From Bacteroidales bacterium (lineage in GTDB: Bacteria; Bacteroidota; Bacteroidia; Bacteroidales; VadinHA17), in the NCBI GenBank assembly GCA_022865305.1, contig JALHSP010000074.1:18413-82412 (forward strand): a stretch of DNA of 64,000 bases. Direction: 5' to 3'. This document shows, piece after piece, positions 1 through 64,000 of this stretch (positions are counted from its first letter, which is position 1; the number at the start of each line of letters is the position of its first letter). Under the pieces are notes generated by a model, which had not been told where the DNA came from, searched no databases, and saw nothing but the letters and a program-made list of their open reading frames with translations. The position numbers were made by a program, and so were the translations under genes.

Positions 1-2
1 TT

Positions 3-134
3 AACACAATCACAATAGATTATATTATTAAGCATTGCTCACAACACCTGGAGTTATTTAAAATTCCCAAGGTATTTGAGCTTGAAGATGACCTTACTAT
101 TAGTCCAACAGGGAAGAAGATCAAAAAAATTTAG
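3..134 (+). CDS. 3' end (C-terminal ~43 aa) of an AMP-dependent synthetase/ligase; gene starts upstream of the window
   Basis: Own translation of frame 3 gives ...HCSQHLELFKIPKVFELEDDLTISPTGKKIKKI*. This matches the usual adenylate-forming enzyme C-terminus (..YK.PK..E....LP.T.TGKI.K..). Stop TAG at 132-134. Confidence 0.45.
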   Translation, partial: NTITIDYIIKHCSQHLELFKIPKVFELEDDLTISPTGKKIKKI

Positions 135-372
135 TAAATAAGGTTGTATCTGGATTTTTAATTAACAGGTAGTTAGCTGGCACTAGTTTATTCGAACGAT
201 CTTTGACTTAATCTGGCAGTTTTCATGAGGATGTAGCTTTTTTCAAACTGAGATATTTGATTATACACTAGTTAAATTCCACTAATTCCTACATTATTTT
301 TTGCAATATATATAATTTTTATATAAATTTGATGTAAATGTAGTACTGTAGTATTAATTTAAATTTAAACCT

Positions 373-636
373 ATGAAAGTATCAGCATGGTTCTTAAAGG
401 CATTAAACTGGATTGCATGGATCTCTGCAGGAATGGGATCTTTATTTATCCTATTGGGAATAATCCAAATCCTTTTTGGAATATACCTAAAAATAGCAGG
501 AATAGAAAGGCCAGATGGTCCAAGGTTATTTGGATATTCGGAGATAGTAAATTTCTTTATTCTTTCAGCCAACTTCTTCATAATCATGATTGCTTCGAAT
601 ATGATACTATATAAATATCAAAACAACAAGGAATAG
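373..636 (+). CDS. small hypothetical membrane protein (87 aa, 2-3 hydrophobic helices)
   Basis: ORF track. Hydrophobic segments WIAWISAGMGSLFILLGIIQILFGIYL and IVNFFILSANFFIIMIASNMIL. No recognisable family. Confidence 0.3.
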   Translation: MKVSAWFLKALNWIAWISAGMGSLFILLGIIQILFGIYLKIAGIERPDGPRLFGYSEIVNFFILSANFFIIMIASNMILYKYQNNKE

Positions 637-773
637 AAAAGACCAGGACCTGTTTACCGATAAATCCTAATATTAATTTCCCTATCTGTTAATGGTGGCT
701 GCAGGTTCCCACTCAACCCATAGCTGATATCATTCCATATCTTAGGGATTTTCGGGAATAAGGACAAATTTCT

Positions 774-820
774 AAAATGAGTAAAATTCATTGTCTTGAG
801 TTTTACTCATTTTATTTTTA
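774..820 (+). terminator. stem-loop with T-rich tail (putative rho-independent terminator)
   Basis: aaaatgagtaaaa (774-786) pairs perfectly with ttttactcatttt (801-813). Loop is 14 nt, followed by attttta. Confidence 0.4.
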
Positions 821-1004
821 CAAAAAAGTGGAAAGAGAATGATATCTTTCTTTTTGCTTTGAGTATTGATTAAAGATTGCAGATGAATTGATATTGCTGA
901 AAATACAGGGAAAAAGTGTATCTTCCTTGTCAGAGCCTGGGGTATCGTTATTAATCAATTAATCATTAAATTTGTTGACAGATGCGGTGTCCTTTTGCCT
1001 CGAA

Positions 1005-2240
1005 TCAGAGTATAACTACTTTCTCAACGAATCTCTCTCTTCCATCTGATAGCAGTATAAAATAAATCCCTGAAGAAAGTGTTGAAATATCAAGAACCAG
1101 GACATCACTACTGACGTGTTTGCTTGAGATTAATGTCCCCTGTAGATTATATAAACTAACTGTTGCCAATGGCCAGGAATCTTCAAGTCTGATTCTGATC
1201 TCTTCTTTAGTTTTTTCAATTATTACCGATGGTGATGAATTTTCTTCTGTGCTATTTATCCCGGTAGCAGTACTACCATCCCATCCTGCAATCCGTGCCA
1301 ACATCCACCACATAGCCTTTGCAAGTCGTAATGCTCCAGTTGTTCCAATATGACCTACACTGGGAGAATCATCATTATCATTGTGTAATATAGGATAAGT
1401 ATGACCATTCCATGTAGTTGTATTTAATAACCCAGCATCATTATAACATAGAATATCGGCATAATCAAATAAAATTGTGGTCGGATGTGCATCCACATAA
1501 TCTCTTATCCTTTCATTTTTAAGAGAACCCTGATACCCACATTCTCCGGTATACATATCAACAGTTCCTGTTGTAAAGAATACTTTTGTTGGAATGCTAT
1601 TTGCAGTACAATAATCAATATATTCCTGTGTTGCATTTAAATATGAATCAAGATTTTGTGAGTTTCCTGTTTCTGCATAATCTGCTGCATCAAGACCCCA
1701 TGCTTTATCTCCCTCTGGACCATGTACTGATCTGCCATACCAATGCACTCCATAAACAGGATCAGCATTTGCAGTAGGAGAACCTTCTGTCATATCCCAG
1801 CACCAGCCATAACCAAATGCTCCTATAGTTAAACTGTTTGTATTACAATAAGATATTCCTGCTTTTGTCCTACTTAATGCTGTTGGATTATTATACCAAT
1901 CTCCCTCACCATATGCATATTGCCATCCCGTTGAATACCAATAACTACCCCATGTGGCACGACTCGCCCTTAAATGAGATGTAGTATATGCTTCAGGAGT
2001 ACCAGATTCAGTAACACTTACATCATAAGCAGGATATAATGATTCAAGCAATGTTAAACCAGTTCTTATTGCAGCTGAATGAGATTCACCAGCATAAGAA
2101 AGCCACATCTTTTTTATTTCTACAATATACTCTGCCGGTATATCATCAAACCTATCAACTACTCTGTGATCTGCTATTATCTGACCAAAATTAATAATTG
2201 AAAACTGGATTAAAATCAATAGTAAAATTACTCTTCGCAT
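1005..2240 (-). CDS. secreted protein of unknown function: ~300-aa enzyme-like domain plus T9SS (Por) C-terminal sorting domain; paralog of 8680-9696
   Basis: N-terminal signal peptide MRRVILLLILIQFSIINFGQ. C-terminal ~80 aa (..VSLYNLQGTLISS..LSSGIYFILLSDGRERFVEKVVIL) has the typical T9SS CTD pattern. The central domain is ~93% identical to the 8680-9696 product. Confidence 0.85.
   Translation of the reverse strand: MRRVILLLILIQFSIINFGQIIADHRVVDRFDDIPAEYIVEIKKMWLSYAGESHSAAIRTGLTLLESLYPAYDVSVTESGTPEAYTTSHLRASRATWGSYWYSTGWQYAYGEGDWYNNPTALSRTKAGISYCNTNSLTIGAFGYGWCWDMTEGSPTANADPVYGVHWYGRSVHGPEGDKAWGLDAADYAETGNSQNLDSYLNATQEYIDYCTANSIPTKVFFTTGTVDMYTGECGYQGSLKNERIRDYVDAHPTTILFDYADILCYNDAGLLNTTTWNGHTYPILHNDNDDSPSVGHIGTTGALRLAKAMWWMLARIAGWDGSTATGINSTEENSSPSVIIEKTKEEIRIRLEDSWPLATVSLYNLQGTLISSKHVSSDVLVLDISTLSSGIYFILLSDGRERFVEKVVIL
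1275..2180 (-). repeat. copy 1 of a ~906-bp direct repeat (paralogous coding segment)
   Basis: Colinear with 8686-9591 with no indels. Long stretches are nearly base-identical, e.g. 1600-1760 versus 9010-9170. Confidence 0.85.
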
Positions 2241-2812
2241 ACTTCTATGGTATTATATAAAATACAAATTAATACAAAAAATAAATATCTTCTTCAGAAT
2301 TATAGATGAGATCACTTTGACGAATGTCATAAAACTACTGATAAACTTTATTGATTTTAACAGATTTAACGGTTAATTACTAAAAATGTTACACTAATGA
2401 ATTCTTTTTTAATCTTTTAAAAACCGATTTGGTAATGTTAAAGGACTTGTCGAAGTTTGATATTAAGTTATGCATAGCAGAAGTATATTTGTGATATAAG
2501 TTACTTATATTAGACTGTATATCTGTATTTTGTATAACTTTCCCATTTTAATTATTAACTTTCTTATTCTTCTTCTACCTCACAAGATGTTATTTAATAA
2601 ATAAGTGCTCATAAATCGGCAACAACCAGCCTGCAATGTTTGAGCAGGATAAAAAAGTCGGTTATTCATGAATATTATAAGTATTTTGAGCCCAATCTAT
2701 TTTGGAATCTAAACCAATATTAATTAAATTTGCTATTTTTAAAATCAGTATCAACCGTTTAGATAGTTTTTCTGATAAAATTTATAATTACCTATATGTA
2801 AATTACATCATT

Positions 2813-3685
2813 ATGAAATCAAGGCTTACTTTTTTGATTGTATTATTAATGATAATCGCGTTTAATGCTTGCAAACAAAAAGAAACAACTTCTGATATGA
2901 ATATTATTTTCCTTCATCATAGTACCGGGGAAGTTATATGGAAAGGTTATTCAAATTCTTTGATCATAAAGGCTGTAAGGAGGATCAGCACCAAATTTGC
3001 TGATTTAATCAGTAAAAAAGCTCGTCTGCCTTTATTATTTGAAACATATAATAAAGAGCATAATAAAAATTACTTAATTAAAGAGTTGACATTTCCTAAA
3101 GGTACACCTTATGGCTGGAATAATTTCCCTTACGATTATTATAATATCTGGGTTAAAAATGCAGGAGATGAACCTTTTATGGAAGAACCTACTCTGGAAA
3201 TGCTTACAAAAGAATACCATGTGATTATTTTCAAACACTGTTTCCCGGTAAGCAATATTAAGGCAGATCCCGATTCTGCTGATATCAACTCAGATCTGAA
3301 AACAGTTTCTAACTATAAACTTCAATATACAGCCTTGAGAGATAAGCTTCATGAATTTCCTGATACAAAATTCATTTTATTCACCGGAGCTGTCCAGGTA
3401 AAGGCTAATATTAAGGAGGACGAAGCCAAAAGGGCAAAAGATTTTTTTAAATGGGTTATTGATGAATGGGATTTGCCCGGTGATAATGTTCATTTATGGG
3501 ACTTCTATAATCTTGAAACTGAAGGAGGTTTATACTTTAAGGATGAATATGCGGCATCAGCCAGTGATTCTCATCCGAATGGAGAATTTGCAAGCAAAGT
3601 AGTTAAGCTATTGTTTAACAGAATTATAGATATAGTAGAAAATAACGGAACCGGGACATATCTGACGGGTGAAGATAAGAGGTGA
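2813..3685 (+). CDS. hypothetical lipoprotein (weak SGNH/GDSL-like hints)
   Basis: The ORF track opens at TTG 2702. The ATG at 2813 gives a lipoprotein signal MKSRLTFLIVLLMIIAFNAC|KQ. FLHHSTG near the N-terminus and DSHPNGEFA near the C-terminus faintly resemble SGNH blocks I and V. Confidence 0.7.
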   Translation: MKSRLTFLIVLLMIIAFNACKQKETTSDMNIIFLHHSTGEVIWKGYSNSLIIKAVRRISTKFADLISKKARLPLLFETYNKEHNKNYLIKELTFPKGTPYGWNNFPYDYYNIWVKNAGDEPFMEEPTLEMLTKEYHVIIFKHCFPVSNIKADPDSADINSDLKTVSNYKLQYTALRDKLHEFPDTKFILFTGAVQVKANIKEDEAKRAKDFFKWVIDEWDLPGDNVHLWDFYNLETEGGLYFKDEYAASASDSHPNGEFASKVVKLLFNRIIDIVENNGTGTYLTGEDKR

Positions 3686-3731
3686 GTTATATCTGGCAAC
3701 ACCTTACCCCATTTTAAGATATAATAGATAA

Positions 3732-3760
3732 AATAGTTGGTAGAATTTACACCAACTATT
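3732..3760 (+). terminator. 10-bp perfect hairpin downstream of the lipoprotein gene
   Basis: aatagttggt (3732-3741) pairs with accaactatt (3751-3760). There is no strong T tail. Confidence 0.3.
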
Positions 3761-3823
3761 GAATTAATGGGAGATTTAGAAAAGTAAATATAAAACGGTT
3801 TATATTTCGATTTAAATTAGGAT

Positions 3824-5545
3824 AAAGAGGCCGTCTCAAAACACAATTGAGGCGGCTTCTTAATTTTGAATTAGTTAAGCCTTTTTTCATTACTCGTGTT
3901 TTTCTGAGGATTCTTTTATGTTTTTAAGTAACAACAAGGATTTCTTGCTAATTCCTTACAGCAATTTTGCTCAATTTATGTGATAAAGCCAGTAAACCTG
4001 CTTCTATTTCTACCTTTTCAAGGCCTCGGAGCAAAAATCTCCTATAGCTTTTATTGCCTTTTATAATTCCAAAAACAGCTTCCACATCAACCGGTCGCTG
4101 GCTTCTATATTTTCTGCCTCGCTCGCTGCTTAGCCTCTCACGAATGATCGATTTATATCGGTTTAAGCTATGGTTTATTTCTATTCTTCTGTTACCCTTA
4201 CCCTTATTACAAGTTTCTTTCATTGGGCAATCATAACAGTTTTGTGCCTGATAAAGTCGATTTATTTGCTTATATCCATTATCAGTAATCCTTATTTGTT
4301 CTTTAATAAAGGGCATCTGTTGTCCCATAGGACAGATGTAATAATCATAATCCTCATAATATTGTAAATTCTCTGTTCTGTACGGATCTGTTTTCCATTT
4401 GGTGGTTTGTTCTTTATGGAAGTAACTATACTTTACAAAAGCCTCAACATCATTATTTTCTAGGTATTCATAATTTTCTAACGAACCGTATCCGGCATCA
4501 GCCACAAGGGTATCAGGCATCTTTCCAAGACTCTCTTTTAGAGATTCCATGTGGGTTTTAAGTGTAGTAGTGTCATTGGTAGTTTGATGGATGGTATACC
4601 CTGAAATGAACTGATTCTCTGTACTGATCTGCCAGTTGTATCCTGGTTTTAACTGGCCATTGAGTATATGGTCTTCTTTCATTCTCATGAAAGTGGCATC
4701 CGGATCTGTTTTTGAATAACTGTTACGATTACCCAGTGTTTTTTCCTGTTCTTAATATTTTTTAAGATTTTCAGGCCAGTTCTTTCGTGCATAGTCAAGC
4801 TTCTGTTTTACTTTCTTATTTACCGGCTTGCCTTTAAGCGCTTTATCGATACTTTCTATTGTTCGAATGATTGATTCCTGATCGATCATTTCAAAACTAT
4901 CAGGCTCATTATTCTCAAGCTCTTCCCTGGCTACTGTTTCTGCATAGGCCCATACTTCCTTAAGCTGTCTCTTTATCCACTCCTTGCTTTTTGTTATACT
5001 GCGCCCCCATACAAAAGTATAACGGTTGGCATTGGCTTCGATTTTCGTGCCATCAAGATAGGCCTCCTTCAATGTTATTATCCCTTTCTCAACTAGTAAT
5101 AAAACAACCTGACTGAATACCTCCTTAAGAACACCTTTCAACCTTTCACTCCTGAAGCGGTTTATTGTATTATGATCCGGGTAACTCATCCCGCTTAACC
5201 ACATAAAATGTACGTTCTGTGTTATTGCCTGCTCTATCTTCCTGCTCGAGTAGAGATTGGTTAAGTAACCATATACAAGTACCTTAAGCATAAGCCGGGG
5301 ATGATAACTCGAACATCCTCCTCCATTATACCTCTTTATTAATAAATCTATATCAAGACTGTCAATAATCTGATTTACAACTCTAACTGGATGGTTGGGA
5401 CTAAAGTCTTTAAAGACTATCTTTGTTTTATGTGTTTGCATACCTCAAGTTAAATTAACCTGAGGTCTTTGAGGGGGGAGGCATCCCCTCTCTTTCTGCC
5501 AGTTATCAACAATAAAAGAAGGTGCCCTTTTTAGACACCCTCTTT
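3824..5545 (-). mobile_element. IS1182-family insertion sequence (~1.72 kb) with imperfect terminal inverted repeats
   Basis: Left end AAAGAGGCCGTCTCAAAA (3824-3841) matches the reverse complement of the right end AAAGAGGGTGTCTAAAAA (5528-5545) at 15/18. It encloses the transposase reading frame. Target-site duplication cannot be read because the flanks are A/T runs. Confidence 0.6.
3948..5441 (-). pseudogene. IS1182-family DDE transposase interrupted by one in-frame TAA (4752-4754)
   Basis: ORFs 4752-5441 and 3948-4688 are in the same frame. Reading through the TAA gives ..ENLKKY*EQEKTLGNRNSYSKTDPDATFMRMKEDH.., which restores the family motif KTDPDATFM. The N-terminal DUF772-like part reads SYHPRLMLKVLVYGY. 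The C-terminal part reads GRKYRSQRPVDVEAVFGIIKGN. Confidence 0.8.
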
Positions 5546-5814
5546 TTTTATTTACAATTTGCACATAATTTGCTAACATATCTATTGCTTGATATACTCT
5601 GAAATACAATCATATACTATAATGTTGCTGGTGTTAATAAATATTCTCAACTTACTACAAAGACAATTTGAAACTAACATCCGAAATCATTGATCAGATA
5701 AAAGGCGTTGCTTGTCAAAAACTGACCAAAACTGGTCAATATCAATTAAGAAGTAATATTTTTTAACATATCTTTCATCCGAAATTTAAAGTAAAAACTA
5801 AAATTGCTATAAAG

Positions 5815-6753
5815 ATGAAAAAGTTGAATTTTTTATTTGCATCCTTGTTTATGGTTGCTTCATTGGTGTCGTGTAAAAAGGATAATATGGAACAAGGTGT
5901 GTTAATGTCGGGGCAAAATGATTTTTCCACTTTTGCTGCCGCTATTATTAATAATGAAAGCTCACCTATTTCTGATGGATTAATTACACCTGTAATTATT
6001 TCCGGTGCAAACAGAGGCGGTAACAGAACCTGTGCAGAAGTTGCAGAAGCATTTAATACTTCTTTTGATCTCTGTGGCGACAAGCTTAGCTATGGGGATT
6101 TTGATTTAGATGGTGATTATGAATTTAGTGGAGCATTTCCTGTTGGACTTGATGTAACAATAACAGATGGCAAATTTGTTTCTTTTACAATGAGTAATAC
6201 CGGAGCAACTTGTTACAAAATAGGCGCTGTTATTGTCCATGGGGGCAATAAGGCAAATATATATTTTTATGCAAATGGCACACTGAGTGATGGCGGTCTG
6301 GCGGCTCCATTAAATTCCAGTAATACACCAGCTGGTCTCAGCAACCTGACTTTCTGTTTTGTTGAGTGTGAAAACAATTTAGTTATAGCTGTCAAATCTT
6401 GGTACTGGGAATCTGGAGCCTATCCAGGTGGATTAACTAAATATGGTGATAGTGAAGGAACATCTGCATTTCCACAAAGTTCGTCATGGTGTTTTAAACT
6501 TGGATATAATAACTATCCAGGTTCCGCTTTTAACATTGTGAGTGGCGGGACGATTGTCGCAAATGTTACTTATAGTGGTGGTCAAATAATAGTTACTGCA
6601 GTAGGAGGTCGTACTCTGGATAAAACTTATATTTACATAGGCACTTTAGAAGGTTTGCAGAATGATAACCTGAGTAGTGGAGGTTGTCCGGTTTATACTA
6701 ATTGGACTATGAACGATGCGGATGGAGTCATTCAAACTTTTCTAGCACCTTGA
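5815..6753 (+). CDS. hypothetical lipoprotein
   Basis: Signal plus lipobox MKKLNFLFASLFMVASLVSC|KKD. Gly/Ser/Thr-rich with predicted beta-rich character. No family recognised. Confidence 0.75.
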   Translation: MKKLNFLFASLFMVASLVSCKKDNMEQGVLMSGQNDFSTFAAAIINNESSPISDGLITPVIISGANRGGNRTCAEVAEAFNTSFDLCGDKLSYGDFDLDGDYEFSGAFPVGLDVTITDGKFVSFTMSNTGATCYKIGAVIVHGGNKANIYFYANGTLSDGGLAAPLNSSNTPAGLSNLTFCFVECENNLVIAVKSWYWESGAYPGGLTKYGDSEGTSAFPQSSSWCFKLGYNNYPGSAFNIVSGGTIVANVTYSGGQIIVTAVGGRTLDKTYIYIGTLEGLQNDNLSSGGCPVYTNWTMNDADGVIQTFLAP

Positions 6754-6804
6754 CTATTTGATTAATAAATTAATTGTTGATTAAATTAGTTTCCTAGTTA
6801 GCCT

Positions 6805-6845
6805 AAGAGGAATTGCCAGAAAGCAATTCCTCTTCTTTATTTATT
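6805..6845 (+). terminator. rho-independent terminator of 5815-6753
   Basis: aagaggaattgc (6805-6816) pairs perfectly with gcaattcctctt (6823-6834). Loop is 6 nt, followed by ctttatttatt. Confidence 0.6.
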
Positions 6846-7120
6846 AAACTCCCCAATGTTTTTAAAATCAATATTTTTCAATTTTTTTTTAAAACCTCAA
6901 TATTCAATGCCAATTTTTTAAAATAAATAAAGCCCCCGGAGCTAATCTCTGAGGGCTGGCAATAAGCCATTTGAATTCTTAAATGAAATGAAGATCCTAT
7001 CCTCTCAAGAAGAAACGTGGAATGCACACGTGGGGATTCAAAAATTAATAAAAGAACTATAAATAATAAAAGAATGGCAAATAAAAATTGTAAAATTACG
7101 AAATCGTAATAGGATTCAAT

Positions 7121-7948
7121 ATGGTCATAATCATTCAATGTAGAGACCGCGTGGGTCTGGTTGCAGCTATAACATCAGTTTTGGCAAAAGCTGACTTTAA
7201 TATTGTTTCCATGAGGGAATATGTAGATTTGGAAGAGAATAAATTTTTTGCCAGGATCGTAGTGGACGATATTGGATATCTGCAAAATATTGAGATGGCA
7301 ATAACAAAAGTATTACCTCCCGATGCCGTCGTTAAAGTAAATCCTTTGCCTGAGAAAAAAATAGTTGTTTTGGTTACAAAAGAATATCATTGCTTAAGCG
7401 ATATCCTAACACGAAATCATTTCAAGACCCTTGGAGCTAATGTTCAATGCGTTATTGGCAATCATCCTGATTTGAAGAATATTACTGAACTATTTAGTAT
7501 CCCATTTCATTTAGTTTCACATGAGAATAAAAGCAAAGAAAACTTTGAAGCTGAATTGACGAACATAATTCTTCCGTATAAACCAGATTATTTGATTTTA
7601 GCCAAGTTTATGCGTATCCTGTCACCGGAATTTATTACGTCTTTCAAATTAAAAATTATTAATATTCATCATTCATTTTTACCTGCCTTTATTGGGGCTT
7701 ACCCTTACAGGCAAGCACTGAAACGTGGAGTGAAAATAATAGGTGCAACGGCTCATTTCGTAACTAACGATTTGGACGAAGGACCAATTATTACCCAAAA
7801 AGTTATTCCGGTAAATCATTCGTTCACACTGATAGATCTTATAAAAGCAGGCAGAGAAAATGAAACTGCTACACTTGCCAAAGCCATGCAATTGGTTTTT
7901 GAAGACAGAGTATTTGTTTTTAATAATAAAACTGTTGTGTTCGAATAA
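7121..7948 (+). CDS. purU: formyltetrahydrofolate deformylase
   Basis: N-terminal ACT-like domain (IIQCRDRVGLVAAITSVLAKADFNIVS) plus a formyltransferase core with IINIHHSFLPAFIGAYPYRQA and GATAHFVTNDLDEGPIITQ. Confidence 0.9.
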   Translation: MVIIIQCRDRVGLVAAITSVLAKADFNIVSMREYVDLEENKFFARIVVDDIGYLQNIEMAITKVLPPDAVVKVNPLPEKKIVVLVTKEYHCLSDILTRNHFKTLGANVQCVIGNHPDLKNITELFSIPFHLVSHENKSKENFEAELTNIILPYKPDYLILAKFMRILSPEFITSFKLKIINIHHSFLPAFIGAYPYRQALKRGVKIIGATAHFVTNDLDEGPIITQKVIPVNHSFTLIDLIKAGRENETATLAKAMQLVFEDRVFVFNNKTVVFE

Positions 7949-8679
7949 GTTAGCCCTTTTGGAGATTATTCGGTTCTTCGCTCTCCATGGAGCTGAGGTT
8001 AACTAAGAACCGGAATTCCGCATTTACTGGGAAACTCGACGAAGTCAAAATCAATGAATTCATGTGCATGATTCATGATACTAGCGTTAATAATTTGTCT
8101 CGGCTAATAAAGTGTCTTTATCTTGAACCATACTTCCATCACATCTGTCACATCATAACAAACGATGGTGTGGTCACTATATCAATGATATATATATGTC
8201 TTAAAAAGGTTTTAGGATCAGGCAGAAAAGCTGTCAAGTGAGAAAGTTATGACACCTAGCTAAATACTGTTTTATACCCAGTTTTATAACAGCTTACCCT
8301 ATTAAGGTTTCGACTTAGTTCGCATTTCTACCAAAATTAAACCTTAGTGATATTTAAACAATTTTATTCTGGCCTTTCTAAAGTACAAGATAAGATACTT
8401 GTATATCTAATTTACTGATAGATATATAGTTAAATCATAGGGTAATTATAGTAGATGTCATAATTGCTTGTTTATAAGTGTTGTATGACACTTTAGACTA
8501 CAGACGATAGTAGATATGTAAGCCAAACAGAGGAAAGAATATGCATCAGACCGAAGGCTTACCCTAATTTTAGTAACCTAAGATTGTTTTCAGACTTTAT
8601 CCTCAGATTTGATACAGATTATAAAATATCACAAATAAAGCACCCAAATGGGGATGTATATTAACGTCTTTTTCAGAAG

Positions 8680-9696
8680 TTAATTTCCATCCCATCCTGC
8701 AATTCGTGCCAGCATCCACCACATAGCTTTTGCCAATCTCAATGCTCCAGTCTGCCCTATATGACCAACACTTGGAGCATCATTATTATTAGGATGTAAT
8801 ATAGGATAAGTATGGCCATTCCATGTTGTTGTTTGTACTGATCCTGCATCATTATAACATAAAATATCAGCGTAGTCAAAAAGTATTGTATTTGGATGAG
8901 CATCTACATAATCCCTTATTCTCTCATTTTTTAGATAACCCTGATACCCACATTCCCCGGTATACATATCAACTGTACCTGTTGTAAGAAATACTTTTGT
9001 GGGGATACTATTTGCAGTACAATAATCAATATATTCCTGTGTTGCATTTAAATATGAATCAAGATTTTGTGAGTTTCCTGTTTCTGCATAATCTGCTGCA
9101 TCAAGACCCCATGCCTTATCTCCTTCCGGACCATGTACTGATCTGCCGTACCAATGCACTCCATAAACAGGATCAGCATTTGCAGTAGGAGAACCTTCTG
9201 TCATATCCCAGCACCATCCATAACCAAATGCTCCTATAGTTAAACTGTTTGCATAACAATAAGATATTCCAGCTTTTGTCCTGCTTAATGCTGTTGCATT
9301 GTTATACCAATCTCCCTCACCATATCCATATTGCCATCCTGTTGAATACCAATAACTACCCCATGTGGCACGACTTGCCCTTAAATGAGATGTAGTATAT
9401 GCTTCAGGAGTACCAGATTCAGTAACGCTAACATCATAAGCCGGGTATAATGATTCAAGCAATGTCAAACCAGTTCTTATAGCTGCTGAATGTGATTCAC
9501 CAGCGTACACAAGCCACATTTTCTTGATTTCATCTATATAATATTGCGGAATATCATCAAACCTCTCAACCACTGTGTGATCAGCGATGATCTGTGTCCC
9601 AGGAAGAGTCACTTCTTCTTTTTCTTTCTTGCATGAATGTAAAATTACTGGAAGTATGAGGAAAACTAATCCTGTGAAACTGATGAGATTTTTCAT
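8680..9696 (-). CDS. lipoprotein paralog of 1005-2240, same enzyme-like domain but no T9SS C-terminal domain
   Basis: Lipobox ..VILHSC|KKEKEE. Residues 36-337 are colinear with and ~93% identical to residues 21-322 of the 1005-2240 product. The protein ends right after ..IAGWDGN. Confidence 0.85.
   Translation of the reverse strand: MKNLISFTGLVFLILPVILHSCKKEKEEVTLPGTQIIADHTVVERFDDIPQYYIDEIKKMWLVYAGESHSAAIRTGLTLLESLYPAYDVSVTESGTPEAYTTSHLRASRATWGSYWYSTGWQYGYGEGDWYNNATALSRTKAGISYCYANSLTIGAFGYGWCWDMTEGSPTANADPVYGVHWYGRSVHGPEGDKAWGLDAADYAETGNSQNLDSYLNATQEYIDYCTANSIPTKVFLTTGTVDMYTGECGYQGYLKNERIRDYVDAHPNTILFDYADILCYNDAGSVQTTTWNGHTYPILHPNNNDAPSVGHIGQTGALRLAKAMWWMLARIAGWDGN
8686..9591 (-). repeat. 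copy 2 of the ~906-bp direct repeat
   Basis: See 1275-2180. Confidence 0.85.
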
Positions 9697-9946
9697 TCCA
9701 AATAATCTTAATATTACTTTCGATAGATAAAGTGAATTTCGAATTTAATTTATTAACGAAGAAACCAAACTTTTATTGTTCACTTACTTAGCTTTAGGAT
9801 TGGCATAATTTATTATCTTAGCTTTTTCCACCGGACCAGTAGATTTCTGCCCTTAGCGTGAGGTACCCCCCTGGCGTGGATGCTGAGGTGTTTTTTAACA
9901 TGGAGGTTCCTAATAGAAATGCCGGAGGTTTTGCGTCTACGAATGA

Positions 9947-10813
9947 TTATTCATGATTTATGTTTAATATTTTAAATAGCTCTTTTGAAAATTTTTTTGC
10001 ACCAAATTCATTCAAATGAGAATTGCCGATCCAATCCTGATCAGCATCAAAAATTTCACAAAAATTTTTATAGTTAAAATTATACAAATTTGCTGAATAC
10101 CCATTATTGAAGGAAAGTAAATAAGGACCAACTCCAGATAGATTTTGTGTACGCTTAAATCCGGGCAATTCTAAAATTAATAACTCTATTCTGTTTTGAT
10201 GACATAATTTTGCTATTTCTCCAATCCATTGTGAAGATCTATACTGTTCTATGTTTAAATATGAGTCATTATATTCTGTATTATCAGGAACAATCTTTTG
10301 AAATTTTAATTGACCACATACAATTTTTGCTTTTCTGTGCTTGCTGCTTACAATTTTTTTTAAAAATTCTACACCCAACCATTTGAATTTCAAAATTGGT
10401 AAATCATTCACACCATATTTATAATCTTTCATTGTAACCTCAACAAGGGGATGGATTCTTTCGTTAAAAAATGTTTCCCCAAAAGTTCCAAGACCGAGAA
10501 TAACATATTTTGGTTTTTGCGAGGATTTCGTCAGATATTCATTTAACTGGATATAATTTGTTTTAATGGAAGCGCCACCCAAAGCTGTGTTATATGATCT
10601 TATTCCACATGAAGTAAGCAGTTCACAATCTATTGCATCCATTGCCAGACTGCTTCCCAACACCAACAGTTCAAATTCAGGATTATCTAACTTCAATGAT
10701 TCAAGCCTCTTTCTGCAATCCCAATCTGTATATGCAATTATTCCAATATAAAAGATATTAAAGAAGATAAAATATAAAACGTAAATAAATGATCTTCCAA
10801 GAAAAGCTTTCAT
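9947..10813 (-). CDS. membrane-anchored SGNH-fold protein, DltD-like partner of the adjacent MBOAT
   Basis: The track start is TTG. ATG at 10813 lies 2 nt after the MBOAT stop. There is an N-terminal TM helix, LLVLGSSLA (block I-like) and GNSHLNEFGAKKF (block V-like). Paralog of 15038-15919. Confidence 0.7.
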   Translation of the reverse strand: MKAFLGRSFIYVLYFIFFNIFYIGIIAYTDWDCRKRLESLKLDNPEFELLVLGSSLAMDAIDCELLTSCGIRSYNTALGGASIKTNYIQLNEYLTKSSQKPKYVILGLGTFGETFFNERIHPLVEVTMKDYKYGVNDLPILKFKWLGVEFLKKIVSSKHRKAKIVCGQLKFQKIVPDNTEYNDSYLNIEQYRSSQWIGEIAKLCHQNRIELLILELPGFKRTQNLSGVGPYLLSFNNGYSANLYNFNYKNFCEIFDADQDWIGNSHLNEFGAKKFSKELFKILNINHE

Positions 10814-10815
10814 AT

Positions 10816-12267
10816 TCAAAATTGAAAATATATAAATTGTTGCTCATTGCCACCAAACCAGAATATTGCCAAGACAATTGCAAAATAAAACACAGATCTT
10901 AATGTTCGCTTCCATTTTATTCCTATGATGGCAATGGCATGATCCTGCTCTCTTCCTCCCCACTCAATGAGAATACAAATACCGATAAAAATCATTGTTG
11001 TTAGTACATTTTGCATGTTTGTCAATGTTGGAACCGTAAATAAAGAAGGAGATACTATTTCAGACAGATACCCCAGAGCTTGTCCAATATTTTCAGACCT
11101 GCCAAATATTGAAGTAATGGATACCAGAAGAAAAAGCCCTAACACTCCTAAACTCTCACTAGCCGATGGTATAAGTTTTCCTGCTGCAATGAATTTATTT
11201 TTATTCATAGATCCTTTGATAATGATCGGCACAAAATAAAGACCATGTAAAAATCCGAATACAATAAAAGTCAGGTTAGCCCCATGCCACAATCCAACTA
11301 TTAGGAAAGTAATGAGAATAGAAATGGCCAGGCCAATTTTTTTATATCCTCTAAGAATAAAGCTTAATGGAGTAAAAACATAATCCATTAACCAGGATGT
11401 AAGCGAAATATGCCATTTTTTCCAAAAATCGCTTATATTGGTTGAAAAGAATGGAAATGCAAAATTATTGGTTATTCGAATATTAAATAATTTGGAAACG
11501 CCGCAAGCCATGTCTGAGTATCCTGAAAAGTCTGCATATAAGCTAATTATATAGAAAATTGCACCAAGTAATAAAGTACTTCCATTAAGGGTTTGATAAT
11601 TATTGAAAATATTATTGACAATTGGAGTTAGTCTATCTGCAATGATCATTTTTTTAAACAGGCCCCATAAGATCTGCCGCAATCCATCAACTGCTATGTC
11701 GTAATCGAACTCCCTTTTCTTTTGTATTTGCGGTAGAAATCGCTGTACTCTTTCTATTGGACCGGATAAGATTTTTGGAAAATATGCTAAATAGGTAAAG
11801 AAGCTTAATAAATCGTTAGTTGGCTTTATTTCTTCATTATTAACATCAATCAGATAACCTATCATTTGAAAGGTAAAGAAACTTATGCCTAACGGCAATA
11901 AAATATGAAAAGGGGTAAAATTAATATTAACGCCACTGTAGTTAAGAAGTGTTACAAAACTTTGTACAAAGAAATTAAAGTATTTAAAATAGAAAAGAAT
12001 AGCTATATTAAAAACAATTCCTGAATAGAAAATAAATTTCCGGATTTTACCTTCTTCTTTCTTCGCAATAAGCTTTGCCAGATAAAAATTGACAAAACCT
12101 GAAGCAGCTAAAAGAGAGACAAATTTCCAATCAGCCATGCAATAAAACACAATGCTTGACAATAATAGCAGTATGTTTTGTGTATTGGAATTTTTATTAA
12201 ATACCAGCCAATAAAGTAAAAACACAATTGGGAGGAACAGAGCAAATTCAAAGGAGGTAAACGTCAT
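10816..12267 (-). CDS. MBOAT family membrane O-acyltransferase (DltB/AlgI-like)
   Basis: Polytopic membrane protein with the MBOAT signature FWKKWHISLTSWLMDYVF and a downstream GLWHGA. Confidence 0.9.
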   Translation of the reverse strand: MTFTSFEFALFLPIVFLLYWLVFNKNSNTQNILLLLSSIVFYCMADWKFVSLLAASGFVNFYLAKLIAKKEEGKIRKFIFYSGIVFNIAILFYFKYFNFFVQSFVTLLNYSGVNINFTPFHILLPLGISFFTFQMIGYLIDVNNEEIKPTNDLLSFFTYLAYFPKILSGPIERVQRFLPQIQKKREFDYDIAVDGLRQILWGLFKKMIIADRLTPIVNNIFNNYQTLNGSTLLLGAIFYIISLYADFSGYSDMACGVSKLFNIRITNNFAFPFFSTNISDFWKKWHISLTSWLMDYVFTPLSFILRGYKKIGLAISILITFLIVGLWHGANLTFIVFGFLHGLYFVPIIIKGSMNKNKFIAAGKLIPSASESLGVLGLFLLVSITSIFGRSENIGQALGYLSEIVSPSLFTVPTLTNMQNVLTTMIFIGICILIEWGGREQDHAIAIIGIKWKRTLRSVFYFAIVLAIFWFGGNEQQFIYFQF

Positions 12268-12289
12268 AACAACCTAGCAGGAACTAATT

Positions 12290-12529
12290 TCACAATTTTG
12301 ACTGGATCAATTCAATCAATGTGCCCATATTCCCAAGTTTGTTTAATTCTTTAAGCTTAAACCTGCAATTAAACATTTTTTCAATTTCTGTAATGATTAT
12401 CATGTGAGTTAAAGAATCCCAGCCATCTACATCTGTTGCAGACAAATCGTCTCGCATTTCAAACTTTTCATGTTTTAAAACTGAAACCAGGATATGCCTT
12501 AATTTCTCAAGTATCTCCGATTTATCCAT
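12290..12529 (-). CDS. acyl/aminoacyl carrier protein (79 aa, DltC-sized)
   Basis: Phosphopantetheine attachment motif DGWDSLTHMIIITEIE. Sits between the adenylating enzyme and the MBOAT. Confidence 0.85.
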   Translation of the reverse strand: MDKSEILEKLRHILVSVLKHEKFEMRDDLSATDVDGWDSLTHMIIITEIEKMFNCRFKLKELNKLGNMGTLIELIQSKL

Positions 12530-12587
12530 ATTTTTATGATTAAATTGATCTATTTCCCCGAAACTTGTTTTTCATAGCAATAGATCA

Positions 12588-14069
12588 TTACTTTAAGATC
12601 ATACCTTTCAACATTTTCCTGTCAATTTTCCCATTGTTATTTAAAGGGAATGGCTTAATAAAAAAGTATTGGGTTGGAACCATATACGAAGGTATTTTTG
12701 ACTTCATATATTCTTTTACACCTGTAATATCAAACTCCATAGATTCAAACACGATAGCAATTTCATAATTACCTGCCGAGTTTTCAATTGCCAAAGCAGC
12801 TAAAACTGTCTTTTCTTTAATAGCTTTTTTAGCATAATATTCTACTTCCGAAAGTTCGACTCTAAATCCTTGTATCTTTACCTGAAAATCTTTTCGCCCT
12901 ATGTAATTTATATTGCCATTTTCTCTTAACAGGCACAAATCACCTGTGCGATAAAAACGAGTACTAACCCCCTCATAATTTGTGGTAAAAAACATTTCCT
13001 GATTAAGAAGCGGATTATTAAAATAACCAGGCGTTAATTGTGCACCAGCTAAGCAAAGCTCGCCAGTCTCATTATTATCTGCTTTCTCATTATTTTCATT
13101 AAATACAACAGCCAAATTGTTCATCATCGGCTCCCCAATAGATAAAATTCCATTATGTGTTTCATTCATAATAGCTCTTTGATATGTATAATAAGTACAA
13201 AAAATTGTATCTTCTGTTGGTCCATATACATTATCAATTCTTGCGTTTGGAACACAATGCGACCATTCTTCAACAACATCACTATGCAAAGCTTCTCCGC
13301 AGAATAATGAATACCTCATTTGCGGACAATAAATTTCGCTAAAATAAGGCCGCAAGTAATTTAATATAGATGGCACCATTAAAGCTATTGTCAGCTCCTT
13401 TTCATCCATGAGTTCAGATATATAACTATATTTGACCTGACCTTTCGGGATAGTATAAACACAAGCACCTTTAAGCAAAGGTATAAGATATGACATTACA
13501 GACAGATCGAATGTGAGTTCAAACATTTGCAGACAACGGTCATTTTCATTAATATCACGCCTCATAGCCCAAAAGGCTTCAACAAAACTTGCTACATTCT
13601 TTTTTGTAATCATCACTCCCTTAGGGATTCCAGTACTACCGGAAGTATAGAAAATATAAGCTAGTTGTGTTTCAAAATTCGACTTTAGTGTGTAAGTTTC
13701 CAACAACTCTAAAGATGCTTGAAAATCCTCAGAAAGAAGATATCTGGTTTCATCCGAATTCAATATAGTTTTAATACCAACTTGATCAATAATACTCTGA
13801 TTGCGTTCAGCAGGAGTTTCCGGATTTAACGGTACATAAGCTTTCCCAGAGAACCAAATTGCAAAAATTGAAGCATATGTGTCTAAATGGTCATTAGTAA
13901 TTAAAGCGATATTAGTATCGGCAATATTTTCCAATGACTTTGCAATTGTTACAATTCTTTGTGCAAATTGCTTATAAGTATAATATTCATTATTAATAAA
14001 AAACGCATTACGGGAACCATGTTTATCAATTGCTTCCAATAAAGGTTTTGATACTTCTTTATAAAACAT
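12588..14069 (-). CDS. stand-alone adenylation enzyme (DltA-like carrier-protein ligase), substrate unknown
   Basis: AMP-binding motifs YTSGSTGIPKGV, GELCLAGAQLTPGY, YRTGD, GRKDFQVKIQGFRVELSEVE and NNNGKIDRKML. Confidence 0.9.
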   Translation of the reverse strand: MFYKEVSKPLLEAIDKHGSRNAFFINNEYYTYKQFAQRIVTIAKSLENIADTNIALITNDHLDTYASIFAIWFSGKAYVPLNPETPAERNQSIIDQVGIKTILNSDETRYLLSEDFQASLELLETYTLKSNFETQLAYIFYTSGSTGIPKGVMITKKNVASFVEAFWAMRRDINENDRCLQMFELTFDLSVMSYLIPLLKGACVYTIPKGQVKYSYISELMDEKELTIALMVPSILNYLRPYFSEIYCPQMRYSLFCGEALHSDVVEEWSHCVPNARIDNVYGPTEDTIFCTYYTYQRAIMNETHNGILSIGEPMMNNLAVVFNENNEKADNNETGELCLAGAQLTPGYFNNPLLNQEMFFTTNYEGVSTRFYRTGDLCLLRENGNINYIGRKDFQVKIQGFRVELSEVEYYAKKAIKEKTVLAALAIENSAGNYEIAIVFESMEFDITGVKEYMKSKIPSYMVPTQYFFIKPFPLNNNGKIDRKMLKGMILK

Positions 14070-14347
14070 AAGTTTAAGTTTAATTTTATACTTTAAAAAT
14101 TGTAACCAAATTTCTGAATAAAAAACAGATTAATCAGATTCTTTCATTATTTGATAAACACCTCAATTTGTTATTAAATTGTTTGACGCCCAAGTGATAA
14201 AATTATAATAAATTAGTAGTTTTAAAAAGCTATAGATTTCTATTGCTGGTCCATTTTTGTGTCGAAGCAGGATTTTTATCATTTATTATGTAAGGTTTTT
14301 GTCGAGCAAGCTGAGCGACAATATTTTTATAAGATTAAATATTAAAG

Positions 14348-15016
14348 ATGTCTATGGATACAAATTATTCAATAAGAAGGGCAACAATTAAAGACGTAAC
14401 ATTTTTAGCTGACGTGATCATTGGTGCAGAAAAAAGTTTGACAGAGAATATAGGATTAGCTACAGTTTTTGAGTTATCGGAAGAGAGATTAAGACAACTG
14501 ATCATTGCAATGCTGGAAGAAGAAGTTGATGGTTGTGAGTTTTCAATAAGCAGTTTTTTTGTAACCTGTTACAAAGAAAAACCAGTTGCAGCAATAGGTG
14601 GCTGGCTAGAATGTTATTATGACAATATGCCTTCCTCGTTAATTAAATCGAACCTAATTGGTTTTGTTTTTCCAAGAGAAAACATACTTAAGGCTCAAGA
14701 GAAATCTGATATAATAAAAGGTTTACAATTTGAAAGAGAAAAGGGTACATACCAGTTGGAATATGGTTATGTTGCCCCTAACCATCGAGGCAAAGAAATA
14801 TTTAACCAACTCATGAAAATTCATTTGGACTATGCTAAGCAATTGGATCCAAATGTAAAGAAAGCACAAACACAAGCCTTTGAAAATAATAAAAGTGCTA
14901 TCATAACTCTTGAACAAATTGGATTTCGATTTGTAAAAAAGTTTGTTTCACAAAATAAAGATATCTTAAATTATATGCCTTTTAATGTCAAAGTCTTAAT
15001 GGAGAAATCTATTTAA
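14348..15016 (+). CDS. GNAT family N-acetyltransferase
   Basis: GNAT-like core ..YGYVAPNHRGKEIFNQLMK... The N-terminus IRRATIKDVTFLADV is typical. One of only two plus-strand genes in the 9.9-54 kb locus (the other is 46205-48526). Confidence 0.7.
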   Translation: MSMDTNYSIRRATIKDVTFLADVIIGAEKSLTENIGLATVFELSEERLRQLIIAMLEEEVDGCEFSISSFFVTCYKEKPVAAIGGWLECYYDNMPSSLIKSNLIGFVFPRENILKAQEKSDIIKGLQFEREKGTYQLEYGYVAPNHRGKEIFNQLMKIHLDYAKQLDPNVKKAQTQAFENNKSAIITLEQIGFRFVKKFVSQNKDILNYMPFNVKVLMEKSI

Positions 15017-15037
15017 TAATTTGTCATACAGTATTTT

Positions 15038-15919
15038 TCAATAACCTTGTTTGTCAAACACAATTTTAAAAAATTCTTTTGTGAATCTTTCAGCACCATA
15101 CTTGTTAAAATGAGACAATCCAGCCCAGTCCTTGTTATAGTCAATATACTTGCAAAAGTCCTGTGAATTCAAATTATACAGCGAGGCCTGGGATCCATCG
15201 GAATAATGAATAGTATACGGGCCTATTCCGGAAACGTTTTGTGTCTCCCTTACCCCCGGCAGGTCTATAATAATAAATCCAATGCCATTTTGTGCACATA
15301 ATTCTGCAAGCCTGTTTATCCAGTACGCAGATTCAAACTTGGCAAAATCAAGACTTGTGCTTTTATACCCTGAATTATCAGGAATTGTTCTAAGGCTCTT
15401 CTTATGTCCAAATGTTACTGTGGTTTTCCTGTATTCACTTAATACAGCTTTTTTTAGCAGCTCCATTCCTGCCCAGTTAAATTTTGTAACAGGAATATCT
15501 TTGATCCCATATTTATGATCCTTCATTGTAAACTCAACAACCGGCTGTATTCCCTCGCCATGAAAATCTTCAAGATATGAGTTAACTCCTAAAATAACGA
15601 AACGAGGTTTACTTGGGTATTTTGTAAGATATTCGTTCAATTGTATATAGCCTGTCCTGACCGAACTTCCAACTAATGATAGATTGAAGGATTTAATTCC
15701 TGAATAGGTAAGCAACTCGGTGTCAAAAGCATATTCGGATTGACTGGCGCCTAAAACCAATAATTCAAAATCAGGGTTTTCAAACTTAAGGGATTGAAGT
15801 CTTTTTACAAAGTCCCAGTCAGTCAGCGCAATTGTAGCAAGAAATATGGAATTCACAATAACTGAAAACAACCCAAAGAACAGAATAAATAAGACTATTC
15901 TATTTATAATTATTTTCAT
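15038..15919 (-). CDS. second membrane-anchored SGNH-fold DltD-like protein
   Basis: About 50% identical to the 9947-10813 product (..FELLVLGASQSE.., GYIQLNEYLTKYPSKPRFVILG, GLSHFNKYGAERF). Immediately downstream of the second MBOAT. Confidence 0.7.
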   Translation of the reverse strand: MKIIINRIVLFILFFGLFSVIVNSIFLATIALTDWDFVKRLQSLKFENPDFELLVLGASQSEYAFDTELLTYSGIKSFNLSLVGSSVRTGYIQLNEYLTKYPSKPRFVILGVNSYLEDFHGEGIQPVVEFTMKDHKYGIKDIPVTKFNWAGMELLKKAVLSEYRKTTVTFGHKKSLRTIPDNSGYKSTSLDFAKFESAYWINRLAELCAQNGIGFIIIDLPGVRETQNVSGIGPYTIHYSDGSQASLYNLNSQDFCKYIDYNKDWAGLSHFNKYGAERFTKEFFKIVFDKQGY

Positions 15920-15921
15920 TT

Positions 15922-17355
15922 TTAAAAATTAGCGTATACGAATTGCTGCGATTTAAGGCCTGTGACATAGATGATCGTGATAAGTATTGAATAGACAGTC
16001 CATCTTAACACCCTTTTGCTCTTGGCTTCACCTGACCAGAAGGCTTCAAGCTTCAGGTAAACATTATTGTAGTCATTTTGCAGGAGTTCCAGAAAGAGCA
16101 AGGCAGGAATAAATATCAAGACACCAAAAGGTTTAAGACTTATATCATCAAAGGGTGTTTCTCCGCTGAATCTGGTCAGTTTTGTCAAAAATGTCAATGC
16201 TGTTTTTACGTCGGGTGAGAAAAACAATACCATACACAAGCAGTAAAATAAATACGTTACGATTCTGCTAAACCATGTGTTCAGAAATATGGGAACTTTT
16301 GCAAACAATTTAACTCTGAGCTTTTTCGTAAAATACTCATAGTTAATTGCAATGGCCTGAAGGACTCCTATTAACATGAAAGTCCAGCCTGCTCCATGCC
16401 ATATTCCAAAAAGCATCCAGGTTATAAATATCGCATAGACCGAAGCCCACACCCCCCATTTTCTGTATCTGAAACTAGTTTGTTTGAACATATAATCATT
16501 AAACCAGGATGAAAGAGATATATGGAATCTTTTCCAGAAGGTTGTCATGTTTTCCGAAAAGAAGGGACGATTGAAGTTGGGTAAAAGATCTATACCAAAC
16601 ATCTTCGCTATACCAATAGCAATATCTGTATAACCTGAGAAATCAAAATACAGGTAAAGCGGATGAAGGATGAAAATTATCCATGAAGTAAATCCGTCGG
16701 AATAAGCGGTGTTTGTAAAAGAGTTGATCACATAGGGCGCCAGCTGGTTTGCCACAGCAACCTTCTTAAAAACTCCGATCAATACTATTCTTAGTCCTTC
16801 CGCCATCTGTTGCTCATTTATCTTTTTATCAAGACCTAATTGGGGAATAAAGTGATTGGAACGCTCAATAGGTCCGGAAAGGAACTTTGGATAGAAGGTG
16901 ATGTAAAGCAGGAATTTAAGCAGGTTCTTTTCAGGCTTCTCCCATCCCATTTTGACATTGATAAGAAATCCTATACCCTGCAGCGTGAAATAAGAAATAC
17001 CGACCGGAACCATAATCTCGGCAAGCCTGGATACGTAAATATTACTATTGAATAACTGCAGAAACGGATCAATGGTAAATGATGAATATTTCAGAATAAT
17101 CAGCTGTGACAAGTTTATGATAATTCCTGTTCTGAAGAGTGCAATCTTATGCTTTGATCCCGGGATCTTTTGCCCCAGAAAATAATTGATCAGAGAGTAA
17201 ACTAATACATATGGCAAAAGCAAAAAATTAAAAGTGGCAATAAATCCACAGCTTATCAGTACAAGGAATCCAACCCGGTACTTAGGGTTTAACAGGTAAA
17301 AAATAAAAATTGATAATACAACTAATAACGCAAACTTCAATGATATTATTCCCAT
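15922..17355 (-). CDS. second MBOAT family membrane O-acyltransferase
   Basis: FWKRFHISLSSWFNDYMF and GIWHGAG motifs. Polytopic. Confidence 0.9.
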   Translation of the reverse strand: MGIISLKFALLVVLSIFIFYLLNPKYRVGFLVLISCGFIATFNFLLLPYVLVYSLINYFLGQKIPGSKHKIALFRTGIIINLSQLIILKYSSFTIDPFLQLFNSNIYVSRLAEIMVPVGISYFTLQGIGFLINVKMGWEKPEKNLLKFLLYITFYPKFLSGPIERSNHFIPQLGLDKKINEQQMAEGLRIVLIGVFKKVAVANQLAPYVINSFTNTAYSDGFTSWIIFILHPLYLYFDFSGYTDIAIGIAKMFGIDLLPNFNRPFFSENMTTFWKRFHISLSSWFNDYMFKQTSFRYRKWGVWASVYAIFITWMLFGIWHGAGWTFMLIGVLQAIAINYEYFTKKLRVKLFAKVPIFLNTWFSRIVTYLFYCLCMVLFFSPDVKTALTFLTKLTRFSGETPFDDISLKPFGVLIFIPALLFLELLQNDYNNVYLKLEAFWSGEAKSKRVLRWTVYSILITIIYVTGLKSQQFVYANF

Positions 17356-17439
17356 TAATTCAGAGCTTAAGTGCTTATAATATTATAGAATCTGCCCAAA
17401 ATTGAAAACTAAATTTGACCGACAAACACAAGCTATTGA

Positions 17440-18639
17440 CTAACAGACTTTCCTGATACATTTCAATAATACTTCCAGTACTCTTTGCCGTTCTTCATCA
17501 GTCATGCCGGTGCCGGAAGGAAGACATAATCCATTTTGAAATAACCTTTCGGAGACCCCGCTAAGATAAGTCGGGTATACTGAGAAAACAGGCTGTAGAT
17601 GCATAGGCTTCCATAATGGTCTACTCTCAATATTATTCTCCTCCAACTGCTTCTGCAAATCCTCACGTGTAATTCCTGTTATTTCGGCATCGATAATAAC
17701 AGCAGTTAACCAGTGATTTGAAAAGTATGATTTATCAGGTTCTTCGAGAAATTTTAATCCTTGATATTTTTTCAGGTTTTCATAATAGAAGGAAAAATTT
17801 GATCTTCTTTGTTTTACTCTCTCATCAATAACCTCCATCTGCCCGCATCCAATTCCTGCAAGAACATTGCTCATCCGGTAATTATAACCGATCTGGCTAT
17901 GCTGATAATGCGGTGCTTTGTCCCGTGCCTGTGTCGCCAGAAATCTGGCTTTATCAATCATCTCTTTATCGTCTGAGATCAATGCTCCTCCTCCTGATGT
18001 TGTTATGATTTTATTCCCGTTGAAAGACAACACTCCCATTTTACCGAAAGTTCCAACTTGTTTCCCTTTATACTTACTGCCCAGGGCTTCCGCCGCATCT
18101 TCAATTACAGGTATATCGTATTTATTAGCTATAGCCATAATCCTGTCCATATTAGCTGGCATCCCGTATAAGTGAACAACAATGATTGCCTTGGGTAAGC
18201 GATGAGCGGTGAGAGGTGAGTGGTGAGATTTCCCTTGTGCCCTGCGCTCTGCGCCCTGCGCCCTGCGCCCTTTAATGGCTTCCTCAAGCAAGTCAGGGTC
18301 CATATTCCACGTTCCAGGTTCACTGTCAACCAGTACCGGTGTTGCTCCCAGGTAAACAATCGGATTTATAGTTGCTGAAAAAGTAAAGGAGGAAGCAATA
18401 ACTTCATCTCCAGGTTTGACTCCCAGCAGAATAAGGGCCAGGTGAATAGCCGCCGTTCCGGAGCTTAATGCCACAACATGCTTTATGCCACAATACCTGG
18501 CAATAGCTTCTTCAAAGGCATCTACATTCGCCCCAAGCGGAGCTATCCAGTTGGTGTCGAAAGCGACCTTAATATATTTTTGTTCAGCACCTCCCATATG
18601 CGGGCTTGAAAGGTAGATTCGTTTCTTATTTGTCAACAT
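17440..18639 (-). CDS. DegT/DnrJ/EryC1/StrS family PLP-dependent sugar aminotransferase carrying an in-frame ~25-aa repeat-encoded insertion
   Basis: Family pattern throughout (LSSGTAAIHLAL, IEDAAEALGS, SFNGNKIITTSGGGAL). Residues 124-148, GRRAQGAERRAQGKSHHSPLTAHRL, interrupt the usual ..EEAIK/..KAIIVVHLYG junction. Confidence 0.9.
   Translation of the reverse strand: MLTNKKRIYLSSPHMGGAEQKYIKVAFDTNWIAPLGANVDAFEEAIARYCGIKHVVALSSGTAAIHLALILLGVKPGDEVIASSFTFSATINPIVYLGATPVLVDSEPGTWNMDPDLLEEAIKGRRAQGAERRAQGKSHHSPLTAHRLPKAIIVVHLYGMPANMDRIMAIANKYDIPVIEDAAEALGSKYKGKQVGTFGKMGVLSFNGNKIITTSGGGALISDDKEMIDKARFLATQARDKAPHYQHSQIGYNYRMSNVLAGIGCGQMEVIDERVKQRRSNFSFYYENLKKYQGLKFLEEPDKSYFSNHWLTAVIIDAEITGITREDLQKQLEENNIESRPLWKPMHLQPVFSVYPTYLSGVSERLFQNGLCLPSGTGMTDEERQRVLEVLLKCIRKVC
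18194..18272. repeat. two abutting heptamer arrays inside the DegT coding sequence: (GGTGAGN)x5 then (GCGCCCT)x5
   Basis: Read directly: ggtaagc gatgagc ggtgaga ggtgagt ggtgaga tttccct t gtgccct gcgctct gcgccct gcgccct gcgccct. Confidence 0.85.
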
Positions 18640-18680
18640 TTGTGATAATTTGTTATTTCGGTGAATGCTAGTGCAAAGAG

Positions 18681-18743
18681 GTGAGCGGTGAGAGGTGAGC
18701 GGTGAGCGATGAGCGGTGAGTTATGAGCAATGAGTTTTGAGTC
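18681..18743. repeat. heptamer array (GTGAGCG-type, 9 units), left arm of zipper cassette A
   Basis: gtgagcg gtgagag gtgagcg gtgagcg atgagcg gtgagtt atgagca atgagtt ttgagtc. The core ggtgagcgatgagcg (18701-18715) is the exact reverse complement of 19160-19174. Confidence 0.85.
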
Positions 18744-18758
18744 TATAACAAATAGTAT

Positions 18759-19133
18759 TTAAGAACACCACTTATCAGGATGGTTGATCATGGATATCAG
18801 CATCTTGCGAACTTCATCATATTCATTCATTATTTCATCATGGATTTCATTTGAGATATACTTACAATCTCGTGAATAATCCAACCAGACTTCAGTTTCA
18901 TATTCTTCTCCTAATGAATCAGATAATTTATTTACAAAAGATTTGATATAACGCTTCTTTGCCCATGCTTCTGCAATATTTGATGTTACTGACCTCGACG
19001 AGCGACGAATCTGATCGATCAGAGAATACTTTTCTTCTTTTGGAAAATCTTTTGATATCTCAAATATCTTCATCGCCAGCTTATAAGCTTTCTGATATAC
19101 AATTAAATCCTTGAAACTATTTATCTGACTCAT
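18759..19133 (-). CDS. four-helix-bundle protein (23S rRNA intervening-sequence protein family, PF05635/TIGR02436-like)
   Basis: 124 aa. Family pattern FKDLIVYQKAYKLAMKIFEISKDFPKEEKYSLIDQIRRSSRSVTSNIAEAW. Confidence 0.85.
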   Translation of the reverse strand: MSQINSFKDLIVYQKAYKLAMKIFEISKDFPKEEKYSLIDQIRRSSRSVTSNIAEAWAKKRYIKSFVNKLSDSLGEEYETEVWLDYSRDCKYISNEIHDEIMNEYDEVRKMLISMINHPDKWCS

Positions 19134-19146
19134 AAATTGTAATCTA

Positions 19147-19195
19147 TCTCATTTCTCATCGCTCATCGCTCACCTCTCATCTCTATATTCTCACC
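19147..19195. repeat. heptamer array (TCTCATC/GCTCACC-type, 7 units), right arm of zipper cassette A
   Basis: tctcatt tctcatc gctcatc gctcacc tctcatc tctatat tctcacc. This is the complement flavour of 18681-18743. Confidence 0.85.
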
Positions 19196-19215
19196 GATGT
19201 AAAACAGGGCATACA

Positions 19216-20031
19216 TTACTCAAGAATAATCCTCCTTGAATCAAACGCCCAGGCCGCAAAATAACCCAGTGCACCATTAGTAATGTTTGATATGGGATTA
19301 TATGGAGTTGGAGGCATCACCCTTCTTTTCCAGAAAAGGATATCATTCAATTGTAAAAAATAGTTATAGACAGATTTATCAATGGAGAAAACCTGCACAT
19401 CAATTTCACCACCTTCATAAAATATACTTTCTGAAAAACTAATAATATTATTAGTATTGTTAATGATACCATCGTTGGTCTTTTCTTCAGTTAGAAGATA
19501 ATAACTGTCTTCTGCCATTGCACCATCCGAAATGAAGCGAACCAAATAGAAATTATCTGCATCGGGATTATCACTGAATTCGCACGTAATTGTGAATACT
19601 GTCTCTGCATTTGGATTTAATATGCTTTGTGATTGAGATTTAGTATAGCTAACTGAAATTAAATTTGTTTTCTGAGGCATGTATGAAATACCTTCATAAA
19701 TAATACCGTCATGTACTATCTCAATCTCGTAATTTTTTCCTTCAGTCCCAATAACGGAATCACCAATATAAAATCCATTACCAGTATAGCTCAGTTCCTG
19801 ATGTGAGGTTCCATCATTTATTATTATGCTGGCGTCTTCAATACATTGAGGTTCCTCCAGAGAAAAATAACTCGTAGTCTGAGTTAAACGGACAAGGCAG
19901 GTTGAGTCTTTATACATTTTACCTTCAACAACAAATGCAGGGTTAGCCGAATTCAGGTCGATATTAACTACCTCCTCACATGAAGCAATAATAATTAATA
20001 TAGAGATTGCGACTAAAGAATATTTGCTCAT
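19216..20031 (-). CDS. DUF4249-like lipoprotein, the usual partner of CarboxypepD_reg-type TonB receptors
   Basis: The internal ATG gives MSKYSLVAISILIIIASC|EE. Sits immediately downstream of the TonB-dependent receptor, as is typical for this pair. Confidence 0.65.
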   Translation of the reverse strand: MSKYSLVAISILIIIASCEEVVNIDLNSANPAFVVEGKMYKDSTCLVRLTQTTSYFSLEEPQCIEDASIIINDGTSHQELSYTGNGFYIGDSVIGTEGKNYEIEIVHDGIIYEGISYMPQKTNLISVSYTKSQSQSILNPNAETVFTITCEFSDNPDADNFYLVRFISDGAMAEDSYYLLTEEKTNDGIINNTNNIISFSESIFYEGGEIDVQVFSIDKSVYNYFLQLNDILFWKRRVMPPTPYNPISNITNGALGYFAAWAFDSRRIILE

Positions 20032-20041
20032 GAAACTTATT

Positions 20042-22351
20042 TTAAAACCTGAAATTATAGGTGATTGAAGGGACAATACCAAAGAGGCTTAGCTTCACTG
20101 CCTCTGTTGCTCCAGATAAAGTTTTGCTTCCGCGGAAACTAATTATATATGCGTTATGTCTGTTGTAAACGTTATAAACTGAGAAGGTCCAGTCCGACTT
20201 ATACTTTTTGAGATTCTTCCCATGTAAGGTCAGGCTGAGGTCAAGTCGGTGATAGGGAGGCATACGGTATCCATTTCGCTCAGTATAATAGGGTACAGGA
20301 TTATTGTCCACAATATACTTTCCGCTAGGGAAGGTAACTGCATTTCCCGTGGCATATGTCCAAACGCTTGATGTCGTCAATCGCTTACTGAGCTTATAAA
20401 TTGCAATAAAAGACACGTCATGTGTCTTATCAAACTTCATCGGATACCAGGAGAAATTGTTTATTCCTTCTATCTTAGCTTCTGCTCTTGACAGTGTATA
20501 GCTTATCCACCCTGTAAAATCTCCATACTTTTTCTTTATATAAAGTTCAAACCCATAGCTTCTTCCCTTTCCTGTAAGAATCTGCGATTCTGCATGCTCA
20601 TCAAAGATTATTTCAGCTCCATCTTCATAATCAACTGTATTAATCATGTTTTTGTAATAAACTTCTATTGATGTTTCAATGCTATTATTCAGAAAATTCC
20701 TGAATAAGCCTGCAGAAACCTGATCAACTAATACTGGTTTCAGATTATTGCTGCTCGGCATCCATACATCTGTAGGAGAGCCTGTTGTAGTGTTAGACAG
20801 AAGGTGTAAGTATTGTGCCATTCGATTGTATGACAACTTGATGGAACTTTTATCACTTAATATATAATTTACTGAAAGTCGGGGTTCAAGAGCAAAAAAG
20901 GGGTAAGCAGCTTTACCCGAACTATAATACGTTGAATCAACCGGCTCATTTTCTGGATTATATTTATAGAACCAACCCGGACCTATTTGACTAAAAATAG
21001 AAAACCTGAGACCATAATTTGCATTTAATTTTGATGTGATCTTATGTTCGCCTTGAACATATAAAGCACCTTCAAAGCCTCTTTTCTCCCTTAGAGCTAC
21101 TTCGAAGTCAATGCTATCATTAGTAGTTATTTCTCCTGGTCTGAACATGTGATAAGTAATATTCATGCCACTTTTTAAAGTGAAGTCCGGATTAATATAC
21201 CACGTTGCATCTTCTTTAAAGCTCAGGTCTTCAATGCCCGATTTAAGTCTCATGCCAAAAAGGCCGGAAATAAATCCATAATCATACTTGCTGTAAATCA
21301 TTGAGGTTTTGGAAAAAAGTTTCTTACTTAAGAGATGATTCCATCTTATTGTTCCTGTAGTATTTCCCCATATGGTTCCAACATCATTACCTAGTTCAAA
21401 TACATCTTTGCCAAAATAACCTGAAATAAACAACCTGTTTTTTTCATTAATAGTATAATTGAGTTTAGCATTAAAATCGTAGAAATAGAACTTCATATCA
21501 TGCCTGACCAGATCCTCGGGGAACAGAAGCCTGGCAACCAGATCACCATAGGTTCTTCTTCCTGACACAATAAAAGACATTTTATCTTTTATAATCGGGC
21601 CTTCAAAGGTCAAACGAGCAGAAATCAACCCTATTCCACCTGAGCTGCTGAATGTCTTGTTATTCCCATTATTCATTGTAATATCAAGCACAGACGATGC
21701 CCGGCCACCATAGCAGGCAGGTATGCCTCCCTTGTAAACAGTTACATCCTTTATAGCATCAGAATTAAATACTGAAAAGAAACCCATTAAATGAGAGGAA
21801 CTATACACTGATGCTTCATCAAGAAGAATCAGGTTCTGGCCCATTGATCCTCCACGCACATTAAAACCGGTGCTTCCTTCAGCCGAGCTGCTTATACCCG
21901 GAAGTAACTGGATTGTTTTCAGAATATCCTTTTCACCAAAAATAACAGGTATGGTTTCAATCTCCTTCAGATTCAATTTCTCAATACCTATTTCAGCCGA
22001 TGTGATCTTTATATCATTTCTTTCAGAGAATATAACAACTTCATCCAATGCCGTTACGGAAGGTGAAATTTCAATATTTAATATCTGGTTTTTATTAAAC
22101 TCCAATTCAAATTCCTTTTTTTCGTAACCTATATAACTACATCGTATTGTATATGTGCCTTCAGGGAGTGAAAGCGAATAAAAACCATATGAATTAGTTG
22201 CAACGCCTTTGGCAAGTTCAACCACCAGTACTGATACACCAATCAGGTCTTCTCCTGTTTCAACGTCAGTAATTTTCCCACTCACAGTATAGGTTTGCTG
22301 ACCAAAAGTCAATACAGGAAATAACGCAAAAAAAATGAATACTCTTTTCAT
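20042..22351 (-). CDS. TonB-dependent outer-membrane receptor with N-terminal carboxypeptidase-regulatory-like domain
   Basis: Signal peptide, then YTVSGKITDVETGEDLIGVSVLV..TNSYGFYSLSLPEGTYTIRCSYIGYE (CarbopepD_reg). Plug region follows (LPGISSSAEGSTGFNVRGG). The beta-barrel ends in an aromatic residue (..YNFRF). Confidence 0.9.
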   Translation of the reverse strand: MKRVFIFFALFPVLTFGQQTYTVSGKITDVETGEDLIGVSVLVVELAKGVATNSYGFYSLSLPEGTYTIRCSYIGYEKKEFELEFNKNQILNIEISPSVTALDEVVIFSERNDIKITSAEIGIEKLNLKEIETIPVIFGEKDILKTIQLLPGISSSAEGSTGFNVRGGSMGQNLILLDEASVYSSSHLMGFFSVFNSDAIKDVTVYKGGIPACYGGRASSVLDITMNNGNNKTFSSSGGIGLISARLTFEGPIIKDKMSFIVSGRRTYGDLVARLLFPEDLVRHDMKFYFYDFNAKLNYTINEKNRLFISGYFGKDVFELGNDVGTIWGNTTGTIRWNHLLSKKLFSKTSMIYSKYDYGFISGLFGMRLKSGIEDLSFKEDATWYINPDFTLKSGMNITYHMFRPGEITTNDSIDFEVALREKRGFEGALYVQGEHKITSKLNANYGLRFSIFSQIGPGWFYKYNPENEPVDSTYYSSGKAAYPFFALEPRLSVNYILSDKSSIKLSYNRMAQYLHLLSNTTTGSPTDVWMPSSNNLKPVLVDQVSAGLFRNFLNNSIETSIEVYYKNMINTVDYEDGAEIIFDEHAESQILTGKGRSYGFELYIKKKYGDFTGWISYTLSRAEAKIEGINNFSWYPMKFDKTHDVSFIAIYKLSKRLTTSSVWTYATGNAVTFPSGKYIVDNNPVPYYTERNGYRMPPYHRLDLSLTLHGKNLKKYKSDWTFSVYNVYNRHNAYIISFRGSKTLSGATEAVKLSLFGIVPSITYNFRF

Positions 22352-22395
22352 TCTTTTAATCTTCGTGCATTACTGTATATCAGGATTAAGACAAT

Positions 22396-22423
22396 GAACT
22401 CTGAGTCTGGAACTCTGAACTTT
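22396..22423. repeat. short heptamer array (GAACTCT-type, 4 units)
   Basis: gaactct gagtctg gaactct gaacttt in the intergenic region upstream of the TonB receptor gene. No complementary arm found. Confidence 0.4.
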
Positions 22424-22456
22424 TAAATGTTCTGCTCCACACTAGCTGAAAGGTGA

Positions 22457-22479
22457 TTCTTCAAAGGCATCTACATTCG
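22457..22479 (-). other. 23-nt exact copy of a DegT 5' coding segment (identical to 18508-18530); remnant reads ..SGPNVDAFEES..
   Basis: ttcttcaaaggcatctacattcg occurs at both positions. Flanking sequence keeps weak similarity for ~10 more nt, then diverges. Confidence 0.7.
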
Positions 22480-22588
22480 GACCAGATGGAAATTTGATTA
22501 AATTTTGCGGTATTGTCTTGCGGCTGAACAGGGAATTTTATATTTATGATTATAACCATAAAGGAACAAAATCCTGGTCACATTTTTT

Positions 22589-23173
22589 TCAGGCTCCTCG
22601 TCTGAAAATTGTCTGCAGGATAATCACAATATCGCCAAAGAAACTCCTGTTCATATAGTACTGGAGATTTAATCTTACTTTATCTGGCCATAATACATTA
22701 TCATTATATTCCTGTGGAGAAGATACATAGGATAGAAGCTCTTCTTCATTGGCATATTTTAAGGATGCCGGGCCTGTAATTCCGGGACGAAGTTCAAGAA
22801 TCTTTTTTTCTTCACCGGTAAGCTTATTTATATATTCAGGCAAGTCAGGTCGCGGACCGACAAAACTCATATCTCCCTTCAGTACATTCCAGAGTTCAGG
22901 TAGTTCATCCAGCTTATATTTGCGCAATTTTGTTCCAAGTGGTGTTATACGGCTCTCTCCCCTGACCGAGATGCTGCTTCCTCCATGGTCAACAACCATT
23001 GTTCGGAATTTATAAAGTATAAATAGCTTTCCATGCTTCCCTGCTCTTTTCTGGCAGAAGAACATAGGCCCCGGCATTCGCATCCTGATTAGTAATGCTA
23101 TTAATAAAAATAGCGGAAAAAGAATGAGCAGCCCTAAAAATGAAGCGATAATGTCAAAGAGCCTCTTAATCAT
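22589..23173 (-). CDS. undecaprenyl-phosphate sugar-phosphate transferase (small PglC/WbaP-C-terminal-type initiating enzyme)
   Basis: MIKRLFDIIASFLGLLILFPLFLLIALLI.., KFRTM, DELPELWNVLKGDMSFVGPRP. Confidence 0.9.
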   Translation of the reverse strand: MIKRLFDIIASFLGLLILFPLFLLIALLIRMRMPGPMFFCQKRAGKHGKLFILYKFRTMVVDHGGSSISVRGESRITPLGTKLRKYKLDELPELWNVLKGDMSFVGPRPDLPEYINKLTGEEKKILELRPGITGPASLKYANEEELLSYVSSPQEYNDNVLWPDKVRLNLQYYMNRSFFGDIVIILQTIFRRGA

Positions 23174-23182
23174 TATTCAGGA

Positions 23183-23245
23183 AGGTATTCAGTATTCAGT
23201 ATTCAGTATTCAGTATTCAGTCATCTAATTACCGATCACGGATTA
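23183..23245. repeat. heptamer array: GGTATTC followed by four perfect AGTATTC units, then attaccg-type units; left side of cassette B
   Basis: ggtattc agtattc agtattc agtattc agtattc agtcatc taattac cgatcac ggattac. Confidence 0.85.
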
Positions 23246-23624
23246 CTGTTCTTAATGCAAAAGGTTGAGGATTTATCAATCATTTTTTGAGGCATTCTTC
23301 CGATGGATTCACATTTATGCAATAACCGCTCAGTCTCTTCTGAATCAATATATTGACACTCTTCTGATACCTCAATCCAATGCTGGGTTTCCATCTGTTC
23401 AGCATCTGCATCTGTCAGCTTTGAAATAAAATGCATCTCGTATCTTCTTTTCCCCAAGCCTCGGCGATTTGCGCACCAATCGATCTTGAAGATCTTCTTA
23501 TCTGGTCAGTTAAGGAATATTTTTCTTCTTTTGGAAAGTTTTTACTCACAAAATATATTGCCTTAGCAACTTCCCGTGAAAGTTTATATACCTCAAGATC
23601 CCGAAAACTTGTCACATACACCAT
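23236..23624 (-). pseudogene. four-helix-bundle (23S rRNA IVS protein family) gene split by a 1-nt frameshift in a G4A4 run
   Basis: ORF 23415-23624 (..KEEKYSLTDQIRRSSRSIGAQIAEAWGKE) continues in another frame as ORF 23236-23457 (GKRRYEMHFISKLTDADAEQMETQHWIE..). The switch lies at ttttcccc, 23447-23454. Confidence 0.8.
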
Positions 23625-23644
23625 TATTACTTTATTTTACAAAT

Positions 23645-23686
23645 AGTACTGATTACCGATTACTGAATACCGATCACTGATTACCC
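23645..23686. repeat. heptamer array (ATTACYG-type, 6 units), right side of cassette B; overlaps the stop codon of the GNAT gene
   Basis: agtactg attaccg attactg aataccg atcactg attaccc. The reverse-complement units cagtaat/cggtatt match the left-arm CAGTATT register at 5-6 of 7 positions. Confidence 0.8.
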
Positions 23687-24279
23687 TCATGATTTTTTAT
23701 AAATTCCACCAGCAAATAATCATTCTGCAATTCCTTAAGTATAACCATCGTTGTGTTTTTTAAATGTGCCCACATTACAGCAGTATTATGTCTTGAGATG
23801 GTTGAAAGACACCTGAAATTCATCCTCCAGGCTGTCTCATACATAATATTATTCATTACCCTCCCTATTTCACGCCCTCTGTAATTTACATCAATCAGCC
23901 TCCCCACAAAGCACTTCTTATTCAAAAAGAAGCGCAGAAAAAAATATCCAACCAGTTTATTTTCACTAAATGTTCCCATCATCAGAAAGGCATTTTTTCT
24001 CAGCTGTTGTTGAAGAGAATTCAAGTCGAATTCATGTGGATGGAAAAAATCAAGATCCGGGACAGGCTGAGATTTTATTAGGTCATAAAGCTGGATCATG
24101 TCATCGGAATTAAGTCTTCTATAAGAAAACGGAGAGACAGAAAACTCATTGAACACATCCGGTAATATTTTTTCCATCTTGTATTTAAATAAAATCATGA
24201 ACAGGAATCCATTACCCCACTCTATTAACTTCCACAGAATACTAAAATGATGCTTAATGAAGATCAGAATTTTTTCCAT
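23674..24279 (-). CDS. GNAT-like acetyltransferase
   Basis: ..LVGYFFLRFF..VGRLIDVNYRGREIGRVMNNIMYETAW.. (R-G-x-x-I-G acetyl-CoA loop). Confidence 0.6.
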   Translation of the reverse strand: MEKILIFIKHHFSILWKLIEWGNGFLFMILFKYKMEKILPDVFNEFSVSPFSYRRLNSDDMIQLYDLIKSQPVPDLDFFHPHEFDLNSLQQQLRKNAFLMMGTFSENKLVGYFFLRFFLNKKCFVGRLIDVNYRGREIGRVMNNIMYETAWRMNFRCLSTISRHNTAVMWAHLKNTTMVILKELQNDYLLVEFIKNHEGNQ

Positions 24280-25286
24280 TACTGATACTTTTCCAGTTCA
24301 TTCTTAAGTCCTTGCTTAACAGGTAGTTGCCAAAGCAGCTTACACCAGTTATGATTGCCTTCAATAAGTTCAGGGCCCCCAGAGGTTACAGCTATATCCC
24401 AGCCAACTGACCTGTTTTCAGGTGTATGAAAAGCAGCTCTTTCAGCCAGATCAATAACCTCATTCCAGAAAGGAATAACAAATCCTGTAATAGGCTTTCC
24501 TGTCACAGGATGAATGCTGTGTTCCGGTTTCGTGATATCGCTATATACACCTATGCCCGTTACGATCCCGGTCTGCAAGTCAATGGCTGCAGCAAGATTA
24601 CCTGCAGCCATATTGTCAACATGGGAATTTACTGAAATCCTTAAACGGGCGCCAAGAAAATCGACATGACCCCCGGTCATCTGAGTAATGATTCTTACAC
24701 TATTAAGACCTGATGGCGACAGATCCATCAAGGCTGGATTCTGGACAATATACTCTTCGACAAGATCATAACCCTTTTTCTCCATATGATCAATAAGGGA
24801 GGCGGGAGAGTAATCAATACAGCTAATTACTTCAACTTCGGCACCAATCTGTCCCCGCGAACCTTTAATTACAAGTTTACCCGATTTATTTGCCAGAAGT
24901 TCTTCGATTTTTCTGCTGTTACCTTTAAGTGTTTGAATATCAGAATAGCGTCTTCTTATGAATGACTTAAAATGATTTAAAAATTTTATTTTGTCTGAGA
25001 GGACTTCCCTGGATCCTACTGGATTCATTTTCAACTGGTACTCATACATGTAACCAGTTCCAGCCCATTGAGAGCGTTCGGAATTATCCTTTGAGAAGAA
25101 TCTGAAACAAAAATAATCCAGTAAAGAAATATTATACTTAAACACTGAATAAACTGAATCTGTCAGCAGGTTGATTTTAGATTTGCCTGAAGATTTTGAT
25201 GCATGGCTTAGAAACCTGCCAAACTTCTGAAAATCGAGTTCTTTAATGTAATACAGCAAATAAACAAAAGGTCCTTTAAGCATCAT
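24279..25286 (-). CDS. sugar-transfer-associated ATP-grasp family ligase
   Basis: ..SPSGLNSVRIITQ.., NMAAGNLAAAIDLQTGIV, HPVTGKPITGFVIPFWNEV, VGWDIAVTSGGPELIEGNHNW are typical of the ATPgrasp_ST / alpha-L-glutamate-ligase-related family. Confidence 0.75.
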   Translation of the reverse strand: MMLKGPFVYLLYYIKELDFQKFGRFLSHASKSSGKSKINLLTDSVYSVFKYNISLLDYFCFRFFSKDNSERSQWAGTGYMYEYQLKMNPVGSREVLSDKIKFLNHFKSFIRRRYSDIQTLKGNSRKIEELLANKSGKLVIKGSRGQIGAEVEVISCIDYSPASLIDHMEKKGYDLVEEYIVQNPALMDLSPSGLNSVRIITQMTGGHVDFLGARLRISVNSHVDNMAAGNLAAAIDLQTGIVTGIGVYSDITKPEHSIHPVTGKPITGFVIPFWNEVIDLAERAAFHTPENRSVGWDIAVTSGGPELIEGNHNWCKLLWQLPVKQGLKNELEKYQ

Positions 25287-25353
25287 TTATGTCTGGTTTC
25301 AGGTTTAATTAATATCTAAGCTGAATATCGACTCCCTTTTTTTTATCTCATTA

Positions 25354-26472
25354 TCAGTCATTTGGATATATTTCACCCAGCATTTCTGCAGAACTGACGA
25401 ACTCGGTATCGGGCCAGTTTCTTACGATAGTATCAAGTAAAAGTTTCAATTCTCTCAATCCTTTTTCTCTGTTACTTTGTTCGATCCCCCCGACAAAGTT
25501 TACTCTGTGCGTGCTGATATTTGCAGGTTTGTTCCAGCGAAAAGCTGCTTCTATTTGTTTAAGAGTTAGATCAATTCCGCGATATCCCGGATCGGTTGGT
25601 TCAAAGGCGCAGTTTCTTGTATAATATATCAATCCATGTGATGTCTTTTTACCGTTTCTGAAGTACTTATATTTTATCCTGCCGTTTTTCCCAGGTATAG
25701 GATTGAAGGTACTTGCATAAATGTATTTTACACCTGTTTCAGCAAGAGTCTTCTCAAAAACAGGATGGAAAATACTATTGCCTGGTACAAAAATCCGTGG
25801 AGTGTAGCCAAAAATATCCTTAAAAAGATGAACCCCTTCAGAAATAGCAGCTTTAAGAAACTCTATCTGCTCAGGGTTGTTAAAATAGAATTCGGAACGG
25901 AATTGATTAAGAACCGGATTTATTCCGTCAATACTTACAGCAATAAATTCATGCTCAAACGCTTCCCTGACAACCTGATTACCCTCACGCAACTTTTGCA
26001 GCCAGAATTGAACCGAAACATGTTCCCGGCCATGTATTTCAGGAATAAAGATCCCAAGTTCCATCCCTTTTTCCCAGGTGTTGAATGTATCAGGATCACG
26101 GTTATATCTCTTTAATGTCTCAATAAATGGCTCATAGAAATATTCAGTGAAATCGCATTCTTTTATTCTTTTAAAGTCAGGATTGGCGACATTTGTTACC
26201 GCAGTCATAACTGCTCCATGACCATTTTTATCCTTAACACTTAACAATATCTCAAATAGATATTCAAGGTCTTGTTTATCAGCCAGAGTATCAAACCTGT
26301 TAAACCTGTTTTCAGTTATGGGAATGTTTGCCTTGAGGATTTTATTATAAACCTCCTTTGATGGCATCCGGATACTTCCCCAATCATCACACTCAATTAC
26401 AAGAAGTTTTCTTTTGCTTCTCTTGCCCTGCAGGTTTTTTAAATTTAGTACAAGGATGTTCTTTAAATCCAT
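25354..26472 (-). CDS. conserved hypothetical enzyme-like protein ('DDWGS' family), paralog of 35155-36258
   Basis: The track start is GTG; ATG is at 26472. Motifs LLVIECDDWGSIRMPSKEVY, IPEIHGREH and STHRVNFVGG are shared with the paralog. Possibly a deacetylase/hydrolase-fold protein (inference only). Confidence 0.65.
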   Translation of the reverse strand: MDLKNILVLNLKNLQGKRSKRKLLVIECDDWGSIRMPSKEVYNKILKANIPITENRFNRFDTLADKQDLEYLFEILLSVKDKNGHGAVMTAVTNVANPDFKRIKECDFTEYFYEPFIETLKRYNRDPDTFNTWEKGMELGIFIPEIHGREHVSVQFWLQKLREGNQVVREAFEHEFIAVSIDGINPVLNQFRSEFYFNNPEQIEFLKAAISEGVHLFKDIFGYTPRIFVPGNSIFHPVFEKTLAETGVKYIYASTFNPIPGKNGRIKYKYFRNGKKTSHGLIYYTRNCAFEPTDPGYRGIDLTLKQIEAAFRWNKPANISTHRVNFVGGIEQSNREKGLRELKLLLDTIVRNWPDTEFVSSAEMLGEIYPND

Positions 26473-26545
26473 AGTCACCTAGATAATTGAAATTCTTTTT
26501 ACTGTTTTTGAAAGAAGTGAATATTACAGCATACCTAAAAATGGA

Positions 26546-27415
26546 CTATAGGTATTTAACCGGCAAATTTCCTTGCTTTTCAATTTCTTCAATAATATCA
26601 TTTATTGGCTTAAAGTTGAATTCTTTTACCAGATATTCAAGTTTCTTTTCGACACTTTTCTTATTTAGCCGGTACAGCATTAATGGTAATCTTTTTTGTA
26701 ACTCTGATGATGATCTTGCTTTGTAAAAAAAGTCCGGATATTTTTCTTTGTCTAGTTCATACGGATGAAGATAGACAATAGCCGGACGATGTTTTTGAAT
26801 GGAAAGAATTGCTTCCCTGGTAAAACTATATGGCAGATATCTTAAATATCCCCCTCCGCAGGTCGGGACTGTTCTTCCCATGATATTAACAACAGATAGA
26901 GGGACCTCGATTAAAGAATTACCATTTTGTAATTCCAGGCGGACAATATCCTTACAAAATCCTGGCCAACCATAACGACTTGCTTTTGCAGGCATGATGC
27001 TGCTGTCATATTTGAATCCCAGTTCTGAGATTACCTCCAAAGCCCATGAGGTACTCTCTGAAATTGAAAATGCAGGAGCACGGAAGCCATAAATCCTTGT
27101 TCCTGTAATCATCTCGATTAATTCCTTGGCTCTGAATATCTCTTTTTTCGCTTTGTCCCTGCTTAATTTGAAAAATTGATCATGATAAAACCCATGAACA
27201 CCGATCTCATGTCCCGCATTGGCAATCGATTTTACCAGGTCAGGATACGTAGCAGCAATTTCACCCAGAATAAAAAAAGTGCCTCTGACTTTATTTTCTC
27301 CAAATAATTTAAGCAGGACATTGACATTTTTTAGGACCCTTTCTGTTGGAGGCATTTCAATATGAAAGTAGTCATGCATCAGAATATTAAGGCCATCCTC
27401 AACGTCTATTGACAT
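26546..27415 (-). CDS. polysaccharide deacetylase (CE4, DUF3473-containing subfamily)
   Basis: The track start is TTG. ATG at 27415 gives MSIDVEDG.. The NodB-type motifs are FFILGEIAATYPDLVKSIANAGHEIGVHGFYH. The C-terminal extension matches the exopolysaccharide-locus subfamily. Confidence 0.85.
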   Translation of the reverse strand: MSIDVEDGLNILMHDYFHIEMPPTERVLKNVNVLLKLFGENKVRGTFFILGEIAATYPDLVKSIANAGHEIGVHGFYHDQFFKLSRDKAKKEIFRAKELIEMITGTRIYGFRAPAFSISESTSWALEVISELGFKYDSSIMPAKASRYGWPGFCKDIVRLELQNGNSLIEVPLSVVNIMGRTVPTCGGGYLRYLPYSFTREAILSIQKHRPAIVYLHPYELDKEKYPDFFYKARSSSELQKRLPLMLYRLNKKSVEKKLEYLVKEFNFKPINDIIEEIEKQGNLPVKYL

Positions 27416-27490
27416 AATGGAAGATTCCTTATGGTTTCCGTTTTTACTACAAATACCCTTAGCTATCAATACAGCTTGACATTTTAAGAC

Positions 27491-28843
27491 TTAATGCACT
27501 GGCATTATCTTCTTCAACCATAATGGATAAACTATTAACGGAACTAAGCACGTAACGGTGAGAGCTATTGATACTCCGATTACATTATTCAATAATTTTG
27601 AAAGAACAATAGAAAGAGTAAGGAATAATCCAATATTTATTGGTGAAAGAATAGCATTTATTATCATCTTACCAGTACCAAGAACTATAATTGAATTAGA
27701 GAATTGTAGTATGTTTATAATAGCGAAGACTCCAATTGAAGCTGACAGGATAAATGGTATAGTCACCTTGTCTCCTATCCAGATATGGTAAATAAATTGA
27801 TTGAATATTATCATAATTATAGTTCCGGCCACAATCATCAGTGACATCTTATTGAGTTTTTTTTGCATCAATCGTATCCAGTTGTAATCTTTCTTTGTAT
27901 AGGCAAGTGTGATAAGAGGTTTTATCGGCATAACTACCAGGCTGATAATCATGATTGGTAAATTAAACATGCTGTAGGCAATGTTGAAAATGGTGACTTC
28001 ATTTGGACTGAACAGATGAGCTACTACAAACGGGACAGAACCGTAAATGATCAAGAAAGTAAATGAACTCACAAAACTTTGCAGACTCAAAACCATTAAA
28101 GATCGTGATTCGCTTAATTTAATCAATTTAAACGAAGGTCGGAAATGAGGGAATCTGTAAAAATAAGTATAGACAGTAGCAATTACATATACTAGAACAG
28201 GTATTCCTGTGACAATAGTCGCCAATAAAATGAGATTACCTTTATCTGCCCATATTGTAGCAACCCATATCAAAAACAAAGAAACAGAACTAGTTATTAA
28301 ATGGATCAGGCTCTCTGCAGTACTATTTCCATGTGCCAGATAAACCTGATTAACTGTTTTTAAAATAAAACCAATTACAACGAAGGAAACAGTAATTGTA
28401 GTTAACCTGACTAATTCAGATTGGGAGATTATTGAAGTGTTTAAAACACTCTGCCAATCTAAATAAGGATTGACAAAATAAAATACTGTCAGCACTAAAA
28501 GAAATATACCTCCAATAATTCCATAGGTTGTGCTGACATGGATACGCCCTTTCTGATAATCTTTCAATGCTATTGCTTCAGAAAGTTTAAGCCGCATTCC
28601 GCCCCCTACTCCTATATCAGCTAATCTGATCCAGTTGACAATAGTCGTTAAGGTCACCCATATCCCATACTTTGTCTGGTCGAGAAAACCAAGAACTATT
28701 GGTACATATATAAGAGAAATTACAACGCTGACAAATTTAATAATAGAAGTAGCACTTACCTGTTTAAAATAAACTGAACTTAACTCGTGAGAACCTACAG
28801 TCCGAGTCTTTACTTTTGTATATAATTGTTTAATACTTTCCAA
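27491..28843 (-). CDS. wzx: polysaccharide flippase (MOP/Wzx family)
   Basis: About 12-14 hydrophobic helices and a typical Wzx-like size (450 aa). The start codon is TTG according to the track, so the exact start is uncertain. Confidence 0.75.
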   Translation of the reverse strand: MESIKQLYTKVKTRTVGSHELSSVYFKQVSATSIIKFVSVVISLIYVPIVLGFLDQTKYGIWVTLTTIVNWIRLADIGVGGGMRLKLSEAIALKDYQKGRIHVSTTYGIIGGIFLLVLTVFYFVNPYLDWQSVLNTSIISQSELVRLTTITVSFVVIGFILKTVNQVYLAHGNSTAESLIHLITSSVSLFLIWVATIWADKGNLILLATIVTGIPVLVYVIATVYTYFYRFPHFRPSFKLIKLSESRSLMVLSLQSFVSSFTFLIIYGSVPFVVAHLFSPNEVTIFNIAYSMFNLPIMIISLVVMPIKPLITLAYTKKDYNWIRLMQKKLNKMSLMIVAGTIIMIIFNQFIYHIWIGDKVTIPFILSASIGVFAIINILQFSNSIIVLGTGKMIINAILSPINIGLFLTLSIVLSKLLNNVIGVSIALTVTCLVPLIVYPLWLKKIMPVH

Positions 28844-28932
28844 AAAGAAATAACTTATATATCGGGCTCTTCCGGAATGTCAATGTCTGATTAACGTTGA
28901 ACCTGGGAGTTTAAATCTGTTAAGTTCACCTC

Positions 28933-29562
28933 CTAGTTTCTGCTTTCAAACAGCACAAAATTCATTAACTTCAAATACTCCAGCAATACAATCTCAATCC
29001 CATCCTTGCTCTTCCACCACTTCTTCGCGTTAAAGTCTGTATATGAACTTGGTATGCAATATAAACAAATATCTTTCTGCGATTTTCTGAGAGTATTCTT
29101 AAAGATCATATATGCCCTGCGCATATGGTGAGCTGATGTGACCAGAAGCAATGTATCGATTTCAGGTTTATTTGCTATGTATTCCCTGATGATCATGGCT
29201 TCCTGCTGAGTGCTTTGAGCTCCGCCCGGAAGGATTATTACTTTCTCAGCCGGAATTCCCAAAGCGATGGCTGTGTTACCTGCCTGTCTGGAACTGCTTA
29301 TTATATCTGCTCCCCGTGCTTTAAGTTCCTCGTAACCGTCCATCTCTACCTCTACGATAAATAACAGGTCAGCTAATCCGGATTGGTACAGATCTGCCGC
29401 CTGCAGGATCCTGTCAGAAATTGAGCCCATGAGTACCACAATACCATCTGCATGAATAATATCATCTTTCTTGACCAACCATAATCCAGCCATGCGGCAA
29501 CCGCCGACATACACTATAACAAATAAGAGAAATGTACTAAAAATGAATATTCTTTGATTCAT
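28933..29562 (-). CDS. YdcF/ElyC/SanA (DUF218) family protein
   Basis: N-terminal anchor, ..GIVVLMGS..DRILQAADLY.., GGAQSTQQEAMIIREYI, LLLVTSAHHMRRAYMIF. Confidence 0.8.
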   Translation of the reverse strand: MNQRIFIFSTFLLFVIVYVGGCRMAGLWLVKKDDIIHADGIVVLMGSISDRILQAADLYQSGLADLLFIVEVEMDGYEELKARGADIISSSRQAGNTAIALGIPAEKVIILPGGAQSTQQEAMIIREYIANKPEIDTLLLVTSAHHMRRAYMIFKNTLRKSQKDICLYCIPSSYTDFNAKKWWKSKDGIEIVLLEYLKLMNFVLFESRN

Positions 29563-29576
29563 GGCAGAATTTCTTA

Positions 29577-30563
29577 CTATATAGAATCATGCAGACAGGC
29601 AAACATGCTCCAGTTAGCAAAACTTTTTAAAATTGTTTCAAAGTTTAAATTTAGCGGAAGTACAACCATGTTTTTGGCTTTCTGTTTAATAAAACCTAAC
29701 TGCCATAATTTGCTCATATTAAATGAAGAATTATGCGTCAGAGTCAAAATGCTAATATCCATTTTTTTTGCAATCTCAATTGCTGTTTTTAAAAGATCAT
29801 ATGTGATTTTCGGGCAACCGATTAATTCAACGATAAACATTTCTTTGTAAGAATTTCGCCGATTAACAGTGAAAATCGCTGATGATGCATATTTACCTTT
29901 TTCAAGATATATCATACCATAATGCCTTCTGGGATGCTGCAGATACCGCCAGTCAAAATAACCTTTTTTTCTGTGAGGTTTGATATAACTGCTATAATTT
30001 AAATTGTCTTTATCTATTGACTCAAGAAGCGAAATATTAATATTATATACATCATCCAACAGGATCGATTCAGTTTTGTTTGTCTTAAACATCCCATTGA
30101 TAACATTAAAAGGTCTGATCAACCTGACCATCCATGGTATTTTACCCATACTGAACCATCCCAGAGATAAATTTGCATTTATACTTTGATTATTCGGGAA
30201 ATTAAACAAAAAAGAAGGATTGTCTTTTCTGATAACTTCAAGTCCGTGTAACCGCATATTCTTGAATAAACTCTTACCCCTGGCTCCTGGGTGAACTACT
30301 GAATCGCAGGGTTGATAAGCCTTGTACACCTCACCTCTGACATTGAATTCCCACGGCCACAAATTATCCACACCGATTATTTCATTGTCTGATTCAGCAA
30401 CTGTAAGTACTGATTTGCCAAACGGAGACATTGTAAACTTCCATTTCCAGTATTGATCCCCTCTCAATACATCAGAACGCTGCTGATTCATAAAGACATT
30501 ATTTAGCAGGTGTAAAATATTGTCTTTATCATTTTCACCTGCTAACCGGATTGTAGGTTCCAT
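29577..30563 (-). CDS. GNAT family acyltransferase (large, 328 aa)
   Basis: IRLAGENDKDNILHLLNNVF.., ..VVHPGARGKSLFKNM... The C-terminal extension is as in Eis-like GNATs. Confidence 0.6.
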   Translation of the reverse strand: MEPTIRLAGENDKDNILHLLNNVFMNQQRSDVLRGDQYWKWKFTMSPFGKSVLTVAESDNEIIGVDNLWPWEFNVRGEVYKAYQPCDSVVHPGARGKSLFKNMRLHGLEVIRKDNPSFLFNFPNNQSINANLSLGWFSMGKIPWMVRLIRPFNVINGMFKTNKTESILLDDVYNINISLLESIDKDNLNYSSYIKPHRKKGYFDWRYLQHPRRHYGMIYLEKGKYASSAIFTVNRRNSYKEMFIVELIGCPKITYDLLKTAIEIAKKMDISILTLTHNSSFNMSKLWQLGFIKQKAKNMVVLPLNLNFETILKSFANWSMFACLHDSI

Positions 30564-30648
30564 ATTGTTATATATGATTTTTAAAGAGCATGTCAGAAAT
30601 AATTACCTGCTTTACACAAGTTTATACTGCCAGGTGTGCATTCAGCAT

Positions 30649-31863
30649 TTATTCATAAACAACTGTTCTTAAATGGTTCATTATAATCTCATAACCACGA
30701 GAGGTTGTATATTCTTTTTCCAGCAGTTTTCGCGCATTTAGACCCATAAGCAATCTTTCTTCCTGATTTTCGCTGAAAAATTTAATTGCTTCAATAAATG
30801 AAACCATATCTCCATGAATCAGTGTTATTCCGCAACGGTTTTCTTCTAACATAGCGCCAATATCAGTACTTCTGTTTATTGCGCATAAAACCGGTTTTGA
30901 ATAATCAAGATAAGTCAGTAACCTCGATGGAAACTGAGGTACTGAATAACATTTATCCAGAAGGATTAAACCCACATCGCTGGTTTGCATGATCAGTCTG
31001 AAGTCCTCTGTCGGAAGCCGGCTGTAAAGCAAAACATTTCCACCCTTGAAACTTCTGAAGATGTTTTCAAGAAAATGGAAATGAGTACCCGAGCCACCGA
31101 TCAGAAAAAAAGCTTTAGGATAATCAGCTAGTTTCTTGACTGCCTCGACCAAAAAGCCCAGACCGTGACCTTTACTGAGATTACCGCTGAAGATGAAAAC
31201 ACATGCACCGGACGGTATACCATATTTTCCCCTGATCGCTGCATGGCCCACTGTCGTTAATTCCCCGGTTGGCCTGATCGAATTTGGGCAAACCTCTACC
31301 TTTTCCGGTTTCAAAAACTTGTTTTTTGATATAAGATATTTAACTCCCATGGGAGACATGCAGCCTATGTAGTCAGCTATTTTGTATATCCGTATTTCAT
31401 GGTTCCTCAGGTAAAACCACGGAAGGCTGTATTTGCGGAATATTTTATGGTCAACAGAACCCTGGGGCCATATGTCTTTCAGCAAAAGATAAAACGGGGC
31501 ATTGTTCTTCCTTTTTAATTTACGAAAAAGTGAAGAAAGCGTAATTGGCGGTGTATGGCTTATTAGCAGATCAAATTTAATCTCTGAGAACTGTTTATTT
31601 ATGACTAATGAAATTTTGTATCCGAGGGTTAATAGTGAAATTGATTTTCTGATATTTGAAGTTTTCCGGATCTTGCCGGAGTTTATCCGAAGAACAGTTA
31701 TTCCATTTTCAACAGCTGGCATATGATTGCCCTGAATATTCATATCAGAAGCCGCAATCACATAAACCTTGTGCCCATTGGCCACAAATTCGTCCATCAG
31801 GTCTGAGTAAAGGTTTCTTTCATTTGGAACAGGCCATGCTATTGAAATAAACAGCACTTTCAT
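30649..31863 (-). CDS. glycosyltransferase family 4 (WbuB-like)
   Basis: The ATG at 31863 gives the typical MKVLFISIAWP start. A GT-B C-terminal EX7E-like region is present. Overlaps the upstream GT gene by ~44 nt. Confidence 0.8.
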   Translation of the reverse strand: MKVLFISIAWPVPNERNLYSDLMDEFVANGHKVYVIAASDMNIQGNHMPAVENGITVLRINSGKIRKTSNIRKSISLLTLGYKISLVINKQFSEIKFDLLISHTPPITLSSLFRKLKRKNNAPFYLLLKDIWPQGSVDHKIFRKYSLPWFYLRNHEIRIYKIADYIGCMSPMGVKYLISKNKFLKPEKVEVCPNSIRPTGELTTVGHAAIRGKYGIPSGACVFIFSGNLSKGHGLGFLVEAVKKLADYPKAFFLIGGSGTHFHFLENIFRSFKGGNVLLYSRLPTEDFRLIMQTSDVGLILLDKCYSVPQFPSRLLTYLDYSKPVLCAINRSTDIGAMLEENRCGITLIHGDMVSFIEAIKFFSENQEERLLMGLNARKLLEKEYTTSRGYEIIMNHLRTVVYE

Positions 31864-32926
31864 ATAACTTTTTAATTTGTTCATAAGTTTTGTCCCAGGA
31901 AAATTTTTTCGAATTTTTTATTCCATCTTCAATTATTTCATTGCGAATTTTTTTATCTTTTAATAAAGTAAAACAATGATGAATTTCCTCAATTGACAGC
32001 TCTTTAATTAGCAGTGGCGTCTTGCCTATTATTTCCGGTACCGATGATGCATCGTAAGCAATGACCGGACAACCAGCTTTTTGAGCTTCAATAATCGGGA
32101 TACCAAATCCCTCATATGAAGATGGATACAACAAACAAAAGGCGGCATTATAAAACTGGTTTAGCAAAACATTATCAACACCTGACAAACACTTATATCT
32201 GTCTTCGATTGATTGCTTTTTAATATATGCTATTTCATCCTCAGACAACTCTTTGCCAACAATAACCAGTGATAACTCTGTCTTGCTAACGGCCGCTACG
32301 GCCAATCTAAAGTTCTTATAATTACTCCGGGAGCCCACAAATAATACATAAGTATTTGGAGGATACGGCAGATTCGCATATTTTATCTCAGTAATTGGGA
32401 AATAATCATTAGAGACACCATTATATACAACACTGATTTTGCTCTCTTCAACGTTTGGAATAAATTTTAACAGATCGAATTTGGTATTGTTTGATACACA
32501 AATTATGTAATCTGCTTTTTGTATTGCATTCCTTATCTGTTGACAATGAAGGCACTTTAGAAACCTGTTAATGATTCCTTTAGGTGTAGAAAGGAAATAG
32601 ATAAAATCATGAACTGTTATAAAGTTTATTGCATTTTTGTTCTTAGCTATACGATAACTTGAAGAATGGAAAATAAAAGGTAATCTATAAGCCAATCTTA
32701 CATTAAAAAACCTTCGAAAATTTAGAAAAACTGAATTCCTTAATATCAATTTTGATTGAGGTATATCGATAGTTCTGCGTAATATATTATTTTGGGTACC
32801 CGCATATTCTATGAACTTTACTTCCAAATCCCAGTCATTGGCTAGCCGTCTTACATGTTCGTGCCATACAACAGAAATACCCCCGATTTTTTGATTGGAA
32901 AAAACTATATTCTCTATAAATATCAT
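31820..32926 (-). CDS. glycosyltransferase (GT4/GT1 fold)
   Basis: ..LYPSSYEGFGIPIIEAQKAGCPVIAYDASSVPEI.. (E-x7-E motif). Confidence 0.85.
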   Translation of the reverse strand: MIFIENIVFSNQKIGGISVVWHEHVRRLANDWDLEVKFIEYAGTQNNILRRTIDIPQSKLILRNSVFLNFRRFFNVRLAYRLPFIFHSSSYRIAKNKNAINFITVHDFIYFLSTPKGIINRFLKCLHCQQIRNAIQKADYIICVSNNTKFDLLKFIPNVEESKISVVYNGVSNDYFPITEIKYANLPYPPNTYVLFVGSRSNYKNFRLAVAAVSKTELSLVIVGKELSEDEIAYIKKQSIEDRYKCLSGVDNVLLNQFYNAAFCLLYPSSYEGFGIPIIEAQKAGCPVIAYDASSVPEIIGKTPLLIKELSIEEIHHCFTLLKDKKIRNEIIEDGIKNSKKFSWDKTYEQIKKLYESAVYFNSMACSK

Positions 32927-32996
32927 ATAGAACTTATTCCGGATATTATTTCTACCAAATCAGTTGATGTCAGACATTCGACACCTAACTATCTTT

Positions 32997-34055
32997 TCAC
33001 CTAAAAATGAAATCTAAATACTGCCGTGCAATTTTATCAAAAGCAAGGGTTTCTCTAACATTAAAAGCTTCCAAAGCCAGCGTTTTTCTCAGATTTGGAT
33101 TATCAATAAGGCGGTTTAAGGCAGAGGTCAATGCTTCAACATTATCCGGTTCAACCAAAAGGCCATTCACCCCCTCTTTAATTATATCCTTTGGACCTGC
33201 AACACAATCGCTGCTGATACATGCTAGTGGTACGGACATAGCTTCAATTAAGGCGTTAGGAAAACCCTCATAGAAGGAGGGCAATACGAATATTTCTGAT
33301 TCACCCATTATTTTGCTGAAATCTTTTCTGTGACCATAAAATATTACCCTCTCTGAAATCCCAAGAGATTTAACCTCTTTTTCCAAATTTGTTCTTTCAG
33401 GTCCATCGCCAACAATATGCAGGGTCCACTCTTTTTGTGGTAGCTTGCTAAAAGCACGAATAAGGACAAAATGACCTTTCTCACGAGATAACCTTCCTAA
33501 AGTAACAATCTGATTCTTCTTGACTGAAATGTCTGTATCAACGGCATTAACTGGATTTGGAACTACTGCAATGTTTCTGGCTCCTGTTTTCTCTGCAACT
33601 ATTCTGGCAGCTGTATGCGTCTGAACAATTATACCTCTGGCAAATTTATAAAGTATTTTTCGTGCAATGCTTATAAGAGGATCCATCTTAATCTCAGGCC
33701 CCATGCGATCAAAAACATAAAGAGGGATTCCCAAAAACCTTGTAGATAAAATCACAAATGGATTAAACCACTCTCCATAACTAAGCAAGACATCCGGTTT
33801 TATTCTTTTTATAGCTCTTCTTAAAAATGGTAAAATCAAAAATGCGTATCTTAACCGGTGATGTTTGCTACGTTCTACCTTTGGCCAGATTATCTTAATA
33901 CTTCCTTCAAGTGTATAAAATTGTTCGGTTTTATATAGGTTAATGACTGAAATCTGGTATCCTTTCCCTGCAAGATAATTGGCAAAACTTGTAAGAGATC
34001 TTTCCTGACCGCCACCTCTTAATCCACCTCCAATGAAACAGATTTTGCTACTCAT
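32997..34055 (-). CDS. glycosyltransferase family 4
   Basis: MSSKICFIGGGLRGGGQERS.., VLPSFYEGFPNALIEAMSVPLACISSDCVAGPKDII. Confidence 0.9.
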   Translation of the reverse strand: MSSKICFIGGGLRGGGQERSLTSFANYLAGKGYQISVINLYKTEQFYTLEGSIKIIWPKVERSKHHRLRYAFLILPFLRRAIKRIKPDVLLSYGEWFNPFVILSTRFLGIPLYVFDRMGPEIKMDPLISIARKILYKFARGIIVQTHTAARIVAEKTGARNIAVVPNPVNAVDTDISVKKNQIVTLGRLSREKGHFVLIRAFSKLPQKEWTLHIVGDGPERTNLEKEVKSLGISERVIFYGHRKDFSKIMGESEIFVLPSFYEGFPNALIEAMSVPLACISSDCVAGPKDIIKEGVNGLLVEPDNVEALTSALNRLIDNPNLRKTLALEAFNVRETLAFDKIARQYLDFIFR

Positions 34056-35064
34056 TTGAATTCTTTAATACAACATCAACCATCCATCCGTATGGATTGA
34101 ATTTGCCTTCAATCCAATTCATCGATCTGTCCCAATAACCAGGGCAGGGATCATATCCTTCCGGGACAAATCCATAACTCATTTCCAATAACTTTGGTGT
34201 TTTATTATCATAGACAAAATCAAATGCAACACATTGCACCTCAAGTTTATCAGCTAGGTCAAATGCTAATTCTATCGTGCTTTCATCGAAAAGATCTTTT
34301 TCATATAAAATATTACCACTACCCGAAGCCCTGAAATCTTTCTTTCGGACCAGACGTTTTATCGCGAAGGCTTTACTGTCAATGACAACTACTCTTATAT
34401 CAAAGTTGTTCCCGGGAATAAAATCCTGAAAGTAAATGTAGCCTTGCTCCCGACCTTTTATTTTTGAAAACTTCGGTGGAAAGAAAAGATGTACAAATCC
34501 TTTTATTATATCATATAACGTGGCTTTTCCTAAATTAAATTTCCTTATTATTTCTTTAAAATTTGACCAGTAACTATAATTACTAAATCCCCTTCCAAAA
34601 GCTTTCCGAATCATTTTCTCTGCTATATATCGATTTTTTACCAGCTTCACATTGGCTGAACCTGCTCCGCCTCTAAGCTTAAAAATTTTTGGAAAGGTTG
34701 TTTTCTTTACCCATTCCAAAGCTTCTCTTTTATCATAAAACACATACGTGGGGACTAAGGGAGCTCCTATCGCCTTTAATATATATTTCTGCCCCAGTTT
34801 GTCGTCAAAATGCCAGCCTGTTCTGAAATCAGGAAAAACCTTTTTACCTGATTGCTCTAAGGCAAACAAAAGCTGTTTGGCAAAAAGAATCGCCCTGGGA
34901 TTAGTTTGGAAATGATGCCACATAAGTGCATAGCAATCACTCAATTGTTCAATAATATTATTATTATAGCAATTTACTAGCTTATATGCAACACCTTTTT
35001 GCTCGCAATAGTTTATCCAGCGGTTACTAAATGAATGGTTTGAATTATGAATCGCTATTTTCAT
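34048..35064 (-). CDS. ATP-grasp domain protein (second ligase of this fold in the locus)
   Basis: ..PKIFKLRGGAGSANVKLV.., FQDFIPGNNFDIRVVVI.., FRASGSGNI.., CVAFDFV.. are typical ATP-grasp strand and loop patterns. Confidence 0.65.
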   Translation of the reverse strand: MKIAIHNSNHSFSNRWINYCEQKGVAYKLVNCYNNNIIEQLSDCYALMWHHFQTNPRAILFAKQLLFALEQSGKKVFPDFRTGWHFDDKLGQKYILKAIGAPLVPTYVFYDKREALEWVKKTTFPKIFKLRGGAGSANVKLVKNRYIAEKMIRKAFGRGFSNYSYWSNFKEIIRKFNLGKATLYDIIKGFVHLFFPPKFSKIKGREQGYIYFQDFIPGNNFDIRVVVIDSKAFAIKRLVRKKDFRASGSGNILYEKDLFDESTIELAFDLADKLEVQCVAFDFVYDNKTPKLLEMSYGFVPEGYDPCPGYWDRSMNWIEGKFNPYGWMVDVVLKNSNE

Positions 35065-35154
35065 GGGTAATTACGATGACTCCCCTAATCCGGGAGGTAA
35101 AATGCTTTCTATGAAATTATTATTATATTGTTTTACTTTTAAACAATATAATTT

Positions 35155-36258
35155 TTAGTCTCTCCCTTTAATAATTTCCAACAATCTATCCGAACTTATG
35201 AATTCCACATCCGGCCATCTTTTAATAATTTCTGCTAAAAGTAAATTCAATTGTGTTAAGTTGTTCTCTCTGTTCTCCCGATGAATTGATCCAATATAAT
35301 TTATCCGATGTGAAGAAATGATAGCAGGTTTTTTCCAAAGAAAAGCTGTTTGAATTTCATAAATACACTTCTTTATATTAGAGCTTGCATCAGTAGTTGG
35401 TTCAAAAGAGCAATTTCTAATAAAATAGTATTGCCCATATACATTTTTAGATCCCATCCAGTGAGTAATGTTTTTATTATTTGGAACAATTTGCTGCAAA
35501 GCCCCCTGGAATCCATAAACGCCATATTCCATTAATGTCTTTTCTAATTCAGGTCTCCAGGTATAACATGGCGCCATAAATGTCATTGAACGAAATCCAA
35601 AGATCCTTTCAAACAAATTTAATCCATCCTTAATTATTAAGTCCAACTGCGCTGTTTTTTCAAATCCGGCATCATTTAATGCTACCATTATCTGATTACC
35701 TTTAAAATGATTATTTTTCGGGAATATCCCAATCATACCGTACTTAAAGGCAAGTAGAATATCTTCATCATTATTTTGAAGTGCATTCATCCACACTGCA
35801 ACATTTAAGTGTTCACGCCCATGAAATTGAGGAATAAAGATATTTTCATTTAAACCTTGTTCCAATAATTTAAAAGAACTCTCATAATTATATCTTTTCA
35901 ACGTTTCAGTAAAAGGTTCAAAGTAATATTCTTGAAAATCACTTTCTTTTATCTTATTAAAATCCGGATTCGCAACAACACAATTAGCCGTTATTATAGG
36001 ATGATTCCCGTTTCTGTCTTTATATTTTAAAAGAACTTCAAATAAGGCTATCAGGTCTTCCTCACTTGCCAATGAATCATATTTTTCATAAGGATGTAAA
36101 TCCACACGATATCCTTGTTTAAATAATTTATCATACACCTCTTTTGATGGCATCCTTATACTCCCCCAATCGTCACTCTCAATTACGACTATTTTCCGAT
36201 TGGTTCGCCAACCGGGGATATTTATTACATGATGGATTATTTTATGAGACGAAAACAT
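35155..36258 (-). CDS. 'DDWGS' family protein, paralog of 25354-26472
   Basis: IVVIESDDWGSIRMPSKEVYDKL, IPQFHGREH, SSHRINYIGS. Colinear with the paralog at roughly 40-45% identity. Confidence 0.65.
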   Translation of the reverse strand: MFSSHKIIHHVINIPGWRTNRKIVVIESDDWGSIRMPSKEVYDKLFKQGYRVDLHPYEKYDSLASEEDLIALFEVLLKYKDRNGNHPIITANCVVANPDFNKIKESDFQEYYFEPFTETLKRYNYESSFKLLEQGLNENIFIPQFHGREHLNVAVWMNALQNNDEDILLAFKYGMIGIFPKNNHFKGNQIMVALNDAGFEKTAQLDLIIKDGLNLFERIFGFRSMTFMAPCYTWRPELEKTLMEYGVYGFQGALQQIVPNNKNITHWMGSKNVYGQYYFIRNCSFEPTTDASSNIKKCIYEIQTAFLWKKPAIISSHRINYIGSIHRENRENNLTQLNLLLAEIIKRWPDVEFISSDRLLEIIKGRD

Positions 36259-36282
36259 TGGCAGATTAAAAGATAATTACTC

Positions 36283-37512
36283 TCAGATCCTGAATTGGTC
36301 AATTAAATACTTAATTATTGACTGTTTTGAAAAGTGTTGCTTCCCAAGTTCAGCTATCCGGTTTCTTTCAAACTTCATATTTATCAGAGAATTAAAATTA
36401 AAACGATCAGGATATTTTAATTCTGTTTCTTTCAATAGAAATCCAACTTCTTTCTCAACAGTGTACGTTGAATAATCCCCTACACCTTCAGAAATTATTA
36501 CTGGTAAACCACATAACATGTACTCAGCAAATTTAGTTGGTGATGCAACATTATTCATAATGGTGTTTTCCCTGAATAAAATCCCAAAGTCTGCTGCATT
36601 AAGATATTTGCATACTTCATTATTGGGTACTGAAAATGAAATTAGCTTTTGTTTTAATGCAGGGTATTGAACTAGGGCTTTTTCCACACCTGCCTTATCC
36701 TTTGTAAGAAACATAAAAAATAAATCTTCTTTGTAATTATTCAATTCATTAAAGAATGCAAACATTTGTTCTGACACATGCCATTCATTCGCGATTCCAC
36801 CTGAATAAATAAAAACTAAAGTGCTTTCGCGGACACCAAGTTCATTGCGTATTCTCAAACGAAGATCTGAGTCATAATAAAATTTTTCCAAATCAGACAG
36901 GGATGGATAATTTACAAATTTAGTCTTTGCAGCAGCAAACGTATTTATGAAATAATTCATAAGAACGTTTGATACGGAAAATATTTTATTGGCTGATAAA
37001 ATTGTTTGGTATTCAAGATAATAAACATTGGCTATTGTTAAATACTTACTACGAGTGAAGTTCTGTTGCTTTATTGCGATGTATTTTTTTTCTTCAGCAG
37101 AAGCTGCCCTTGCATCATAGTAAAAGATGATTTTACATTTAGTAATTTTTCGCAGGTATTTTATTTCTTTACCAATCAGTGCTCTTGAAAAAATCAATAC
37201 TTCATCATTCTGTATTAAATGCCGGAATATTTTTAGATAAATAATTATAGTATTTATTATCGCAAATAAGCCTTTACTAGGCAGTAAGAAGAGAAAACCT
37301 TTGAATAAGTTAGTGCTTTTATGTATTCCAGCCAGTTGCTGTTTAATATAACCGGGTTTTATTATCTCTTTAATGCGGAATACCTGGATTAATTCAAACT
37401 TTACACCATACTTACGGTACAAATTAAGCCAATCCAGTACCTGTGTCTGAAAAACAGTTCCACTAAAATCTAAACAATTCAAATATATGAAATCCCTTTC
37501 CTTAATATTCAT
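36283..37512 (-). CDS. glycosyltransferase (GT-B fold, GT4-like)
   Basis: C-terminal ..PTKFAEYMLCGLPVIISEGVGD.. The N-terminal half is divergent. Confidence 0.65.
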   Translation of the reverse strand: MNIKERDFIYLNCLDFSGTVFQTQVLDWLNLYRKYGVKFELIQVFRIKEIIKPGYIKQQLAGIHKSTNLFKGFLFLLPSKGLFAIINTIIIYLKIFRHLIQNDEVLIFSRALIGKEIKYLRKITKCKIIFYYDARAASAEEKKYIAIKQQNFTRSKYLTIANVYYLEYQTILSANKIFSVSNVLMNYFINTFAAAKTKFVNYPSLSDLEKFYYDSDLRLRIRNELGVRESTLVFIYSGGIANEWHVSEQMFAFFNELNNYKEDLFFMFLTKDKAGVEKALVQYPALKQKLISFSVPNNEVCKYLNAADFGILFRENTIMNNVASPTKFAEYMLCGLPVIISEGVGDYSTYTVEKEVGFLLKETELKYPDRFNFNSLINMKFERNRIAELGKQHFSKQSIIKYLIDQFRI

Positions 37513-37553
37513 AACATATTTATTGAATTCCAGTGATATTCTTTGAATAAATA

Positions 37554-38660
37554 TCAGTATACTATTTTACTGATAATATCTACTATACGTTGAGCTGCTT
37601 TGCCATCCCACATTGGTGGTATTACCCCTCTCTTCCATTCACTATTAAATAGCTTTGTAAGTGCAGGTTTAATACAATCAGGATTAGTGCTAATCAGCTC
37701 ATTTGTCCCTAAAGAAACAGTTTCCGGCCGTTCCGTATTATCTCTCAAGGTGATACATGGTACGCCCATAACTGTAGTTTCCTCTGTTATACCCCCTGAA
37801 TCGGTGATGACAGCTTTTGCGTGTTGTACAAGATAGTTGAATTCAAGGTAGCCGAGCGGCTGGAGAAGGTGTAAGTTGTAAGCAGTGAGTAGTGAGTGGT
37901 GAGATATAAGGTCATTAATTTTTTTAGCTGTCCGCGGGTGAACCGGGAAAATGATAGGAATATTCTGTGATGATTCAATGATAGCTTCCAGTAACGCCTT
38001 TAGCTGTAAGTCGTTATCAACATTATTTGGCCTGTGAAGTGTAATTACGAGGTAATTACCTTCCTGAAGTCCGAATTCTTCCCATATCTCTGGCTTCCGA
38101 AACCTAGTCTGGTTGGCTAGAAGCGTGTCAATCATTACATTGCCGACAAAGTAAATACGTTTCTCAGGGACTCCGGCTTTTCGTAAATTATCATTTGCTG
38201 TTTCACTTGTTGTAAAGAAATAATCGGCTAGACAGTCTGTAACCATCCGGTTGATCTCCTCAGGCATTGTAAGATCAAAAGATCGCAGGCCACCTTCAAC
38301 ATGAGCTACCCTGGTAATCATTTTCTTGGCCACAATTGCACATGCCATAGTAGAGGTCACATCTCCGACAACAATCACCAGGTCAGCAGGATTTAATAAT
38401 AAATACTTTTCATAAGCAATCATGATTGCTGCAGTTTGCTCAGCCTGTGTTCCTCCTCCACAACCCAGGTTGACATCAGGCGAAGGAATGTTGAGTTCTT
38501 TGAAGAAAGCGTTACTCATCTTCTCATCATAATGCTGACCTGTATGAACTAACCTATAAGAAATATCATGTCCTTTCTCCTTCGCTTCATGAATTGCATT
38601 AATTATGGGTGCAATCTTCATGAAGTTTGGTCGTGCACCGGCAATGAGATGGAGTTTCAT
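37554..38660 (-). CDS. wecB: UDP-N-acetylglucosamine 2-epimerase (non-hydrolysing)
   Basis: MKLHLIAGARPNFMKIAPI, HTGQHYD, VVGDVTSTMACA, HVEGGLRSFD, PEEINR, VITDSGGITEETTVMGVPCITLRDNTERPETV. Confidence 0.92.
   Translation of the reverse strand: MKLHLIAGARPNFMKIAPIINAIHEAKEKGHDISYRLVHTGQHYDEKMSNAFFKELNIPSPDVNLGCGGGTQAEQTAAIMIAYEKYLLLNPADLVIVVGDVTSTMACAIVAKKMITRVAHVEGGLRSFDLTMPEEINRMVTDCLADYFFTTSETANDNLRKAGVPEKRIYFVGNVMIDTLLANQTRFRKPEIWEEFGLQEGNYLVITLHRPNNVDNDLQLKALLEAIIESSQNIPIIFPVHPRTAKKINDLISHHSLLTAYNLHLLQPLGYLEFNYLVQHAKAVITDSGGITEETTVMGVPCITLRDNTERPETVSLGTNELISTNPDCIKPALTKLFNSEWKRGVIPPMWDGKAAQRIVDIISKIVY
37871..37905. repeat. heptamer array (GTRAGNN x5) inside the wecB coding sequence
   Basis: gtaagtt gtaagca gtgagta gtgagtg gtgagat encodes ISHHSLLTAYNL on the minus strand. 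Confidence 0.75.
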
Positions 38661-38697
38661 AGTTCTCTGGATGGCATTTATTACTGATAAATTATAT

Positions 38698-38781
38698 GAC
38701 CGAAGACCGAAGATCGATGTATTAGGTTCAACTCCTGTCTTCCGTCTTCCGTCTTCCGTCTTCCGCCTTCAACCTTCCTCA
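38698..38781. repeat. empty zipper hairpin: (GACCGAA)x3, 14-nt loop, (TTCCGTC)x5-7
   Basis: gaccgaa gaccgaa gatcgat | gtattaggttcaac | tcctgtc ttccgtc ttccgtc ttccgtc ttccgcc ttcaacc ttcctca. Six of 7 positions pair per unit. The right arm runs into the stop codon and last 7 codons of 38769-40940. Confidence 0.8.
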
Positions 38782-40940
38782 ACCTGCTTCAACCCGTGAA
38801 TCTGATCGAGAACAGAAAGTGTAAGTCTCGTCATTTCAATATCAGTTTCAAATGGAAGTATAAGGGACTCTTCATTCTTAAGTTTCTTTGATAGTTCATT
38901 AATTAATACTTTATGACCTTTGTCAGCCTGTTTTAGCTTCATCCCCGTCTCATCACAATTAAAGGTTTGAAGCTCAATGAAATCATTGATTACCAGGGAA
39001 CTGCCGTTTGTAAATATTTCAATCCTCTCTTTCTCCATATCTTTTCCACCTATGGAAGTATAGGTCAGAACGCCTATTGATCCATTCTCAAACGCCATTG
39101 TTACTATTACATTATCCTCTGATTGTATGATTTTTCCATCAGTTGGTATATGGGCCGCATATATCTCCCTTACCTTGCCTGATGCCAGGTAAGCAATCAA
39201 ATCTATAAAATGACACACTTCACCTACTATTCTTCCGCCGCCTTCCTCCAGATCCTGTACCCAGATATCAGGAGGGAAATAACCTGCATTTACACGATAG
39301 TTTATAACAACAGGCGTTCCGCTATTCTTAATTACGTGTTTTACCTTCTGGATTAACGGTGAATACCTCCGGTTGAAGCCAACTGTTGCAACCACATGCG
39401 GATTTTCCCGTATTGCTCCTTCAATCATTGACAATTCATCATGGTTCATCGCCAGTGGTTTTTCAACAAGCACATTCTTCCCTGATCTGATTGAATCAGT
39501 AACCAAAACAGCATGAAGATTATGCCGTGTGCCAATAACAATCAGGTCAATGTCAGGATCACTTATTAACTGCCTATAGTCTGTTGAAACATAATTTACT
39601 TTATATTTCTCACTGACTGTTTTTGCAGAGGCAGGGGTTCTCTCGGCAATACCTATTAATTCATATTCTTCCGGCATATTCAATATATTCGACAGATGAT
39701 TTCTTTGAATAAAGCTGCCGACCCCTATAATACCAACTCCTATTTTCCCAGAAGTAATTTTCCGAGGATGTACTTCCATACGGCTTACCGGAACAACCTT
39801 CTCCTCGTGCAAATAATTAAATAAGCACGAAATATTTCCTCCAGGATTTTCAACCAGCGTATTATATGCTTCGGCTGCCTGATCAATATTAAATCTATTT
39901 GATATAAGAGGATCTACCTTCACCTGACCCGTAGCAAGAAGCCTTATAAATTCCATCATATTACGGTTTTCGGTCCAACGGACATAACCGATTGGGTAAT
40001 CTATTCCTTTTAGTTCATATTGATTATCATACCTTCCTGGTCCGTAAGATGTTGACATTACAAAATCAAGTTCCTTCGAATACATTGCCTCGCGCTCAAG
40101 ATTCATTCCAACTGATCCAACAATAACAACCCGTCCTTTTTTCCGGCAGGCTTCCATGGCCTGATTCGCCGGTTCAGAATGTTTTGTTGCAGCATAAATT
40201 ATAACTGCATCAGCACCATAGCCATGAGTTGCATCCTTTATTTTTTGAACAAGGTTCTTGTCATTTGCATCAAAACAATGATCGGCCCCCACTTCTTTCG
40301 CAAGTTCAAGACGCAATGGATTGAGATCTGTGCCAATTACGACCAGACCCCATGTTTTTGCTATCTGAACAGCTATTAGTCCCAGGAGGCCTAATCCGAT
40401 AATTACAATTGTCTCACCAAAAGTTACATTGGCACGCCTTATACCCTGCATCGCTATGGAACCTATAGTCGTAAAACCTGCAGATTCAAAAGAGACTTCA
40501 TCAGGTATTTTAACAGCCAGGTTGACCGGTACAGAAGTAAACTCAGCATGTGCTGCAATACCGGCACCGGCGCACGCAACACGGTCTCCCACATTAAAAT
40601 TTGTCACCAGGTGCCCTTTTGCTATAACAACTCCGGCATTGCTATAACCAACAGGTTTAAATATAACAGCCTGTTCAGCCGGATTTAATTTATTTTTTAT
40701 CGCTTTTATTGCTGAATTGAAACCTTTTTCCTGTATTATCCGGTTTACTTTATCCCACAATAATTTCTTTTCATGCAGTTTTTCGGACAGTGTCACATCC
40801 CCCTTCTTCATGCCCATTGTCTCAGTCCCTGTACTGATAACACTGGTATAGACTGCAACCAGCAACTCATTATCTCCGGGAGTTGGCACAGGTGCATCCA
40901 GCGCATTGAGTCCTTTATTTGTAGCAAAAATTTGTTTCAT
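38769..40940 (-). CDS. bi-domain oxidoreductase: N-terminal MDR/zinc-type alcohol dehydrogenase fused to a Gfo/Idh/MocA NAD(P)-binding oxidoreductase
   Basis: The N-terminal half has GDRVACAG.. and the Rossmann motif IIGLGLLGLIAVQIAK. The C-terminal half has GVGIIGVGSFIQRNHL, LVEKPLA and EVCHFIDL. Confidence 0.85.
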   Translation of the reverse strand: MKQIFATNKGLNALDAPVPTPGDNELLVAVYTSVISTGTETMGMKKGDVTLSEKLHEKKLLWDKVNRIIQEKGFNSAIKAIKNKLNPAEQAVIFKPVGYSNAGVVIAKGHLVTNFNVGDRVACAGAGIAAHAEFTSVPVNLAVKIPDEVSFESAGFTTIGSIAMQGIRRANVTFGETIVIIGLGLLGLIAVQIAKTWGLVVIGTDLNPLRLELAKEVGADHCFDANDKNLVQKIKDATHGYGADAVIIYAATKHSEPANQAMEACRKKGRVVIVGSVGMNLEREAMYSKELDFVMSTSYGPGRYDNQYELKGIDYPIGYVRWTENRNMMEFIRLLATGQVKVDPLISNRFNIDQAAEAYNTLVENPGGNISCLFNYLHEEKVVPVSRMEVHPRKITSGKIGVGIIGVGSFIQRNHLSNILNMPEEYELIGIAERTPASAKTVSEKYKVNYVSTDYRQLISDPDIDLIVIGTRHNLHAVLVTDSIRSGKNVLVEKPLAMNHDELSMIEGAIRENPHVVATVGFNRRYSPLIQKVKHVIKNSGTPVVINYRVNAGYFPPDIWVQDLEEGGGRIVGEVCHFIDLIAYLASGKVREIYAAHIPTDGKIIQSEDNVIVTMAFENGSIGVLTYTSIGGKDMEKERIEIFTNGSSLVINDFIELQTFNCDETGMKLKQADKGHKVLINELSKKLKNEESLILPFETDIEMTRLTLSVLDQIHGLKQVEEG

Positions 40941-42928
40941 AATTTATCGGATTTCATGATCTCAATTATTAATCCAACCGGAACAGTTGCTTTAATCAAA
41001 GCAACCAAGACATAACCATCTTCCTTTAGACCGTATGATTTTGATACGAACGATTTCTCTTTTCTCAGAATAAGTCCGGGATTCTGTTCAAAAACCAGGA
41101 TAATGTTTTTACTATCTTCACAACTTGTTTCCACGATATTGTCCTTAATGTCAAAATCAATACCGGTATCAAAATGAAAGAACCATTCTACTGTATGAAG
41201 CCCAGTCCCACTAATAATATCTTTGATCGTCCACTTTTCATTTATCTTGTCAAAAATGATTGTTCGTTCATGTAGTACCGGTTTTGGTAACCGGGTATAA
41301 CCGTTATGAATTGCAGTAACAATATCATGGTTTGTATCTGACTCCCATTTCAGCACCTCAGGGATAGCATCGCGGCTGAAGTTCCACAACACCTCCTTAA
41401 TTATATTGTTCTGAGATTCACCATCCACTGTGACTGTGTTGTGCATTTTTGTGCTCCGGAATAACACTCGCAGATCAGCGTTTGCTGCATAAACATAACT
41501 CCCCGGGTCAACCAGAAAGGATTTTCCGTGTGTAAAGAGTTCAAATGAAAATAAGTCACTGTGCGTATGAGTACCAGATCCCAGTTCAGGGTATAGCCCT
41601 TTCCCGGTCGAATTGAATAACAGATAATTATCCCTATTTCTTAATATATAAATACCGGAATCCGCGAAAGCTCTGGATTTGAGGTTGACTTCCATTTCTG
41701 ATATTTTGCTCCATTTCTCGAATGCTTCCAAACCTCCAAATATGGAACAATAAACATTAAAACCATCTCCACAAGCTTTAAAATCTGATCTGTTAAAGAG
41801 TAATGCTCCGAGCGACATCAGGTAGCGGAAATCGTTCAAATCTTCGGTCCCGAACGGTAACAAACGACCATTGTCCTGATCACCTATAATTGGTGAAGTT
41901 CCGTCCGTTTTAAGACTGTACATAATAAATTCAAACATCTTTTCCAGCCTGTACCAGATATCTAGAGGAATTTCATGACCATTATTCTTTAGGAGTAGGA
42001 TAGGAATAAGGATAAGTTCAAGTACCAGACGGTTGTAGTTAGTAGATCGTTCGTACGACATCCCGGATGGTAGGATCTGCAATCTGATCTCATGCAACAA
42101 TTCACGTTTTCCTTCTTCCAACCATTTTTGCGGCTCCTCAAGATCGTCGAAAACCAGTCCTAGATGTATCTGTCCTGCAAGGTCAGCGAGATAATGGTTG
42201 TGATTATTGAATTGTCTTTTTTCAGGATTCCTGTATATAAACCAGCCATGCTGATATAGGCTGCTTTTTATCTTCTCCGTTGATTTGTTGTCGAGGATCT
42301 CTGATCCTATTATTAGCCCGACTGCCCAGATCCAGTTAACTGCCCTAATCGCTACATCCATAGTACAACCCCAATTTATACTATACATCAGGGGATTCTC
42401 ATCAATCCAGTTTTGAATCTGATCAACACAAATTCTGGCATACTTTTCATTTTTAGTTAATTTATATGCCAGTCCTAACTTTAGTAAATGATGGCAACGA
42501 CTCAATTCACGTGGTATTTTTACATCTGATAGTGTTTCTATGCTTTCCTGAATATATTTCCTATAAAATGTACCCTGTGCCCATCGAAATCCTGTTTTGA
42601 AATCGGAGTGCCATTCAATATTATTAATTACTAAATCACCCGATCCAAGAATATTATATACTCCATTAGAAATTTTTTCAGCCTCTTTGAGGATGATACT
42701 CTTTTCTACATCATCAATATAAAAATTACCCGGGATCTTTAAAATGAAAGATAATTTATTAATGAACTCCTCGGTACTGACAGCAGTATTGGAATATTTA
42801 TTCAGCTTTCTGACTATCCGTTTTTGAAACAATATGTAATAACACTCTAAAATACGTCTTCGTAGTCCATACTGGAACTTCACAAACATATCAATAGAAC
42901 TAAAATACTTACTAATTTTTTTCGTCAT
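40937..42928 (-). CDS. heparinase II/III-like (alginate-lyase superfamily) protein, no signal peptide
   Basis: Size, an (alpha/alpha)-toroid-like N-terminal half (..NWGCTMDVAIRAVNWIW..) and a C-terminal HTHSDLFSFELF.. pattern typical of Hepar_II_III. The N-terminus MTKKISKYFSSIDMF is not a signal sequence. Confidence 0.75.
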   Translation of the reverse strand: MTKKISKYFSSIDMFVKFQYGLRRRILECYYILFQKRIVRKLNKYSNTAVSTEEFINKLSFILKIPGNFYIDDVEKSIILKEAEKISNGVYNILGSGDLVINNIEWHSDFKTGFRWAQGTFYRKYIQESIETLSDVKIPRELSRCHHLLKLGLAYKLTKNEKYARICVDQIQNWIDENPLMYSINWGCTMDVAIRAVNWIWAVGLIIGSEILDNKSTEKIKSSLYQHGWFIYRNPEKRQFNNHNHYLADLAGQIHLGLVFDDLEEPQKWLEEGKRELLHEIRLQILPSGMSYERSTNYNRLVLELILIPILLLKNNGHEIPLDIWYRLEKMFEFIMYSLKTDGTSPIIGDQDNGRLLPFGTEDLNDFRYLMSLGALLFNRSDFKACGDGFNVYCSIFGGLEAFEKWSKISEMEVNLKSRAFADSGIYILRNRDNYLLFNSTGKGLYPELGSGTHTHSDLFSFELFTHGKSFLVDPGSYVYAANADLRVLFRSTKMHNTVTVDGESQNNIIKEVLWNFSRDAIPEVLKWESDTNHDIVTAIHNGYTRLPKPVLHERTIIFDKINEKWTIKDIISGTGLHTVEWFFHFDTGIDFDIKDNIVETSCEDSKNIILVFEQNPGLILRKEKSFVSKSYGLKEDGYVLVALIKATVPVGLIIEIMKSDKL

Positions 42929-43104
42929 ACAAGCTCAATACTACCGATTAAAACAGTCTCTTGTGATGATTATCACATACTTCTCATACCAATATATGAT
43001 GAATTGTATTCAATTTTTATGAATTAATTGTATAAGAAAAAAAACAGATTATTATATTGCAGTGAGCCTAATTGATGGTTAACTTAAGGTAAATCTAACT
43101 AAAA

Positions 43105-44469
43105 TTAATCAACACTTCTTTTCATTCTTTGGATAAACTCTATATTCTTGCCGCTTTTCGACCTTATGAAATCATCTGTATATTCAAAATTGAGAACCAA
43201 CTGGTTATTAACGATGGAACATATTTTTGCCCTGATCTCTGCTTCGTCATCTATAGTAAAATCCTTGGTTGTACTTAATTTGACCAGTAAATCTCCACTC
43301 ACATTTTGAATCATTTGCATCACCTTAATTCGCTTATAAGCATTATTTTTTTTAATATAAAATCCTAGTGTTCTAAAGGGTAGTTCACTGCCATCAGCCA
43401 AGATTAAGAATAATTGCTCACGACCTTCTACCTGGTCAAAAATAAGATGCTGACGTCCACAAAGATTGCATTGTGGTCCTCCATATGTTGCCAGATCTCC
43501 GCTTCTGTATCTGATAAAAGGGGTTTGTAAAGAATTAAAAGTAGTTCCTATTATAGAACCAACACAGCCTTTCTCATCAACCGGCAAACCCTTTTCATCA
43601 AGTAATTCAACATAACTATACTGCGGCCAGACATGTAAGGAAATACTATGTTCACATTCACCGGCTAATGTAGTACTCTCTGCCAATCCCAGCCAGCTAT
43701 AAACACGTGTATTGTATGTTTTTTCAAATAATTCCCTCTGGTAATCATAAACCGGCTCTGATCCGCTAAGAATGGCCTTTGGTACAAAATTTAAGGAAAG
43801 TTTAGATTCAAGAAGCAGTTGTGTAAAAATATAAAGGCTTGAAGGATATACATGAAAGAATGCAGGCTTTAGCCAATTAAGGAAATCTACATACTCTTTT
43901 ATATAAGTTCGCGATAAATGATAGGAGGAGACCAGCCAATCATTCGTAAACCTATATCTCTGGAAAAGCTTATGGTTTTTAACTGGCTCGCCCCTTAAAA
44001 TTATCCTTGTATCGTTTTCATTATATCCTACCCTTTTCCATTGTTGATAAATAAATGCACGTTCAATTGCGTCGCTATCCGGCATTTTATAAATTAATAA
44101 TGGTTCACCAGTTGTACCACTGGTTTTAGCAACTCTAAGCTTCGACATATTTATCTTCTGATATGCGGTAAGGTCAGTGGTTCTGTTACGGACAATCTCT
44201 TTTGTCAAGTATGGAATTTTACTGAAATCACTCCATGTTTTAATATCATTTGGAGTTGCTCCCATCTTCAGGAACATCTCTTTATAATAGGGAATATTTT
44301 TATAGGAGTAGTCGAGTAACAACTTTACTTTAGTCCATTGATGATTATCGTTTTCTTCTTTGCTCCACCATTGCGACTTTTCAATAAAATTATACCATCG
44401 CAGATAAGTTAGCCGGTTTTGTATATTTCTAAATTTCAGATAACGAAGAATAAAGAAGTGCCGATCCAT
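43105..44469 (-). CDS. phenylacetate-CoA-ligase-like adenylating enzyme (CapK family)
   Basis: AKTSGTTGEPLLIY, YRSGDLA.. Size is ~450 aa, typical of capsule-locus CapK/F390-synthetase-like proteins. Confidence 0.8.
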   Translation of the reverse strand: MDRHFFILRYLKFRNIQNRLTYLRWYNFIEKSQWWSKEENDNHQWTKVKLLLDYSYKNIPYYKEMFLKMGATPNDIKTWSDFSKIPYLTKEIVRNRTTDLTAYQKINMSKLRVAKTSGTTGEPLLIYKMPDSDAIERAFIYQQWKRVGYNENDTRIILRGEPVKNHKLFQRYRFTNDWLVSSYHLSRTYIKEYVDFLNWLKPAFFHVYPSSLYIFTQLLLESKLSLNFVPKAILSGSEPVYDYQRELFEKTYNTRVYSWLGLAESTTLAGECEHSISLHVWPQYSYVELLDEKGLPVDEKGCVGSIIGTTFNSLQTPFIRYRSGDLATYGGPQCNLCGRQHLIFDQVEGREQLFLILADGSELPFRTLGFYIKKNNAYKRIKVMQMIQNVSGDLLVKLSTTKDFTIDDEAEIRAKICSIVNNQLVLNFEYTDDFIRSKSGKNIEFIQRMKRSVD

Positions 44470-44696
44470 AGATTCAGATATTATAAGATTTATATTACGT
44501 ATTAGATGTTAACTTTAATATTAGTGTAAAAAAATTAAAATGATCATTCACTATCTACAAATGATCAGGTCAGTATCTTGGTCTAATCCCAACTTATTAT
44601 CATTAATTATTTGATATATCTACTGTGACTCGCCATTCAACATCAGCCCTTACCTGGTTCGTCACACTCAGATCGTGGCAAACAACCTCAATTCCT

Positions 44697-45941
44697 TTAA
44701 AAACTGCCGCCCCGGAAATTTATTTTCCGATAAATTTCTTCATTGCTGGCATTCCTCAACTCCTGAGTATAACAAACGCTTATAGATATCCACATGAATA
44801 CATATTTTGTAGAAAATTCAGGCCAATTCCAGGCATACATAGAAATAACATAAATAAGTAACAGAAGAGCAAGGGCTTTAACCAGATCATTATTACTCTT
44901 GTAAAAACCAAGATAACTTGCTCTCAGGAGCAGAATTAAGAAAGGGATCAGATAAAGTAATCCACCTTTATACAATAAGACAAGAAAGCCGCTTTCAACA
45001 AAATCTGCAAGTCTATCTGAATATGCTTCCCGTGAAATGGCTGCTCCTAACCCGCGTCCGAAAATCCAGTCAGAAGTTGTGTGAAAATCAAGAAAAAAGG
45101 CTTCATAAACAGATCCTCTTGATTGGTCAATGGCTTCTTTGTTAAATCCTCTTTGAAAAACATAGGTTGACTCGGCAATATTTCCAAATGACAGAATAAC
45201 TATTATTAAAAGGAAACCGGCAAAGTATATCTTAATGCGGTCATTAAAAGTTAAAAAATATGTTTTTAGCCTCAAAATAATCATGGCAAACATTACTAAT
45301 ATTGAATCTATTAACATTGCCCTTCGACCCCATTGAACAAAAAGGAAGATCATCAATAAGGTATATAATAATACAATATTGAAAATGTATTTCTTTTTTG
45401 AATAATGAGCAATTAGCAGCAGGAAACTACTCCCGATATCAAATATAAATGCTCGACGCTGCTGTTCCCAATCTCCTACTGCAATTCCAAATAAAATAAT
45501 AGATAATTGAATTAAAATAGCAGGAATAATCAGGATAAGAGCTATGTGGAAAAGATGGCTGAAGAAATTTAGATCAAATTTTGCATATAACAGGATTAGT
45601 GGTAAAACATATGGAAGGAAAAAAAATTGTTGCCCTAAAATCCTTTGCGGGAATGAGAGACCGGGCCACAATTCACTATGAGGATTCAGGCTTACCAAAA
45701 ATAGTAAGACAATTGACCATCCAATAAAAACTATAAGAACCGGATAAAATAATGCTCCGGGAGTTGGCTTTGAGGGATTTGTAAGTCTGTAAAATATAAT
45801 AAAACTTATGGCTATGAATGATAATATATATTTTGTAACTGTTGGAATACCATATTTTTGTAACATTTCACAATAAATAATCCATAAAAAAAGATTCATT
45901 AAAAAGAAAGCTAGAATAAGTATTTTATAACTTTTTTGCAT
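44697..45941 (-). CDS. wzy: O-antigen/capsule polymerase-like polytopic membrane protein (Wzy/O-antigen ligase family)
   Basis: About 10-12 TM helices with a large loop (..QRGFNKEAIDQSRGSVYEAFF..GRGLGAA). The track start is TTG; ATG at 45941 is preferred. Confidence 0.6.
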   Translation of the reverse strand: MQKSYKILILAFFLMNLFLWIIYCEMLQKYGIPTVTKYILSFIAISFIIFYRLTNPSKPTPGALFYPVLIVFIGWSIVLLFLVSLNPHSELWPGLSFPQRILGQQFFFLPYVLPLILLYAKFDLNFFSHLFHIALILIIPAILIQLSIILFGIAVGDWEQQRRAFIFDIGSSFLLLIAHYSKKKYIFNIVLLYTLLMIFLFVQWGRRAMLIDSILVMFAMIILRLKTYFLTFNDRIKIYFAGFLLIIVILSFGNIAESTYVFQRGFNKEAIDQSRGSVYEAFFLDFHTTSDWIFGRGLGAAISREAYSDRLADFVESGFLVLLYKGGLLYLIPFLILLLRASYLGFYKSNNDLVKALALLLLIYVISMYAWNWPEFSTKYVFMWISISVCYTQELRNASNEEIYRKINFRGGSF

Positions 45942-46204
45942 ACTCTTACACCTGTCAATCAATACCAAAATACTAATATTTCACATGCCCTAAATACTAC
46001 CTAACTACTTACTTCTTAATTACTACTTCTCTACTCTCCCTCTTTAAAAGCGCCCCTCAAATCCTGATCCTCCCATAGATTCGTGACTTCAAAACACAAA
46101 TGAAACATTTCACAGAAATATCCGTTAAAATTCATGTATTCATCAACAATATTTGTCTGTTCATCAAAAGTATTACGATATTGGTCCAAAACAAAGAATG
46201 CACA

Positions 46205-48526
46205 ATGAAAAGGTTATTAATTGTATTATTCCTTATAATAAGCTCACTGGTGTCAGCCAGAACATATTACGTTTCGCCCAACGGCACGGATGGTCCTTAT
46301 CCTACCCGAGGAACATTTGAGAATCCGTGGAAGTCATGGCATTATGCTTTTAATAATACAACAAGAGGAGATACTTGTTATTTCAGGGGAGGTGTTTATC
46401 CGGCATATTCAACTTCAATAGGAGCAAAAATAAATACGACAGCCGTAGATGGTTATATTGATAATCCAACTTGTTTTTTTGCATATCCCGATGATTTTGC
46501 TGCTGGAAATTATCCGGTATTGGATTGTTATATAAGGAACACTACAAATTGGTTCAATATTGGCGTGGAACTTTCGCGATGTAGTCATATCTATTTTAAA
46601 GGATTAACCGTCAAGAATTGCAGACAGTTTATGCCGACAAATGGAAATTCAGGAGTGGGATGGTATGTATGGAGTGAAAGTTACTCAGACAGATATATCA
46701 CAAGAGATATAAGGTTTGAGAATTGTGTGGCCCATCATACCAGTGGCCCCGGTTTTAAGGTTCAATTATCTGATTCAGTGTATTTCATTAACTGTGATGC
46801 TTTTAATTGTTGTGATTCATTAACCGCTTATGATGAAGGAGGCAACGGAGGCGGTTATGTAGTTGGTGGTAATAGAGATAATTTCGATAATGCCAATTAT
46901 TCTTACGCATATTTATATGGTTGCAGGGCTTGGAATTGTTCGGATCAGGGTTTTGCTTTTAACTCTGCCGGACAGATTGTTTGTGAATATAGTTGGTCAA
47001 TTAATAATGGTAATGTGCCTTTTGCAACAAATACAGTTAGGAAAGGTTCAGGATGGAAATTGTGGTATAGTGAAGCTGCTAAAAAGAATACAATAGGCGT
47101 TGTTCAAATTATAATGCGTAATTGTATTGGTGCTTATAATGCGATGTATGGTATAAACTGGACGGATGGCGGTTCTGGTGAACATAATACTTATGCAGAA
47201 ACAAGGGCACACGTATATAATAATTTCTATTATCATAATGCTTACTATGTTTACAATTTCACCCCCGGAGGGGCTGGTCATCAAAATATTTACGATGGTC
47301 ATACATTAGATACGGTAGGACTTTATGATCATGTTTATTATAATAATCTGTCTTATGTCAGCGGTGATGAAAGAGATCTTTTAGAAGGTATTGGTCCTGC
47401 CAGTTCAAATAATCTTTTTAATGTAACGGGAACACCTGTCAATGATCTTTATTTTTTAAGCCTTGACACAACAGGAATGCTTGGTGTTGGTACAAGACAG
47501 AAGGATGGATCATTACCGGAAACTAATTTTGGCAAACCTGCTCCGGGCAGTCCATTGATCGATGCAGGAATAGATGTTTTTGGAATAGGTTATAATGGAG
47601 AAGCTCCTGATATTGGATGGTTTGAATCATCTTCAGGATCTGCTACTCCTGCTACTCCGGTTTATGTCAGCTCCATCATTCAAAATGCCACTCCTTCAAG
47701 ACTGGAAATGACTTATAATCTTACCCTGGCTAACATCGTCCCGGCTGCTTCCTCCTTTACTGTAATGGTTAATTCTTCTGCCAGATCTATAACCTCTGTC
47801 GCTATTTCAGGCAACAAAGTCCTGTTGACCCTTTCAAACCCTGTGGTTTATGGTGATGTTGTAACTGTTGCATATACCAAACCTGCAAGTAATACATTGC
47901 AGACTACCGCCGGTGGTCAGGCTGCAACTCTCAGCGCCCGGCAGGTAACTAACAATTGCACAGCTTCAGGGAACCAATCGCCTGTCGTCAATATCTCTTC
48001 ACCTACAAAGGGCACATCATTCTTTGCACCTGCTACTATTAATATTACCACTGTCGTTTCTGACCCTGACGGTACCATTAGCAAGGTTGAATTCTATAAT
48101 GGAAATATTAAGCTCTTTGAATTGACATCAACTCCTTATTCATATACCTGGAAAGATGTAGGTCCGGGTACTTATTCGCTAACAGCTGTTGCCACGGATA
48201 ATTTAAATGCAACTACTACTTCATCTGCTGTGGAAGTGGTAGTAGTGCTGGCTACTCCTGTTTATGATCCTGACTCGGAAATTCTTAATCTTTACCCAAA
48301 TCCAAATGATGGCCATTTTAAAATCGATCTCATTTCAAGGCTCCCTGGAAATCGTAATAGAGTGATTATTTTCAGCCTGGCAGGTAAAACTGTTTATGAT
48401 GGAACATTAGATGAGGGTGTGTATACCAAAGAAATTGATTTGTCAGGTTCAGCACCGGGCACCTATATTTTTATGATAACTAATGATCAGAATATAGTCA
48501 CGGCAAAAAAATTTATCAAGAATTAG
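46205..48526 (+). CDS. secreted right-handed parallel beta-helix protein with Ig-like domains and a T9SS C-terminal sorting domain
   Basis: ATG at 46205 gives the signal MKRLLIVLFLIISSLVSA. Beta-helix repeats are present (NCVAHHTSGPGFKV, NCDAFNCCD, GCRAWNCSDQGFAF). Two Ig-like modules follow. The tail LNLYPNPNDGHFKIDL..GTYIFMITNDQNIVTAKKFIKN is a T9SS CTD. Confidence 0.85.
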   Translation: MKRLLIVLFLIISSLVSARTYYVSPNGTDGPYPTRGTFENPWKSWHYAFNNTTRGDTCYFRGGVYPAYSTSIGAKINTTAVDGYIDNPTCFFAYPDDFAAGNYPVLDCYIRNTTNWFNIGVELSRCSHIYFKGLTVKNCRQFMPTNGNSGVGWYVWSESYSDRYITRDIRFENCVAHHTSGPGFKVQLSDSVYFINCDAFNCCDSLTAYDEGGNGGGYVVGGNRDNFDNANYSYAYLYGCRAWNCSDQGFAFNSAGQIVCEYSWSINNGNVPFATNTVRKGSGWKLWYSEAAKKNTIGVVQIIMRNCIGAYNAMYGINWTDGGSGEHNTYAETRAHVYNNFYYHNAYYVYNFTPGGAGHQNIYDGHTLDTVGLYDHVYYNNLSYVSGDERDLLEGIGPASSNNLFNVTGTPVNDLYFLSLDTTGMLGVGTRQKDGSLPETNFGKPAPGSPLIDAGIDVFGIGYNGEAPDIGWFESSSGSATPATPVYVSSIIQNATPSRLEMTYNLTLANIVPAASSFTVMVNSSARSITSVAISGNKVLLTLSNPVVYGDVVTVAYTKPASNTLQTTAGGQAATLSARQVTNNCTASGNQSPVVNISSPTKGTSFFAPATINITTVVSDPDGTISKVEFYNGNIKLFELTSTPYSYTWKDVGPGTYSLTAVATDNLNATTTSSAVEVVVVLATPVYDPDSEILNLYPNPNDGHFKIDLISRLPGNRNRVIIFSLAGKTVYDGTLDEGVYTKEIDLSGSAPGTYIFMITNDQNIVTAKKFIKN

Positions 48527-48560
48527 CTTAATGGTACTATTGCTGAGTTCCGGGCTCCGG

Positions 48561-48610
48561 CTTCACGTTAAAATAAATCTTACCAATAAAGTTAAGTGTT
48601 TAACGTGAAG
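48561..48610. terminator. bidirectional terminator hairpin between convergent genes
   Basis: cttcacgttaaa (48561-48572) pairs perfectly with tttaacgtgaag (48599-48610). Loop is 26 nt. Lies between the stops of 46205-48526 (+) and 48617-50998 (-). Confidence 0.5.
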
Positions 48611-48616
48611 TTCCTT

Positions 48617-50998
48617 TTATTTCACTTTCTTTCTTTTGAATATATGTTTTCTCCATCGCTTCTTATCACTGGGGTAACCGTATTTTTCTCCATACCCATA
48701 ATATTTACTGCTTGATTGAATATCGTTTACTACCAGGCCTACTCCTTTTATGCCACTGACATGTATTTCATTTAAAGTATTTACAAACATATCTTTTAGT
48801 GTCTTTCCTGGTTTAACCACAAAAAGACATGCATCAGAAAGAGACGCCAGGTAGTATGCATCCGAAATAACTCCAATAGGGCTTGAGTCAACAATTATAT
48901 AATCGTACCTTTCTTTCAACAGATTTAATAGCTCACCTGTCTTTTCCAGTGCGGTGAGTTCAGATGGATTCGGAGGCACAGGTCCGGCTGAAATCAGCGA
49001 CAGGTTTTCAAATGATGTTTTCTGTATAATATCCTGCAATTTGTCTTTGCCTATCAGCCATGTGGAGACACCACTTTCATTACTGAGGTTAAAATCCTGG
49101 AATATTTTTGGTTTTCTCAAATCAAATCCTACAAGGATTGTTCTTTTACCCAGCAAACTGTAAACTGATGCCAGGTTTACTGCTGTGAATGTTTTTCCCT
49201 CTTCGGGCATGGCAGACGTTACCAGAATTACCGGTGCTCTGGATTCTTTTGTAAAGAACTGCATCCGTGTTCGCATTATACGGAAAGCCTCTGCTATTGG
49301 GGAGCTGGGATCATCAAACATTATTGTCTTGATTTTCTTTGTAGTATGCGGTATATTGCCAACAACAGGCAGGTCTGTCATTTTCCTTAAATCTTCATCC
49401 TTGAGTTTTCTATTAAATAATAACTTTAAGTATACTACTAAAAAAGTGATCCCAATAGATGCAAGCAAGGCAACAAAGCTGAGCTTTATAAGATTCGGGG
49501 AGACTTGAGTGCTGAATCGTGCATCTGCAGGTTCAATTATCTCGCTATCAGCTCGGTTTGATGCTTTCTGCATTTCCTGTTCGGCCCTGGTTTCAAGCAG
49601 AAATGTAAACAACTCATCGTTAAGACGAAATTTCCTTTCAATTCCAAGAAGCTGCCTCTCAGTAACAGGTAAAGATGATGCCTGTGAGTTTGCCTTGTTA
49701 ATCTGCTCCTGATTTTCTGACCTGGCCAGACTGTTTGCTCTTCTGAGACCGTTCAGTGTTTCGCGGAGAGCATCTTTTGTATTGCGGACTCTCTGCTCAA
49801 GGTTTCGTTGTAAGGGATTCATCACACCTGCCCCTCTTGCGGATAACTGTCCCTGGAGTTCAGCAAGTTCTTCAACAAGCCTTGTCAATCCCGGATCGGT
49901 TATGCCCATAGTTATCGGAATAATGGGCATCTCTCCGGTTTCGTCTTTCGCCAGGTAATCAGCAAGATAGTCATGATAGTTAGCCTCAAGGTTAAGACGA
50001 GCCCTCTCATTTTCAAGTTCCGTTACCTGTTGGATAATTGCCTGACCCTGAGCAGAAAGGTCCATGACTCTGTGCGATGAACGGAATTGTTGCAGCCTGT
50101 TTTCTGTTATTGAAAGAGAATCTGAGATTCCAACAATCTGATCATCAATGAATTGTATTCTTCTTTCAGCTTCGGTATTCTTTTGGTTAAGAGAAATGGC
50201 CTGAAAACCCTCAATATGTTTATTGAGAAAATCCATATCTTTAGCTCTGTTAGTTCCATACATACTTATTACCAGCACAGAACCTTCCCTGGACATAAGT
50301 TGAACATTAATCCGTTCAGCGAATGAGCGAATTAGTTTAGTTCGACTATGGACAGTGAAATAGAGCTTTTTATTATAATTTATTTTAAACCATTCCTCAT
50401 TTCTGCATTCAATCATGAAATTTTCACCCTGAATTTCAAGAGTATCTCCAAAAGAAGCAGTTTTCTGGTATGGAAAATAATCAGATTCAGACACAATAGT
50501 GAACCTATTGTTGCCCAGGTAATTAAATAAAACCTCAGTATCTCTGGGAAGAGGGATCTCATTTTCATATACTATTCTTAACGGAGCTACCGGATAAATT
50601 GAAACCCGGTTTCTTAATCCCTTGGAATAGAATTCAATCTCAAAAGGCAACTCTTTCAGTGTAGTTTCAGTCAGCGCAAAAGACTTAAGTATCATAATCT
50701 GATTCTGCAAGTTCCTCATTCCACCCGGAAGACCCAGACCCTGCAAAATTTGGGCGTTACCCATTAATGATCTATTATCCTCTGTTTCATTTATCAGAAT
50801 AGCTGTTGATGTGTGGTATACAGGCAGGGTATGCTTTACATATAAGCGGACGCAAAATAGAGCAATAGATGCTGCCAGTAAGAACCAGTACCAGTTCTTC
50901 ATGATCAGCGAAAGAATAATCTGCAGATCGTTCTTCCCTCCATCATTCTGGTGTAAACGCTGTGGTTCATTTTGAAAGCTGTTCTGTTTTTCCATCAT
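48617..50998 (-). CDS. wzc: polysaccharide co-polymerase / tyrosine autokinase (Wzc/GumC type)
   Basis: N-terminal Wzz-like domain with two TM segments and a long coiled-coil region. The C-terminal P-loop kinase domain reads VILVTSAMPEEGKTFTAVNLA, with DLRKP and VDSSP. Confidence 0.9.
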   Translation of the reverse strand: MMEKQNSFQNEPQRLHQNDGGKNDLQIILSLIMKNWYWFLLAASIALFCVRLYVKHTLPVYHTSTAILINETEDNRSLMGNAQILQGLGLPGGMRNLQNQIMILKSFALTETTLKELPFEIEFYSKGLRNRVSIYPVAPLRIVYENEIPLPRDTEVLFNYLGNNRFTIVSESDYFPYQKTASFGDTLEIQGENFMIECRNEEWFKINYNKKLYFTVHSRTKLIRSFAERINVQLMSREGSVLVISMYGTNRAKDMDFLNKHIEGFQAISLNQKNTEAERRIQFIDDQIVGISDSLSITENRLQQFRSSHRVMDLSAQGQAIIQQVTELENERARLNLEANYHDYLADYLAKDETGEMPIIPITMGITDPGLTRLVEELAELQGQLSARGAGVMNPLQRNLEQRVRNTKDALRETLNGLRRANSLARSENQEQINKANSQASSLPVTERQLLGIERKFRLNDELFTFLLETRAEQEMQKASNRADSEIIEPADARFSTQVSPNLIKLSFVALLASIGITFLVVYLKLLFNRKLKDEDLRKMTDLPVVGNIPHTTKKIKTIMFDDPSSPIAEAFRIMRTRMQFFTKESRAPVILVTSAMPEEGKTFTAVNLASVYSLLGKRTILVGFDLRKPKIFQDFNLSNESGVSTWLIGKDKLQDIIQKTSFENLSLISAGPVPPNPSELTALEKTGELLNLLKERYDYIIVDSSPIGVISDAYYLASLSDACLFVVKPGKTLKDMFVNTLNEIHVSGIKGVGLVVNDIQSSSKYYGYGEKYGYPSDKKRWRKHIFKRKKVK

Positions 50999-51114
50999 TG
51001 TTGTATTATATTGCTTCTGTTTCTGTAAAAACTCGTTACATCAAAGTATATGCCTGAATCAGTACAAGCATATATAGATGGGGATATAGCCTCTTGCTGA
51101 TGATTTCATCATAG

Positions 51115-51909
51115 TTACAGAGTTCGGAAGAATGCTATTACTCCGAGAGCAGATGTGATTGCGCTTAAAAACAACGTCCAGACAGAAGAGTTTACTGCAA
51201 ATGATCTTCCTTGCATAGGCATAGAATAGATGATATCATTGGGCATGATATAGTATAATTCTGATGACAGAATGCTTCTGTCTGCAAGCGAAAACTCCTT
51301 GATAACCGGACCATACGGCGAGGGTCTTATTAGCTGTACCTTCTGTCGATTACTGAATTGACTCATATCTCCGGCCATGGAAAGTGCTTCAAATACATTC
51401 ACACGGTCCTTAGTTAAGAGATATCTTCCAGGGCTTCTTACCTCTCCGATTATACTAACATAATTATTAACCAACCTCACTGTTATTGCCGCATCAGCTA
51501 CATAATTTTTAAAAATCGAGTCCAATTCAACTTTTATTTCAGACAATGTTTTACCGCCTGCTTCAACTTTCCCGACAAACGGGATATCAATGTTCCCATC
51601 ACCATCAACGGGATAACCAAACAAAGCTGCGCTCTCTTCAGTCACAGCACCACCTGCGCCAACCGGCATAATATTAAACAAAGACGACCACTCAGGGTCC
51701 GGAGTTATTACTCTGATATAGAGGTTATCATAGGGCATTACCTTATATGCAGCCGGAGTAACGGAAGTCCTGATATCGCTAACCGGTATATTATAATCAG
51801 CTAACTTGTCCGAATACTTGAGATAGGTCAGCTTTTTCCGGGTAACACATGAACTCAATATCAGGATAATTGATAATGAGATCAGGGTAATTGTATGGTC
51901 TATTTTCAT
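51115..51909 (-). CDS. wza: polysaccharide export outer-membrane lipoprotein (Wza family)
   Basis: Lipobox LILSSC|V. Poly_export pattern YKVMPYDNLYIRV.. and SLBB-like GEVRSPGRYLLTKDRVNVFEALSMAGD. Confidence 0.9.
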   Translation of the reverse strand: MKIDHTITLISLSIILILSSCVTRKKLTYLKYSDKLADYNIPVSDIRTSVTPAAYKVMPYDNLYIRVITPDPEWSSLFNIMPVGAGGAVTEESAALFGYPVDGDGNIDIPFVGKVEAGGKTLSEIKVELDSIFKNYVADAAITVRLVNNYVSIIGEVRSPGRYLLTKDRVNVFEALSMAGDMSQFSNRQKVQLIRPSPYGPVIKEFSLADRSILSSELYYIMPNDIIYSMPMQGRSFAVNSSVWTLFLSAITSALGVIAFFRTL

Positions 51910-52000
51910 CTTAAATGCGATTAAAAATTATAAAACATAAAGAGTGTCTGAGAATTAAGTTATAAAGTTAACTGTTTTATTTCTTATCTGATCCTTTCAA

Positions 52001-52085
52001 CTTCGCGAGGTAAAAGATTCTAAAGTTTATGCTCAATGTGTATTTAGAATCTTTGGCTAAGGATTACCTTTAGTCCTCACCGAAG
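52001..52085. other. structured intergenic element between capD-like stop and wza start
   Basis: Inner perfect 9-bp stem gattctaaa (52016-52024) / tttagaatc (52043-52051). Outer imperfect stem cttcgcgagg (52001-52010) / cctcaccgaag (52074-52084). A small side hairpin is ctaagg-atta-cctttag. Confidence 0.35.
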
Positions 52086-52101
52086 CTTAAGCGAAGTCTA
52101 A

Positions 52102-54045
52102 CTATATTCCCCTGTAAATTTTTGCTTCCTTCAGCTTCCCATTGTTGGTTTTATATTCAGGTATCAGTTCACTCATTCTTTTAACGACCTGATGCTTGGA
52201 AAGAGTGTATATAATATCTATCAATTCGTCGATTTTTGCAAGTATTGCCGGACCGTCAATTTCTTCAATCCTTGCTTTCATTATCTTAGGATGGTGAGTA
52301 GGCAAAGTGGTTTCCTTATCGGTAAGTAACTCCTCGCAAAGTTTTTCGCCTGGTCTTAGACCTGTATATTTTATTTTAATATCCTTTTCTGGCTCGAGCC
52401 CTGAAAGCCTGATCATATTAACTGCGAGATCAGCAATTCTGACCGGATCACCCATGTCGAAGACAAAAATCTCCCCGCCCTGCCCCATAAAACCTGCCTC
52501 AAGGACAAGTTGGCAGGCTTCGGGAATAGTCATGAAATACCTGTATACTTCAGGATGAGTGACTGTCACTGGGCCTCCATCCCGTATCTGTTTACTGAAA
52601 ATCGGAATTACCGAACCATTGGAGCCCAACACATTCCCAAACCTTGTAACTATAAATTGAGTTTTCTTACCCTCGATCTGATCAAAAGCCTGTATGATCT
52701 TCTCACAGATCCGCTTTGAAGCACCCATGACACCTGTAGGATTTACTGCTTTATCTGATGAGATCATCACAAATTTACCAACTCTGTATTTAACAGCGAG
52801 TTCTGTCAGGGTCATTGTGCCACCCACGTTCACGCGAATTGCCTCATGTGGATTCTCCTCCATAAGTGAAACGTGCTTATATGCTGCTGCATGAAATACG
52901 ATATCTGGATGGAACTCCTGAAATATATATTCCATTTTTTCAAGGTTCGTTACATCAGCCAGGAGTATTTGAAACTGAAGATCCATGAACTTCCCCCTGA
53001 GTTCATTCTCAAGATAGAATATGGGGGTTTCTGCCTGATCAACCAGAATTACTTTTCTCGAATTAAAGCGGGCAAGCTGACGAACAATTTCAGACCCGAT
53101 CGACCCTGCAGCACCGGTTATCAGAATAGTTTTATCATTCAGCCCTTCCTTTATAAGGTCCAGATTAAGCTTAATGGGATCCCTGCCAAGCAGATCTTCG
53201 AGTTTTACCCTTTGAAAATAACTTGTGTTAAGTTGCCCAGCCATCCATTTATCCACTTCAGGTGTATCAAGTACTTCAAGCCCCAGGTTTATTGCAGAAC
53301 GTATTATCCGGCTTTTTTCATCGATAGTGATTTCTTTTTCAGCGAGTATCAAACTCTTAATTTTCTTCTTCGACAGAAATTCTGCTGACAAGACGGCACT
53401 TCCATATACAGGTATGCCGTTAATCTTTTTACCCTGAAGACTTTTATCATTATCAATGAATCCTGTTACATTAAAGCCATACTTTGAATCGCTAAGGACT
53501 ACTCTTTTAACAACAAAACCTAACTCTCCAGCTCCGTAAATAAGAATATTTCTTGTTTTTTTTATGGAGCTTGTGGCAAAACGGAAAATCACCTTAACAA
53601 AAACCCTCAGGAAAAACAAAAAAACAGTAATGGTTACATAATGGATCAGAATAATGGATATGGGTATTTTTAGGATATCACCCCAGCCCATGCGCCTGCT
53701 TAACAGCGAAAGAAAAATTAATGATGCTGTCGAGCTGGTGGTAACAATAAAAACAAGTGATATATCGGTTAAAGTTGTGTGACGAAGAAGTCCTGAATAT
53801 GAACGGAATATTATACTAAGAACAGAATATACAATAGTAGCTATCAATGCATGATTATACACAATCGGAGAAGTGAGTACAGCAAAATCAAAGTTAAACC
53901 GCAATATGTAAGCAATAAGAAATATGAGGAAAACAGAGAGATTGTCAATCACAAAAACCATCCACCTGGGAACAGAGTATTTACTGAATATAGTAAATGC
54001 TTGTTCCCTGAGATACAATAGCCATTTTGAGTATTCTTTTCTCAT
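52102..54045 (-). CDS. membrane-anchored nucleotide-sugar 4,6-dehydratase/epimerase (CapD/WbpM/PglF family)
   Basis: Four N-terminal TM helices, two Rossmann regions (ILIYGAGELG; ILITGAAGSIGSE), YKHVSLMEENP and MISSDKAVNPTGVMGASKR. Confidence 0.9.
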   Translation of the reverse strand: MRKEYSKWLLYLREQAFTIFSKYSVPRWMVFVIDNLSVFLIFLIAYILRFNFDFAVLTSPIVYNHALIATIVYSVLSIIFRSYSGLLRHTTLTDISLVFIVTTSSTASLIFLSLLSRRMGWGDILKIPISIILIHYVTITVFLFFLRVFVKVIFRFATSSIKKTRNILIYGAGELGFVVKRVVLSDSKYGFNVTGFIDNDKSLQGKKINGIPVYGSAVLSAEFLSKKKIKSLILAEKEITIDEKSRIIRSAINLGLEVLDTPEVDKWMAGQLNTSYFQRVKLEDLLGRDPIKLNLDLIKEGLNDKTILITGAAGSIGSEIVRQLARFNSRKVILVDQAETPIFYLENELRGKFMDLQFQILLADVTNLEKMEYIFQEFHPDIVFHAAAYKHVSLMEENPHEAIRVNVGGTMTLTELAVKYRVGKFVMISSDKAVNPTGVMGASKRICEKIIQAFDQIEGKKTQFIVTRFGNVLGSNGSVIPIFSKQIRDGGPVTVTHPEVYRYFMTIPEACQLVLEAGFMGQGGEIFVFDMGDPVRIADLAVNMIRLSGLEPEKDIKIKYTGLRPGEKLCEELLTDKETTLPTHHPKIMKARIEEIDGPAILAKIDELIDIIYTLSKHQVVKRMSELIPEYKTNNGKLKEAKIYRGI

Positions 54046-54087
54046 CTCTAAGATATTGGAAGAGAGGTTAGATTTTCAATTTGTAAT

Positions 54088-54165
54088 AAGACAAAAGTTA
54101 AAAGATAAAAGTATTAATCTTTGAGTCCTTCACTTTTGTCTTGTGAATTTTATCTTTTGTCTTTT
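54088..54165. repeat. empty zipper hairpin (GACAAAA / CTTTTGT flavour) just upstream of the capD-like start codon
   Basis: aagacaaaagttaaaagataaaag | 21-nt loop | cttttgtcttgtgaattttatcttttgtctttt. Perfect sub-stems are aagacaaaag/cttttgtctt and aaaagataaaa/ttttatctttt. Confidence 0.7.
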
Positions 54166-54534
54166 CCGACTCCGGAGGAGCATGCTTCCGCCCCGTCAGT
54201 CCCAACTACTTATTGCTGTAACTAATTATTATTGTGATGCAAAGTGTCTTTAGTCAGGCTTTTGCCAACAATTATATTCGTTACAGTAAACCTGCTCCGG
54301 TCAGACAAATGAACAAACATTCAGGCGGTGAATTTAATGAAAGAAATGTGGGTTATCAAACAGTAAAATGAATAGAGTGTTGAAAAAAATGGTATATCCG
54401 GGATATTTGACTAGCAATAATTGTTAATTCAAATTCTAAATTGTTTTACTGGTAATAATTTTGTCTCCTTTCATAAAAATCCAAAAATTTTTGATGAAAG
54501 TATTGTAAAACCTGATAAAAAGCTCCTGAATCAA

Positions 54535-56688
54535 TTATTTATTAAATATTGTGAAATCAATCCGTCTGTTAAGTCTTCTGTCAGTCGGATAGGTATTCGA
54601 GGCAATCGGTCTGTTTCCGCCATATCCTTTTGCTGTCAGGCGTTTGCTACTGATGCCTCTGTTGATCATATAGTTTACTATCACCTGGGCTCGGGATTGG
54701 GACAGTGACAGGTTATTTGACGAAACTCCCTGGTTATCAGTGTGCACGCCTATCTCAAGTCCTATACCTGGGTATTTATTCATCAGCATCACAACCTGAT
54801 CAAGCATGATATATGCGCGGGTGGTCAAACTGTTGTTGGCATCAAAATATGTGTCAGTCAGAAGGCTATTATTCTTTTCGAGAATATACAATTCCTTTTC
54901 TGCAGGATCTTTGAGTATAAAGATTCGAACCCTGGCATCACTATGCCCGCTTGCTACCATCTCATTATATGCCGGGTAGGTGGCCATCAGGTTCATTTGC
55001 TCGTCAACAATATAGCTCCAGGTACCGGCTTCGGCATCAAATAGTTCCTTCACAGTGTACTTCGCAGGTACATTTCTGAAAAAGGTGCTGTAAAGATTAG
55101 TCTTGGCTCGAGATGATAATAATACCACCTGGAATACTGCCTCCCTGCTGAAATCTGTCTCAGCAGAATAGAGCCCATTAACTTTAACATTCTCAAAATG
55201 CCTGATGTCAGTAAGATTCTGCCTCACAACTGGCCTTCCGGCTATATATGAAGCCCTATCCTGCTCACTTCGGAACACAATCACTTTTTTTGTTACCGCC
55301 CTTTTGACAACATCTACTGTAGTCTGCGACTTTAATGTTAGTCCCAGTCTGACATTATATTCTCCGCTTTCACCAAACGTATGGTTGACTCTCTCTCCAT
55401 ATTCTGTGGTACCATCACCAAAGTTCCAGAAATAGCCTGTAACATTATATCCGGGACAGTATGACTTTAATCCATCAAATTCAACTGCCTCACCGATAAT
55501 AGCATAATCAGGAGAACTAATAAACGGTTGATCATTATCAACGATCTCAATATCATACGTGAGTTTTCGGAAGAAGAGGTTTCCAGTTCTCCTGTCGGTG
55601 ATATCAAGGTTTATGCTGTATCTTCCGGGGCCCGGGAAACAGTGCCTTACATTTGTGCCGTACACCTTTGAATCATCCCCGAAATCCCATTTATACCTTA
55701 GTCTCAGCGTGTCAATCTGTATTGATCCTGTGTCTGAGATAGTAAAACAATACTGGTTTTCTTTCTGAGGCTCGCTTAACCAGACCTGGAGTAGATCTGA
55801 GTTGAACCGGAATATATCTATAGTTTTCCCCCTGTTCGAAGAGAAGTATCCTTCATTCTTATTTGCATGAGTAATAATGCCGAAATCATCGAACTCCGAG
55901 TTTACAGGCGCATCTAGCCTTACTGGCGGATACCATCCAGTGCCTTGCTGCTTCGTTACAAAAATATCCTTCCCTCCTAGTCCCTCGTGACCATCGGATG
56001 AGAAGAAAAACTCACCAGCGTTGTTTATAAAGGGATAAGATTCATTCCCCTTGGTGTTAACGAGTGGACCAAGGTTCACAGGGTCTTCCCAATAACCGTT
56101 TCTCCATTGACTGTAGTAAATATCTGCACCTCCGTAACCATCGGGCCTGTCAGATGCGAAGTACAATCTTTTACCATCGGGAGAGAGACATGGCATGGTA
56201 ATATTATACCACTCATTATTGAACCCCATCTCATGGATCTTTGTCCATTTTTCACCCTCCAGAACTGCCCTGAAAATGCCAAGCTTATTTCTTAATGTAG
56301 AAAGCTGACGGTAATTACCATCAACCTGCAGATTTCTGGAATAGTATATTGTATCACCTCTGCTGCTAAAGGTTACTGGCCCGTCGTTAAAGTGTGTCTT
56401 TAAACTCTTTGAAAACAATCCTGATTTTCGCCATGCAACCTTACCTGTCGTATCAATATAGTTGATCTTAACCTGGCCTCTGTCCTGGGAAGAAGAGTAA
56501 TTTGTCAACGAACCTGACTGACGGTTTGTGCTGAAAACTATTCCGTTCTTATAATAAACAGGACAGAATTCGTCATATTTCTTCGAGCTGAAAGGGGCTT
56601 TTGTCACCGTATATGTCTCTTGCTGCCCTGTAGATAACTGGTTAAGGGTGAAGCTTATCAATATAATTAGTAGCAACTTGAAATTCAT
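54535..56688 (-). CDS. OmpA-family protein with TolB-like beta-propeller repeats and PKD domains
   Basis: ATG at 56688 gives the signal MNFKLLLIILISFTLNQL. The track's extra 23 aa are a translation of the heptamer array. WD40-like PD40 repeats are present (LSPDGKRLYFASDRPDGYGGADIY). Two PKD-like modules are present (WDFGDDS.., WNFGDGT..). The C-terminal OmpA domain reads TDNQG..NLSLSQSRAQ..RRIDF. Confidence 0.85.
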   Translation of the reverse strand: MNFKLLLIILISFTLNQLSTGQQETYTVTKAPFSSKKYDEFCPVYYKNGIVFSTNRQSGSLTNYSSSQDRGQVKINYIDTTGKVAWRKSGLFSKSLKTHFNDGPVTFSSRGDTIYYSRNLQVDGNYRQLSTLRNKLGIFRAVLEGEKWTKIHEMGFNNEWYNITMPCLSPDGKRLYFASDRPDGYGGADIYYSQWRNGYWEDPVNLGPLVNTKGNESYPFINNAGEFFFSSDGHEGLGGKDIFVTKQQGTGWYPPVRLDAPVNSEFDDFGIITHANKNEGYFSSNRGKTIDIFRFNSDLLQVWLSEPQKENQYCFTISDTGSIQIDTLRLRYKWDFGDDSKVYGTNVRHCFPGPGRYSINLDITDRRTGNLFFRKLTYDIEIVDNDQPFISSPDYAIIGEAVEFDGLKSYCPGYNVTGYFWNFGDGTTEYGERVNHTFGESGEYNVRLGLTLKSQTTVDVVKRAVTKKVIVFRSEQDRASYIAGRPVVRQNLTDIRHFENVKVNGLYSAETDFSREAVFQVVLLSSRAKTNLYSTFFRNVPAKYTVKELFDAEAGTWSYIVDEQMNLMATYPAYNEMVASGHSDARVRIFILKDPAEKELYILEKNNSLLTDTYFDANNSLTTRAYIMLDQVVMLMNKYPGIGLEIGVHTDNQGVSSNNLSLSQSRAQVIVNYMINRGISSKRLTAKGYGGNRPIASNTYPTDRRLNRRIDFTIFNK

Positions 56689-56728
56689 GGTTTTCGTTTT
56701 ACTAGATAGAAGTGCCTGGTTATTTAAA

Positions 56729-56878
56729 GTTGGCAGTTGGCAGTTGGCAGTTGGCAATCTTTGTTTCTTGTGTATATTATTTCAGGGGAAAATTTCAGGA
56801 ATTTCTATTATAATCCTGATCTATTACTTAAAATCTAAAATTTAACTTTTTGCCAACTGCATTTTGCCAACTGCAATT
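56729..56878. repeat. empty zipper hairpin: (GTTGGCA)x4, ~94-nt loop, TGCCAAC-type arm
   Basis: Four perfect gttggca units at 56729-56756, and tgccaac tgcattt tgccaac tgcaatt at 56851-56878. Two 10-bp perfect matches gcagttggca/tgccaactgc. Confidence 0.75.
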
Positions 56879-56953
56879 TTTTGCTAAGGTAAGTAATTAA
56901 GTCGCGTTAAGAATCGAAAGTAATGTGCACTGCTTTAATGCTTAATAATCCGC

Positions 56954-57069
56954 CTAGTGCCGCGGAACATATTTCTCAGGATTTTCCACCATATGATTCA
57001 ACATCCTGCCTACTTCTTCCAAATTGTCAATAAGTTCCAGATATTCTTCGTGAGTGATATAGTTACACT
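56954..57069 (-). pseudogene. 3' remnant (~38 codons) of a four-helix-bundle gene, truncated exactly at the left arm of cassette C
   Basis: Own translation gives KCNYITHEEYLELIDNLEEVGRMLNHMVENPEKYVPRH*. This aligns with the C-terminus of the 18759-19133 product (DCKYISNEIHDEIMNEYDEVRKMLISMINHPDKW). Confidence 0.6.
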
Positions 57070-57123
57070 TAGAATGCCTAGAGTGCCTAAAGTGCCTAGA
57101 GTGCCTAAAGTTGATTAAGTTTG
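57070..57123. repeat. 9-mer array (TAGAGTGCC/TAAAGTGCC type), left arm of cassette C
   Basis: tagaatgcc tagagtgcc taaagtgcc tagagtgcc taaagttga ttaagtttg. agtgcctaaagtt (57100-57112) is the exact reverse complement of 57528-57540. Confidence 0.8.
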
Positions 57124-57126
57124 AAG

Positions 57127-57513
57127 TTATTGTAGTTTTGAAGTTTTACCAATCGAGGTAAAAATTGCCAGTAATTCTATTGCTTCGTTCATTACAGGTT
57201 CCGTTTTTTGTGAGTTGATCCAGTTAAGATCAATTATAATTTCCAGCCAATAGATAGTCTCACTGGCTTCGCTTTCACAAATTCTTATTTTATTTATAAA
57301 ATCAGCTTTACTTCTTGCCCGGTTGGCTTCTCTGTAATTTGCACCAACACTTGTTCCTGCCTTTGTGAATTGATTCCTAATTATTTTCCCTTCAGGTGAT
57401 CCTGGTAAAAGAACAGATAGTTTTATAACACTGATAGCAAATTTCTTCGTTCTTCCCTCCAGTTGCCTGGCAAACTCTTTATTATCCATAACTTCAATTT
57501 TAATAACTCCCAA
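57127..57513 (-). CDS. four-helix-bundle protein (23S rRNA intervening-sequence protein family)
   Basis: 128 aa. ..FAISVIKLSVLLPGSPEGKIIRNQFTKAGTSVGANYREANRARSKADFINKIRICESEASETIYWLE.. is the typical family pattern. Confidence 0.85.
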   Translation of the reverse strand: MGVIKIEVMDNKEFARQLEGRTKKFAISVIKLSVLLPGSPEGKIIRNQFTKAGTSVGANYREANRARSKADFINKIRICESEASETIYWLEIIIDLNWINSQKTEPVMNEAIELLAIFTSIGKTSKLQ

Positions 57514-57540
57514 CTTTAGGCATTCCTAACTTTAGGCACT
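57512..57540. repeat. right arm of cassette C (AACTTTAGGCA repeat), abutting the PorP/SprF stop codon
   Basis: aactttaggcattcct aactttaggcact. Confidence 0.75.
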
Positions 57541-58457
57541 TAAAAAATCAAAGGATTCACCACATCCACCTTATACCGGAACTCGTATCTTAGCATTATC
57601 TCATGCGATCCATAGCTATATCTTCCAAGCTTGCCGATATCATAATCGTATGTATAGGCGACTCTCAACTGGTTGTTTATAGCGAACTGAAATAATCCTG
57701 CTACAGACCGGTTACTCCGGTATGATGCTCCCACCCAAAACCTGTCAAATAAGTTAAAATGAGCATTCACATCATATAATAACTTTTCTCCTGGCGAGAA
57801 AGTCACAAGAGTCGACGGAAATAACTTTAGTTTCGGGCTTAAACTAAAGACATAACCCGTATTGAATAAATAATAGTATTGTCCGGGATTAACCTTCAGT
57901 GTATATTTGTTTTTATCAAAATCGAACTTGTAGCCCAGTAATTTTGGTATTGAAAAACCTATAAAATAATTATGATATGAGTAATATGTACCAAAACTAA
58001 AGTCAGGAACAACAAAAACCCGTGAATCGATTAGCTTAAATTCATCACCCGGATCGAGGACAACAAGGTCAGACCAGGCAGTGTTTGTGGTGATTATACC
58101 TGCTCCAAGACCAAGTGAGAGATTCCCATCTCCCATACTGATTTTATAAGAATAATTGGAACTGAATTGAGTTTCTTTTGTGACTCCTAATTTATCATTA
58201 ACAACAACAAGACCTACTCCTAGTTTGGAATCGAGTAAAGGTGCATCTACCGCCAGCGTCATGGTTTCAGGAGCACCAGTGATTCCTATCCATTGCTTAC
58301 GGTAGAAAGCTGCAATATTCAGTGCGCCCCTGTTACCTGCATATGAAGGATTTATCGTAAGAGGATTTAGGACATACTGATTTGAGACAGGAGTTAGCTG
58401 CCCCGAAACGTTCAGAGGAATCAGCAACCAGAAAAAAGCCTTAATTATCCTTTTCAT
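57540..58457 (-). CDS. PorP/SprF family type IX secretion system outer-membrane protein
   Basis: The internal ATG gives the signal MKRIIKAFFWLLIPLNVSGQ. The family opening is LTPVSNQYVLNPLTINPSYAG. A beta-barrel pattern runs to the C-terminal ..VVNPLIF. Located directly downstream of a type-B CTD cargo gene, as is usual. Confidence 0.88.
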   Translation of the reverse strand: MKRIIKAFFWLLIPLNVSGQLTPVSNQYVLNPLTINPSYAGNRGALNIAAFYRKQWIGITGAPETMTLAVDAPLLDSKLGVGLVVVNDKLGVTKETQFSSNYSYKISMGDGNLSLGLGAGIITTNTAWSDLVVLDPGDEFKLIDSRVFVVPDFSFGTYYSYHNYFIGFSIPKLLGYKFDFDKNKYTLKVNPGQYYYLFNTGYVFSLSPKLKLFPSTLVTFSPGEKLLYDVNAHFNLFDRFWVGASYRSNRSVAGLFQFAINNQLRVAYTYDYDIGKLGRYSYGSHEIMLRYEFRYKVDVVNPLIF

Positions 58458-58577
58458 TATCTTTAAATTAATTTTAAAAGTATAAAAGAACCCGCATGCC
58501 GCTGATAATTTGATTATTGTATTTAGCTTTGCTGAGCTTTCAAGCAAGGTTTATCAGCAAAACATGCGGGTCTTATT

Positions 58578-61500
58578 TTATCTTCTTATAACAATATAAC
58601 CACCAATTGCATTGCTGTTTGTCGGTTTCAGAATGAAGAAATAAGTGTCATCAGGAAGAGGATTGTTATTATAGTCAACTCCATCCCATTCGTTTTGATA
58701 ATCTCTGTTCAGGTAAACCTGTGCTCCTCTCCTGTCAAATACCACGAGTTCAGTTTTTCCGAGTGTCTCAATTCCACGTAATACGAAGTAATCATTTTTC
58801 CCATCCATATTAGGGGTAATGAGAGTCGGAATGACCAGGTTATTAACAGTAATTATTATATAGTCTTTTGCCGGAGAACATACTCCATTAGTTACTGTCC
58901 ACAAAAGAATGTTTTCACCTAGTTGAAGTCCGGTTACATATGTTTCTGAAGAATCAGCATCAGAGAATTCAGCGGAACCTGATTCGAGAGACCATATCCC
59001 GGTCTCATGAATATCCAGGTCAGCTGCTTCCATTTTTGTTTCAAACAGATATTCCAATACTCTGTCAGGACCTGCATCAGCGACAGGTTTATTCCAAATC
59101 TCAACTTTTACCGAATCAATATTTTTACATCCATATATGTCAGTTAATGTAACCTTATACATGGTAGTTGTTTCCGGAGAAGCTACCGGATCAGATATAC
59201 CAGGATTATCCAACATTGTTTCCGGATCCCAGAAGAAGGTCCCGGTACCAAGTGCATGAAGCTGGACAGATCCTCCTTCACAGAGGATGGTATCTCTGCC
59301 GGCATCAATCGATGGTAAACTTCTGAATATTACCCTGATTATATCTGTAGATTTGCATGTACTGTTTGATTCAGTCCAGGCAAAGTCATATGTACCAAAC
59401 TGGTCCACCGTGACAGTAGCATCAGGCTGATTCGGATCCGGACTAAAGATAGCATTCCCGGGTCCGCTGGATTTAGTCCATGTGCCTGTACCGGAACCAG
59501 GTGTTGCATTCAGGCTGAAATCAAGGTCGCATTCTTCCCCGCCATTTCCCGCATCTGCTGCCGGTGCTTTAATGAAAATAACATTTGTCGAAGCAATATC
59601 TGAACATGTTCCGTTTACTTCTGTCCATGTGAAGGTATAAGATCCATAAGCTGATACAGTAACTTTAGCATTGGGTGCGTTAGCACTTGGAGTGAATGTT
59701 GCTGTTCCTGATCCTGCGGTCTTGGTCCATGTACCGACTCCGACACTTGGAACTGCATTAAGGAAAAATTCCGGACCACAGTTATTGCCGCCTGTTCCGG
59801 GATTAGCATTTGGTTGCTCGTAAAAGTTAACTGTAACTGCAGCACTTTTTGAACATACCACATTTAATTCTGTCCATGTAAATATATAAGTCCCGTATTC
59901 AGATACTGTAACTGTTGCTGTTGGTGAATTTGCACTTGGTGCGAATTCTGCTGTCCCGGGTCCGCTGGTCTTTGTCCAGGTTCCTGTACCAATGTTTAGA
60001 ACCGCACTGAATTTGAAGTTCAGATCGCACTCGTTGCCTCCGGTTCCGGGATTAACTACAGGCTGTCTGTAGAAGTTGACTGTAATTGATGAACTGCTTG
60101 AACAGGTTACATTGACTTCAGTCCAGGTAAAGGTATATGTCCCATATGCTGAAACTGTAACCGTTGCAGTTGGGCTGTTAGCATTTGGTGTGAACGTTGC
60201 AGTGCCCGGTCCGGCAGTTTTAGTCCATGTACCGACTCCAATACTAGGCACTGCATTAAAGATGACTGTCAGATCACACTCATCTCCTCCTTTACCGGCA
60301 TTTGCCAATGGTACTGCATTGACAGTCACAACAGCAGTACCTGTTTGTGTCTGTGAACAACCTGTGGTACTTGCATCCCGGACATTTACCAGTGCATAAG
60401 TAAATATTCCTGAGATACCTGTCGGAACTGGCAATGTAACACTGTTACCTACTGTTGTTGTGATGGTCTGGTTACTGCCATTATTGATCTTATAAGTGAA
60501 TGTATAAGGTGCTGTGCCTGATGCTCCCGTGAAAGCTATATTTGGAGAGGCTGCATCTTTACATACTGTCGTGGTTCCGCTTATGGTAGCCGTTGGCAAT
60601 GGATTAACCGTTATAGTAGCGCTGCCTCCCTGTAGCTGTGAACAGCCTGAAGTACTTCCGTCCCGGACACTTACCAATGTATAAATAAATGTTCCTGCAG
60701 TACCTGTAGATACTGCTACAGTAACACTATTACCACTTGTTGTTGTAACGGTCTGATTACTGCCACTATTGATCTGATAAGTAAAGGTATAAGGTGCTGT
60801 ACCTGATGCTCCCGTGAAAGTAATATTCGGAGAAGCTGCATCTTTGCATACCACTGTGGTTCCGCTGATTGATGCAGTTGGTAATGGATTAACAGTAACA
60901 ATTGCACTGCCTGTTTGTGCCTGCGAACAGGTTGTAATACTTGCATCCCTGACACTTACAAGTGAATATGTAAATGTACCTGCTGTACCGGTGGGTACTG
61001 ATACAGTAACACTGTTACCTGATGTTGTTGTAACTGTCTGGTTGCTTCCACTGTTAATGGTATAGGTGAAAGTATAAGGTGCTGTACCATTTGCTCCTGT
61101 GAAAGTAATATTTGGTGAAGCTACATCTTTACATATCACTGTCGTTCCACTTATCGTCGCTGTTGGTAATGGATTGACTGTTATTGTAGCACTGCCACCC
61201 TGTATCTGCGAGCATGCCGTGGTGCTTCCATCACGAACGCTTACCAGCGCATATGTAAATATTCCAACTGTACCTGTGGGTGCCGGAACCGTCACACTAT
61301 TGCCTGAGGTTGTAGTAACAGTCTGATTGCTTCCGCTATTTATTGTGTAAGTAAAGGTATAGGGTGCTGTACCATTTGCTCCGGTGAATGTAACATTCGG
61401 CGAGGCTGCATCTTTACATACTGCTGTTGTTCCGCTTATGGTTGCTGTTGGTAATGTATTAACTGTTACTACTGCACTACCTGTTTGTGTCTGTGAACAA

Positions 61501-64000
61501 GTCGTACTGCTTGCATCCCTGACACTCACAAGTGAATATGTAAATGTACCTGCCGTACCGGTAGGTGCTGCTACCGTAACACTATTGCCTGAAGTTGTTA
61601 TAACTGTCAGGTTGCTTCCACTGTTAATCTTATAGGTAAAGGTATATGGTGCTGTACCATTTGCCCCTGTGAAAGTAATATTCGGAGATGCTGCATCCTT
61701 ACATACTGCTGTGTTTCCGCTTATGGTCGCAGTCGGTAATGGATTGATCGTAACAGTCGCACTACCCGTTTGTATCTGAGAACAGGTTGTTGCACTTGCA
61801 TCCCGTACACTTACCAGTGAATATGTAAATATACCTGTTGTACCGGTGGGTACTGCTACAGTAACACTGTTACCTACTGTTGTTGTGACAGTTTGATTAC
61901 TGCCACTATTGACTGTATAGGTAAAGGTATAAGGTGCAGTTCCATTTGCTCCTGTGAACGTAATATTAGGTGAAGCTTCATCTTTACATACCACGGTCGT
62001 TCCGCTTATTGATGCTGTCGGTAATGGATTGACAGTAACCACTGTACTGCCCGTTTGTGCCTGCGAACAGGTTGTGGTACTTGCATCCCGGACACTCACA
62101 AGTGAATATGTAAATGTACCTGTCGCACCTGTAGCAGCTGAGACCGTAACACTATTGCCCGATGTTGTTATGACGGTCTGGTTACTTCCGCTGTTTATCT
62201 TATAGGTAAAGGTATACGGTGCTGTGCCATTGGCTCCCGTGAATGTAATATTCGGAGAAGCTGCATCTTTACATACTGCTGTCGTCCCGCTTATGGTCGC
62301 TGTCGGTAATGGATTTATAGTAACCACTGCACTGCCCGTTTGTGCCTGCGAACAGGTCGTACTGCTTGCATCCTGTACACTGACCAGTGTATATGTAAAT
62401 GTTCCTGCTGCACCTGTGGGTACTGCTACTGTAACACTGCTGCCTGAGGTTGTTGTGACAGTCTGGTTGCTTCCGCTATTGATCCTATAGGTAAAGGTAT
62501 ATGGCGCTGTTCCATTTGCACCTGTGAACAAAATATTCGGAGATGCCGCATCTTCACATACTGATGTCGTACCACTGATACTTGCTGTCGGCAGCGGATT
62601 GACAGTTATGTAATTTGCCTTTGTTTCAGTATCCGATGCCCCTTCCGTTATTGTGAGGCTTACTGTTTTCGACCCTGATGTTGTATAGGTTACTGTATGC
62701 GGACCAGATCCCGTTGCCGTTGAAGGTGTGGCCCCTGTACCAAAATTCCAGCTATAGGTCGTCGATCCTGATACTCCTGTGCAAAGACTCGTAAAGATCA
62801 CACTTGAACCTGTGCATATACTTGTACTGCTTGCTGAAAAGTTTGCATTGAGGGTACATCCCTGTAAACTGATTGCCAGTGTTACCTGTGCTCCGGAACA
62901 TCCCGTTGGAAGCGTTTCCACAACACCAATATTGCCATTGTTCATCCCGAAATTAACTGTTATACTGTTATTATCCGGTCCTGTGGCTCCCGAGGTGATG
63001 GTAGCTCCGGTTGGTACTGTCCAGTTATATGTGGATCCTGTTGTCAGTGTTACACTATATACTATTCCGGTAGCACTGCAGGCTGGGGTCTGACTGCCGC
63101 TTATGGCCGAGGTAGTTGGCAATGGATTAACAGTTACTACTGCGCTTCCTGTCTGTGTTTGAGAACAGGTTGTAGTACTTGCATCCTGAACACTTACAAG
63201 GGTATAGGTAAACGTACCTGCTGTTCCTGTGGGTACTGCTACTGTGACACTATTGCCTGATGTCGTTGTAACTGTTTGATTGCTGCCGGTATTGATCCTA
63301 TAGGTAAAGGTATACGGTGCTGTGCCATTTGACCCTGTGAAGGTGATATTCGGAGATGCAGCATCTTTACATACTGCTGTCGTTCCGCTTATCGTAGCTG
63401 TCGGTAACGGATTCACTGTTACTACTGCACTGCCCGTCTGTACCTGGGTACAGGCAGAAGTGCTTGCATCACGCACACTTACAAGGGTATAGGTAAAGGT
63501 TCCTGCTGTACCTGTGGGTGCTGCTACTGTAACACTATTGCCTGAACTTGTTGTGATGGTCTGGTTGCTTCCGCTGTTGATCCTATAGGTAAAGGTATAT
63601 GGTGCTGTGCCATTTGCTCCTGTGAACGTAATATTCGGAGAAGCTGCATTTCTGCATACCGCTGTCGTTCCGATTATTGTTGCGGTTGGCAATGGATTAA
63701 TAGTCACTATTGCACTACCTGTCTGTGCTTGTGAACAGGTCGTAGCACTGGCATCTCTGACACTTACAAGGGAATATGTAAATATACCTGTTGCATTAGT
63801 AGGTACTGATAACGTTACACTACTGCCCGATGTTGTTGAAACAGTCTGGTTGCTGCCGCTATTGACAGAATAGGTAAAGGTATAAGGTGCTGTGCCATTT
63901 GCTCCTGTGAATGTAATATTTGGTGAAGCTGCACCAATACATACTGCTGTAGTTCCGCTTATAGTTGCTGTTGGTAACGGATTCACTGTCACTACTGCAC
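58578..64000 (-). CDS. giant repeat adhesin (at least 1804 aa in window, 5' end outside) with a type-B T9SS (gliding-motility-associated) C-terminal domain
   Basis: The ORF is open to the window edge. The C-terminus ..IPTLITPNMDGKNDYFVLRGIE..VVFDRRGAQVY..DDTYFFILKP.. is the CHU_C/TIGR04131-type domain. Upstream are tandem 95-aa and ~83-aa Ig-like repeats and one PKD-like module. Confidence 0.9.
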   Translation of the reverse strand, partial: AVVTVNPLPTATISGTTAVCIGAASPNITFTGANGTAPYTFTYSVNSGSNQTVSTTSGSSVTLSVPTNATGIFTYSLVSVRDASATTCSQAQTGSAIVTINPLPTATIIGTTAVCRNAASPNITFTGANGTAPYTFTYRINSGSNQTITTSSGNSVTVAAPTGTAGTFTYTLVSVRDASTSACTQVQTGSAVVTVNPLPTATISGTTAVCKDAASPNITFTGSNGTAPYTFTYRINTGSNQTVTTTSGNSVTVAVPTGTAGTFTYTLVSVQDASTTTCSQTQTGSAVVTVNPLPTTSAISGSQTPACSATGIVYSVTLTTGSTYNWTVPTGATITSGATGPDNNSITVNFGMNNGNIGVVETLPTGCSGAQVTLAISLQGCTLNANFSASSTSICTGSSVIFTSLCTGVSGSTTYSWNFGTGATPSTATGSGPHTVTYTTSGSKTVSLTITEGASDTETKANYITVNPLPTASISGTTSVCEDAASPNILFTGANGTAPYTFTYRINSGSNQTVTTTSGSSVTVAVPTGAAGTFTYTLVSVQDASSTTCSQAQTGSAVVTINPLPTATISGTTAVCKDAASPNITFTGANGTAPYTFTYKINSGSNQTVITTSGNSVTVSAATGATGTFTYSLVSVRDASTTTCSQAQTGSTVVTVNPLPTASISGTTVVCKDEASPNITFTGANGTAPYTFTYTVNSGSNQTVTTTVGNSVTVAVPTGTTGIFTYSLVSVRDASATTCSQIQTGSATVTINPLPTATISGNTAVCKDAASPNITFTGANGTAPYTFTYKINSGSNLTVITTSGNSVTVAAPTGTAGTFTYSLVSVRDASSTTCSQTQTGSAVVTVNTLPTATISGTTAVCKDAASPNVTFTGANGTAPYTFTYTINSGSNQTVTTTSGNSVTVPAPTGTVGIFTYALVSVRDGSTTACSQIQGGSATITVNPLPTATISGTTVICKDVASPNITFTGANGTAPYTFTYTINSGSNQTVTTTSGNSVTVSVPTGTAGTFTYSLVSVRDASITTCSQAQTGSAIVTVNPLPTASISGTTVVCKDAASPNITFTGASGTAPYTFTYQINSGSNQTVTTTSGNSVTVAVSTGTAGTFIYTLVSVRDGSTSGCSQLQGGSATITVNPLPTATISGTTTVCKDAASPNIAFTGASGTAPYTFTYKINNGSNQTITTTVGNSVTLPVPTGISGIFTYALVNVRDASTTGCSQTQTGTAVVTVNAVPLANAGKGGDECDLTVIFNAVPSIGVGTWTKTAGPGTATFTPNANSPTATVTVSAYGTYTFTWTEVNVTCSSSSSITVNFYRQPVVNPGTGGNECDLNFKFSAVLNIGTGTWTKTSGPGTAEFAPSANSPTATVTVSEYGTYIFTWTELNVVCSKSAAVTVNFYEQPNANPGTGGNNCGPEFFLNAVPSVGVGTWTKTAGSGTATFTPSANAPNAKVTVSAYGSYTFTWTEVNGTCSDIASTNVIFIKAPAADAGNGGEECDLDFSLNATPGSGTGTWTKSSGPGNAIFSPDPNQPDATVTVDQFGTYDFAWTESNSTCKSTDIIRVIFRSLPSIDAGRDTILCEGGSVQLHALGTGTFFWDPETMLDNPGISDPVASPETTTMYKVTLTDIYGCKNIDSVKVEIWNKPVADAGPDRVLEYLFETKMEAADLDIHETGIWSLESGSAEFSDADSSETYVTGLQLGENILLWTVTNGVCSPAKDYIIITVNNLVIPTLITPNMDGKNDYFVLRGIETLGKTELVVFDRRGAQVYLNRDYQNEWDGVDYNNNPLPDDTYFFILKPTNSNAIGGYIVIRR
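59312..60305 (-). repeat. 4 tandem copies of a ~250-bp (~83-aa) coding repeat
   Basis: Unit N(P/A)G.GG.ECDL.F...V..IG.GTWTKT.GPGTA.F.P.AN.P.A.VTVS.YG.Y.FTWTE.N..C.... Confidence 0.8.
60320..62602 (-). repeat. 8 tandem copies of a 285-bp (95-aa) coding repeat
   Basis: The unit NPLPTA(T/S)ISGTT.VCKDAASPNITFTGANGTAPYTFTY.INSGSNQTVTTTSGNSVTV..PTGTAGTFTYSLVSVRDAS.TTCSQ.QTGSA.VTV recurs every 95 aa. Antisense ORFs in the track step by 285 nt (60814, 61099, 61384, 61954). Confidence 0.9.
63129..64000 (-). repeat. second block of the same 285-bp repeat (3 copies in window, continues past the edge)
   Basis: NPLPT occurs at residues 4, 99 and 194 of the window-internal translation. Confidence 0.85.

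Follow-up and report, generated by a model that had tools for sequence, protein, structure and literature searches.

The window analysed here is a 64,000-nt stretch of a Bacteroidales contig. On its minus (transcribed) strand, three genes of the four-helix-bundle (4HB; PF05635/TIGR02436) family each lie between a G/purine-rich tandem array and the reverse complement of that array, and this enclosure of 4HB-gene cassettes by complementary arms is a real feature of the window. Also present are three ORF-less hairpins built to the same design, one truncated 4HB fragment, an array that stands alone, and an array insert that keeps the reading frame of a PglE-like aminotransferase. The initial annotation placed the sites in a polysaccharide operon; a polysaccharide locus is present, but it is broken by a TonB-receptor/DUF4249 pair, and some sites belong to a neighboring group of type IX secretion genes (PorP/OmpA/giant adhesin). 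Coordinates marked TRF are those of the arrays that TRF detected, and the units are 7-mers except for a 9-mer at 57070-57111/57508-57538:

18194..18271, minus strand: in-frame insert of ~25 aa in the aminotransferase, (GGGCGCA)n then (CTCACCN)n
18680..18742, minus strand: cassette 1 3' arm, (CTCACCG)n, complement of the 5' arm (TRF array 18680-18742, inverted repeats, fold)
18759..19133, minus strand: cassette 1 cargo, intact 124-aa 4HB protein (TIGR02436 E = 1e-32, PF05635 E = 1e-35)
19145..19195, minus strand: cassette 1 5' arm, purine-rich heptamers, sense GATGAGA/GGTGAGC (TRF array 19147-19184, inverted repeats; TRF units of the arm pair GGTGAGC / TCTCATC)
22396..22423, minus strand: lone heptamer array, sense AGAGTTC, without partner arm (TRF; fold z = -0.8)
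22457..22479, minus strand: exact 23-nt duplicate of 18508-18530, in the 5' part of the aminotransferase gene
23166..23221, minus strand: cassette 2 3' arm, (ACTGAAT)n sense (TRF array 23185-23221, inverted repeat, fold)
23236..23624, minus strand: cassette 2 cargo, 4HB pseudogene, split by a frameshift in two (69 aa and 73 aa)
23647..23703, minus strand: cassette 2 5' arm, ATCGGTA/ATCAGTA units (TRF array 23647-23685, inverted repeat, fold)
38698..38778, minus strand: ORF-less hairpin A, 5' arm (GGAAGAC)n 38737-38778, 3' arm 38698-38717 of 2.9 units, loop ~20 nt (TRF arrays 38698-38717 and 38737-38770)
54088..54165, minus strand: ORF-less hairpin B, A-rich unit GACAAAA (TRF arrays 54088-54111 and 54133-54165, inverted repeat)
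56726..56881, minus strand: ORF-less hairpin C, (GCAGTTG)n / (TGCCAAC)n, loop 92 nt (TRF arrays 56728-56756 and 56848-56879, inverted repeat)
56954..57067, minus strand: truncated 4HB gene, last ~37 codons remaining (4HB profile positions 86-120, E = 8e-9)
57070..57111, minus strand: cassette 3 3' arm, (GGCACTNTA)n sense, 9-mer (TRF, fold)
57127..57513, minus strand: cassette 3 cargo, intact 4HB protein (PF05635 E = 7e-19)
57508..57538, minus strand: cassette 3 5' arm, TAAAGTGCC-type 9-mer units (TRF, fold)

Several lines of evidence support the arrays and their pairing. With a strict lag-match threshold, 6 arrays are detected in 58.5 kb and none in any of 30 dinucleotide-shuffled versions. 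The interval 9750-21961 is 100% identical in L182, an independent Logan assembly, so the arrays within it are not assembly artefacts. TRF and inverted-repeat searches agree on the arrays and arm complementarity first described from the sequence, and the profile matches listed above bear out the assignment of the cargo to the 23S rRNA intervening sequence (IVS) protein family. Each of the three full cassettes is closed by a stem of its two arms, in the minimum free energy fold as well as in the centroid fold (z = -4.47, -4.17, and -4.39 for cassettes 1, 2, and 3, with 0/100 shuffles equally stable in each case). The proposed hairpin architecture holds (z = -4.2 to -4.5), as does the view that the conserved property is structure and not sequence.

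The cassettes fit closely between their neighbors. In cassette 1 the 5' arm, part of the closing stem, begins 20 nt past the DUF4249 stop codon, and the 3' arm ends 40 nt short of the aminotransferase start codon; the protein between them is homologous to PDB 2rld and 2gsc and has 100% identity to P0001, from a Bacteroidales MAG. In cassette 2 the 5' arm shares sequence with the stop codon of 23674..24279, the gene upstream, and the 3' arm abuts the sugar-transferase gene start codon at 23173. The 5' arm of cassette 3 begins 1 nt past the PorP/SprF stop codon; its 4HB ORF as listed encodes 128 aa, with the ATG at 57489 the likely start. Directly 3' of this cassette lies the truncated 4HB gene, a C-terminal part scored with a custom 4HB profile. 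The three cassette proteins are as divergent as initially stated (pairwise identity 26-44%). Two of them are intact, but the third, also described as intact or near-intact, is the frameshifted pseudogene, whose pieces match TIGR02436 with E = 3e-15 and 8e-12.

Folding is significant for two of the three ORF-less hairpins. Hairpin B, 43 nt 5' of the start of a PglF-like gene, folds with z = -3.5 (54080-54172), and hairpin C, directly 5' of an OmpA/PKD gene, with z = -6.2 (56720-56888; 0/200 shuffles). Hairpin A, whose 5' arm overlaps the stop codon of gene 38769..40940, folds weakly (38690-38800; z = -1.8, 11/200 shuffles as good), and the earlier description of empty hairpins holds for B and C but is doubtful here. 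The arrays at 18194-18271, from which the feature originally took its start coordinate, lie in-frame inside the aminotransferase ORF, show no mutual complementarity (fold z = -0.1), and are therefore not a hairpin. When the protein is aligned to PDB 1o61 and 4ztc, this insert falls opposite a gap, and orthologs were also compared. The 23-nt aminotransferase copy adjoining the lone array is a rearrangement scar; it is the single, weak hint of the suggested “recombination seam for cassette exchange.”

The hairpin-bracketed 4HB layout recurs in many bacterial phyla. A survey of 80 genomes (Bacteroidota, Acidobacteriota, Chloroflexota, Cyanobacteria, Thermodesulfobacteriota, and others) bears out the expectation that complementary arrays would flank PF05635 genes elsewhere. 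Ungapped flank complementarity of at least 14 is found at 51/92 4HB genes (55%) versus 3/234 control ORFs (1.3%; Fisher p = 2e-30), and the top-scoring “control” ORF is itself a PF05635 gene. The median number of inter-arm base pairs is 49 at 4HB genes and 19 at controls (p = 7e-21), and a clear stem is absent at ~20-45% of 4HB genes, according to the measure used. Of 67 cases, 50 have a repeat period of 7 and 58 a 5' arm with more G than C, a polarity that a simple stem does not predict.

One alternative is that arrays and stem are functionless by-products of a high 7-nt slippage rate, with pre-existing inverted repeats round a small inserted gene converted to matched arrays by quasi-palindrome template switching. 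Arrays are indeed very dense in the surveyed loci (254 in 624 kb), and arrays with unrelated units arise repeatedly in the permissive loop of the aminotransferase, even between 90%-identical proteins. The arms are also often very unequal (~12 units in the 5' arm versus ~21 in the 3' arm at locus L161), and mutational expansion is clearly not tightly matched between them, and a sense-strand wobble bias is absent. A neutral origin is nonetheless quite improbable: within the same loci, complementary flanks are ~40-fold more frequent at 4HB genes than at other ORFs; the layout is retained from phylum to phylum, and in the rRNA IVS, although the unit sequence has turned over completely; and a consistent polarity relative to transcription needs a directional constraint.

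The genomic context is promiscuous in function and regular in geometry. Neighboring genes belong to 158 different, unrelated Pfam families with no common function, 61 of 81 4HB genes are co-directional with both neighbors, and the 5' array begins a median of 12 nt past the upstream stop codon. At orthologous aminotransferase loci the cassette occurs in only 3 of 81. Together with the pseudogenes, these features fit the suggestion of an old selfish element that colonizes co-directional junctions. The units were said to differ at every site; they do, yet they resemble the units found at each protein's closest relatives. Unit similarity follows protein similarity (Mantel p = 0.002) and a GAG core is kept in 13 of 16 close relatives, whereas 80-90%-identical 4HB proteins can adjoin different units.

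Such an inheritance pattern, like the terminal inverted repeats of an element family, raises the possibility of DNA-level mobile elements, in which arms would act as terminal inverted repeats or as cruciform/hairpin DNA for a trans-acting recombinase or for replication, serving movement and not RNA, with the ORF-less hairpins MITE-like. The promiscuous contexts and presence/absence variation are consistent with this proposal, as are nested or adjacent insertions (such as the truncated 4HB gene by cassette 3) and the insertion, in the 4HB gene of locus L006, of a different small element, a GIY-YIG gene that carries a 13-bp inverted repeat. G.U-compatible mismatches do not favor the sense strand (70 versus 71), and sense folds are only slightly better than antisense ones (30 versus 20, p = 0.03), so that the matching of the arms could be kept up in the DNA itself. 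However, copies in the same genome differ in their arms, which rules out sequence recognition by any single trans-acting protein. Neither a transposase or recombinase linked to cassettes, in the window or the surveyed loci, nor target-site duplications, on inspection, were found; the 4HB fold is non-enzymatic; and viral contigs are almost devoid of cassettes (1 match). Polarity and operon embedding point instead to a transcript-level constraint, making a purely DNA-level element unlikely.

Another alternative is that the hairpins benefit the host as regulatory modules, with the arrays serving the flanking genes either as contingency (phase-variation) repeats or as sites of translational control. 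A pentameric 4HB protein would then be an RNA-binding regulator that competes with the hairpin and, in a likeness to TRAP, reads one repeat unit per subunit. Crystals of 4HB homologs contain five chains, close 4HB copies are under purifying selection (dN/dS ~0.2) alongside the decayed copies of the window, and the unit theme co-varies with protein subfamily. Array length differs between samples by whole units (L169 is 7 units shorter than L161), and arrays lie at start and stop codons and in-frame in a surface-sugar aminotransferase. In Haemophilus, RNase III cleaves an (ATCTTTC)n heptamer-repeat hairpin in the hmw1A 5'-UTR, a precedent linking heptamer number, hairpin, and RNase III to expression (PMC12721329). 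On the other hand, repeat copy number falls monotonically from 3 to 25 with no mode at 5, and PADLOC and other functional family searches return no matches. The different units beside similar proteins and the lack of common function among neighbors also count against regulation. Moreover, intact hairpins with pseudogenized cargo and ORF-less hairpins indicate that the hairpin does not need the 4HB protein. A regulatory role is unlikely.

We hold with moderate confidence, from the folds, the survey, the genomic context, and the rRNA precedents, that the elements are IVS-type cassettes living in operons and tolerated as RNase III-prone hairpins. A G/purine-rich array of 6-9-nt units (usually 7), a ~125-aa 4HB gene, and the reverse-complement array together occupy ~100-nt gaps between co-directional host genes, with the host transcript probably reading through. 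By pairing, the arms would form an imperfect double-stranded stem of 25-55 bp that loops out the insert and, by extrapolation to mRNA, should be a natural RNase III substrate. Looping out or cleavage may lower the cost to flanking genes, and the insert could then persist as a selfish or near-neutral passenger; ORF-less hairpins would be counterparts of ORF-less rRNA IVSs. The repeats themselves may have arisen because these genomes are strongly prone to 7-nt slippage, which would also seed the aminotransferase-loop arrays, and arm complementarity may be kept by stem selection, hairpin-templated strand switching, or both. The predicted outcome is a unit that drifts fast, stays arm-matched, and travels with its gene. 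The often unequal arms, the lack of a sense-strand wobble bias, the 4HB genes without a clear stem, and the G-rich 5' polarity weigh against this reading. Purifying selection on the 4HB protein shows that the cargo has its own function, which the IVS-cassette model leaves unexplained.

RNase III is known to cleave such stems in the homologous 23S rRNA IVSs of Leptospira and Coxiella, as it does the hmw1A heptamer hairpin. In the Coxiella 23S IVS, two to three copies of GACAGAT precede the S23p ORF and the first repeat is the RNase III site (PMC4990558), making the rRNA analogy stronger than originally claimed. The cassettes described here lie between ordinary genes. Xanthomonas heptamer arrays, including 70 inverted pairs, are transcribed and lie between co-oriented ORFs, and one of them (no. 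15, GGGAATC) extends over the start of XCC0516, which encodes the 4HB protein seen in PDB 2gsc. A G-quadruplex or i-motif role has been proposed for the Xanthomonas GGGAATC and Nostoc GGGGAYT repeats, and Rehm et al. observed G4 formation in vitro for such units. Some relatives do carry G-tract units (GGGAGAAT in L063, GGGGAGTG in L080), but most units in the window and surveyed loci, including GGTGAGC, GTATTCA, GACAAAA, GCAGTTG, and TAAAGTGCC, have no G-tracts, and arm complementarity is conserved rather than G-runs; such a role is most improbable for these arrays. The literature describes separate pieces, the Coxiella IVS and Xanthomonas XCC0516, but not the general rule, and the recurrence of the layout across phyla suggests that the intervening sequences of rRNA belong, as a special case, to a far broader class of inserts not described before.

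Every tandem array described in the initial annotation was found again in place by Tandem Repeats Finder and an inverted-repeat search, and six arrays of comparable quality occur in the window sequence (G+C 37%) versus none in 30 shuffles. Almost all genes between 15.9 and 58.5 kb lie on the minus strand. In the sense direction, each pair consists of a 5' array rich in G or purine and a 3' array that is its reverse complement. Three of these sites are cassettes, in which the two arms enclose a gene of the four-helix-bundle (4HB) family first found in 23S rRNA intervening sequences (IVSs), and three are ORF-less hairpins of the same design:

18680-19195, minus strand, cassette 1, intact 124-aa PF05635/TIGR02436 gene
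23166-23703, minus strand, cassette 2, PF05635/TIGR02436-type gene broken by a frameshift
57070-57538, minus strand, cassette 3, intact 128-aa gene with 9-mer arms
38698-38778, minus strand, ORF-less hairpin
54088-54165, minus strand, ORF-less hairpin
56726-56881, minus strand, ORF-less hairpin

The three window 4HB proteins share 26-44% pairwise identity, and a C-terminal 4HB fragment of 37 codons (56954-57067) lies directly past cassette 3. A profile search of the loops of the ORF-less hairpins found no 4HB remnants down to E = 50. The units are GGTGAGC, GTATTCA, GGAAGAC, GACAAAA, GCAGTTG, TAAAGTGCC, and GGGCGCA; only the two GGTGAGC-type arrays are alike in a self-BLAST of the window, the unit being otherwise site-specific. 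Positions 9750-21961 are reproduced exactly in an independent assembly of the same sample (L182, same genome), and the 124-aa protein is identical to one in a Bacteroidales metagenome-assembled genome.

The surroundings had been described as one polysaccharide operon, which is approximate only. A polysaccharide locus is present, with Wza/Wzc-like export genes, a PglF-like dehydratase, glycosyltransferases, a flippase, a 2-epimerase, a sugar transferase, a PglE-like aminotransferase, and an MBOAT gene. However, it is broken up by a TonB-receptor/DUF4249 pair, and the adjoining OmpA/PKD, PorP/SprF, and giant repeat protein genes form a separate group. The giant ORF (58578..63992 and beyond) contains 285-nt (95-aa) tandem repeats at 60309-64000, about 8 plus 3 copies at 78-79% identity; located upstream of PorP/SprF, it is probably an SprB-like type IX secretion adhesin. 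Two polysaccharide-locus genes have a 60-nt segment in common (26341-26400 and 36127-36186, 87% identity), and a 908-nt direct repeat of 89% identity lies outside the range of the finding (1276-2183 and 8687-9594). Next to the lone array, in the interval from the sugar-transferase gene to the TonB-receptor gene, 22457-22479 duplicates exactly 23 nt from the 5' region of the aminotransferase gene (18508-18530). This copy is a scar, suggesting insertion or rearrangement of the TonB-receptor/DUF4249/cassette-1 block at this place.

Folds were compared with shuffled sequences as follows:

18672-19200, cassette 1, z = -4.47, 0/100 shuffles as stable
23176-23700, cassette 2, z = -4.17, 0/100 shuffles as stable
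57062-57545, cassette 3, z = -4.39, 0/100 shuffles as stable
56720-56888, ORF-less hairpin, z = -6.2, 0/200 shuffles as stable
54080-54172, ORF-less hairpin, z = -3.5, 2/200 shuffles as stable
38690-38800, ORF-less hairpin, z = -1.8, 11/200 shuffles as stable
22385-22435, lone array, z = -0.8, 48/200 shuffles as stable
18188-18278, aminotransferase array pair, z = -0.1, 80/200 shuffles as stable

The proposal that arm pairs fold better than shuffled sequence thus stands for cassettes 1-3 and for the hairpins at 56720-56888 and 54080-54172, and more weakly for 38690-38800. It fails for the lone array and for the array pair at 18194-18271, which are ruled out as hairpins (z = -0.8 and -0.1). When cassettes 1-3 are folded as whole elements on the sense strand, the arms pair to close the element in the MFE structure and the centroid structure alike. 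Intrinsic termination was rejected, as no array has a terminator-like site and the 3' arms lack a following T-run. Rfam yielded no family anywhere in the window, LSU rRNA included.

Assignment of the cargo to the 4HB family rests on scores above the curated cutoffs across the full ~105-residue domain. The gene at 18759..19133 scores 112.7 bits against TIGR02436 (cutoff 24) and 122 bits against PF05635 (cutoff 33.8), and that at 57127..57513 scores 89.8 and 68.4 bits, respectively; the two halves of the cassette 2 pseudogene score 56.5 and 45.4 bits. By sequence, the window protein is homologous to the solved pentameric 4HB structures 2rld (E = 2e-13) and 2gsc (XCC0516; E = 1.4e-6), each with 5 chains. 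The conserved family motif is GxxRxxxSxxxNxxE (PMC3936711). The 124-aa protein (QIRRSSRSVTSNIAE) keeps RxxxSxxxNxxE with Gln in place of Gly, and the 128-aa protein (KAGTSVGANYRE) has Lys in place of Arg.

The layout is far more general than one window. Using an alignment of the window 4HB proteins and a few homologs as query, 80 loci were collected from species-representative genomes of Bacteroidota, Acidobacteriota, Chloroflexota, Cyanobacteria, Thermodesulfobacteriota, Cloacimonadota, Nitrospinota, Verrucomicrobiota, and others. By eye, most of their 4HB genes share the order array, gene, complementary array, with arm pairs such as (GGTGAGA)n...(TCTCACC)n, (GGCAGAA)n...(TTCTGCC)n, and (GGGAGAAT)n...(ATTCTCCC)n. 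The expectation that complementary flanks are commoner at PF05635 genes than at other ORFs was borne out: ungapped flank complementarity of at least 14 occurs at 55% of 92 4HB genes versus 1.3% of 234 controls, the controls being all other ORFs of the same loci (Fisher p = 2e-30), and the top-scoring "control" proved to be a divergent PF05635 gene. When the arms alone are folded, 4HB genes have a median of 49 inter-arm pairs versus 19 for controls (p = 7e-21), and at least 30 pairs form at 79% versus 24%. Depending on the measure, a clear stem is absent from a fifth to nearly half of 4HB genes. Candidate carriers among cultivable bacteria are Tangfeifania diversioriginum DSM 27063 (L040, with three cassettes within 4 kb), Carboxylicivirga caseinilyticus A049 (L018), Flavobacterium pectinovorum (L079), Ulvibacterium marinum (L039), Xanthomonas campestris (XCC0516), and Bacteroides thetaiotaomicron (source of the 2rld protein).

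The geometry of these elements is regular. Among 67 arrays, the period is 7 in 50, 8 in 10, 6 in 6, and 9 in 1. The 5' arm on the sense strand averages 70% purine and has more G than C in 58 of 67, and at all six paired window sites the G-rich arm follows a stop codon and the C-rich arm precedes a start codon. The 5' array starts a median of 12 nt past the upstream stop codon; ~40 nt separate its end from the 4HB start, and ~22 nt separate the 4HB stop from the 3' array. The 4HB gene is oriented like both neighbors in 61/81 cases and like the upstream neighbor in 74/81. One locus (L075, 7261-7721) has a 128-aa PNPOx-like gene between arrays with the unit of a nearby 4HB cassette, in reversed polarity (C-rich upstream, G-rich downstream); either this gene lies between two ORF-less hairpins or the arms are able to enclose other cargo.

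Arm sequences diverge with the proteins that they enclose. The rotational distance between units rises from 0.29 at <25% protein divergence to 0.47-0.48 beyond 40% (Mantel p = 0.002), which argues that the arms belong to the element, move with the gene, and turn over fast. Cassette 2 has arms (ATCGGTA/ATCAGTA) similar to those of L069 and L078, its closest relatives. Arrays reach 25 units in relatives, array length varies between samples by whole units, and short-read contigs often stop inside arrays. In ten samples of one cassette (encoding P0097; L161-L170), the protein and 5' arm are identical throughout, the 3' array is shorter by 7 units (49 nt) in L169, and four contigs stop inside the array; these arrays are length-polymorphic, assembly-breaking in short reads, or both. 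At L001, the 5' arm of one cassette (GAGATATGAGATTTGAG; 1100-1210) is complementary to part of the 3' arm (4370-4480) of a second cassette 3 kb downstream, and its own 3' arm has a different unit, which suggests that neighboring cassettes exchange or nest arms.

Arrays without stop codons also affect gene calling. The OmpA gene 54535..56757 was given a TTG start ("MPTANCQLPT..."), and the TTG start of the cassette 3 ORF (57127..57513) likewise stems from mechanical calling through an array. Many database 4HB proteins of 140-190 aa are probably N-terminal over-extensions of this kind.

Arrays also occur inside a gene. The PglE-like aminotransferase of the window, otherwise well conserved, contains in-frame arrays at 18194-18271 that encode ~25 residues in place of an 8-9-residue loop. 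An ortholog at L020 (65% identical), itself directly preceded by a 4HB cassette, has (GAAAAAG)x10 in this loop (4819-4895); L083, L089, L090, L093, and L125 have other arrays there, and 74 of 81 orthologs have none. L089 differs from L090/L093 by ~10% in protein sequence, and the units at the loop are unrelated. Some loop arrays look like local amplifications of a native AAAGGAA... stretch. In these lineages, arrays evidently arise and turn over rapidly, persisting wherever they are tolerated. As 7 is not a multiple of 3, slippage by one unit would shift the frame, and the loop array could be a phase-variation switch.

Several lines of evidence support the view of the cassette as a passenger. 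Its neighbors across loci belong to 158 Pfam families with no shared theme, including ABC transporters (the commonest), sugar epimerases, response regulators, radical-SAM enzymes, and RuvC, and a functional tie to polysaccharide genes was rejected on this basis. The prediction that orthologous loci vary in cassette presence agrees with the aminotransferase, which adjoins a 4HB gene in only 3 of 81 orthologs. Furthermore, several loci have two to four same-strand cassettes, and the window contains one frameshifted and one truncated 4HB copy. Published cas operon "associations," such as a 4HB gene between cmr3 and cmr2 (PMC3936711), fit the passenger picture. A single distant match among 2.9 million viral contigs indicates that the cassette is not phage-borne.

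The cargo itself appears to have a function of its own. The dN/dS of close 4HB copies is ~0.2, at saturated dS, and the family is enormous (5,562 word-index matches; 12,230 clusters at 50% identity and E ≤ 1e-3), so the 4HB protein clearly does something; PADLOC returned no match at the sites. A purely neutral origin of the layout is a less likely alternative. Small nuclease genes were seen as well: at L006 (6580-6872), an 84-aa GIY-YIG gene with a perfect inverted repeat of 13 bp on its two sides (TGCCCTGTGAAAT / ATTTCACAGGGCA) interrupts another 4HB-family gene, which reads as one continuous frame once the insert is taken out, and L019 has a similar gene (7551-7850).

A role at the DNA level is another less likely alternative, with the arms serving as the termini of a mobile element. 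Inverted arms are present at the cassettes; inspection revealed no direct duplication at the outer ends of cassette 1 or of the element encoding the 4HB protein P0007, and there is no transposase among the ORFs scanned (15.9-58.5 kb). No closely related empty site to define the element ends came from a metagenome scan with the aminotransferase, in which the best ortholog is 68% identical, and the one exact relative of the window is L182. A host regulatory role, in which a pentameric 4HB protein reads the repeats, is less likely as well. Window arrays do cluster near 5 copies, but across 127 arms the frequency of copy numbers declines steadily between 3 and 25 and shows no mode at 5; the idea of a pentamer reading five repeats is thus unsupported.

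The best-supported reading is that of a probable IVS-like selfish cassette, and the elements are classed as IVS-type elements that lie outside rRNA, the repeat-built stem being the hallmark of the family. The cassette would be co-transcribed with its host genes, and its repeat-built arms would fold in the RNA into a long imperfect duplex. Probable RNase III cleavage of this duplex, for which the Coxiella IVS and hmw1A are the sole precedents, would limit polar damage and allow the insert to persist, and ORF-less hairpins would parallel ORF-less rRNA IVSs. The tandem-repeat habit may come from a strong tendency of these genomes toward heptamer slippage, and arm matching from stem selection, hairpin-templated strand switching, or both. 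On the broader proposal given below, transcription of the hairpin, its folding, and RNase III cleavage might drive repeat expansion and arm matching, as in the Haemophilus hmw1A adhesin gene. The G-rich-first polarity might avoid a C-rich Rho-loading site during loop transcription: a C-rich 5' arm would stay single-stranded and Rho-accessible while the 400-nt loop is made, and a C-rich 3' arm would be paired at once on synthesis and expose no such site.

Some observations weaken the RNA reading. Neither strand is favored in wobble-compatible mismatches (70 sense versus 71 antisense), arm lengths within one cassette can differ greatly, and there are the 4HB genes lacking a clear stem. The sense fold is better in 30 elements versus the antisense fold in 20, a slight margin (p = 0.03). 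A broader proposal, tentative and with the balance somewhat against it, is that rRNA IVSs are the visible tip of pan-bacterial "operonic IVSs," thousands of 4HB genes in self-renewing heptamer-repeat hairpins that would be harmless to mRNA and rRNA alike because RNase III clips or loops out the insert. Such an element would resemble an intron, but without splicing.

The origin and function of rRNA IVSs and of the S23p/4HB family have been a puzzle since the early 1990s, which the IVS-like cassette reading recasts and opens to direct test. If the repeat-built hairpin is the usual housing of 4HB genes, the IVS is one insertion site of a general element rather than an rRNA curiosity. Scattered heptamer arrays in Xanthomonas, Nostoc, Beggiatoa, and Bacteroidetes would then share one frame, and links of 23S_rRNA_IVP to cas and other operons would likely be passenger insertions, not functional partnerships. 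Annotation and assembly are affected too, as contigs break at arrays and ORF calls run on through them.

The literature searched, subscription-only papers lying outside it, has no account of 4HB genes generally bracketed by inverted short-unit arrays, and each known system matches the cassettes in part. The Avd protein of diversity-generating retroelements (DGRs) has a homologous fold and family (PF22296 bAvd-like, E = 6e-9). A DGR was nevertheless rejected, as the NF033474 score is 33 bits, under the equivalog cutoff of 80, and no RT domain occurs in the ORFs scanned (15.9-58.5 kb). REP/BIME elements, MITE palindromes, and Rickettsia palindromic elements are likewise operon-punctuating hairpin repeats with possible roles in mRNA stability or insulation, and the in-frame aminotransferase insert resembles Rickettsia palindromic elements inserted in proteins. 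REP elements and MITEs, however, have one consensus per genome and need a cognate transposase (e.g. RAYT). The window elements have tandem-array arms and carry a non-enzymatic 4HB protein; with a unit that changes from site to site and no single palindromic consensus, REP/BIME was ruled out.

Intergenic heptamers have been described as GGGAATC in Xanthomonas, GGGGAYT and STRR-type in Nostoc (PMC4692102), and TAACTGA in Beggiatoaceae, Cyanobacteria, and Bacteroidetes (PMC4679880). The GGGAATC arrays of Xanthomonas campestris occupy gaps between same-direction ORFs, are transcribed, and form 70 convergent (inverted) pairs; on the sense strand, the G-rich array comes right after a stop codon and the C-rich one right ahead of a start codon (PMC4692102). 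The window sites also lie between co-oriented ORFs and obey the identical polarity rule. Array no. 15 of that study overlaps the start codon of XCC0516 (supplementary table, PMC4692102), the 4HB protein solved as PDB 2gsc, to which the window protein is homologous. These papers consider one unit per genome, explain it by a G-quadruplex or a signal in translation, and say nothing of 4HB genes as cargo (PMC4692102, PMC4679880). In contrast, the window unit differs at each site and most units are unable to form a G-quadruplex; GGG occurs in GGGCGCA only, short of the at least four G-tracts needed, and the G-quadruplex reading is disfavored.

A precedent for a transcribed heptamer array as one arm of a long mRNA hairpin is Haemophilus influenzae hmw1A, in which (ATCTTTC)n is an arm of a 5'-UTR hairpin processed by RNase III, and hairpin and RNase III affect repeat-number change (PMC12721329). 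The window arrays would likewise be transcribed. Unlike the cassettes, the hmw1A hairpin is a single locus upstream of the adhesin gene with no gene in its loop, its second arm is a non-repetitive G-rich segment, and its phase variation is a demonstrated host function.

The S23p-carrying 23S rRNA IVSs of Leptospira and Coxiella burnetii combine the same protein family in the loop with a long stem built from complementary termini. Insertion in helix 9, 25, or 45 of 23S rRNA defines an IVS of this type, whereas every window site lies between or within protein-coding genes, with no rRNA. Cleaved rRNA fragments are held in place by the ribosome, and mRNA halves would have no such hold; window arrays are also longer, and RNase III processing of the operonic copies is a prediction. 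As in rRNA, forms with and without an ORF occur and the ORF is often decaying. The Coxiella burnetii IVS has two or three tandem GACAGAT units before the S23p ORF, their number varying among strains, and its 5' RNase III site falls at the first of these, inside a 28-bp terminal stem (PMC4990558). Similar purine-rich 7-mers (9-mers in cassette 3) precede all three window ORFs and those of their relatives.

Follow-up and report, generated by a model that had tools for sequence, protein, structure and literature searches.

An over-representation of heptamer tandem repeats in some bacterial phyla has been recognised since 2007, and its mechanism is not established (PMC4679880, PMC4692102). In the Coxiella intervening sequence (IVS), an S23p ORF and a terminal inverted repeat are found together with two to three tandem heptamers, GACAGAT, the copy number of which is strain-variable (PMC4990558). 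Heptanucleotide elements of Geobacter are also found 'within genes' (PMC2700814), and it has already been argued for the TAACTGA repeat that stop codons limit the orientation in which a repeat can occupy an ORF (PMC4679880). In Xanthomonas and Nostoc, G-quadruplexes (G4) are formed by G-rich heptamer repeats that preferentially have four units (PMC4692102), and the heptamer switch of neuO has tracts of 3-53 units, most often 20, with 65.6% of the genomes being OFF (PMC13001214).

The locus analysed here represents a compact case for the heptamer-repeat problem, carrying the same flavours as the arms of PF05635 'intervening-sequence' cassettes, and such flavours are also translated in single hotspot loops of two capsule-locus enzymes in many Bacteroidales lineages. 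The features examined in the window, by which we mean the whole 64-kb stretch of DNA that was analysed, are listed in Table 1. As a favoured explanation, the 78 nt containing the two tracts are probably translated, tolerated heptamer-repeat DNA in the one surface loop of a PglE-type aminotransferase that tolerates indels.

Table 1. Coordinates of the repeat tracts, their host genes and cassette A in the window
Feature	Coordinates	Strand	Evidence
Aminotransferase ORF, 399 aa, hosting both tracts	17440..18639	-	PF01041 E=1.6e-105
Segment replacing 2 codons of nearest relatives, residues 133-149, net +45 nt / +15 aa	18193..18243	-	Codon-level comparison with L168 and L167
Tract 2, ~5 units CTCACCN (mRNA sense) = GGTGAGN on + strand; encodes SHHSPLTAHRL	18194..18227	-	Tandem Repeats Finder (TRF) period 7, 4.9 copies, consensus GGTGAGC
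Spacer between tracts, 11 nt, mRNA sense ACAAGGGAAAT	18228..18238	-	Direct sequence reading
Tract 1, ~5 units GGGCGCA (mRNA sense) = GCCCTGC/GCGCCCT on + strand; encodes GRRAQGAERRAQG	18239..18271	-	TRF period 7, 4.7 copies, 92% matches, consensus GCCCTGC
Cassette A gene-proximal arm, GGTGAGN units	18680..18742	+	TRF 5.9 copies; inner end 18680 is 40 nt upstream of aminotransferase start codon
Cassette A PF05635 gene (23S rRNA intervening-sequence protein / bAvd-like)	18759..19133	-	PF05635 E=1.4e-35
Cassette A distal arm, CTCAYCN units on + strand	19147..19196	+	TRF 5.4 copies
In-ORF tract of GGTGAGN flavour, same frame, ISHHSLLTAYNLH	37870..37905	-	Inside UDP-GlcNAc 2-epimerase ORF 37554..38660, 19 kb away

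Two heptamer tracts in the aminotransferase gene

The first-pass annotation had reported two 7-nt arrays in frame inside a DegT aminotransferase ORF, and this was borne out by TRF and by translation, which placed two neighbouring arrays at 18194-18271 in frame within the minus-strand ORF. It had also described the one array as immediately followed by the other; the two are indeed adjacent, but they are separated by the 11-nt spacer, making that wording slightly loose. Both arrays are imperfect (81% TRF matches in tract 2) and merge into a single run, 18196-18274, in a period-7 autocorrelation scan. Perfect GCGCCCT units number three, as counted earlier, and lie at 18251-18271, the longest perfect run being three units. 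The segment leaves the ORF open, as had been stated, and 18193-18270 encode, in frame, residues 124-149 (GRRAQGAERRAQGKSHHSPLTAHRLP), the peptide of which includes a 7-aa duplication, RRAQGAE followed by RRAQGKS.

Shuffled sequence folded as well as the in-ORF segment (z -0.5 and -0.2), which is therefore not a hairpin, in agreement with the earlier reading. Tracts 1 and 2 are not complementary to each other, and neither a palindromic nor a terminal-inverted-repeat structure was found in the segment; a hairpin, or the scar of one cassette, was ruled out on the basis of this non-complementarity and the fold scores. Gene-less hairpins elsewhere in the window do fold (38690-38800, z -3.1).

Among solved structures, those of C. 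jejuni PglE (1o61 and 4ztc) were the closest to the host ORF (E ~1e-103), and the AF2 model (pLDDT 88) had 4ztc as its top Foldseek match (TM 0.83/0.86, 46% identity), indicating, by closest similarity and by predicted fold alike, that the host gene encodes a PglE-type sugar aminotransferase of the DegT/DnrJ/EryC1 family. The segment is positioned between a helix (DPDLLEEAI) and a strand (KAIIVVHLYG). The loop, measured between WNMDPxLLE and KAIIxVHLYG, was 13 aa long in 120 of the 149 loci, 15 aa in the nearest clade and 30 aa in the window, confirming the earlier impression that it exceeds the family norm. The structural alignment that had been proposed for placing the insertion was also informative, a 20-residue gap opening exactly at the segment in the PDB alignment against PglE. 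In the AF2 model, a helix spans residues 115-134, followed by pLDDT values of ~63-65 over residues 131-150 and of below 50 for residues 139-144, with residues 135-148 being of low confidence.

The in-ORF segment is in frame and stop-free and occupies a structurally permissive site. Among 120 orthologs, 105 of the 105 rare-insertion columns were in this loop and 0 elsewhere. Loop lengths of 15 and 22 aa were both common among orthologs, the 15-aa loop being fixed in length, with its RRAQGAG/E peptide kept, across 60 protein clusters; in a further 22 clusters the loop is longer, and the baseline loop reads KDRIAKGKKP. Because a rough NJ tree scatters the long loops, a single origin and recurrent gain are inseparable on it. 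Random insertion with selection does not account for the gathering of every insertion in one loop when the termini and the other loops receive none, which is a strain on the favoured explanation.

Repeat flavours in the window and in relatives

Period-7 arrays numbered eight in the window, against 0-1 for each other period from 4 to 12, and none was obtained in 100 Markov simulations. The GGTGAGN flavour was present at four sites (18194, 18680, 19155 and 37884; 0 expected) and constitutes a dispersed repeat family; GCGCCCT does not within the 64-kb window, where tract 1 has no other copy and where, as had been noted before, GCGCCCT has no complement elsewhere. The claim that the GGTGAGN flavour is that of the cassette A arms was likewise upheld, with 12 matches against 0 expected and with the in-ORF CTCACCN tract matching a cassette A arm over 25 nt at 96%.

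Cassettes A, B and C each have a PF05635 ORF between inverted repeats able to form a long stem. In cassette A, 48 nt of the gene-proximal arm are 79% complementary to 19148-19195 (inverted repeat I1), and the RNA duplex of arm with arm was calculated at -65 kcal/mol (z -7.7); for the distal arm paired to the in-ORF tract, the value was -43 kcal/mol (z -6.2). The in-ORF tract is arm-like only, without an ORF, and is not a member of the PF05635 cassettes. Cassettes of this kind, with inverted short-period arms, adjoin the aminotransferase gene in the window and at loci L009 and L099, and with the window excluded they were enriched near long-loop genes (2/13 versus 1/155 loci, Fisher p=0.016). 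For flavour sharing, a crude 6-mer cluster test was superseded by a masked BLAST control of the in-ORF tract against nearby arrays, because the former was too permissive for A-rich flavours; the result was strong for the window, marginal for L003 and L014, and not significant for L009, and at L099 the in-ORF flavour is AAAGGTT but that of the cassette arms is GCGTARR. Flavour sharing of the in-ORF tract with nearby arrays is thus statistically weak outside the window, which also strains the favoured explanation. With regard to a DGR link via the bAvd-like domain, no reverse transcriptase was found among the ~25 annotated of the ~50 ORFs of at least 100 aa, and no adenine-specific pattern was found between the cassette arm and the in-ORF tract.

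The tract in the epimerase gene has 14 of 14 nt in common with the DegT tract, in the same frame. An alignment with the archaeal structure 4neq had suggested that this tract brought no length change, but this was overturned by the orthologs: the HPRT-PLGY loop was 18 aa in 44 of the 113 orthologs, 23 aa in the window, 5 aa more than the 18-aa baseline, and as long as 51 aa elsewhere, with peptides of 7-aa periodicity.

A comparison with orthologs for absence of the 78 nt, as the first-pass annotation had proposed, gave a divided answer: tract 2 and one tract 1 unit were lineage-specific, but the rest of tract 1 was present in all relatives read. All five 'no-insert' relatives of which the DNA was read (L167-L171) carry, at the same place, 4-5 units RCAGGGC that encode RRAQGAG/E in a 15-aa loop and, judged from these sequences, four tract 1 units are ancestral to the clade. 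The extra segment had been bracketed too widely, since GRRAQGAE and the closing H-R are also present in the closest orthologs, and the lineage-specific excess of ~45 nt comprises one further tract 1 unit and the CTCACCN tract. The latter is missing in L167-L171 but is found in L002 and, in the form CTCAACG, in L172. A composite of (GRGCKCA)x5, spacer, (CTCAMCN)x4-5 and GCTTACCN joined to AAGGC at the same 3' junction is common to the window and both of these loci, which speaks against a scar of recent local origin. The idea of an insertion scar made of two fused half-arms was not supported, the GCGCCCT half being old (5/5 relatives) and the composite being shared; a fresh window-specific insertion of all 78 nt was ruled out by the DNA of the same relatives.

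Within tract 1, the window and L168 were identical at 32 of 33 nt, compared with 73% in the remaining gene, and the codons CGC, CAG and GGC were identical in 6/6 lineages despite a GC3 of ~0.4. The DNA-level conservation of tract 1 far exceeds coding need and is not predicted for a purely neutral passenger, a further strain on the favoured explanation. In other orthologs, unrelated 7- or 8-nt arrays were found at the same loop (AAAGGTT, AACCTCA, AAGAGACA, GGTCTTGC and GGGGAGA); in L172, two separate aminotransferase genes have the GAGCTCA flavour, and the flavours THNSLLT, RRAQGA and SELRAQ recur in different genes and genomes. Only two contigs, one from a MAG and one from Logan (L001), carried the window allele itself, and no closer allele was found among GTDB representatives, the best matches in which were only ~65% identical, or in a metagenome scan.

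Origin and role of the segment

The favoured explanation is that the segment was built in two layers. An old GGGCGCA tract would already have formed the 15-residue loop (RRAQGAGHRV) of the closest clade, and the sub-lineage with the window, L002 and L172 would have gained one unit and a second tract, CTCACCN, of the same flavour as the inverted terminal arrays of the IVS-like PF05635 cassettes. Template switching, gene conversion or MITE-like arm movement may have copied array DNA from one array-bearing site to another, or expanded it, with whole-unit slippage acting alongside. Purifying selection would retain additions of a multiple of 3 nt, in the stop-free orientation, at sites where additional disordered residues are harmless; GGTGAGN in the sense orientation brings a TGA into frame within three units, whichever frame is read, whereas CTCACCN and GGGCGCA cannot do so. 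All 13 of the 13 distinct long loops were in frame and stop-free (chance probability ~(1/3)^13), as expected for translated DNA. The product would be an enzyme with a longer helix and ~14 floppy residues, presumably still active, in which the segment would be neutral. No regulatory role is needed to explain the segment.

An origin in situ, by slippage from native purine-rich loop codons (GAC CGC A.. / AAAGGTAAAAAACC) in 21-nt (3-unit, 7-aa) steps and with no cassette transfer, is unlikely, yet has several observations in its favour: the first GGGCGCA unit lies exactly at the GACCGCA (D-R-I) of the baseline loop, the peptide contains the 7-aa duplication, the AAAGGTT units of L099 and L096 resemble the native AAAGGTAAAAAACC, and 15- and 22-aa loops are both common. 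The resemblance to the cassette arm would then be convergent, because few heptamers are stop-free and benign in all three frames. However, the CTCACCN tract matches the adjacent cassette arm closely and the epimerase tract exactly and in frame, the same peptide flavours recur across genes and genomes, and PF05635 cassettes are enriched beside long-loop genes. It might also be supposed that the long charged loop was itself selected, for docking of a glycan-assembly partner, solubility, or evasion of phage or inhibitors, with the repeats serving as raw material. Retention of the RRAQGAG/E peptide in 60 clusters and the repeated lengthening of the corresponding loop in two pathway enzymes would suit such an adaptation, which is nevertheless very unlikely, considering that the inserted peptides are unrelated between lineages and of low confidence in AF2 and that conservation extends to the codon level, beyond the amino-acid level.

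Another group of explanations assigns a role to the nucleic acid. The tracts could be cis sites in DNA or mRNA that tune glycan gene expression, putatively as a binding array for a PF05635 oligomer, as a duplex with the 5' arm of cassette A, within one polycistronic transcript, that RNase III would cleave, or as a G4, but we consider this quite unlikely. It is consistent with the conservation of tract 1 beyond coding constraint, the pairing of the cassette A distal arm with the in-ORF tract, the ~5 units per array throughout and the canonical G4 motif (G3N4 units) in L169, L170 and L171. Against it, the cognate cassette arm pairs much better and lies closer, the flavours at the site are wholly different between lineages, and the G4 motif is non-canonical in L168, L002 and the window, which has five G3 runs, with one loop that is too long (11 nt) for a canonical motif, and no G4 in the MFE structure; the G4 was rejected as a conserved feature, being canonical in just three of the relatives checked. 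In a wider version, which is similarly improbable, the heptamer tracts, including those within ORFs, would be functional cis sites of a system around IVS-like PF05635 (Avd-like) cassettes, recognised or copied by cassette or host factors. Such a system would explain the one recurrent landing loop per glycan-pathway enzyme, the codon-level conservation of tract 1 where synonymous sites are otherwise saturated, and the enrichment of adjacent cassettes at array-bearing genes, and capsule gene expression could then be linked, through the in-ORF tract, to the processing of cassette RNA or to the binding of protein. The first-pass annotation had proposed a contingency locus, in which slippage, by adding or removing one 7-nt unit, toggles amino-sugar synthesis. 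The unit is not a multiple of 3, it lies inside a surface-polysaccharide ORF (17440..18639), three perfect units are present, and there are precedents in the heptanucleotide switch of neuO (PMC13001214) and in the heptamer copy number that varies in the IVS between Coxiella strains. However, no out-of-frame length or stop codon was found at the site in any of the 166 related loci, including the 13 distinct long loops, so that OFF alleles did not accompany ON alleles in related genomes. The arrays are not long and near-perfect (81% and 92% matches, 4.7-4.9 copies), by contrast with the 3-53 units and 65.6% OFF genomes of neuO; the alleles L003/L004 and L005/L006, from independent samples, had identical tract lengths within each pair; and the 15-aa tract length is fixed over 60 protein clusters. 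The switch is unsupported because 0/166 loci were out of frame and the perfect run reaches only three units, and we consider it highly improbable.

Relation to known systems

If the link to the cassettes is true, it would connect rRNA intervening sequences, in their origin, with a broader class of small mobile elements. It would also mean that selfish repeats can reshape enzyme loops, in the manner of the Rickettsia RPEs, in a phylum prominent both in the gut and in the environment. Were the tract a neutral passenger and no more, the locus would be a tidy, ordinary case of tolerated repeat DNA. Caution is also required in annotation, in that low-complexity peptides like RRAQGA, SHHSPLT and SLSPSVP, when found in enzymes of Bacteroidales, represent repeat DNA that is translated.

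The arrays are similar to bacterial heptamer SSRs (cyanobacterial STRR; TAACTGA of Beggiatoaceae, Cyanobacteria and Bacteroidetes; GGGNATC G4; Geobacter four-unit elements) in having ~4-6 tandem units and in being strongly over-represented, but descriptions of the known repeats place them mostly between genes and propose a regulatory role. Elhai et al. reportedly described, in 2008, small dispersed repeats inside heptamer arrays. The heptamer-repeat literature examined contained no description of one enzyme loop serving as a recurrent in-frame hotspot, nor of any connection with the arms of PF05635 cassettes. The neuO VNTR, in the O-acetyltransferase of E. coli K1, is likewise a 7-nt repeat in the coding region of a surface-glycan enzyme, with three units corresponding to seven residues; its tracts, however, are long and perfect and OFF in most genomes, whereas the present locus has three perfect units and no OFF allele in 166 loci.

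With the 23S rRNA IVS carrying an S23p/PF05635 ORF (Coxiella, Leptospira, Salmonella), cassettes A, B and C share the bounding by long-stem inverted repeats, but they are not located in a 23S rRNA helix and sit between protein-coding genes of a polysaccharide locus, and the in-ORF tract differs from an IVS in being arm-like, without an ORF, and translated. The locus also resembles Rickettsia palindromic elements (RPEs) and intragenic MITEs, which are dispersed repeats in unrelated metabolic genes, in frame, translated and fold-compatible (PMC10969869). RPEs, however, are ~150-bp palindromic units with a conserved peptide, whereas the repeats here are short tandem 7-nt arrays that are not palindromic, the flavours of which vary and the insertions of which concentrate at one loop per protein.

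Two heptamer arrays in the aminotransferase gene

The presence of two heptamer arrays within the DegT aminotransferase ORF, as reported in the first-pass annotation, was confirmed by Tandem Repeats Finder, by a period-7 autocorrelation scan, in which both formed a single 79-nt run (18196-18274), and by the match of the 399-aa ORF containing them (17440..18639, minus strand) to PF01041 (DegT_DnrJ_EryC1, E=1.6e-105). The stretch 18193-18270 encodes residues 124-149, GRRAQGAERRAQGKSHHSPLTAHRLP. In mRNA sense, GGGCGCA units (tract 1; GCGCCCT on the plus strand, with three perfect units at 18251-18271) are followed by CTCACCN units (tract 2; GGTGAGN on the plus strand). The identical protein is carried by a Bacteroidales MAG record of NCBI and by a Logan assembly of SRR19116071; a one-off product of assembly is thereby excluded as the source of the allele. 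Eight period-7 arrays were counted in the window; each of the other periods between 4 and 12 gave 0-1, and 100 Markov simulations produced none.

Folding of the 78-nt segment was not stronger than that of shuffled sequence (z -0.5 and -0.2), which indicates, in agreement with the earlier reading, that the segment is not a hairpin, and a search of the window confirmed that GCGCCCT has neither a further copy nor a complement there. The GGTGAGN flavour does recur in both arms of the nearby cassette A, a PF05635 (23S rRNA intervening-sequence protein / bAvd-like) gene flanked by inverted arrays, and at 37884-37903 (12 matches in the window versus 0 expected).

The best solved relatives of the protein were structures of C. 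jejuni PglE (1o61 and 4ztc, E about 1e-103). Placement on a PglE-type structure, as had been suggested, located the insertion in a 20-residue gap of the 4ztc alignment between residue E118 of PglE and the strand KKPKALILTHLYG, and the HMMER match to most other PDB homologues was broken into two stretches at this loop. An AlphaFold2 model, with 120 orthologs as the alignment input, had a mean pLDDT of 88, a helix at 115-134 and a strand at 149-155, with 4ztc as its top Foldseek match (TM 0.83/0.86); mean pLDDT was 65 for residues 131-140 and 63 for 141-150, with residues 139-144 below 50. Taken together, the alignment gap and the model indicate that the segment extends a helix on the surface and places a floppy connector ahead of a core strand. 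The surrounding polysaccharide locus includes MBOAT, AMP-binding, Bac_transf, polysaccharide deacetylase, flippase-like and UDP-GlcNAc 2-epimerase genes.

Arrays, cassettes and hairpins in the window and in related loci (L numbers) carrying the orthologous aminotransferase; same-site arrays lie at the loop site
Feature	Sequence	Positions	Description
Tract 2, GGTGAGC consensus	window	18194-18227	period 7, 4.9 copies (Tandem Repeats Finder)
Tract 1, GCCCTGC consensus	window	18239-18271	period 7, 4.7 copies, 92% matches (Tandem Repeats Finder)
Cassette A	window	18680-19196	intact gene 18759..19133; arms pair over 48 nt at 79% complementarity; RNA duplex -65 kcal/mol
Cassette B	window	23185-23685	gene in two ORFs, 23415..23624 and 23236..23457
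Cassette C	window	57070-57540	gene 57127..57513; inverted arms of 9-/16-nt units (TAGAGTGCC / TCCCAACTTTAGGCAT), not heptamers
Gene-less array hairpin	window	38698-38794	GACCGAA x3 with GTCTTCC x5; fold z -3.1
Gene-less array hairpin	window	56728-56879	AGTTGGC x4 with GCCAACT x2
PF05635 cassettes with array arms beside aminotransferase	L009	1-640 and 4038-4590	
PF05635 cassette with array arms beside aminotransferase	L099	3640-4110	
Same-site array	L099, L096		AAAGGTT
Same-site array	L131		AACCTCA
Same-site arrays	L009		AAGAGACA + GTCCCNCA
Same-site array	L021		GGTCTTGC
Same-site arrays	L005		GGGGAGA + GGGCTCA
Same-site arrays	L003		GGCGCAGA + CCGCATA

Layering and conservation of the loop in relatives

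The loop, measured between the anchors WNMDPxLLE and KAIIxVHLYG, had 13 aa (xAIKDRIxKGKKP) in 120 of 149 loci and 30 aa in the window, and is thus longer than the family norm, as had been claimed. Among the 120 closest protein clusters, 60 had a 15-aa loop, 36 one of 13 aa and 22 one of 18-67 aa, and all 105 rare-insertion columns of the 120-sequence alignment fell in this loop, with 0 elsewhere. In each of the five 15-aa "no-insert" relatives examined as DNA, RRAQGAG/E was encoded by a heptamer tract of 4-5 units (AGGCGCA GGGCGCA GGGCGCA GAGCGCA in L168 and GGGCGCA GGGCACA GGGCACA GGGCACA in L169; the same units are also readable in the RCAGGGC register), indicating that the GCGCCCT half is ancestral to the clade. 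The excess of the window over these relatives is 45 nt, consisting of one extra unit (AGGGAAA) and the CTCACCN tract, and its residues 133-149 stand in place of two codons. The 78-nt insertion originally described is thereby reduced to this excess. Furthermore, L002 and L172 share the window architecture, [GRGCKCA]x5, a spacer and [CTCAMCN]x4-5, together with its 3' junction (GCTTACCN followed by AAGGC), indicating that the composite is homologous in at least three lineages; with one half ancestral, a local scar of two fused half-arms does not account for it. With the loop removed from the alignment, a rough NJ tree scattered the long loops, and the sequences neighbouring the window in it had loops of 13-15 aa; this tree fits a single origin with loss as well as repeated gain or conversion. 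Two copies of an element of about 29 nt (CCACCTYCGCAAAGCTYCGGTRGGCRAWG) were also observed in L002 (6360-6440), nested in frame in tract 2 of the loop, and recall the small dispersed repeats that Elhai reportedly described in 2008 as inserted into heptamer arrays in cyanobacteria.

An on/off switch of the aminotransferase by gain or loss of units through slippage, as envisaged in the first-pass annotation, would be mechanically possible with 7-nt units within an ORF. However, out-of-frame alleles were found in 0 of 166 loci, array-bearing alleles sampled twice (n=2) were identical in length, the 15-aa tract was of stable length over 60 clusters, and the tract is short and imperfect, which makes such a switch very improbable. 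The known heptanucleotide switch of neuO has 3-53 perfect units, with 65.6% OFF genomes (PMC13001214).

Tract 1 was identical between the window and L168 at 32 of 33 nt, while the gene outside the tract was 73% identical, and only 50% so at third positions of codons. The CGC, CAG and GGC codons of tract 1 were the same in all six lineages, although GC3 of the gene is only 0.36-0.42. Synonymous sites in the remainder of the gene are near saturation, unlike those of tract 1. Ordinary concerted evolution is an awkward explanation, because slippage of a single unit breaks the frame. It is possible that conversion within the tract, re-seeding from a family located at other places in the genome, or a function at the nucleic-acid level underlies this conservation. 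A G-quadruplex motif was canonical in three relatives only and not in the window. The distal arm of cassette A, predicted to be capable of pairing with the tract inside the ORF (-43 kcal/mol, z -6.2), has a cognate arm that pairs more strongly and lies nearer.

A second in-frame tract, CTCACYN at 37870-37905, lies inside the UDP-GlcNAc 2-epimerase ORF (37554..38660), and its peptide, ISHHSLLTAYNLH, matches SHHSPLTAHRL of the aminotransferase in both flavour and frame, with 14 of 14 nt identical at the start. The epimerase orthologs have one hotspot loop: 44 of the 113 sequences show the 18-aa baseline form, and the others carry 19-51 aa. The inserts in this loop show 7-aa periodicity (THNSLLTTHN, SLSPSVP, RRAQGA); from these peptides, we infer an origin in heptamer DNA. 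Small PDDEXK_3 (PF13366) genes, another cassette-like kind, are wedged among epimerase genes in L167 (8430-8807) and L171 (5502-5879).

Cassette arms as a putative source of the segment

The loop segment was in frame and stop-free in 166 of 166 loci, including all 13 distinct long loops, unlike what is expected of a segment cut from the mRNA or left untranslated, and this indicates that the tract is translated. GGTGAGN read in sense yields TGA at unit offset 2 and in all three frames within three units, whereas CTCACCN and GGGCGCA permit no stop; the two tracts of the GGTGAG family that lie inside ORFs, in the aminotransferase and the epimerase, both have the stop-free orientation, which fits a stop-codon filter. 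The translated frame and this orientation suggest that the segment is repeat DNA of the cassette-arm family. Such DNA was probably copied or expanded into the older tract of a single permissive loop and retained since its total length was a multiple of three and the extra residues were harmless. The copying would have involved template switching, gene conversion or MITE-like arm movement, together with whole-unit slippage, of which a 7-aa duplication (RRAQGAE followed by RRAQGKS) is one trace.

The three PF05635 genes of the window each lie between inverted short-period arrays. The split gene of cassette B indicates a frameshifted pseudogene, and its arms consist of (GTATTCA)x5 and roughly complementary TACTGAT/TACCGAT units. 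A possible C-terminal remnant of a further PF05635 gene was observed at 56900-57070. The first gene-less hairpin overlaps the stop and last codons of ORF 38769..40940, and the other is situated immediately upstream of what is probably the true start of ORF 54535..56757. A very large ORF (58578-63992, 1804 aa) that runs off the window is made up of approximately 11 tandem repeats of a 285-nt (95-aa) unit with about 78% identity (Tandem Repeats Finder, 60309-62570 and 63115-64000) and is probably a repetitive surface protein.

PF05635 cassettes directly adjoin the aminotransferase in the window and on other Bacteroidales contigs (L009 and L099), and PF05635-like ORFs occur in 2 of the 13 loci with long loops versus 1 of the 155 with short loops (Fisher p=0.016; 0.0018 including the window). 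Outside the window, flavour sharing between loops and nearby arrays was weak in a masked BLAST control. The two in-ORF arrays of L009 look by eye like the two arm flavours of its upstream cassette, the BLAST control being not significant. In L172 (5028-5854), a PF05635 cassette was observed in which one arm has 14 GCGTAAA units and a small gene for a GIY-YIG nuclease (5221-5484) interrupts the ORF, indicating nested selfish elements. The loop flavour of L172, GAGCTCA, also occurs in a second DegT-family aminotransferase gene of this contig (14466-15704), with an in-ORF (AGAGCTC)x4 tract at 15360-15403.

Relation to known systems

The papers that were read contained no description of a single-loop hotspot recurring over lineages and in two enzymes, of a layered, partly codon-frozen tract, or of a PF05635 cassette-arm link outside rRNA. 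The ingredients of the window cassettes are found again in the Coxiella IVS, which combines an S23p ORF with a terminal inverted repeat of 28 bp and with tandem GACAGAT units, 2-3 in number depending on the strain (PMC4990558). Over-represented heptamer SSRs of Cyanobacteria, Bacteroidetes, Beggiatoaceae and Geobacter are of the same sequence kind (PMC4679880, PMC2700814, PMC4692102), and the Geobacter elements were noted "within genes" (PMC2700814). Closest in behaviour, by virtue of in-frame insertion, are the Rickettsia palindromic elements and other intragenic MITEs (PMC10969869).

Follow-up and report, generated by a model that had tools for sequence, protein, structure and literature searches.

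The window analysed here, a single stretch of 64,000 nucleotides, carries on its minus strand a DUF4249 gene followed by a co-oriented DegT/LegC-type aminotransferase gene, and the 576 nt between them (18640-19215) are taken up by an element that we call cassette A. The original prediction held that this cassette fills the whole gap, and indeed it leaves only 20 nt on its upstream side and 41 nt on its downstream side. It consists of a small gene bracketed by two mutually complementary arrays of tandem heptamers (Table 1). Read on the sense strand, the 5' arm, which stops 14 nt short of the ATG, holds about seven purine- and G-rich heptamers of the GGTGAGA / GATGAGC type, and the 3' arm, with about nine C-rich heptamers of the CTCACCG / CTCATCG type, begins 15 nt past the stop codon. 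The earlier count of nine plus seven heptamers is fair but generous, the outermost units of both arrays being degenerate. The DegT start codon was confirmed by alignment of homologues, and the DegT gene is followed by an MBOAT gene, an arrangement shared with the homologous loci L081 and L083.

Table 1. Cassette A, its flanking genes and related elements in the window.
Feature	Position	Strand	Basis
Cassette A 5' arm (sense strand)	19147..19195	-	TRF, inverted repeats I1-I4, exact 15-mer complement, duplex energy
Cassette A 3' arm (sense strand)	18681..18743	-	TRF, inverted repeats, 15-mer complement, duplex energy
PF05635/TIGR02436 gene, 124 aa, in the loop of the stem	18759..19133	-	ORF list, profile searches
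Spacer from DUF4249 stop codon to 5' arm, 20 nt	19196..19215	-	Sequence and ORF list
Spacer from 3' arm to DegT start codon, 41 nt	18640..18680	-	Sequence read directly
DUF4249 gene, upstream, co-oriented, presumed read-through source	19216..20082	-	ORF list, Pfam
DegT/LegC-type aminotransferase gene, downstream, co-oriented	17440..18639	-	ORF list, profile searches
In-frame CTCACC-type heptamer array within the DegT coding sequence	18194..18227	-	1-mismatch match to arm core
Cassette B, second class member	23185..23685	-	TRF, profile search, arm duplex
Cassette C, third member, divergent subfamily	57070..57538	-	TRF, profile search, arm duplex
ORF-less zipper, AGTTGGC x4 facing GCCAACT x2, ~90 nt apart	56728..56879	-	TRF, duplex
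ORF-less pairing, GGAAGAC x4 with GTCTTCG x2-3	38698..38770	-	TRF, duplex

Tandem Repeats Finder (TRF) called three period-7 arrays in the arms: 18680-18720 (5.9 copies, 88% matches), 18717-18742 (3.7 copies, 73% matches) and 19147-19184 (5.4 copies, 83% matches). An inverted-repeat search paired 18680-18727 with 19148-19195 over 48 nt at 79% complementarity (I1) and returned three extra registers (I2-I4, 76-83%), which means that the stem can form in several registers, as had been proposed. There are exactly two copies of the 15-mer GGTGAGCGATGAGCG in the window, one on the plus strand (18701-18715) and one on the minus strand (19160-19174), against a chance expectation of 0.01; these two segments had already been recognised as exact reverse complements. 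As sense RNA, the arms gave a duplex of -66.7 kcal/mol, compared with -31.8 +/- 4.6 kcal/mol when the 3' arm was shuffled (z = -7.6), and in the predicted fold of the 576-nt minus-strand transcript the arms were likewise paired (z = -3.3). Inverted repeats, fold and duplex energy thus agree with the original placement of the gene in the loop of a long stem that tolerates several registers.

The way in which unit variation was thought to be tolerated fared less well. It had been suggested that the G/A differences between neighbouring units would still allow wobble pairing in RNA. In the best register of the sense (minus-strand) RNA, however, we counted 32 Watson-Crick pairs, 2 A.C, 0 G.U and 3 other mismatches, and the antisense RNA would form a stronger duplex (-74.8 kcal/mol) than the sense RNA (-65.2 kcal/mol). 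Across the two subfamilies introduced below, G.U and A.C mismatches in the stems were equally frequent (50 vs 47 and 21 vs 25). The mismatch spectrum therefore shows no selection on the sense RNA specifically, and, being flat, it does not discriminate between maintenance at the RNA level and at the DNA level.

The enclosed open reading frame was originally read as an intact four-helix-bundle gene, which profile searches bear out. Its product matched PF05635 with 122.2 bits (cut-off 33.8, E 1.4e-35) over profile positions 1-105 of 106 and TIGR02436 with 112.7 bits (cut-off 24, E 9.6e-33), which places it in the PF05635 / TIGR02436 (S23p) family at full length and above the curated cut-offs. Proteins of this family are encoded by the thousands in Bacteroidota and other phyla and structures have been solved, but we know of no function for them. 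Among PDB entries, 2rld (E = 1.9e-13), presumably a Bacteroides thetaiotaomicron protein, and 2gsc are relatives, each deposited with five chains. The only other Pfam match was bAvd (PF22296, 6.3e-09), below the family cut-off. Comparisons with relatives gave dN/dS values of 0.04-0.07 (about 0.05) at saturated synonymous sites; by this measure the protein is under strong purifying selection and has retained its function. A Bacteroidales MAG encodes a protein with 100% identity (P0001); despite this, an exact-sequence look-up returned no contig on record. The proteins of cassettes A and C matched no defence-system model in PADLOC, and a scan of viral contigs found no close relatives of the cassette A protein, which lends no support to carriage by phages.

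Cassette A has company in the window. Cassette B lies between two co-oriented genes (23674..24279, which has no Pfam match, and a Bac_transf gene); its PF05635 gene is frameshifted into the halves 23415-23624 and 23236-23457, and its GGTAATC/AGTGATC and ACTGAAT arrays form a duplex of -54.6 kcal/mol (z = -9.6). Cassette C, situated between a PorP/SprF gene and an OmpA-family gene, has an intact PF05635 gene (57127-57513) and complementary arrays of the 9-mers GTGCCTAAA / TTTAGGCAC (-33.3 kcal/mol, z = -7.3). Two further pairs of complementary arrays enclose no gene. One of them, the zipper at 56728..56879, reached -38.1 kcal/mol (z = -8.3), and its unit recurs as a tight hairpin at the identical operon junction of L169. 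The other is intergenic, with a dehydrogenase gene on one side and a UDP-GlcNAc 2-epimerase gene on the other, and is marginal, since its duplex z is only -2.7. Arrays that are distant from PF05635 genes or lie within coding regions were also seen at 18194-18271 and 37884-37903.

Where the original prediction described a local cassette, homologous loci show that cassette A belongs to a large conserved class. We collected 74 usable loci of subfamily A in a genome scan and 58 of subfamily C in a metagenome scan; together they extend down to about 35% identity, in MAGs assigned to several phyla. Arm complementarity, measured as an ungapped complementarity score against shuffles, exceeded every shuffle at 61/74 subfamily A loci and 46/58 subfamily C loci. 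The ungapped stems had a median of 31 bp, and the arms consisted mostly of 7-nt tandem units, at times of 6-10 nt. Arrays were called by TRF, as a stricter criterion (self-match of 75% across 35 nt) detected too few of the degenerate ones; in subfamily A the best array had a period of 7 or 14 in the upstream flank of 54 of the 74 loci and in the downstream flank of 63. A gene between complementary arms is thus the rule for the family in more than 100 other bacterial loci.

The arms match within a locus while their sequence changes from one locus to the next. Subfamily A units include GGTGAGA, GCGTAAA, GAGATAT, AGGTGTC, GGCAATA and GTAAGTA, and those of subfamily C are 9-mers in close relatives and 7-8-mers in distant ones. 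Where both arms of a subfamily A locus had period 7, the upstream unit and the reverse complement of the downstream unit were 0-2 bases apart in 21 of 22 cases, and at 32 of the 74 loci the locus' own 3' arm was among the five best partners of its 5' arm, compared with 5 expected (P = 2e-18). A compensatory change was visible at one operon junction, where the window and L089 carry GTGCCTAAAG/CTTTAGGCAC and L093 carries GTACTTAGAG/CTCTAAGTAC. Because copy numbers differ, periodic arms could not be aligned reliably across loci; units that differ between loci and yet match inside each of them constitute covariation. The polarity of the arms was also fixed: the sense-strand 5' arm was G-rich, with positive GC skew, at 47/49 and 37/38 loci (84/87 in all). 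In one relative the cassette has decayed by deletion.

These regularities bear on the simplest explanation, namely that the arrays have no function and are a by-product of polymerase slippage, template-switched from one side to the other and hitch-hiking beside an ordinary gene with its own promoter. Heptamers are reported to be the most abundant long simple-sequence repeats in most genomes that Mrazek 2007 surveyed (as cited in PMC4679880), the paired inverted heptamer arrays of Xanthomonas have no assigned function (PMC4692102), and the window has arrays away from PF05635 genes and inside coding regions, all of which would fit. Against it stand the complementary arms that persist at most loci despite saturated synonymous sites, the span of two subfamilies and several MAG phyla, and an arm polarity and gene co-orientation (91/93 loci, see below) that are too regular for drift. 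We regard this explanation as improbable.

Equally slim, in our view, is the chance that the arms are binding arrays, with a multimeric PF05635 protein binding its own flanking units, as RNA or DNA, in autoregulation or in a ribonucleoprotein, by analogy with Avd on the paired RNA around the template of a diversity-generating element (DGR). The relationship of the protein to bAvd, the five chains of the two PDB relatives and the arm periodicity, which suggests multivalent binding, point in this direction. Proteins that are 77-87% identical nevertheless carry unrelated units (GGTGAGA, GCGTAAA, GAGATAT), which, together with the strong purifying selection on the protein, makes sequence-specific recognition of the units unlikely. 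ORF-less zippers, moreover, persist, and one of them is conserved between genomes. Identity with Avd itself, the DGR accessory protein to whose bAvd-like family the cassette A protein is weakly homologous, was rejected. The protein scored 33 bits against NF033474 (cut-off 80), and its flanks are inverted tandem arrays and not direct repeats of ~130 bp. No reverse transcriptase was present among the five neighbours scanned (MBOAT, DegT, DUF4249, TonB-dependent receptor and Bac_transf genes, within about 3-4 kb), and no template/variable repeat pair was seen.

A sigma-70 scan of the minus strand returned no promoter-like site, and reading of the 41-nt spacer before DegT revealed no TAnnTTTG box. 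With a co-directional cluster and no recognisable promoter of its own, cassette A most likely resides in read-through RNA of the upstream gene. The original prediction had reasoned from such a read-through transcript, and comparative data also favour it. The upstream gene was co-oriented at 60/62 and 31/31 loci (91/93), and the Bacteroidetes -7 box TAnnTTTG was not conserved, being found in the 120 nt upstream at 2/74 loci compared with 3.9 in shuffles; the missing box does not exclude other promoters. The sole nearby minus-strand terminator-like match (19269-19249) was disregarded because it is weak and lies inside the DUF4249 coding region. Besides the DUF4249-DegT junction, cassettes lie between gmd and fcl in L042, with flanks that read alike in L045, L047, L050 and L054, and between PorP/SprF and OmpA genes in the window, L170, L171, L174 and L175. 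PF05635 genes were found in Carboxylicivirga, Labilibacter and Maribellus, in the first two at the gmd-fcl position.

The family owes its name to the intervening sequences (IVSs) of rRNA, which since about 1990 have been regarded as unexplained 'selfish' oddities. The S23p IVS of 23S rRNA, known from Coxiella burnetii and Leptospira (PMC4990558), is also the closest known counterpart of cassette A, and both hold a PF05635 gene in their loop. In Coxiella the element comprises an S23p ORF and a terminal stem of 28 bp, within which RNase III cuts, and it carries tandem copies of the heptamer GACAGAT, usually three but two in some strains (PMC4990558). Like such IVSs, cassette A is about 0.43-0.5 kb in size, has complementary termini that form a long and stable enclosing stem, and has an ORF in the sense of the host transcript with no recognisable promoter of its own. 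It also shares the tandem heptamers that closely precede the ORF, in the 5' part of the element ahead of the start codon (here the array 19147-19184, 14 nt before the ATG), with a copy number that in both classes varies between strains. The two differ in their host, which is an mRNA operon spacer for cassette A and helix 9, 25 or 45 of 23S rRNA for the S23p IVS. By location, cassette A was ruled out as an rRNA IVS: it lies between protein-coding genes, and an Rfam scan of 17000-24500 at E <= 1 matched no family, rRNA included. Further, both arms of cassette A are long tandem arrays whereas the Coxiella IVS has a 28-bp unique inverted repeat, and the cassette A protein is under strong purifying selection, in contrast to the Coxiella ORF, which is in decay and probably not translated. 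Our search of PubMed Central open-access articles and bioRxiv uncovered no report that connects PF05635 genes outside rRNA with repeat arms.

The reading that we favour, and to which we give somewhat better than an even chance, is that cassette A is a free-standing, non-ribosomal element of the S23p-IVS type that owes its transcription to read-through and whose stem probably serves to excise or insulate it. In the read-through RNA, the G-rich 5' arm would pair with the C-rich 3' arm, synthesised some 450 nt later, and the resulting stem of roughly 35-50 bp would loop out the ORF and bring the ends of both flanking host genes close to each other. The most likely consequence is that the stem would be cut by RNase III, like the rRNA version; such cleavage has been demonstrated for the Coxiella IVS and, by analogy, would fall inside the arms of cassette A. 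A 'panhandle' cassette mRNA would be freed, both halves of the host mRNA would keep base-paired, protected ends, and an element of ~0.5 kb could thereby reside in an operon and spare it polar effects. Because the arms are periodic, pairing would tolerate slippage, and their complementarity is probably kept by homogenisation at the DNA level (slippage plus template switching) and not by RNA wobble. Co-transcription, formation of the stem in vivo, RNase III cleavage, an advantage for the host operon and whatever part the protein plays are our inferences. Two considerations temper this proposal. Long-range pairing could be impeded by ribosomes that translate the ORF and by the 450 nt that separate the arms. 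At 14/93 loci the gene downstream is encoded on the other strand and the cassette stands at the end of a co-directional run; there it does not link two co-transcribed genes, so a benefit from insulation cannot apply.

A precedent for tandem heptamers acting in mRNA is the 5' UTR of Haemophilus influenzae hmw1A, where a heptamer repeat and a G-rich arm fold into a long hairpin; RNase III cuts this hairpin and is needed for changes in repeat length (PMC12721329). As proposed for cassette A, the heptamers of an mRNA pair with a complementary segment, and in hmw1A the repeat number is dynamic. The hmw1A hairpin differs in having no enclosed gene, a 5' UTR position below its own promoter, one repeat arm only and no PF05635. 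This precedent raises the question of whether the cassettes are repeat-length switches, in which slippage alters copy number and tunes stem length and, through it, expression of downstream surface-structure genes in polysaccharide and T9SS adhesin operons. Cassettes here and in relatives do lie in polysaccharide and T9SS loci, Coxiella strains vary in heptamer number, and near-identical subfamily C cassettes differ as well, the 3' arm having seven units in L089 (98% identical protein) and four in the window. Such a switch would, however, leave the conserved protein gene in the loop unexplained, imperfect arm repeats slip less readily than perfect ones, and gmd-fcl is a metabolic pair and not a classical phase-variable gene. 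We therefore hold a length switch to be very unlikely.

The distribution of the cassettes could point to mobility, an idea put forward for IVS elements by Ralph and McClelland (as cited in PMC4990558). In this case, the arms would act as DNA, forming a cruciform or single-strand hairpins that serve as recombination sites of a mobile cassette, with the PF05635 protein as movement factor. The occurrence of cassettes is sporadic: DegT-MBOAT loci of relatives lack one, the PF05635 gene of L086 lies elsewhere in a polysaccharide locus, and in a conserved T9SS operon the cassette follows PorP in some genomes and precedes it in L169. Since the DegT-MBOAT relatives have other upstream genes, no empty DUF4249-DegT site was found among them, and it can only be said that the cassette is not conserved there. 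The equal numbers of G.U and A.C mismatches would suit a process acting on DNA, and rRNA hairpin loops are replaced by IVS elements (PMC4990558). Yet dS exceeds 1.4 even for the closest copies, a synonymous saturation at which no recent transposition is visible, and the arms differ between copies, so that there is no single terminal repeat for a protein to recognise. The protein has no Pfam match beyond PF05635 and bAvd, viral contigs lack close relatives, and the seven scanned window genes beside cassettes A and B include no transposase or integrase. Arm polarity and upstream co-orientation, moreover, would be unexpected for a purely DNA-level hairpin site. Taken together, we consider movement at the DNA level unlikely. 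Two related classes were rejected. Insertion sequences and MITEs do not fit units that differ between the copies of the window (GTGAGCG, GGTAATC, GTGCCTAAA) and between loci, with no transposase among the scanned neighbours. Integron gene cassettes do not fit repeats that pair across the ORF from both sides, or single inserts in ordinary operons, and no integrase was found among the scanned neighbours of the cassettes.

The favoured IVS-type reading can be extended to the family as a whole, in a form that we put forward as a tentative and rather doubtful generalisation. PF05635 genes may be the cargo of widespread, operon-resident 'mRNA intervening sequences' whose arms are free in sequence and fixed in polarity (G-rich 5', C-rich 3'). 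These would be removed or insulated at the RNA level via the stem, the arms would be kept complementary by a repeat dynamic linked to transcription or RNase III, of the hmw1A kind, and the protein would act on the duplex. The 23S rRNA IVSs would then be rare landings of this element in rRNA hairpin loops, and ORF-less zippers in Bacteroidota, possibly also in Xanthomonas, would be decayed remnants or landing sites. Xanthomonas has 70-75 convergent pairs of plus- and minus-strand GGGAATC arrays that are stem-loop-capable (PMC4692102), and direct repeats of the heptamer TAACTGA occur in Beggiatoaceae, Cyanobacteria and Bacteroidetes (PMC4679880). Both are intergenic tandem heptamers, and the Xanthomonas pairs resemble the ORF-less zippers at 56728-56879 and in L169. 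In contrast to the PF05635 cassettes, whose unit changes from locus to locus and whose arms frame a specific gene family, a single unit dominates these arrays in each genome, and they have neither an enclosed gene nor a reported link to PF05635 (PMC4692102, PMC4679880).

That a gene-in-stem module with covarying tandem arms is the normal state of this family in ordinary operons links the puzzle of the proteins to that of the rRNA elements and offers a testable model of read-through transcription, a long-range stem and RNase III. Operon cassettes also suggest an origin of the rRNA IVSs, and part of the puzzling intergenic heptamer arrays in several phyla may gain an explanation. There is a practical side too, as heptamer arrays of this kind disrupt the assembly of metagenomes and become inserted in frame within enzyme genes. 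The array within the DegT coding sequence, a near copy of the cassette A 3' arm, lies in a hypervariable loop of DegT. With the cassette A 5' arm it forms a duplex of -45.8 kcal/mol (z = -6.1), which makes it a possible alternative pairing partner of that arm.

The cassette in the gap between the DUF4249 and DegT genes is a real feature. As the original prediction proposed, complementary heptamer arms surround its ORF: Tandem Repeats Finder (TRF) called arrays of period 7 (5.9, 3.7 and 5.4 copies; 88, 73 and 83% matches), an inverted-repeat search found 18680-18727 complementary to 19148-19195 (48 nt, 79%), and exactly two copies of the 15-mer GGTGAGCGATGAGCG are present in 64 kb, one per strand (18701-18715 and 19160-19174; 0.01 occurrences expected by chance). 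The stem was also expected to form in several registers, which is right since the search returned three further registers, each offset by about one unit, making four. The cassette does occupy the 576 nt that separate the DUF4249 stop (19216) from the DegT start (18639), leaving 20 and 41 nt at its ends. In a structure prediction for the minus-strand RNA, proposed earlier as a check, the whole gap folds arm to arm (z = -3.3), and the arm duplex alone is predicted at -66.7 kcal/mol, compared with -31.8 +/- 4.6 in shuffles.

Repeat-framed cassettes and related repeat features in the window
Feature	Coordinates	Strand	Description
Cassette A ORF	18759..19133	minus	124 aa, bracketed by arms
GGTGAGC-type heptamers	18680-18742	plus-strand reading	cassette A arm; TRF
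CTCATCG/CTCACC-type heptamers	19147-19184	plus-strand reading	cassette A arm; TRF
DegT arrays	18194-18271	minus	two adjacent in-frame heptamer arrays inside DegT CDS 17440-18639
Cassette B	23185-23685	minus	frameshifted PF05635 gene between other heptamer arrays
Epimerase array	37884-37903	minus	three CTCAC-type heptamers, 21 nt, in frame inside Epimerase_2 CDS 37554-38660
ORF-less zipper	56728-56879	minus	AGTTGGC/GCCAACT, just upstream of OmpA-family gene
Possible gene fragment	56957-57145	same as both neighbours
Cassette C	57070-57538	minus	intact PF05635 gene, divergent, framed by complementary 9-mer arrays

The encoded protein matches PF05635 ('23S rRNA intervening sequence protein') over its full length (1.4e-35) as well as TIGR02436 ('four helix bundle protein', 9.6e-33), while Avd models score under their cut-offs. 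It has 5,562 relatives at E <= 1e-5, and a Bacteroidales MAG encodes a protein 100% identical to it. Structures have been solved for the relatives 2rld and 2gsc, both deposited as five chains. Comparison with its closest relatives gave a dN/dS of 0.04-0.07 with saturated synonymous sites (dS > 1.4). These values indicate that the protein is functional and that the gene copies are old.

Cassette A is best described as a 23S rRNA intervening sequence (IVS)-type S23p cassette in an mRNA setting. The 428-nt Coxiella IVS contains an S23p ORF, a 28-bp terminal stem in which RNase III cleaves, and tandem GACAGAT heptamers upstream of the ATG, normally three and in some strains two (PMC4990558). In the 5' UTR of Haemophilus influenzae hmw1A, a heptamer array paired with a G-rich arm forms an mRNA substrate of RNase III, and changes in repeat length require both RNase III and the hairpin (PMC12721329). 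Inverted heptamer array pairs in Xanthomonas (PMC4692102) and heptamer direct repeats in Bacteroidetes and Cyanobacteria (PMC4679880) have been described without a function or a link to PF05635. Our search of open-access PubMed Central and bioRxiv turned up no report of repeat arms framing non-ribosomal PF05635 genes. Cassette A is a member of a large class, and such an mRNA-borne S23p cassette is apparently undescribed and merits experimental follow-up.

Further members lie within gene clusters of the same window. Cassettes B and C, the possible gene fragment and the ORF-less zipper all have both neighbours on the same strand, the orders being DUF4249 - A - DegT - MBOAT, 23674..24279 (no Pfam hit) - B - sugar transferase, and PorP/SprF - C - OmpA-family gene. 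The predicted arm duplexes reach -54.6 kcal/mol (z = -9.6) for cassette B, -33.3 kcal/mol (z = -7.3) for cassette C and -38.1 kcal/mol (z = -8.3) for the ORF-less zipper. Cassette B is a pseudogene, frameshifted near 23415-23457. In its 3' flank, three 5'-arm-type units in direct orientation are mixed with five ACTGAAT units, and its predicted duplex is still strong despite this mixture.

To the family at large, the arms extend with other sequences. A scan of a genome collection with the cassette A protein gave 80 loci at 50-87% identity (subfamily A; 74 usable), most of them from Bacteroidales and some from MAGs assigned to other phyla. The best TRF array had a period of 7 or 14 upstream in 54 and downstream in 63 of the 74, and arm complementarity exceeded every shuffle in 61. 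Where both arms were called with period 7 (22 loci), the upstream unit was the reverse complement of the downstream unit with 0-2 mismatches in all but one (21/22), even though the units varied by locus (GGTGAGA, TGAGTAG, GCGTAAA, GAGATAT, AGGTGTC, GGCAATA, GAGTTCA, GTAAGTA and others). The 5' arm had its own 3' arm among its top five partners at 32 of 74 loci (5 expected; P = 2e-18). In metagenomes scanned with the protein of cassette C, which is divergent (subfamily C), complementarity was above every shuffle in 46 of 58 loci; close relatives carry 9-mer units, and relatives at 35-50% identity other 7-8-mers (GGATTGC, TGATGTA, TTTACGA, GAATTGA). The arms of one further locus, L086, have period 8. 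At the PorP-OmpA junction, the arms are GTGCCTAAAG/CTTTAGGCAC in the window and in the homologous locus L089 but GTACTTAGAG/CTCTAAGTAC in L093, a compensatory change on both sides. The repeat-arm architecture is a property of the PF05635 family, and its arms covary, with pairing and periodicity kept and sequence free. Some features would be explained if the arrays were functionless products of slippage, and some if they were a binding array for the encoded protein.

The arms also have a polarity. The sense-strand 5' arm showed positive GC skew in 47/49 and 37/38 loci of the two subfamilies, G-rich first and C-rich last. L028 and L032, with a C-rich upstream arm, are exceptions to this order; there the 3' flank of the PF05635 gene carries CTCAC-type heptamers followed directly by a second ATG-TCCCAAATCAATAGTTTT... 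start, so that they look like two tandem cassettes with a common array. The upstream neighbour was co-oriented at 60/62 and 31/31 loci, and both neighbours at 51 and 26 of these. The Bacteroidetes -7 box TAnnTTTG was found in the 120 nt before the ATG at 2/74 loci, compared with 3.9 in shuffles. In Carboxylicivirga (L042) the cassette occupies the spacer between gmd and fcl, which encode enzymes of one pathway, and the same reading applies to the flanks of L045, L047, L050 and L054. Arm polarity, co-orientation, the absence of a conserved -7 box and the gmd-fcl placement suggest that the host operon drives transcription and that the role of the cassette is linked to the sense transcript.

We infer the following mechanism. 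The cassette would be transcribed by read-through; its 5' arm, G-rich and C-poor, would not fold on itself (and might, speculatively, be a poor Rho loading site) but would wait for the C-rich 3' arm and then pair. RNase III would cut the resulting stem of 30 bp or more, releasing a cassette mRNA with paired ends and leaving both host mRNA halves with paired, protected ends, like rRNA halves. Our confidence is high for the anatomy and class membership of cassette A and moderate for the RNase III step. The original prediction also held that the G/A variation among units would still wobble-pair. This is wrong for the mRNA strand, since the excess of G.U over A.C expected if the stem were selected in sense RNA was absent (50 vs 47 and 21 vs 25), and cassette A, read as sense RNA, has A.C at its non-Watson-Crick positions; pairing would be better in the antisense RNA. 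A more likely way for the arms to stay complementary is renewal in the DNA, through slippage and template switching between them.

Cassettes also differ between relatives in presence and length. The DegT-MBOAT loci of relatives have neither a cassette nor arrays upstream. The 3' arm of cassette C has four units in the window, and that of L089, with a protein 98% identical, has seven. The PorP-OmpA spacer of L173 (3419-3586) retains only ~60 nt of the cassette 3' end, namely the last PF05635 codons and part of the 3' arm (tattgggaaaaa...ctttaagtattttaggcact); this spacer is a deletion derivative and demonstrates the decay of cassettes through internal deletion. In L169 (PorP 85% identical) the cassette lies one gene further upstream, and in the PorP-OmpA spacer there is a tight AGTTGGC/GCCAACT hairpin (3419-3470; 15-nt loop), sharing both unit and operon junction with the ORF-less zipper. 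This zipper is either a conserved intercistronic hairpin or the remains of a lost cassette. A DNA-level mobile cassette or a repeat-length expression switch would each explain some features. Neither these nor slippage products or a binding array match the read-through and RNase III mechanism for covariation, polarity, co-orientation and a conserved protein combined, and the four are not mutually exclusive with it.

In-frame heptamer arrays also occur within the coding sequences of DegT and the epimerase. The DegT arrays read, on the sense strand, GGGCGCA x4 and then CTCACC-type x5, the latter a near copy of the cassette A 3' arm 490 nt away. They encode ~26 extra residues (RRAQGAERRAQGKSHHSPLTAHRLP) in a loop occupied in homologues by other low-complexity inserts, 0-50 residues long; in the closest homologues the loop has just the short 'RRAQGAERKV' version. 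Because the 21-nt epimerase array is in frame and the UDP-GlcNAc 2-epimerase retains an end-to-end Pfam match, such arrays do invade coding regions when they are a multiple of three nucleotides long. An insertion may also be present in the GDP-fucose synthase of L042 (1921-3018), which lies downstream of the cassette and has 365 aa against a 308-position model matched in two stretches.

Two other repeats were seen in the window. At 54088-54165, some 370 nt downstream of the OmpA-family gene, A-rich and T-rich repeats (AAGACAAAAG...CTTTTGTCTT) form a short inverted pair with no ORF inside. Upstream of PorP/SprF, 60309-64000 contains a tandem repeat with a 285-bp unit (about 8 plus 3 copies, 78-79% matches) encoding ~95-residue repeats of a protein of at least 1,804 aa (ORF 58578-63992, minus strand), whose ORF begins no more than 9 nt from the window end, where it may be cut off; the product is presumably a T9SS-secreted adhesin.
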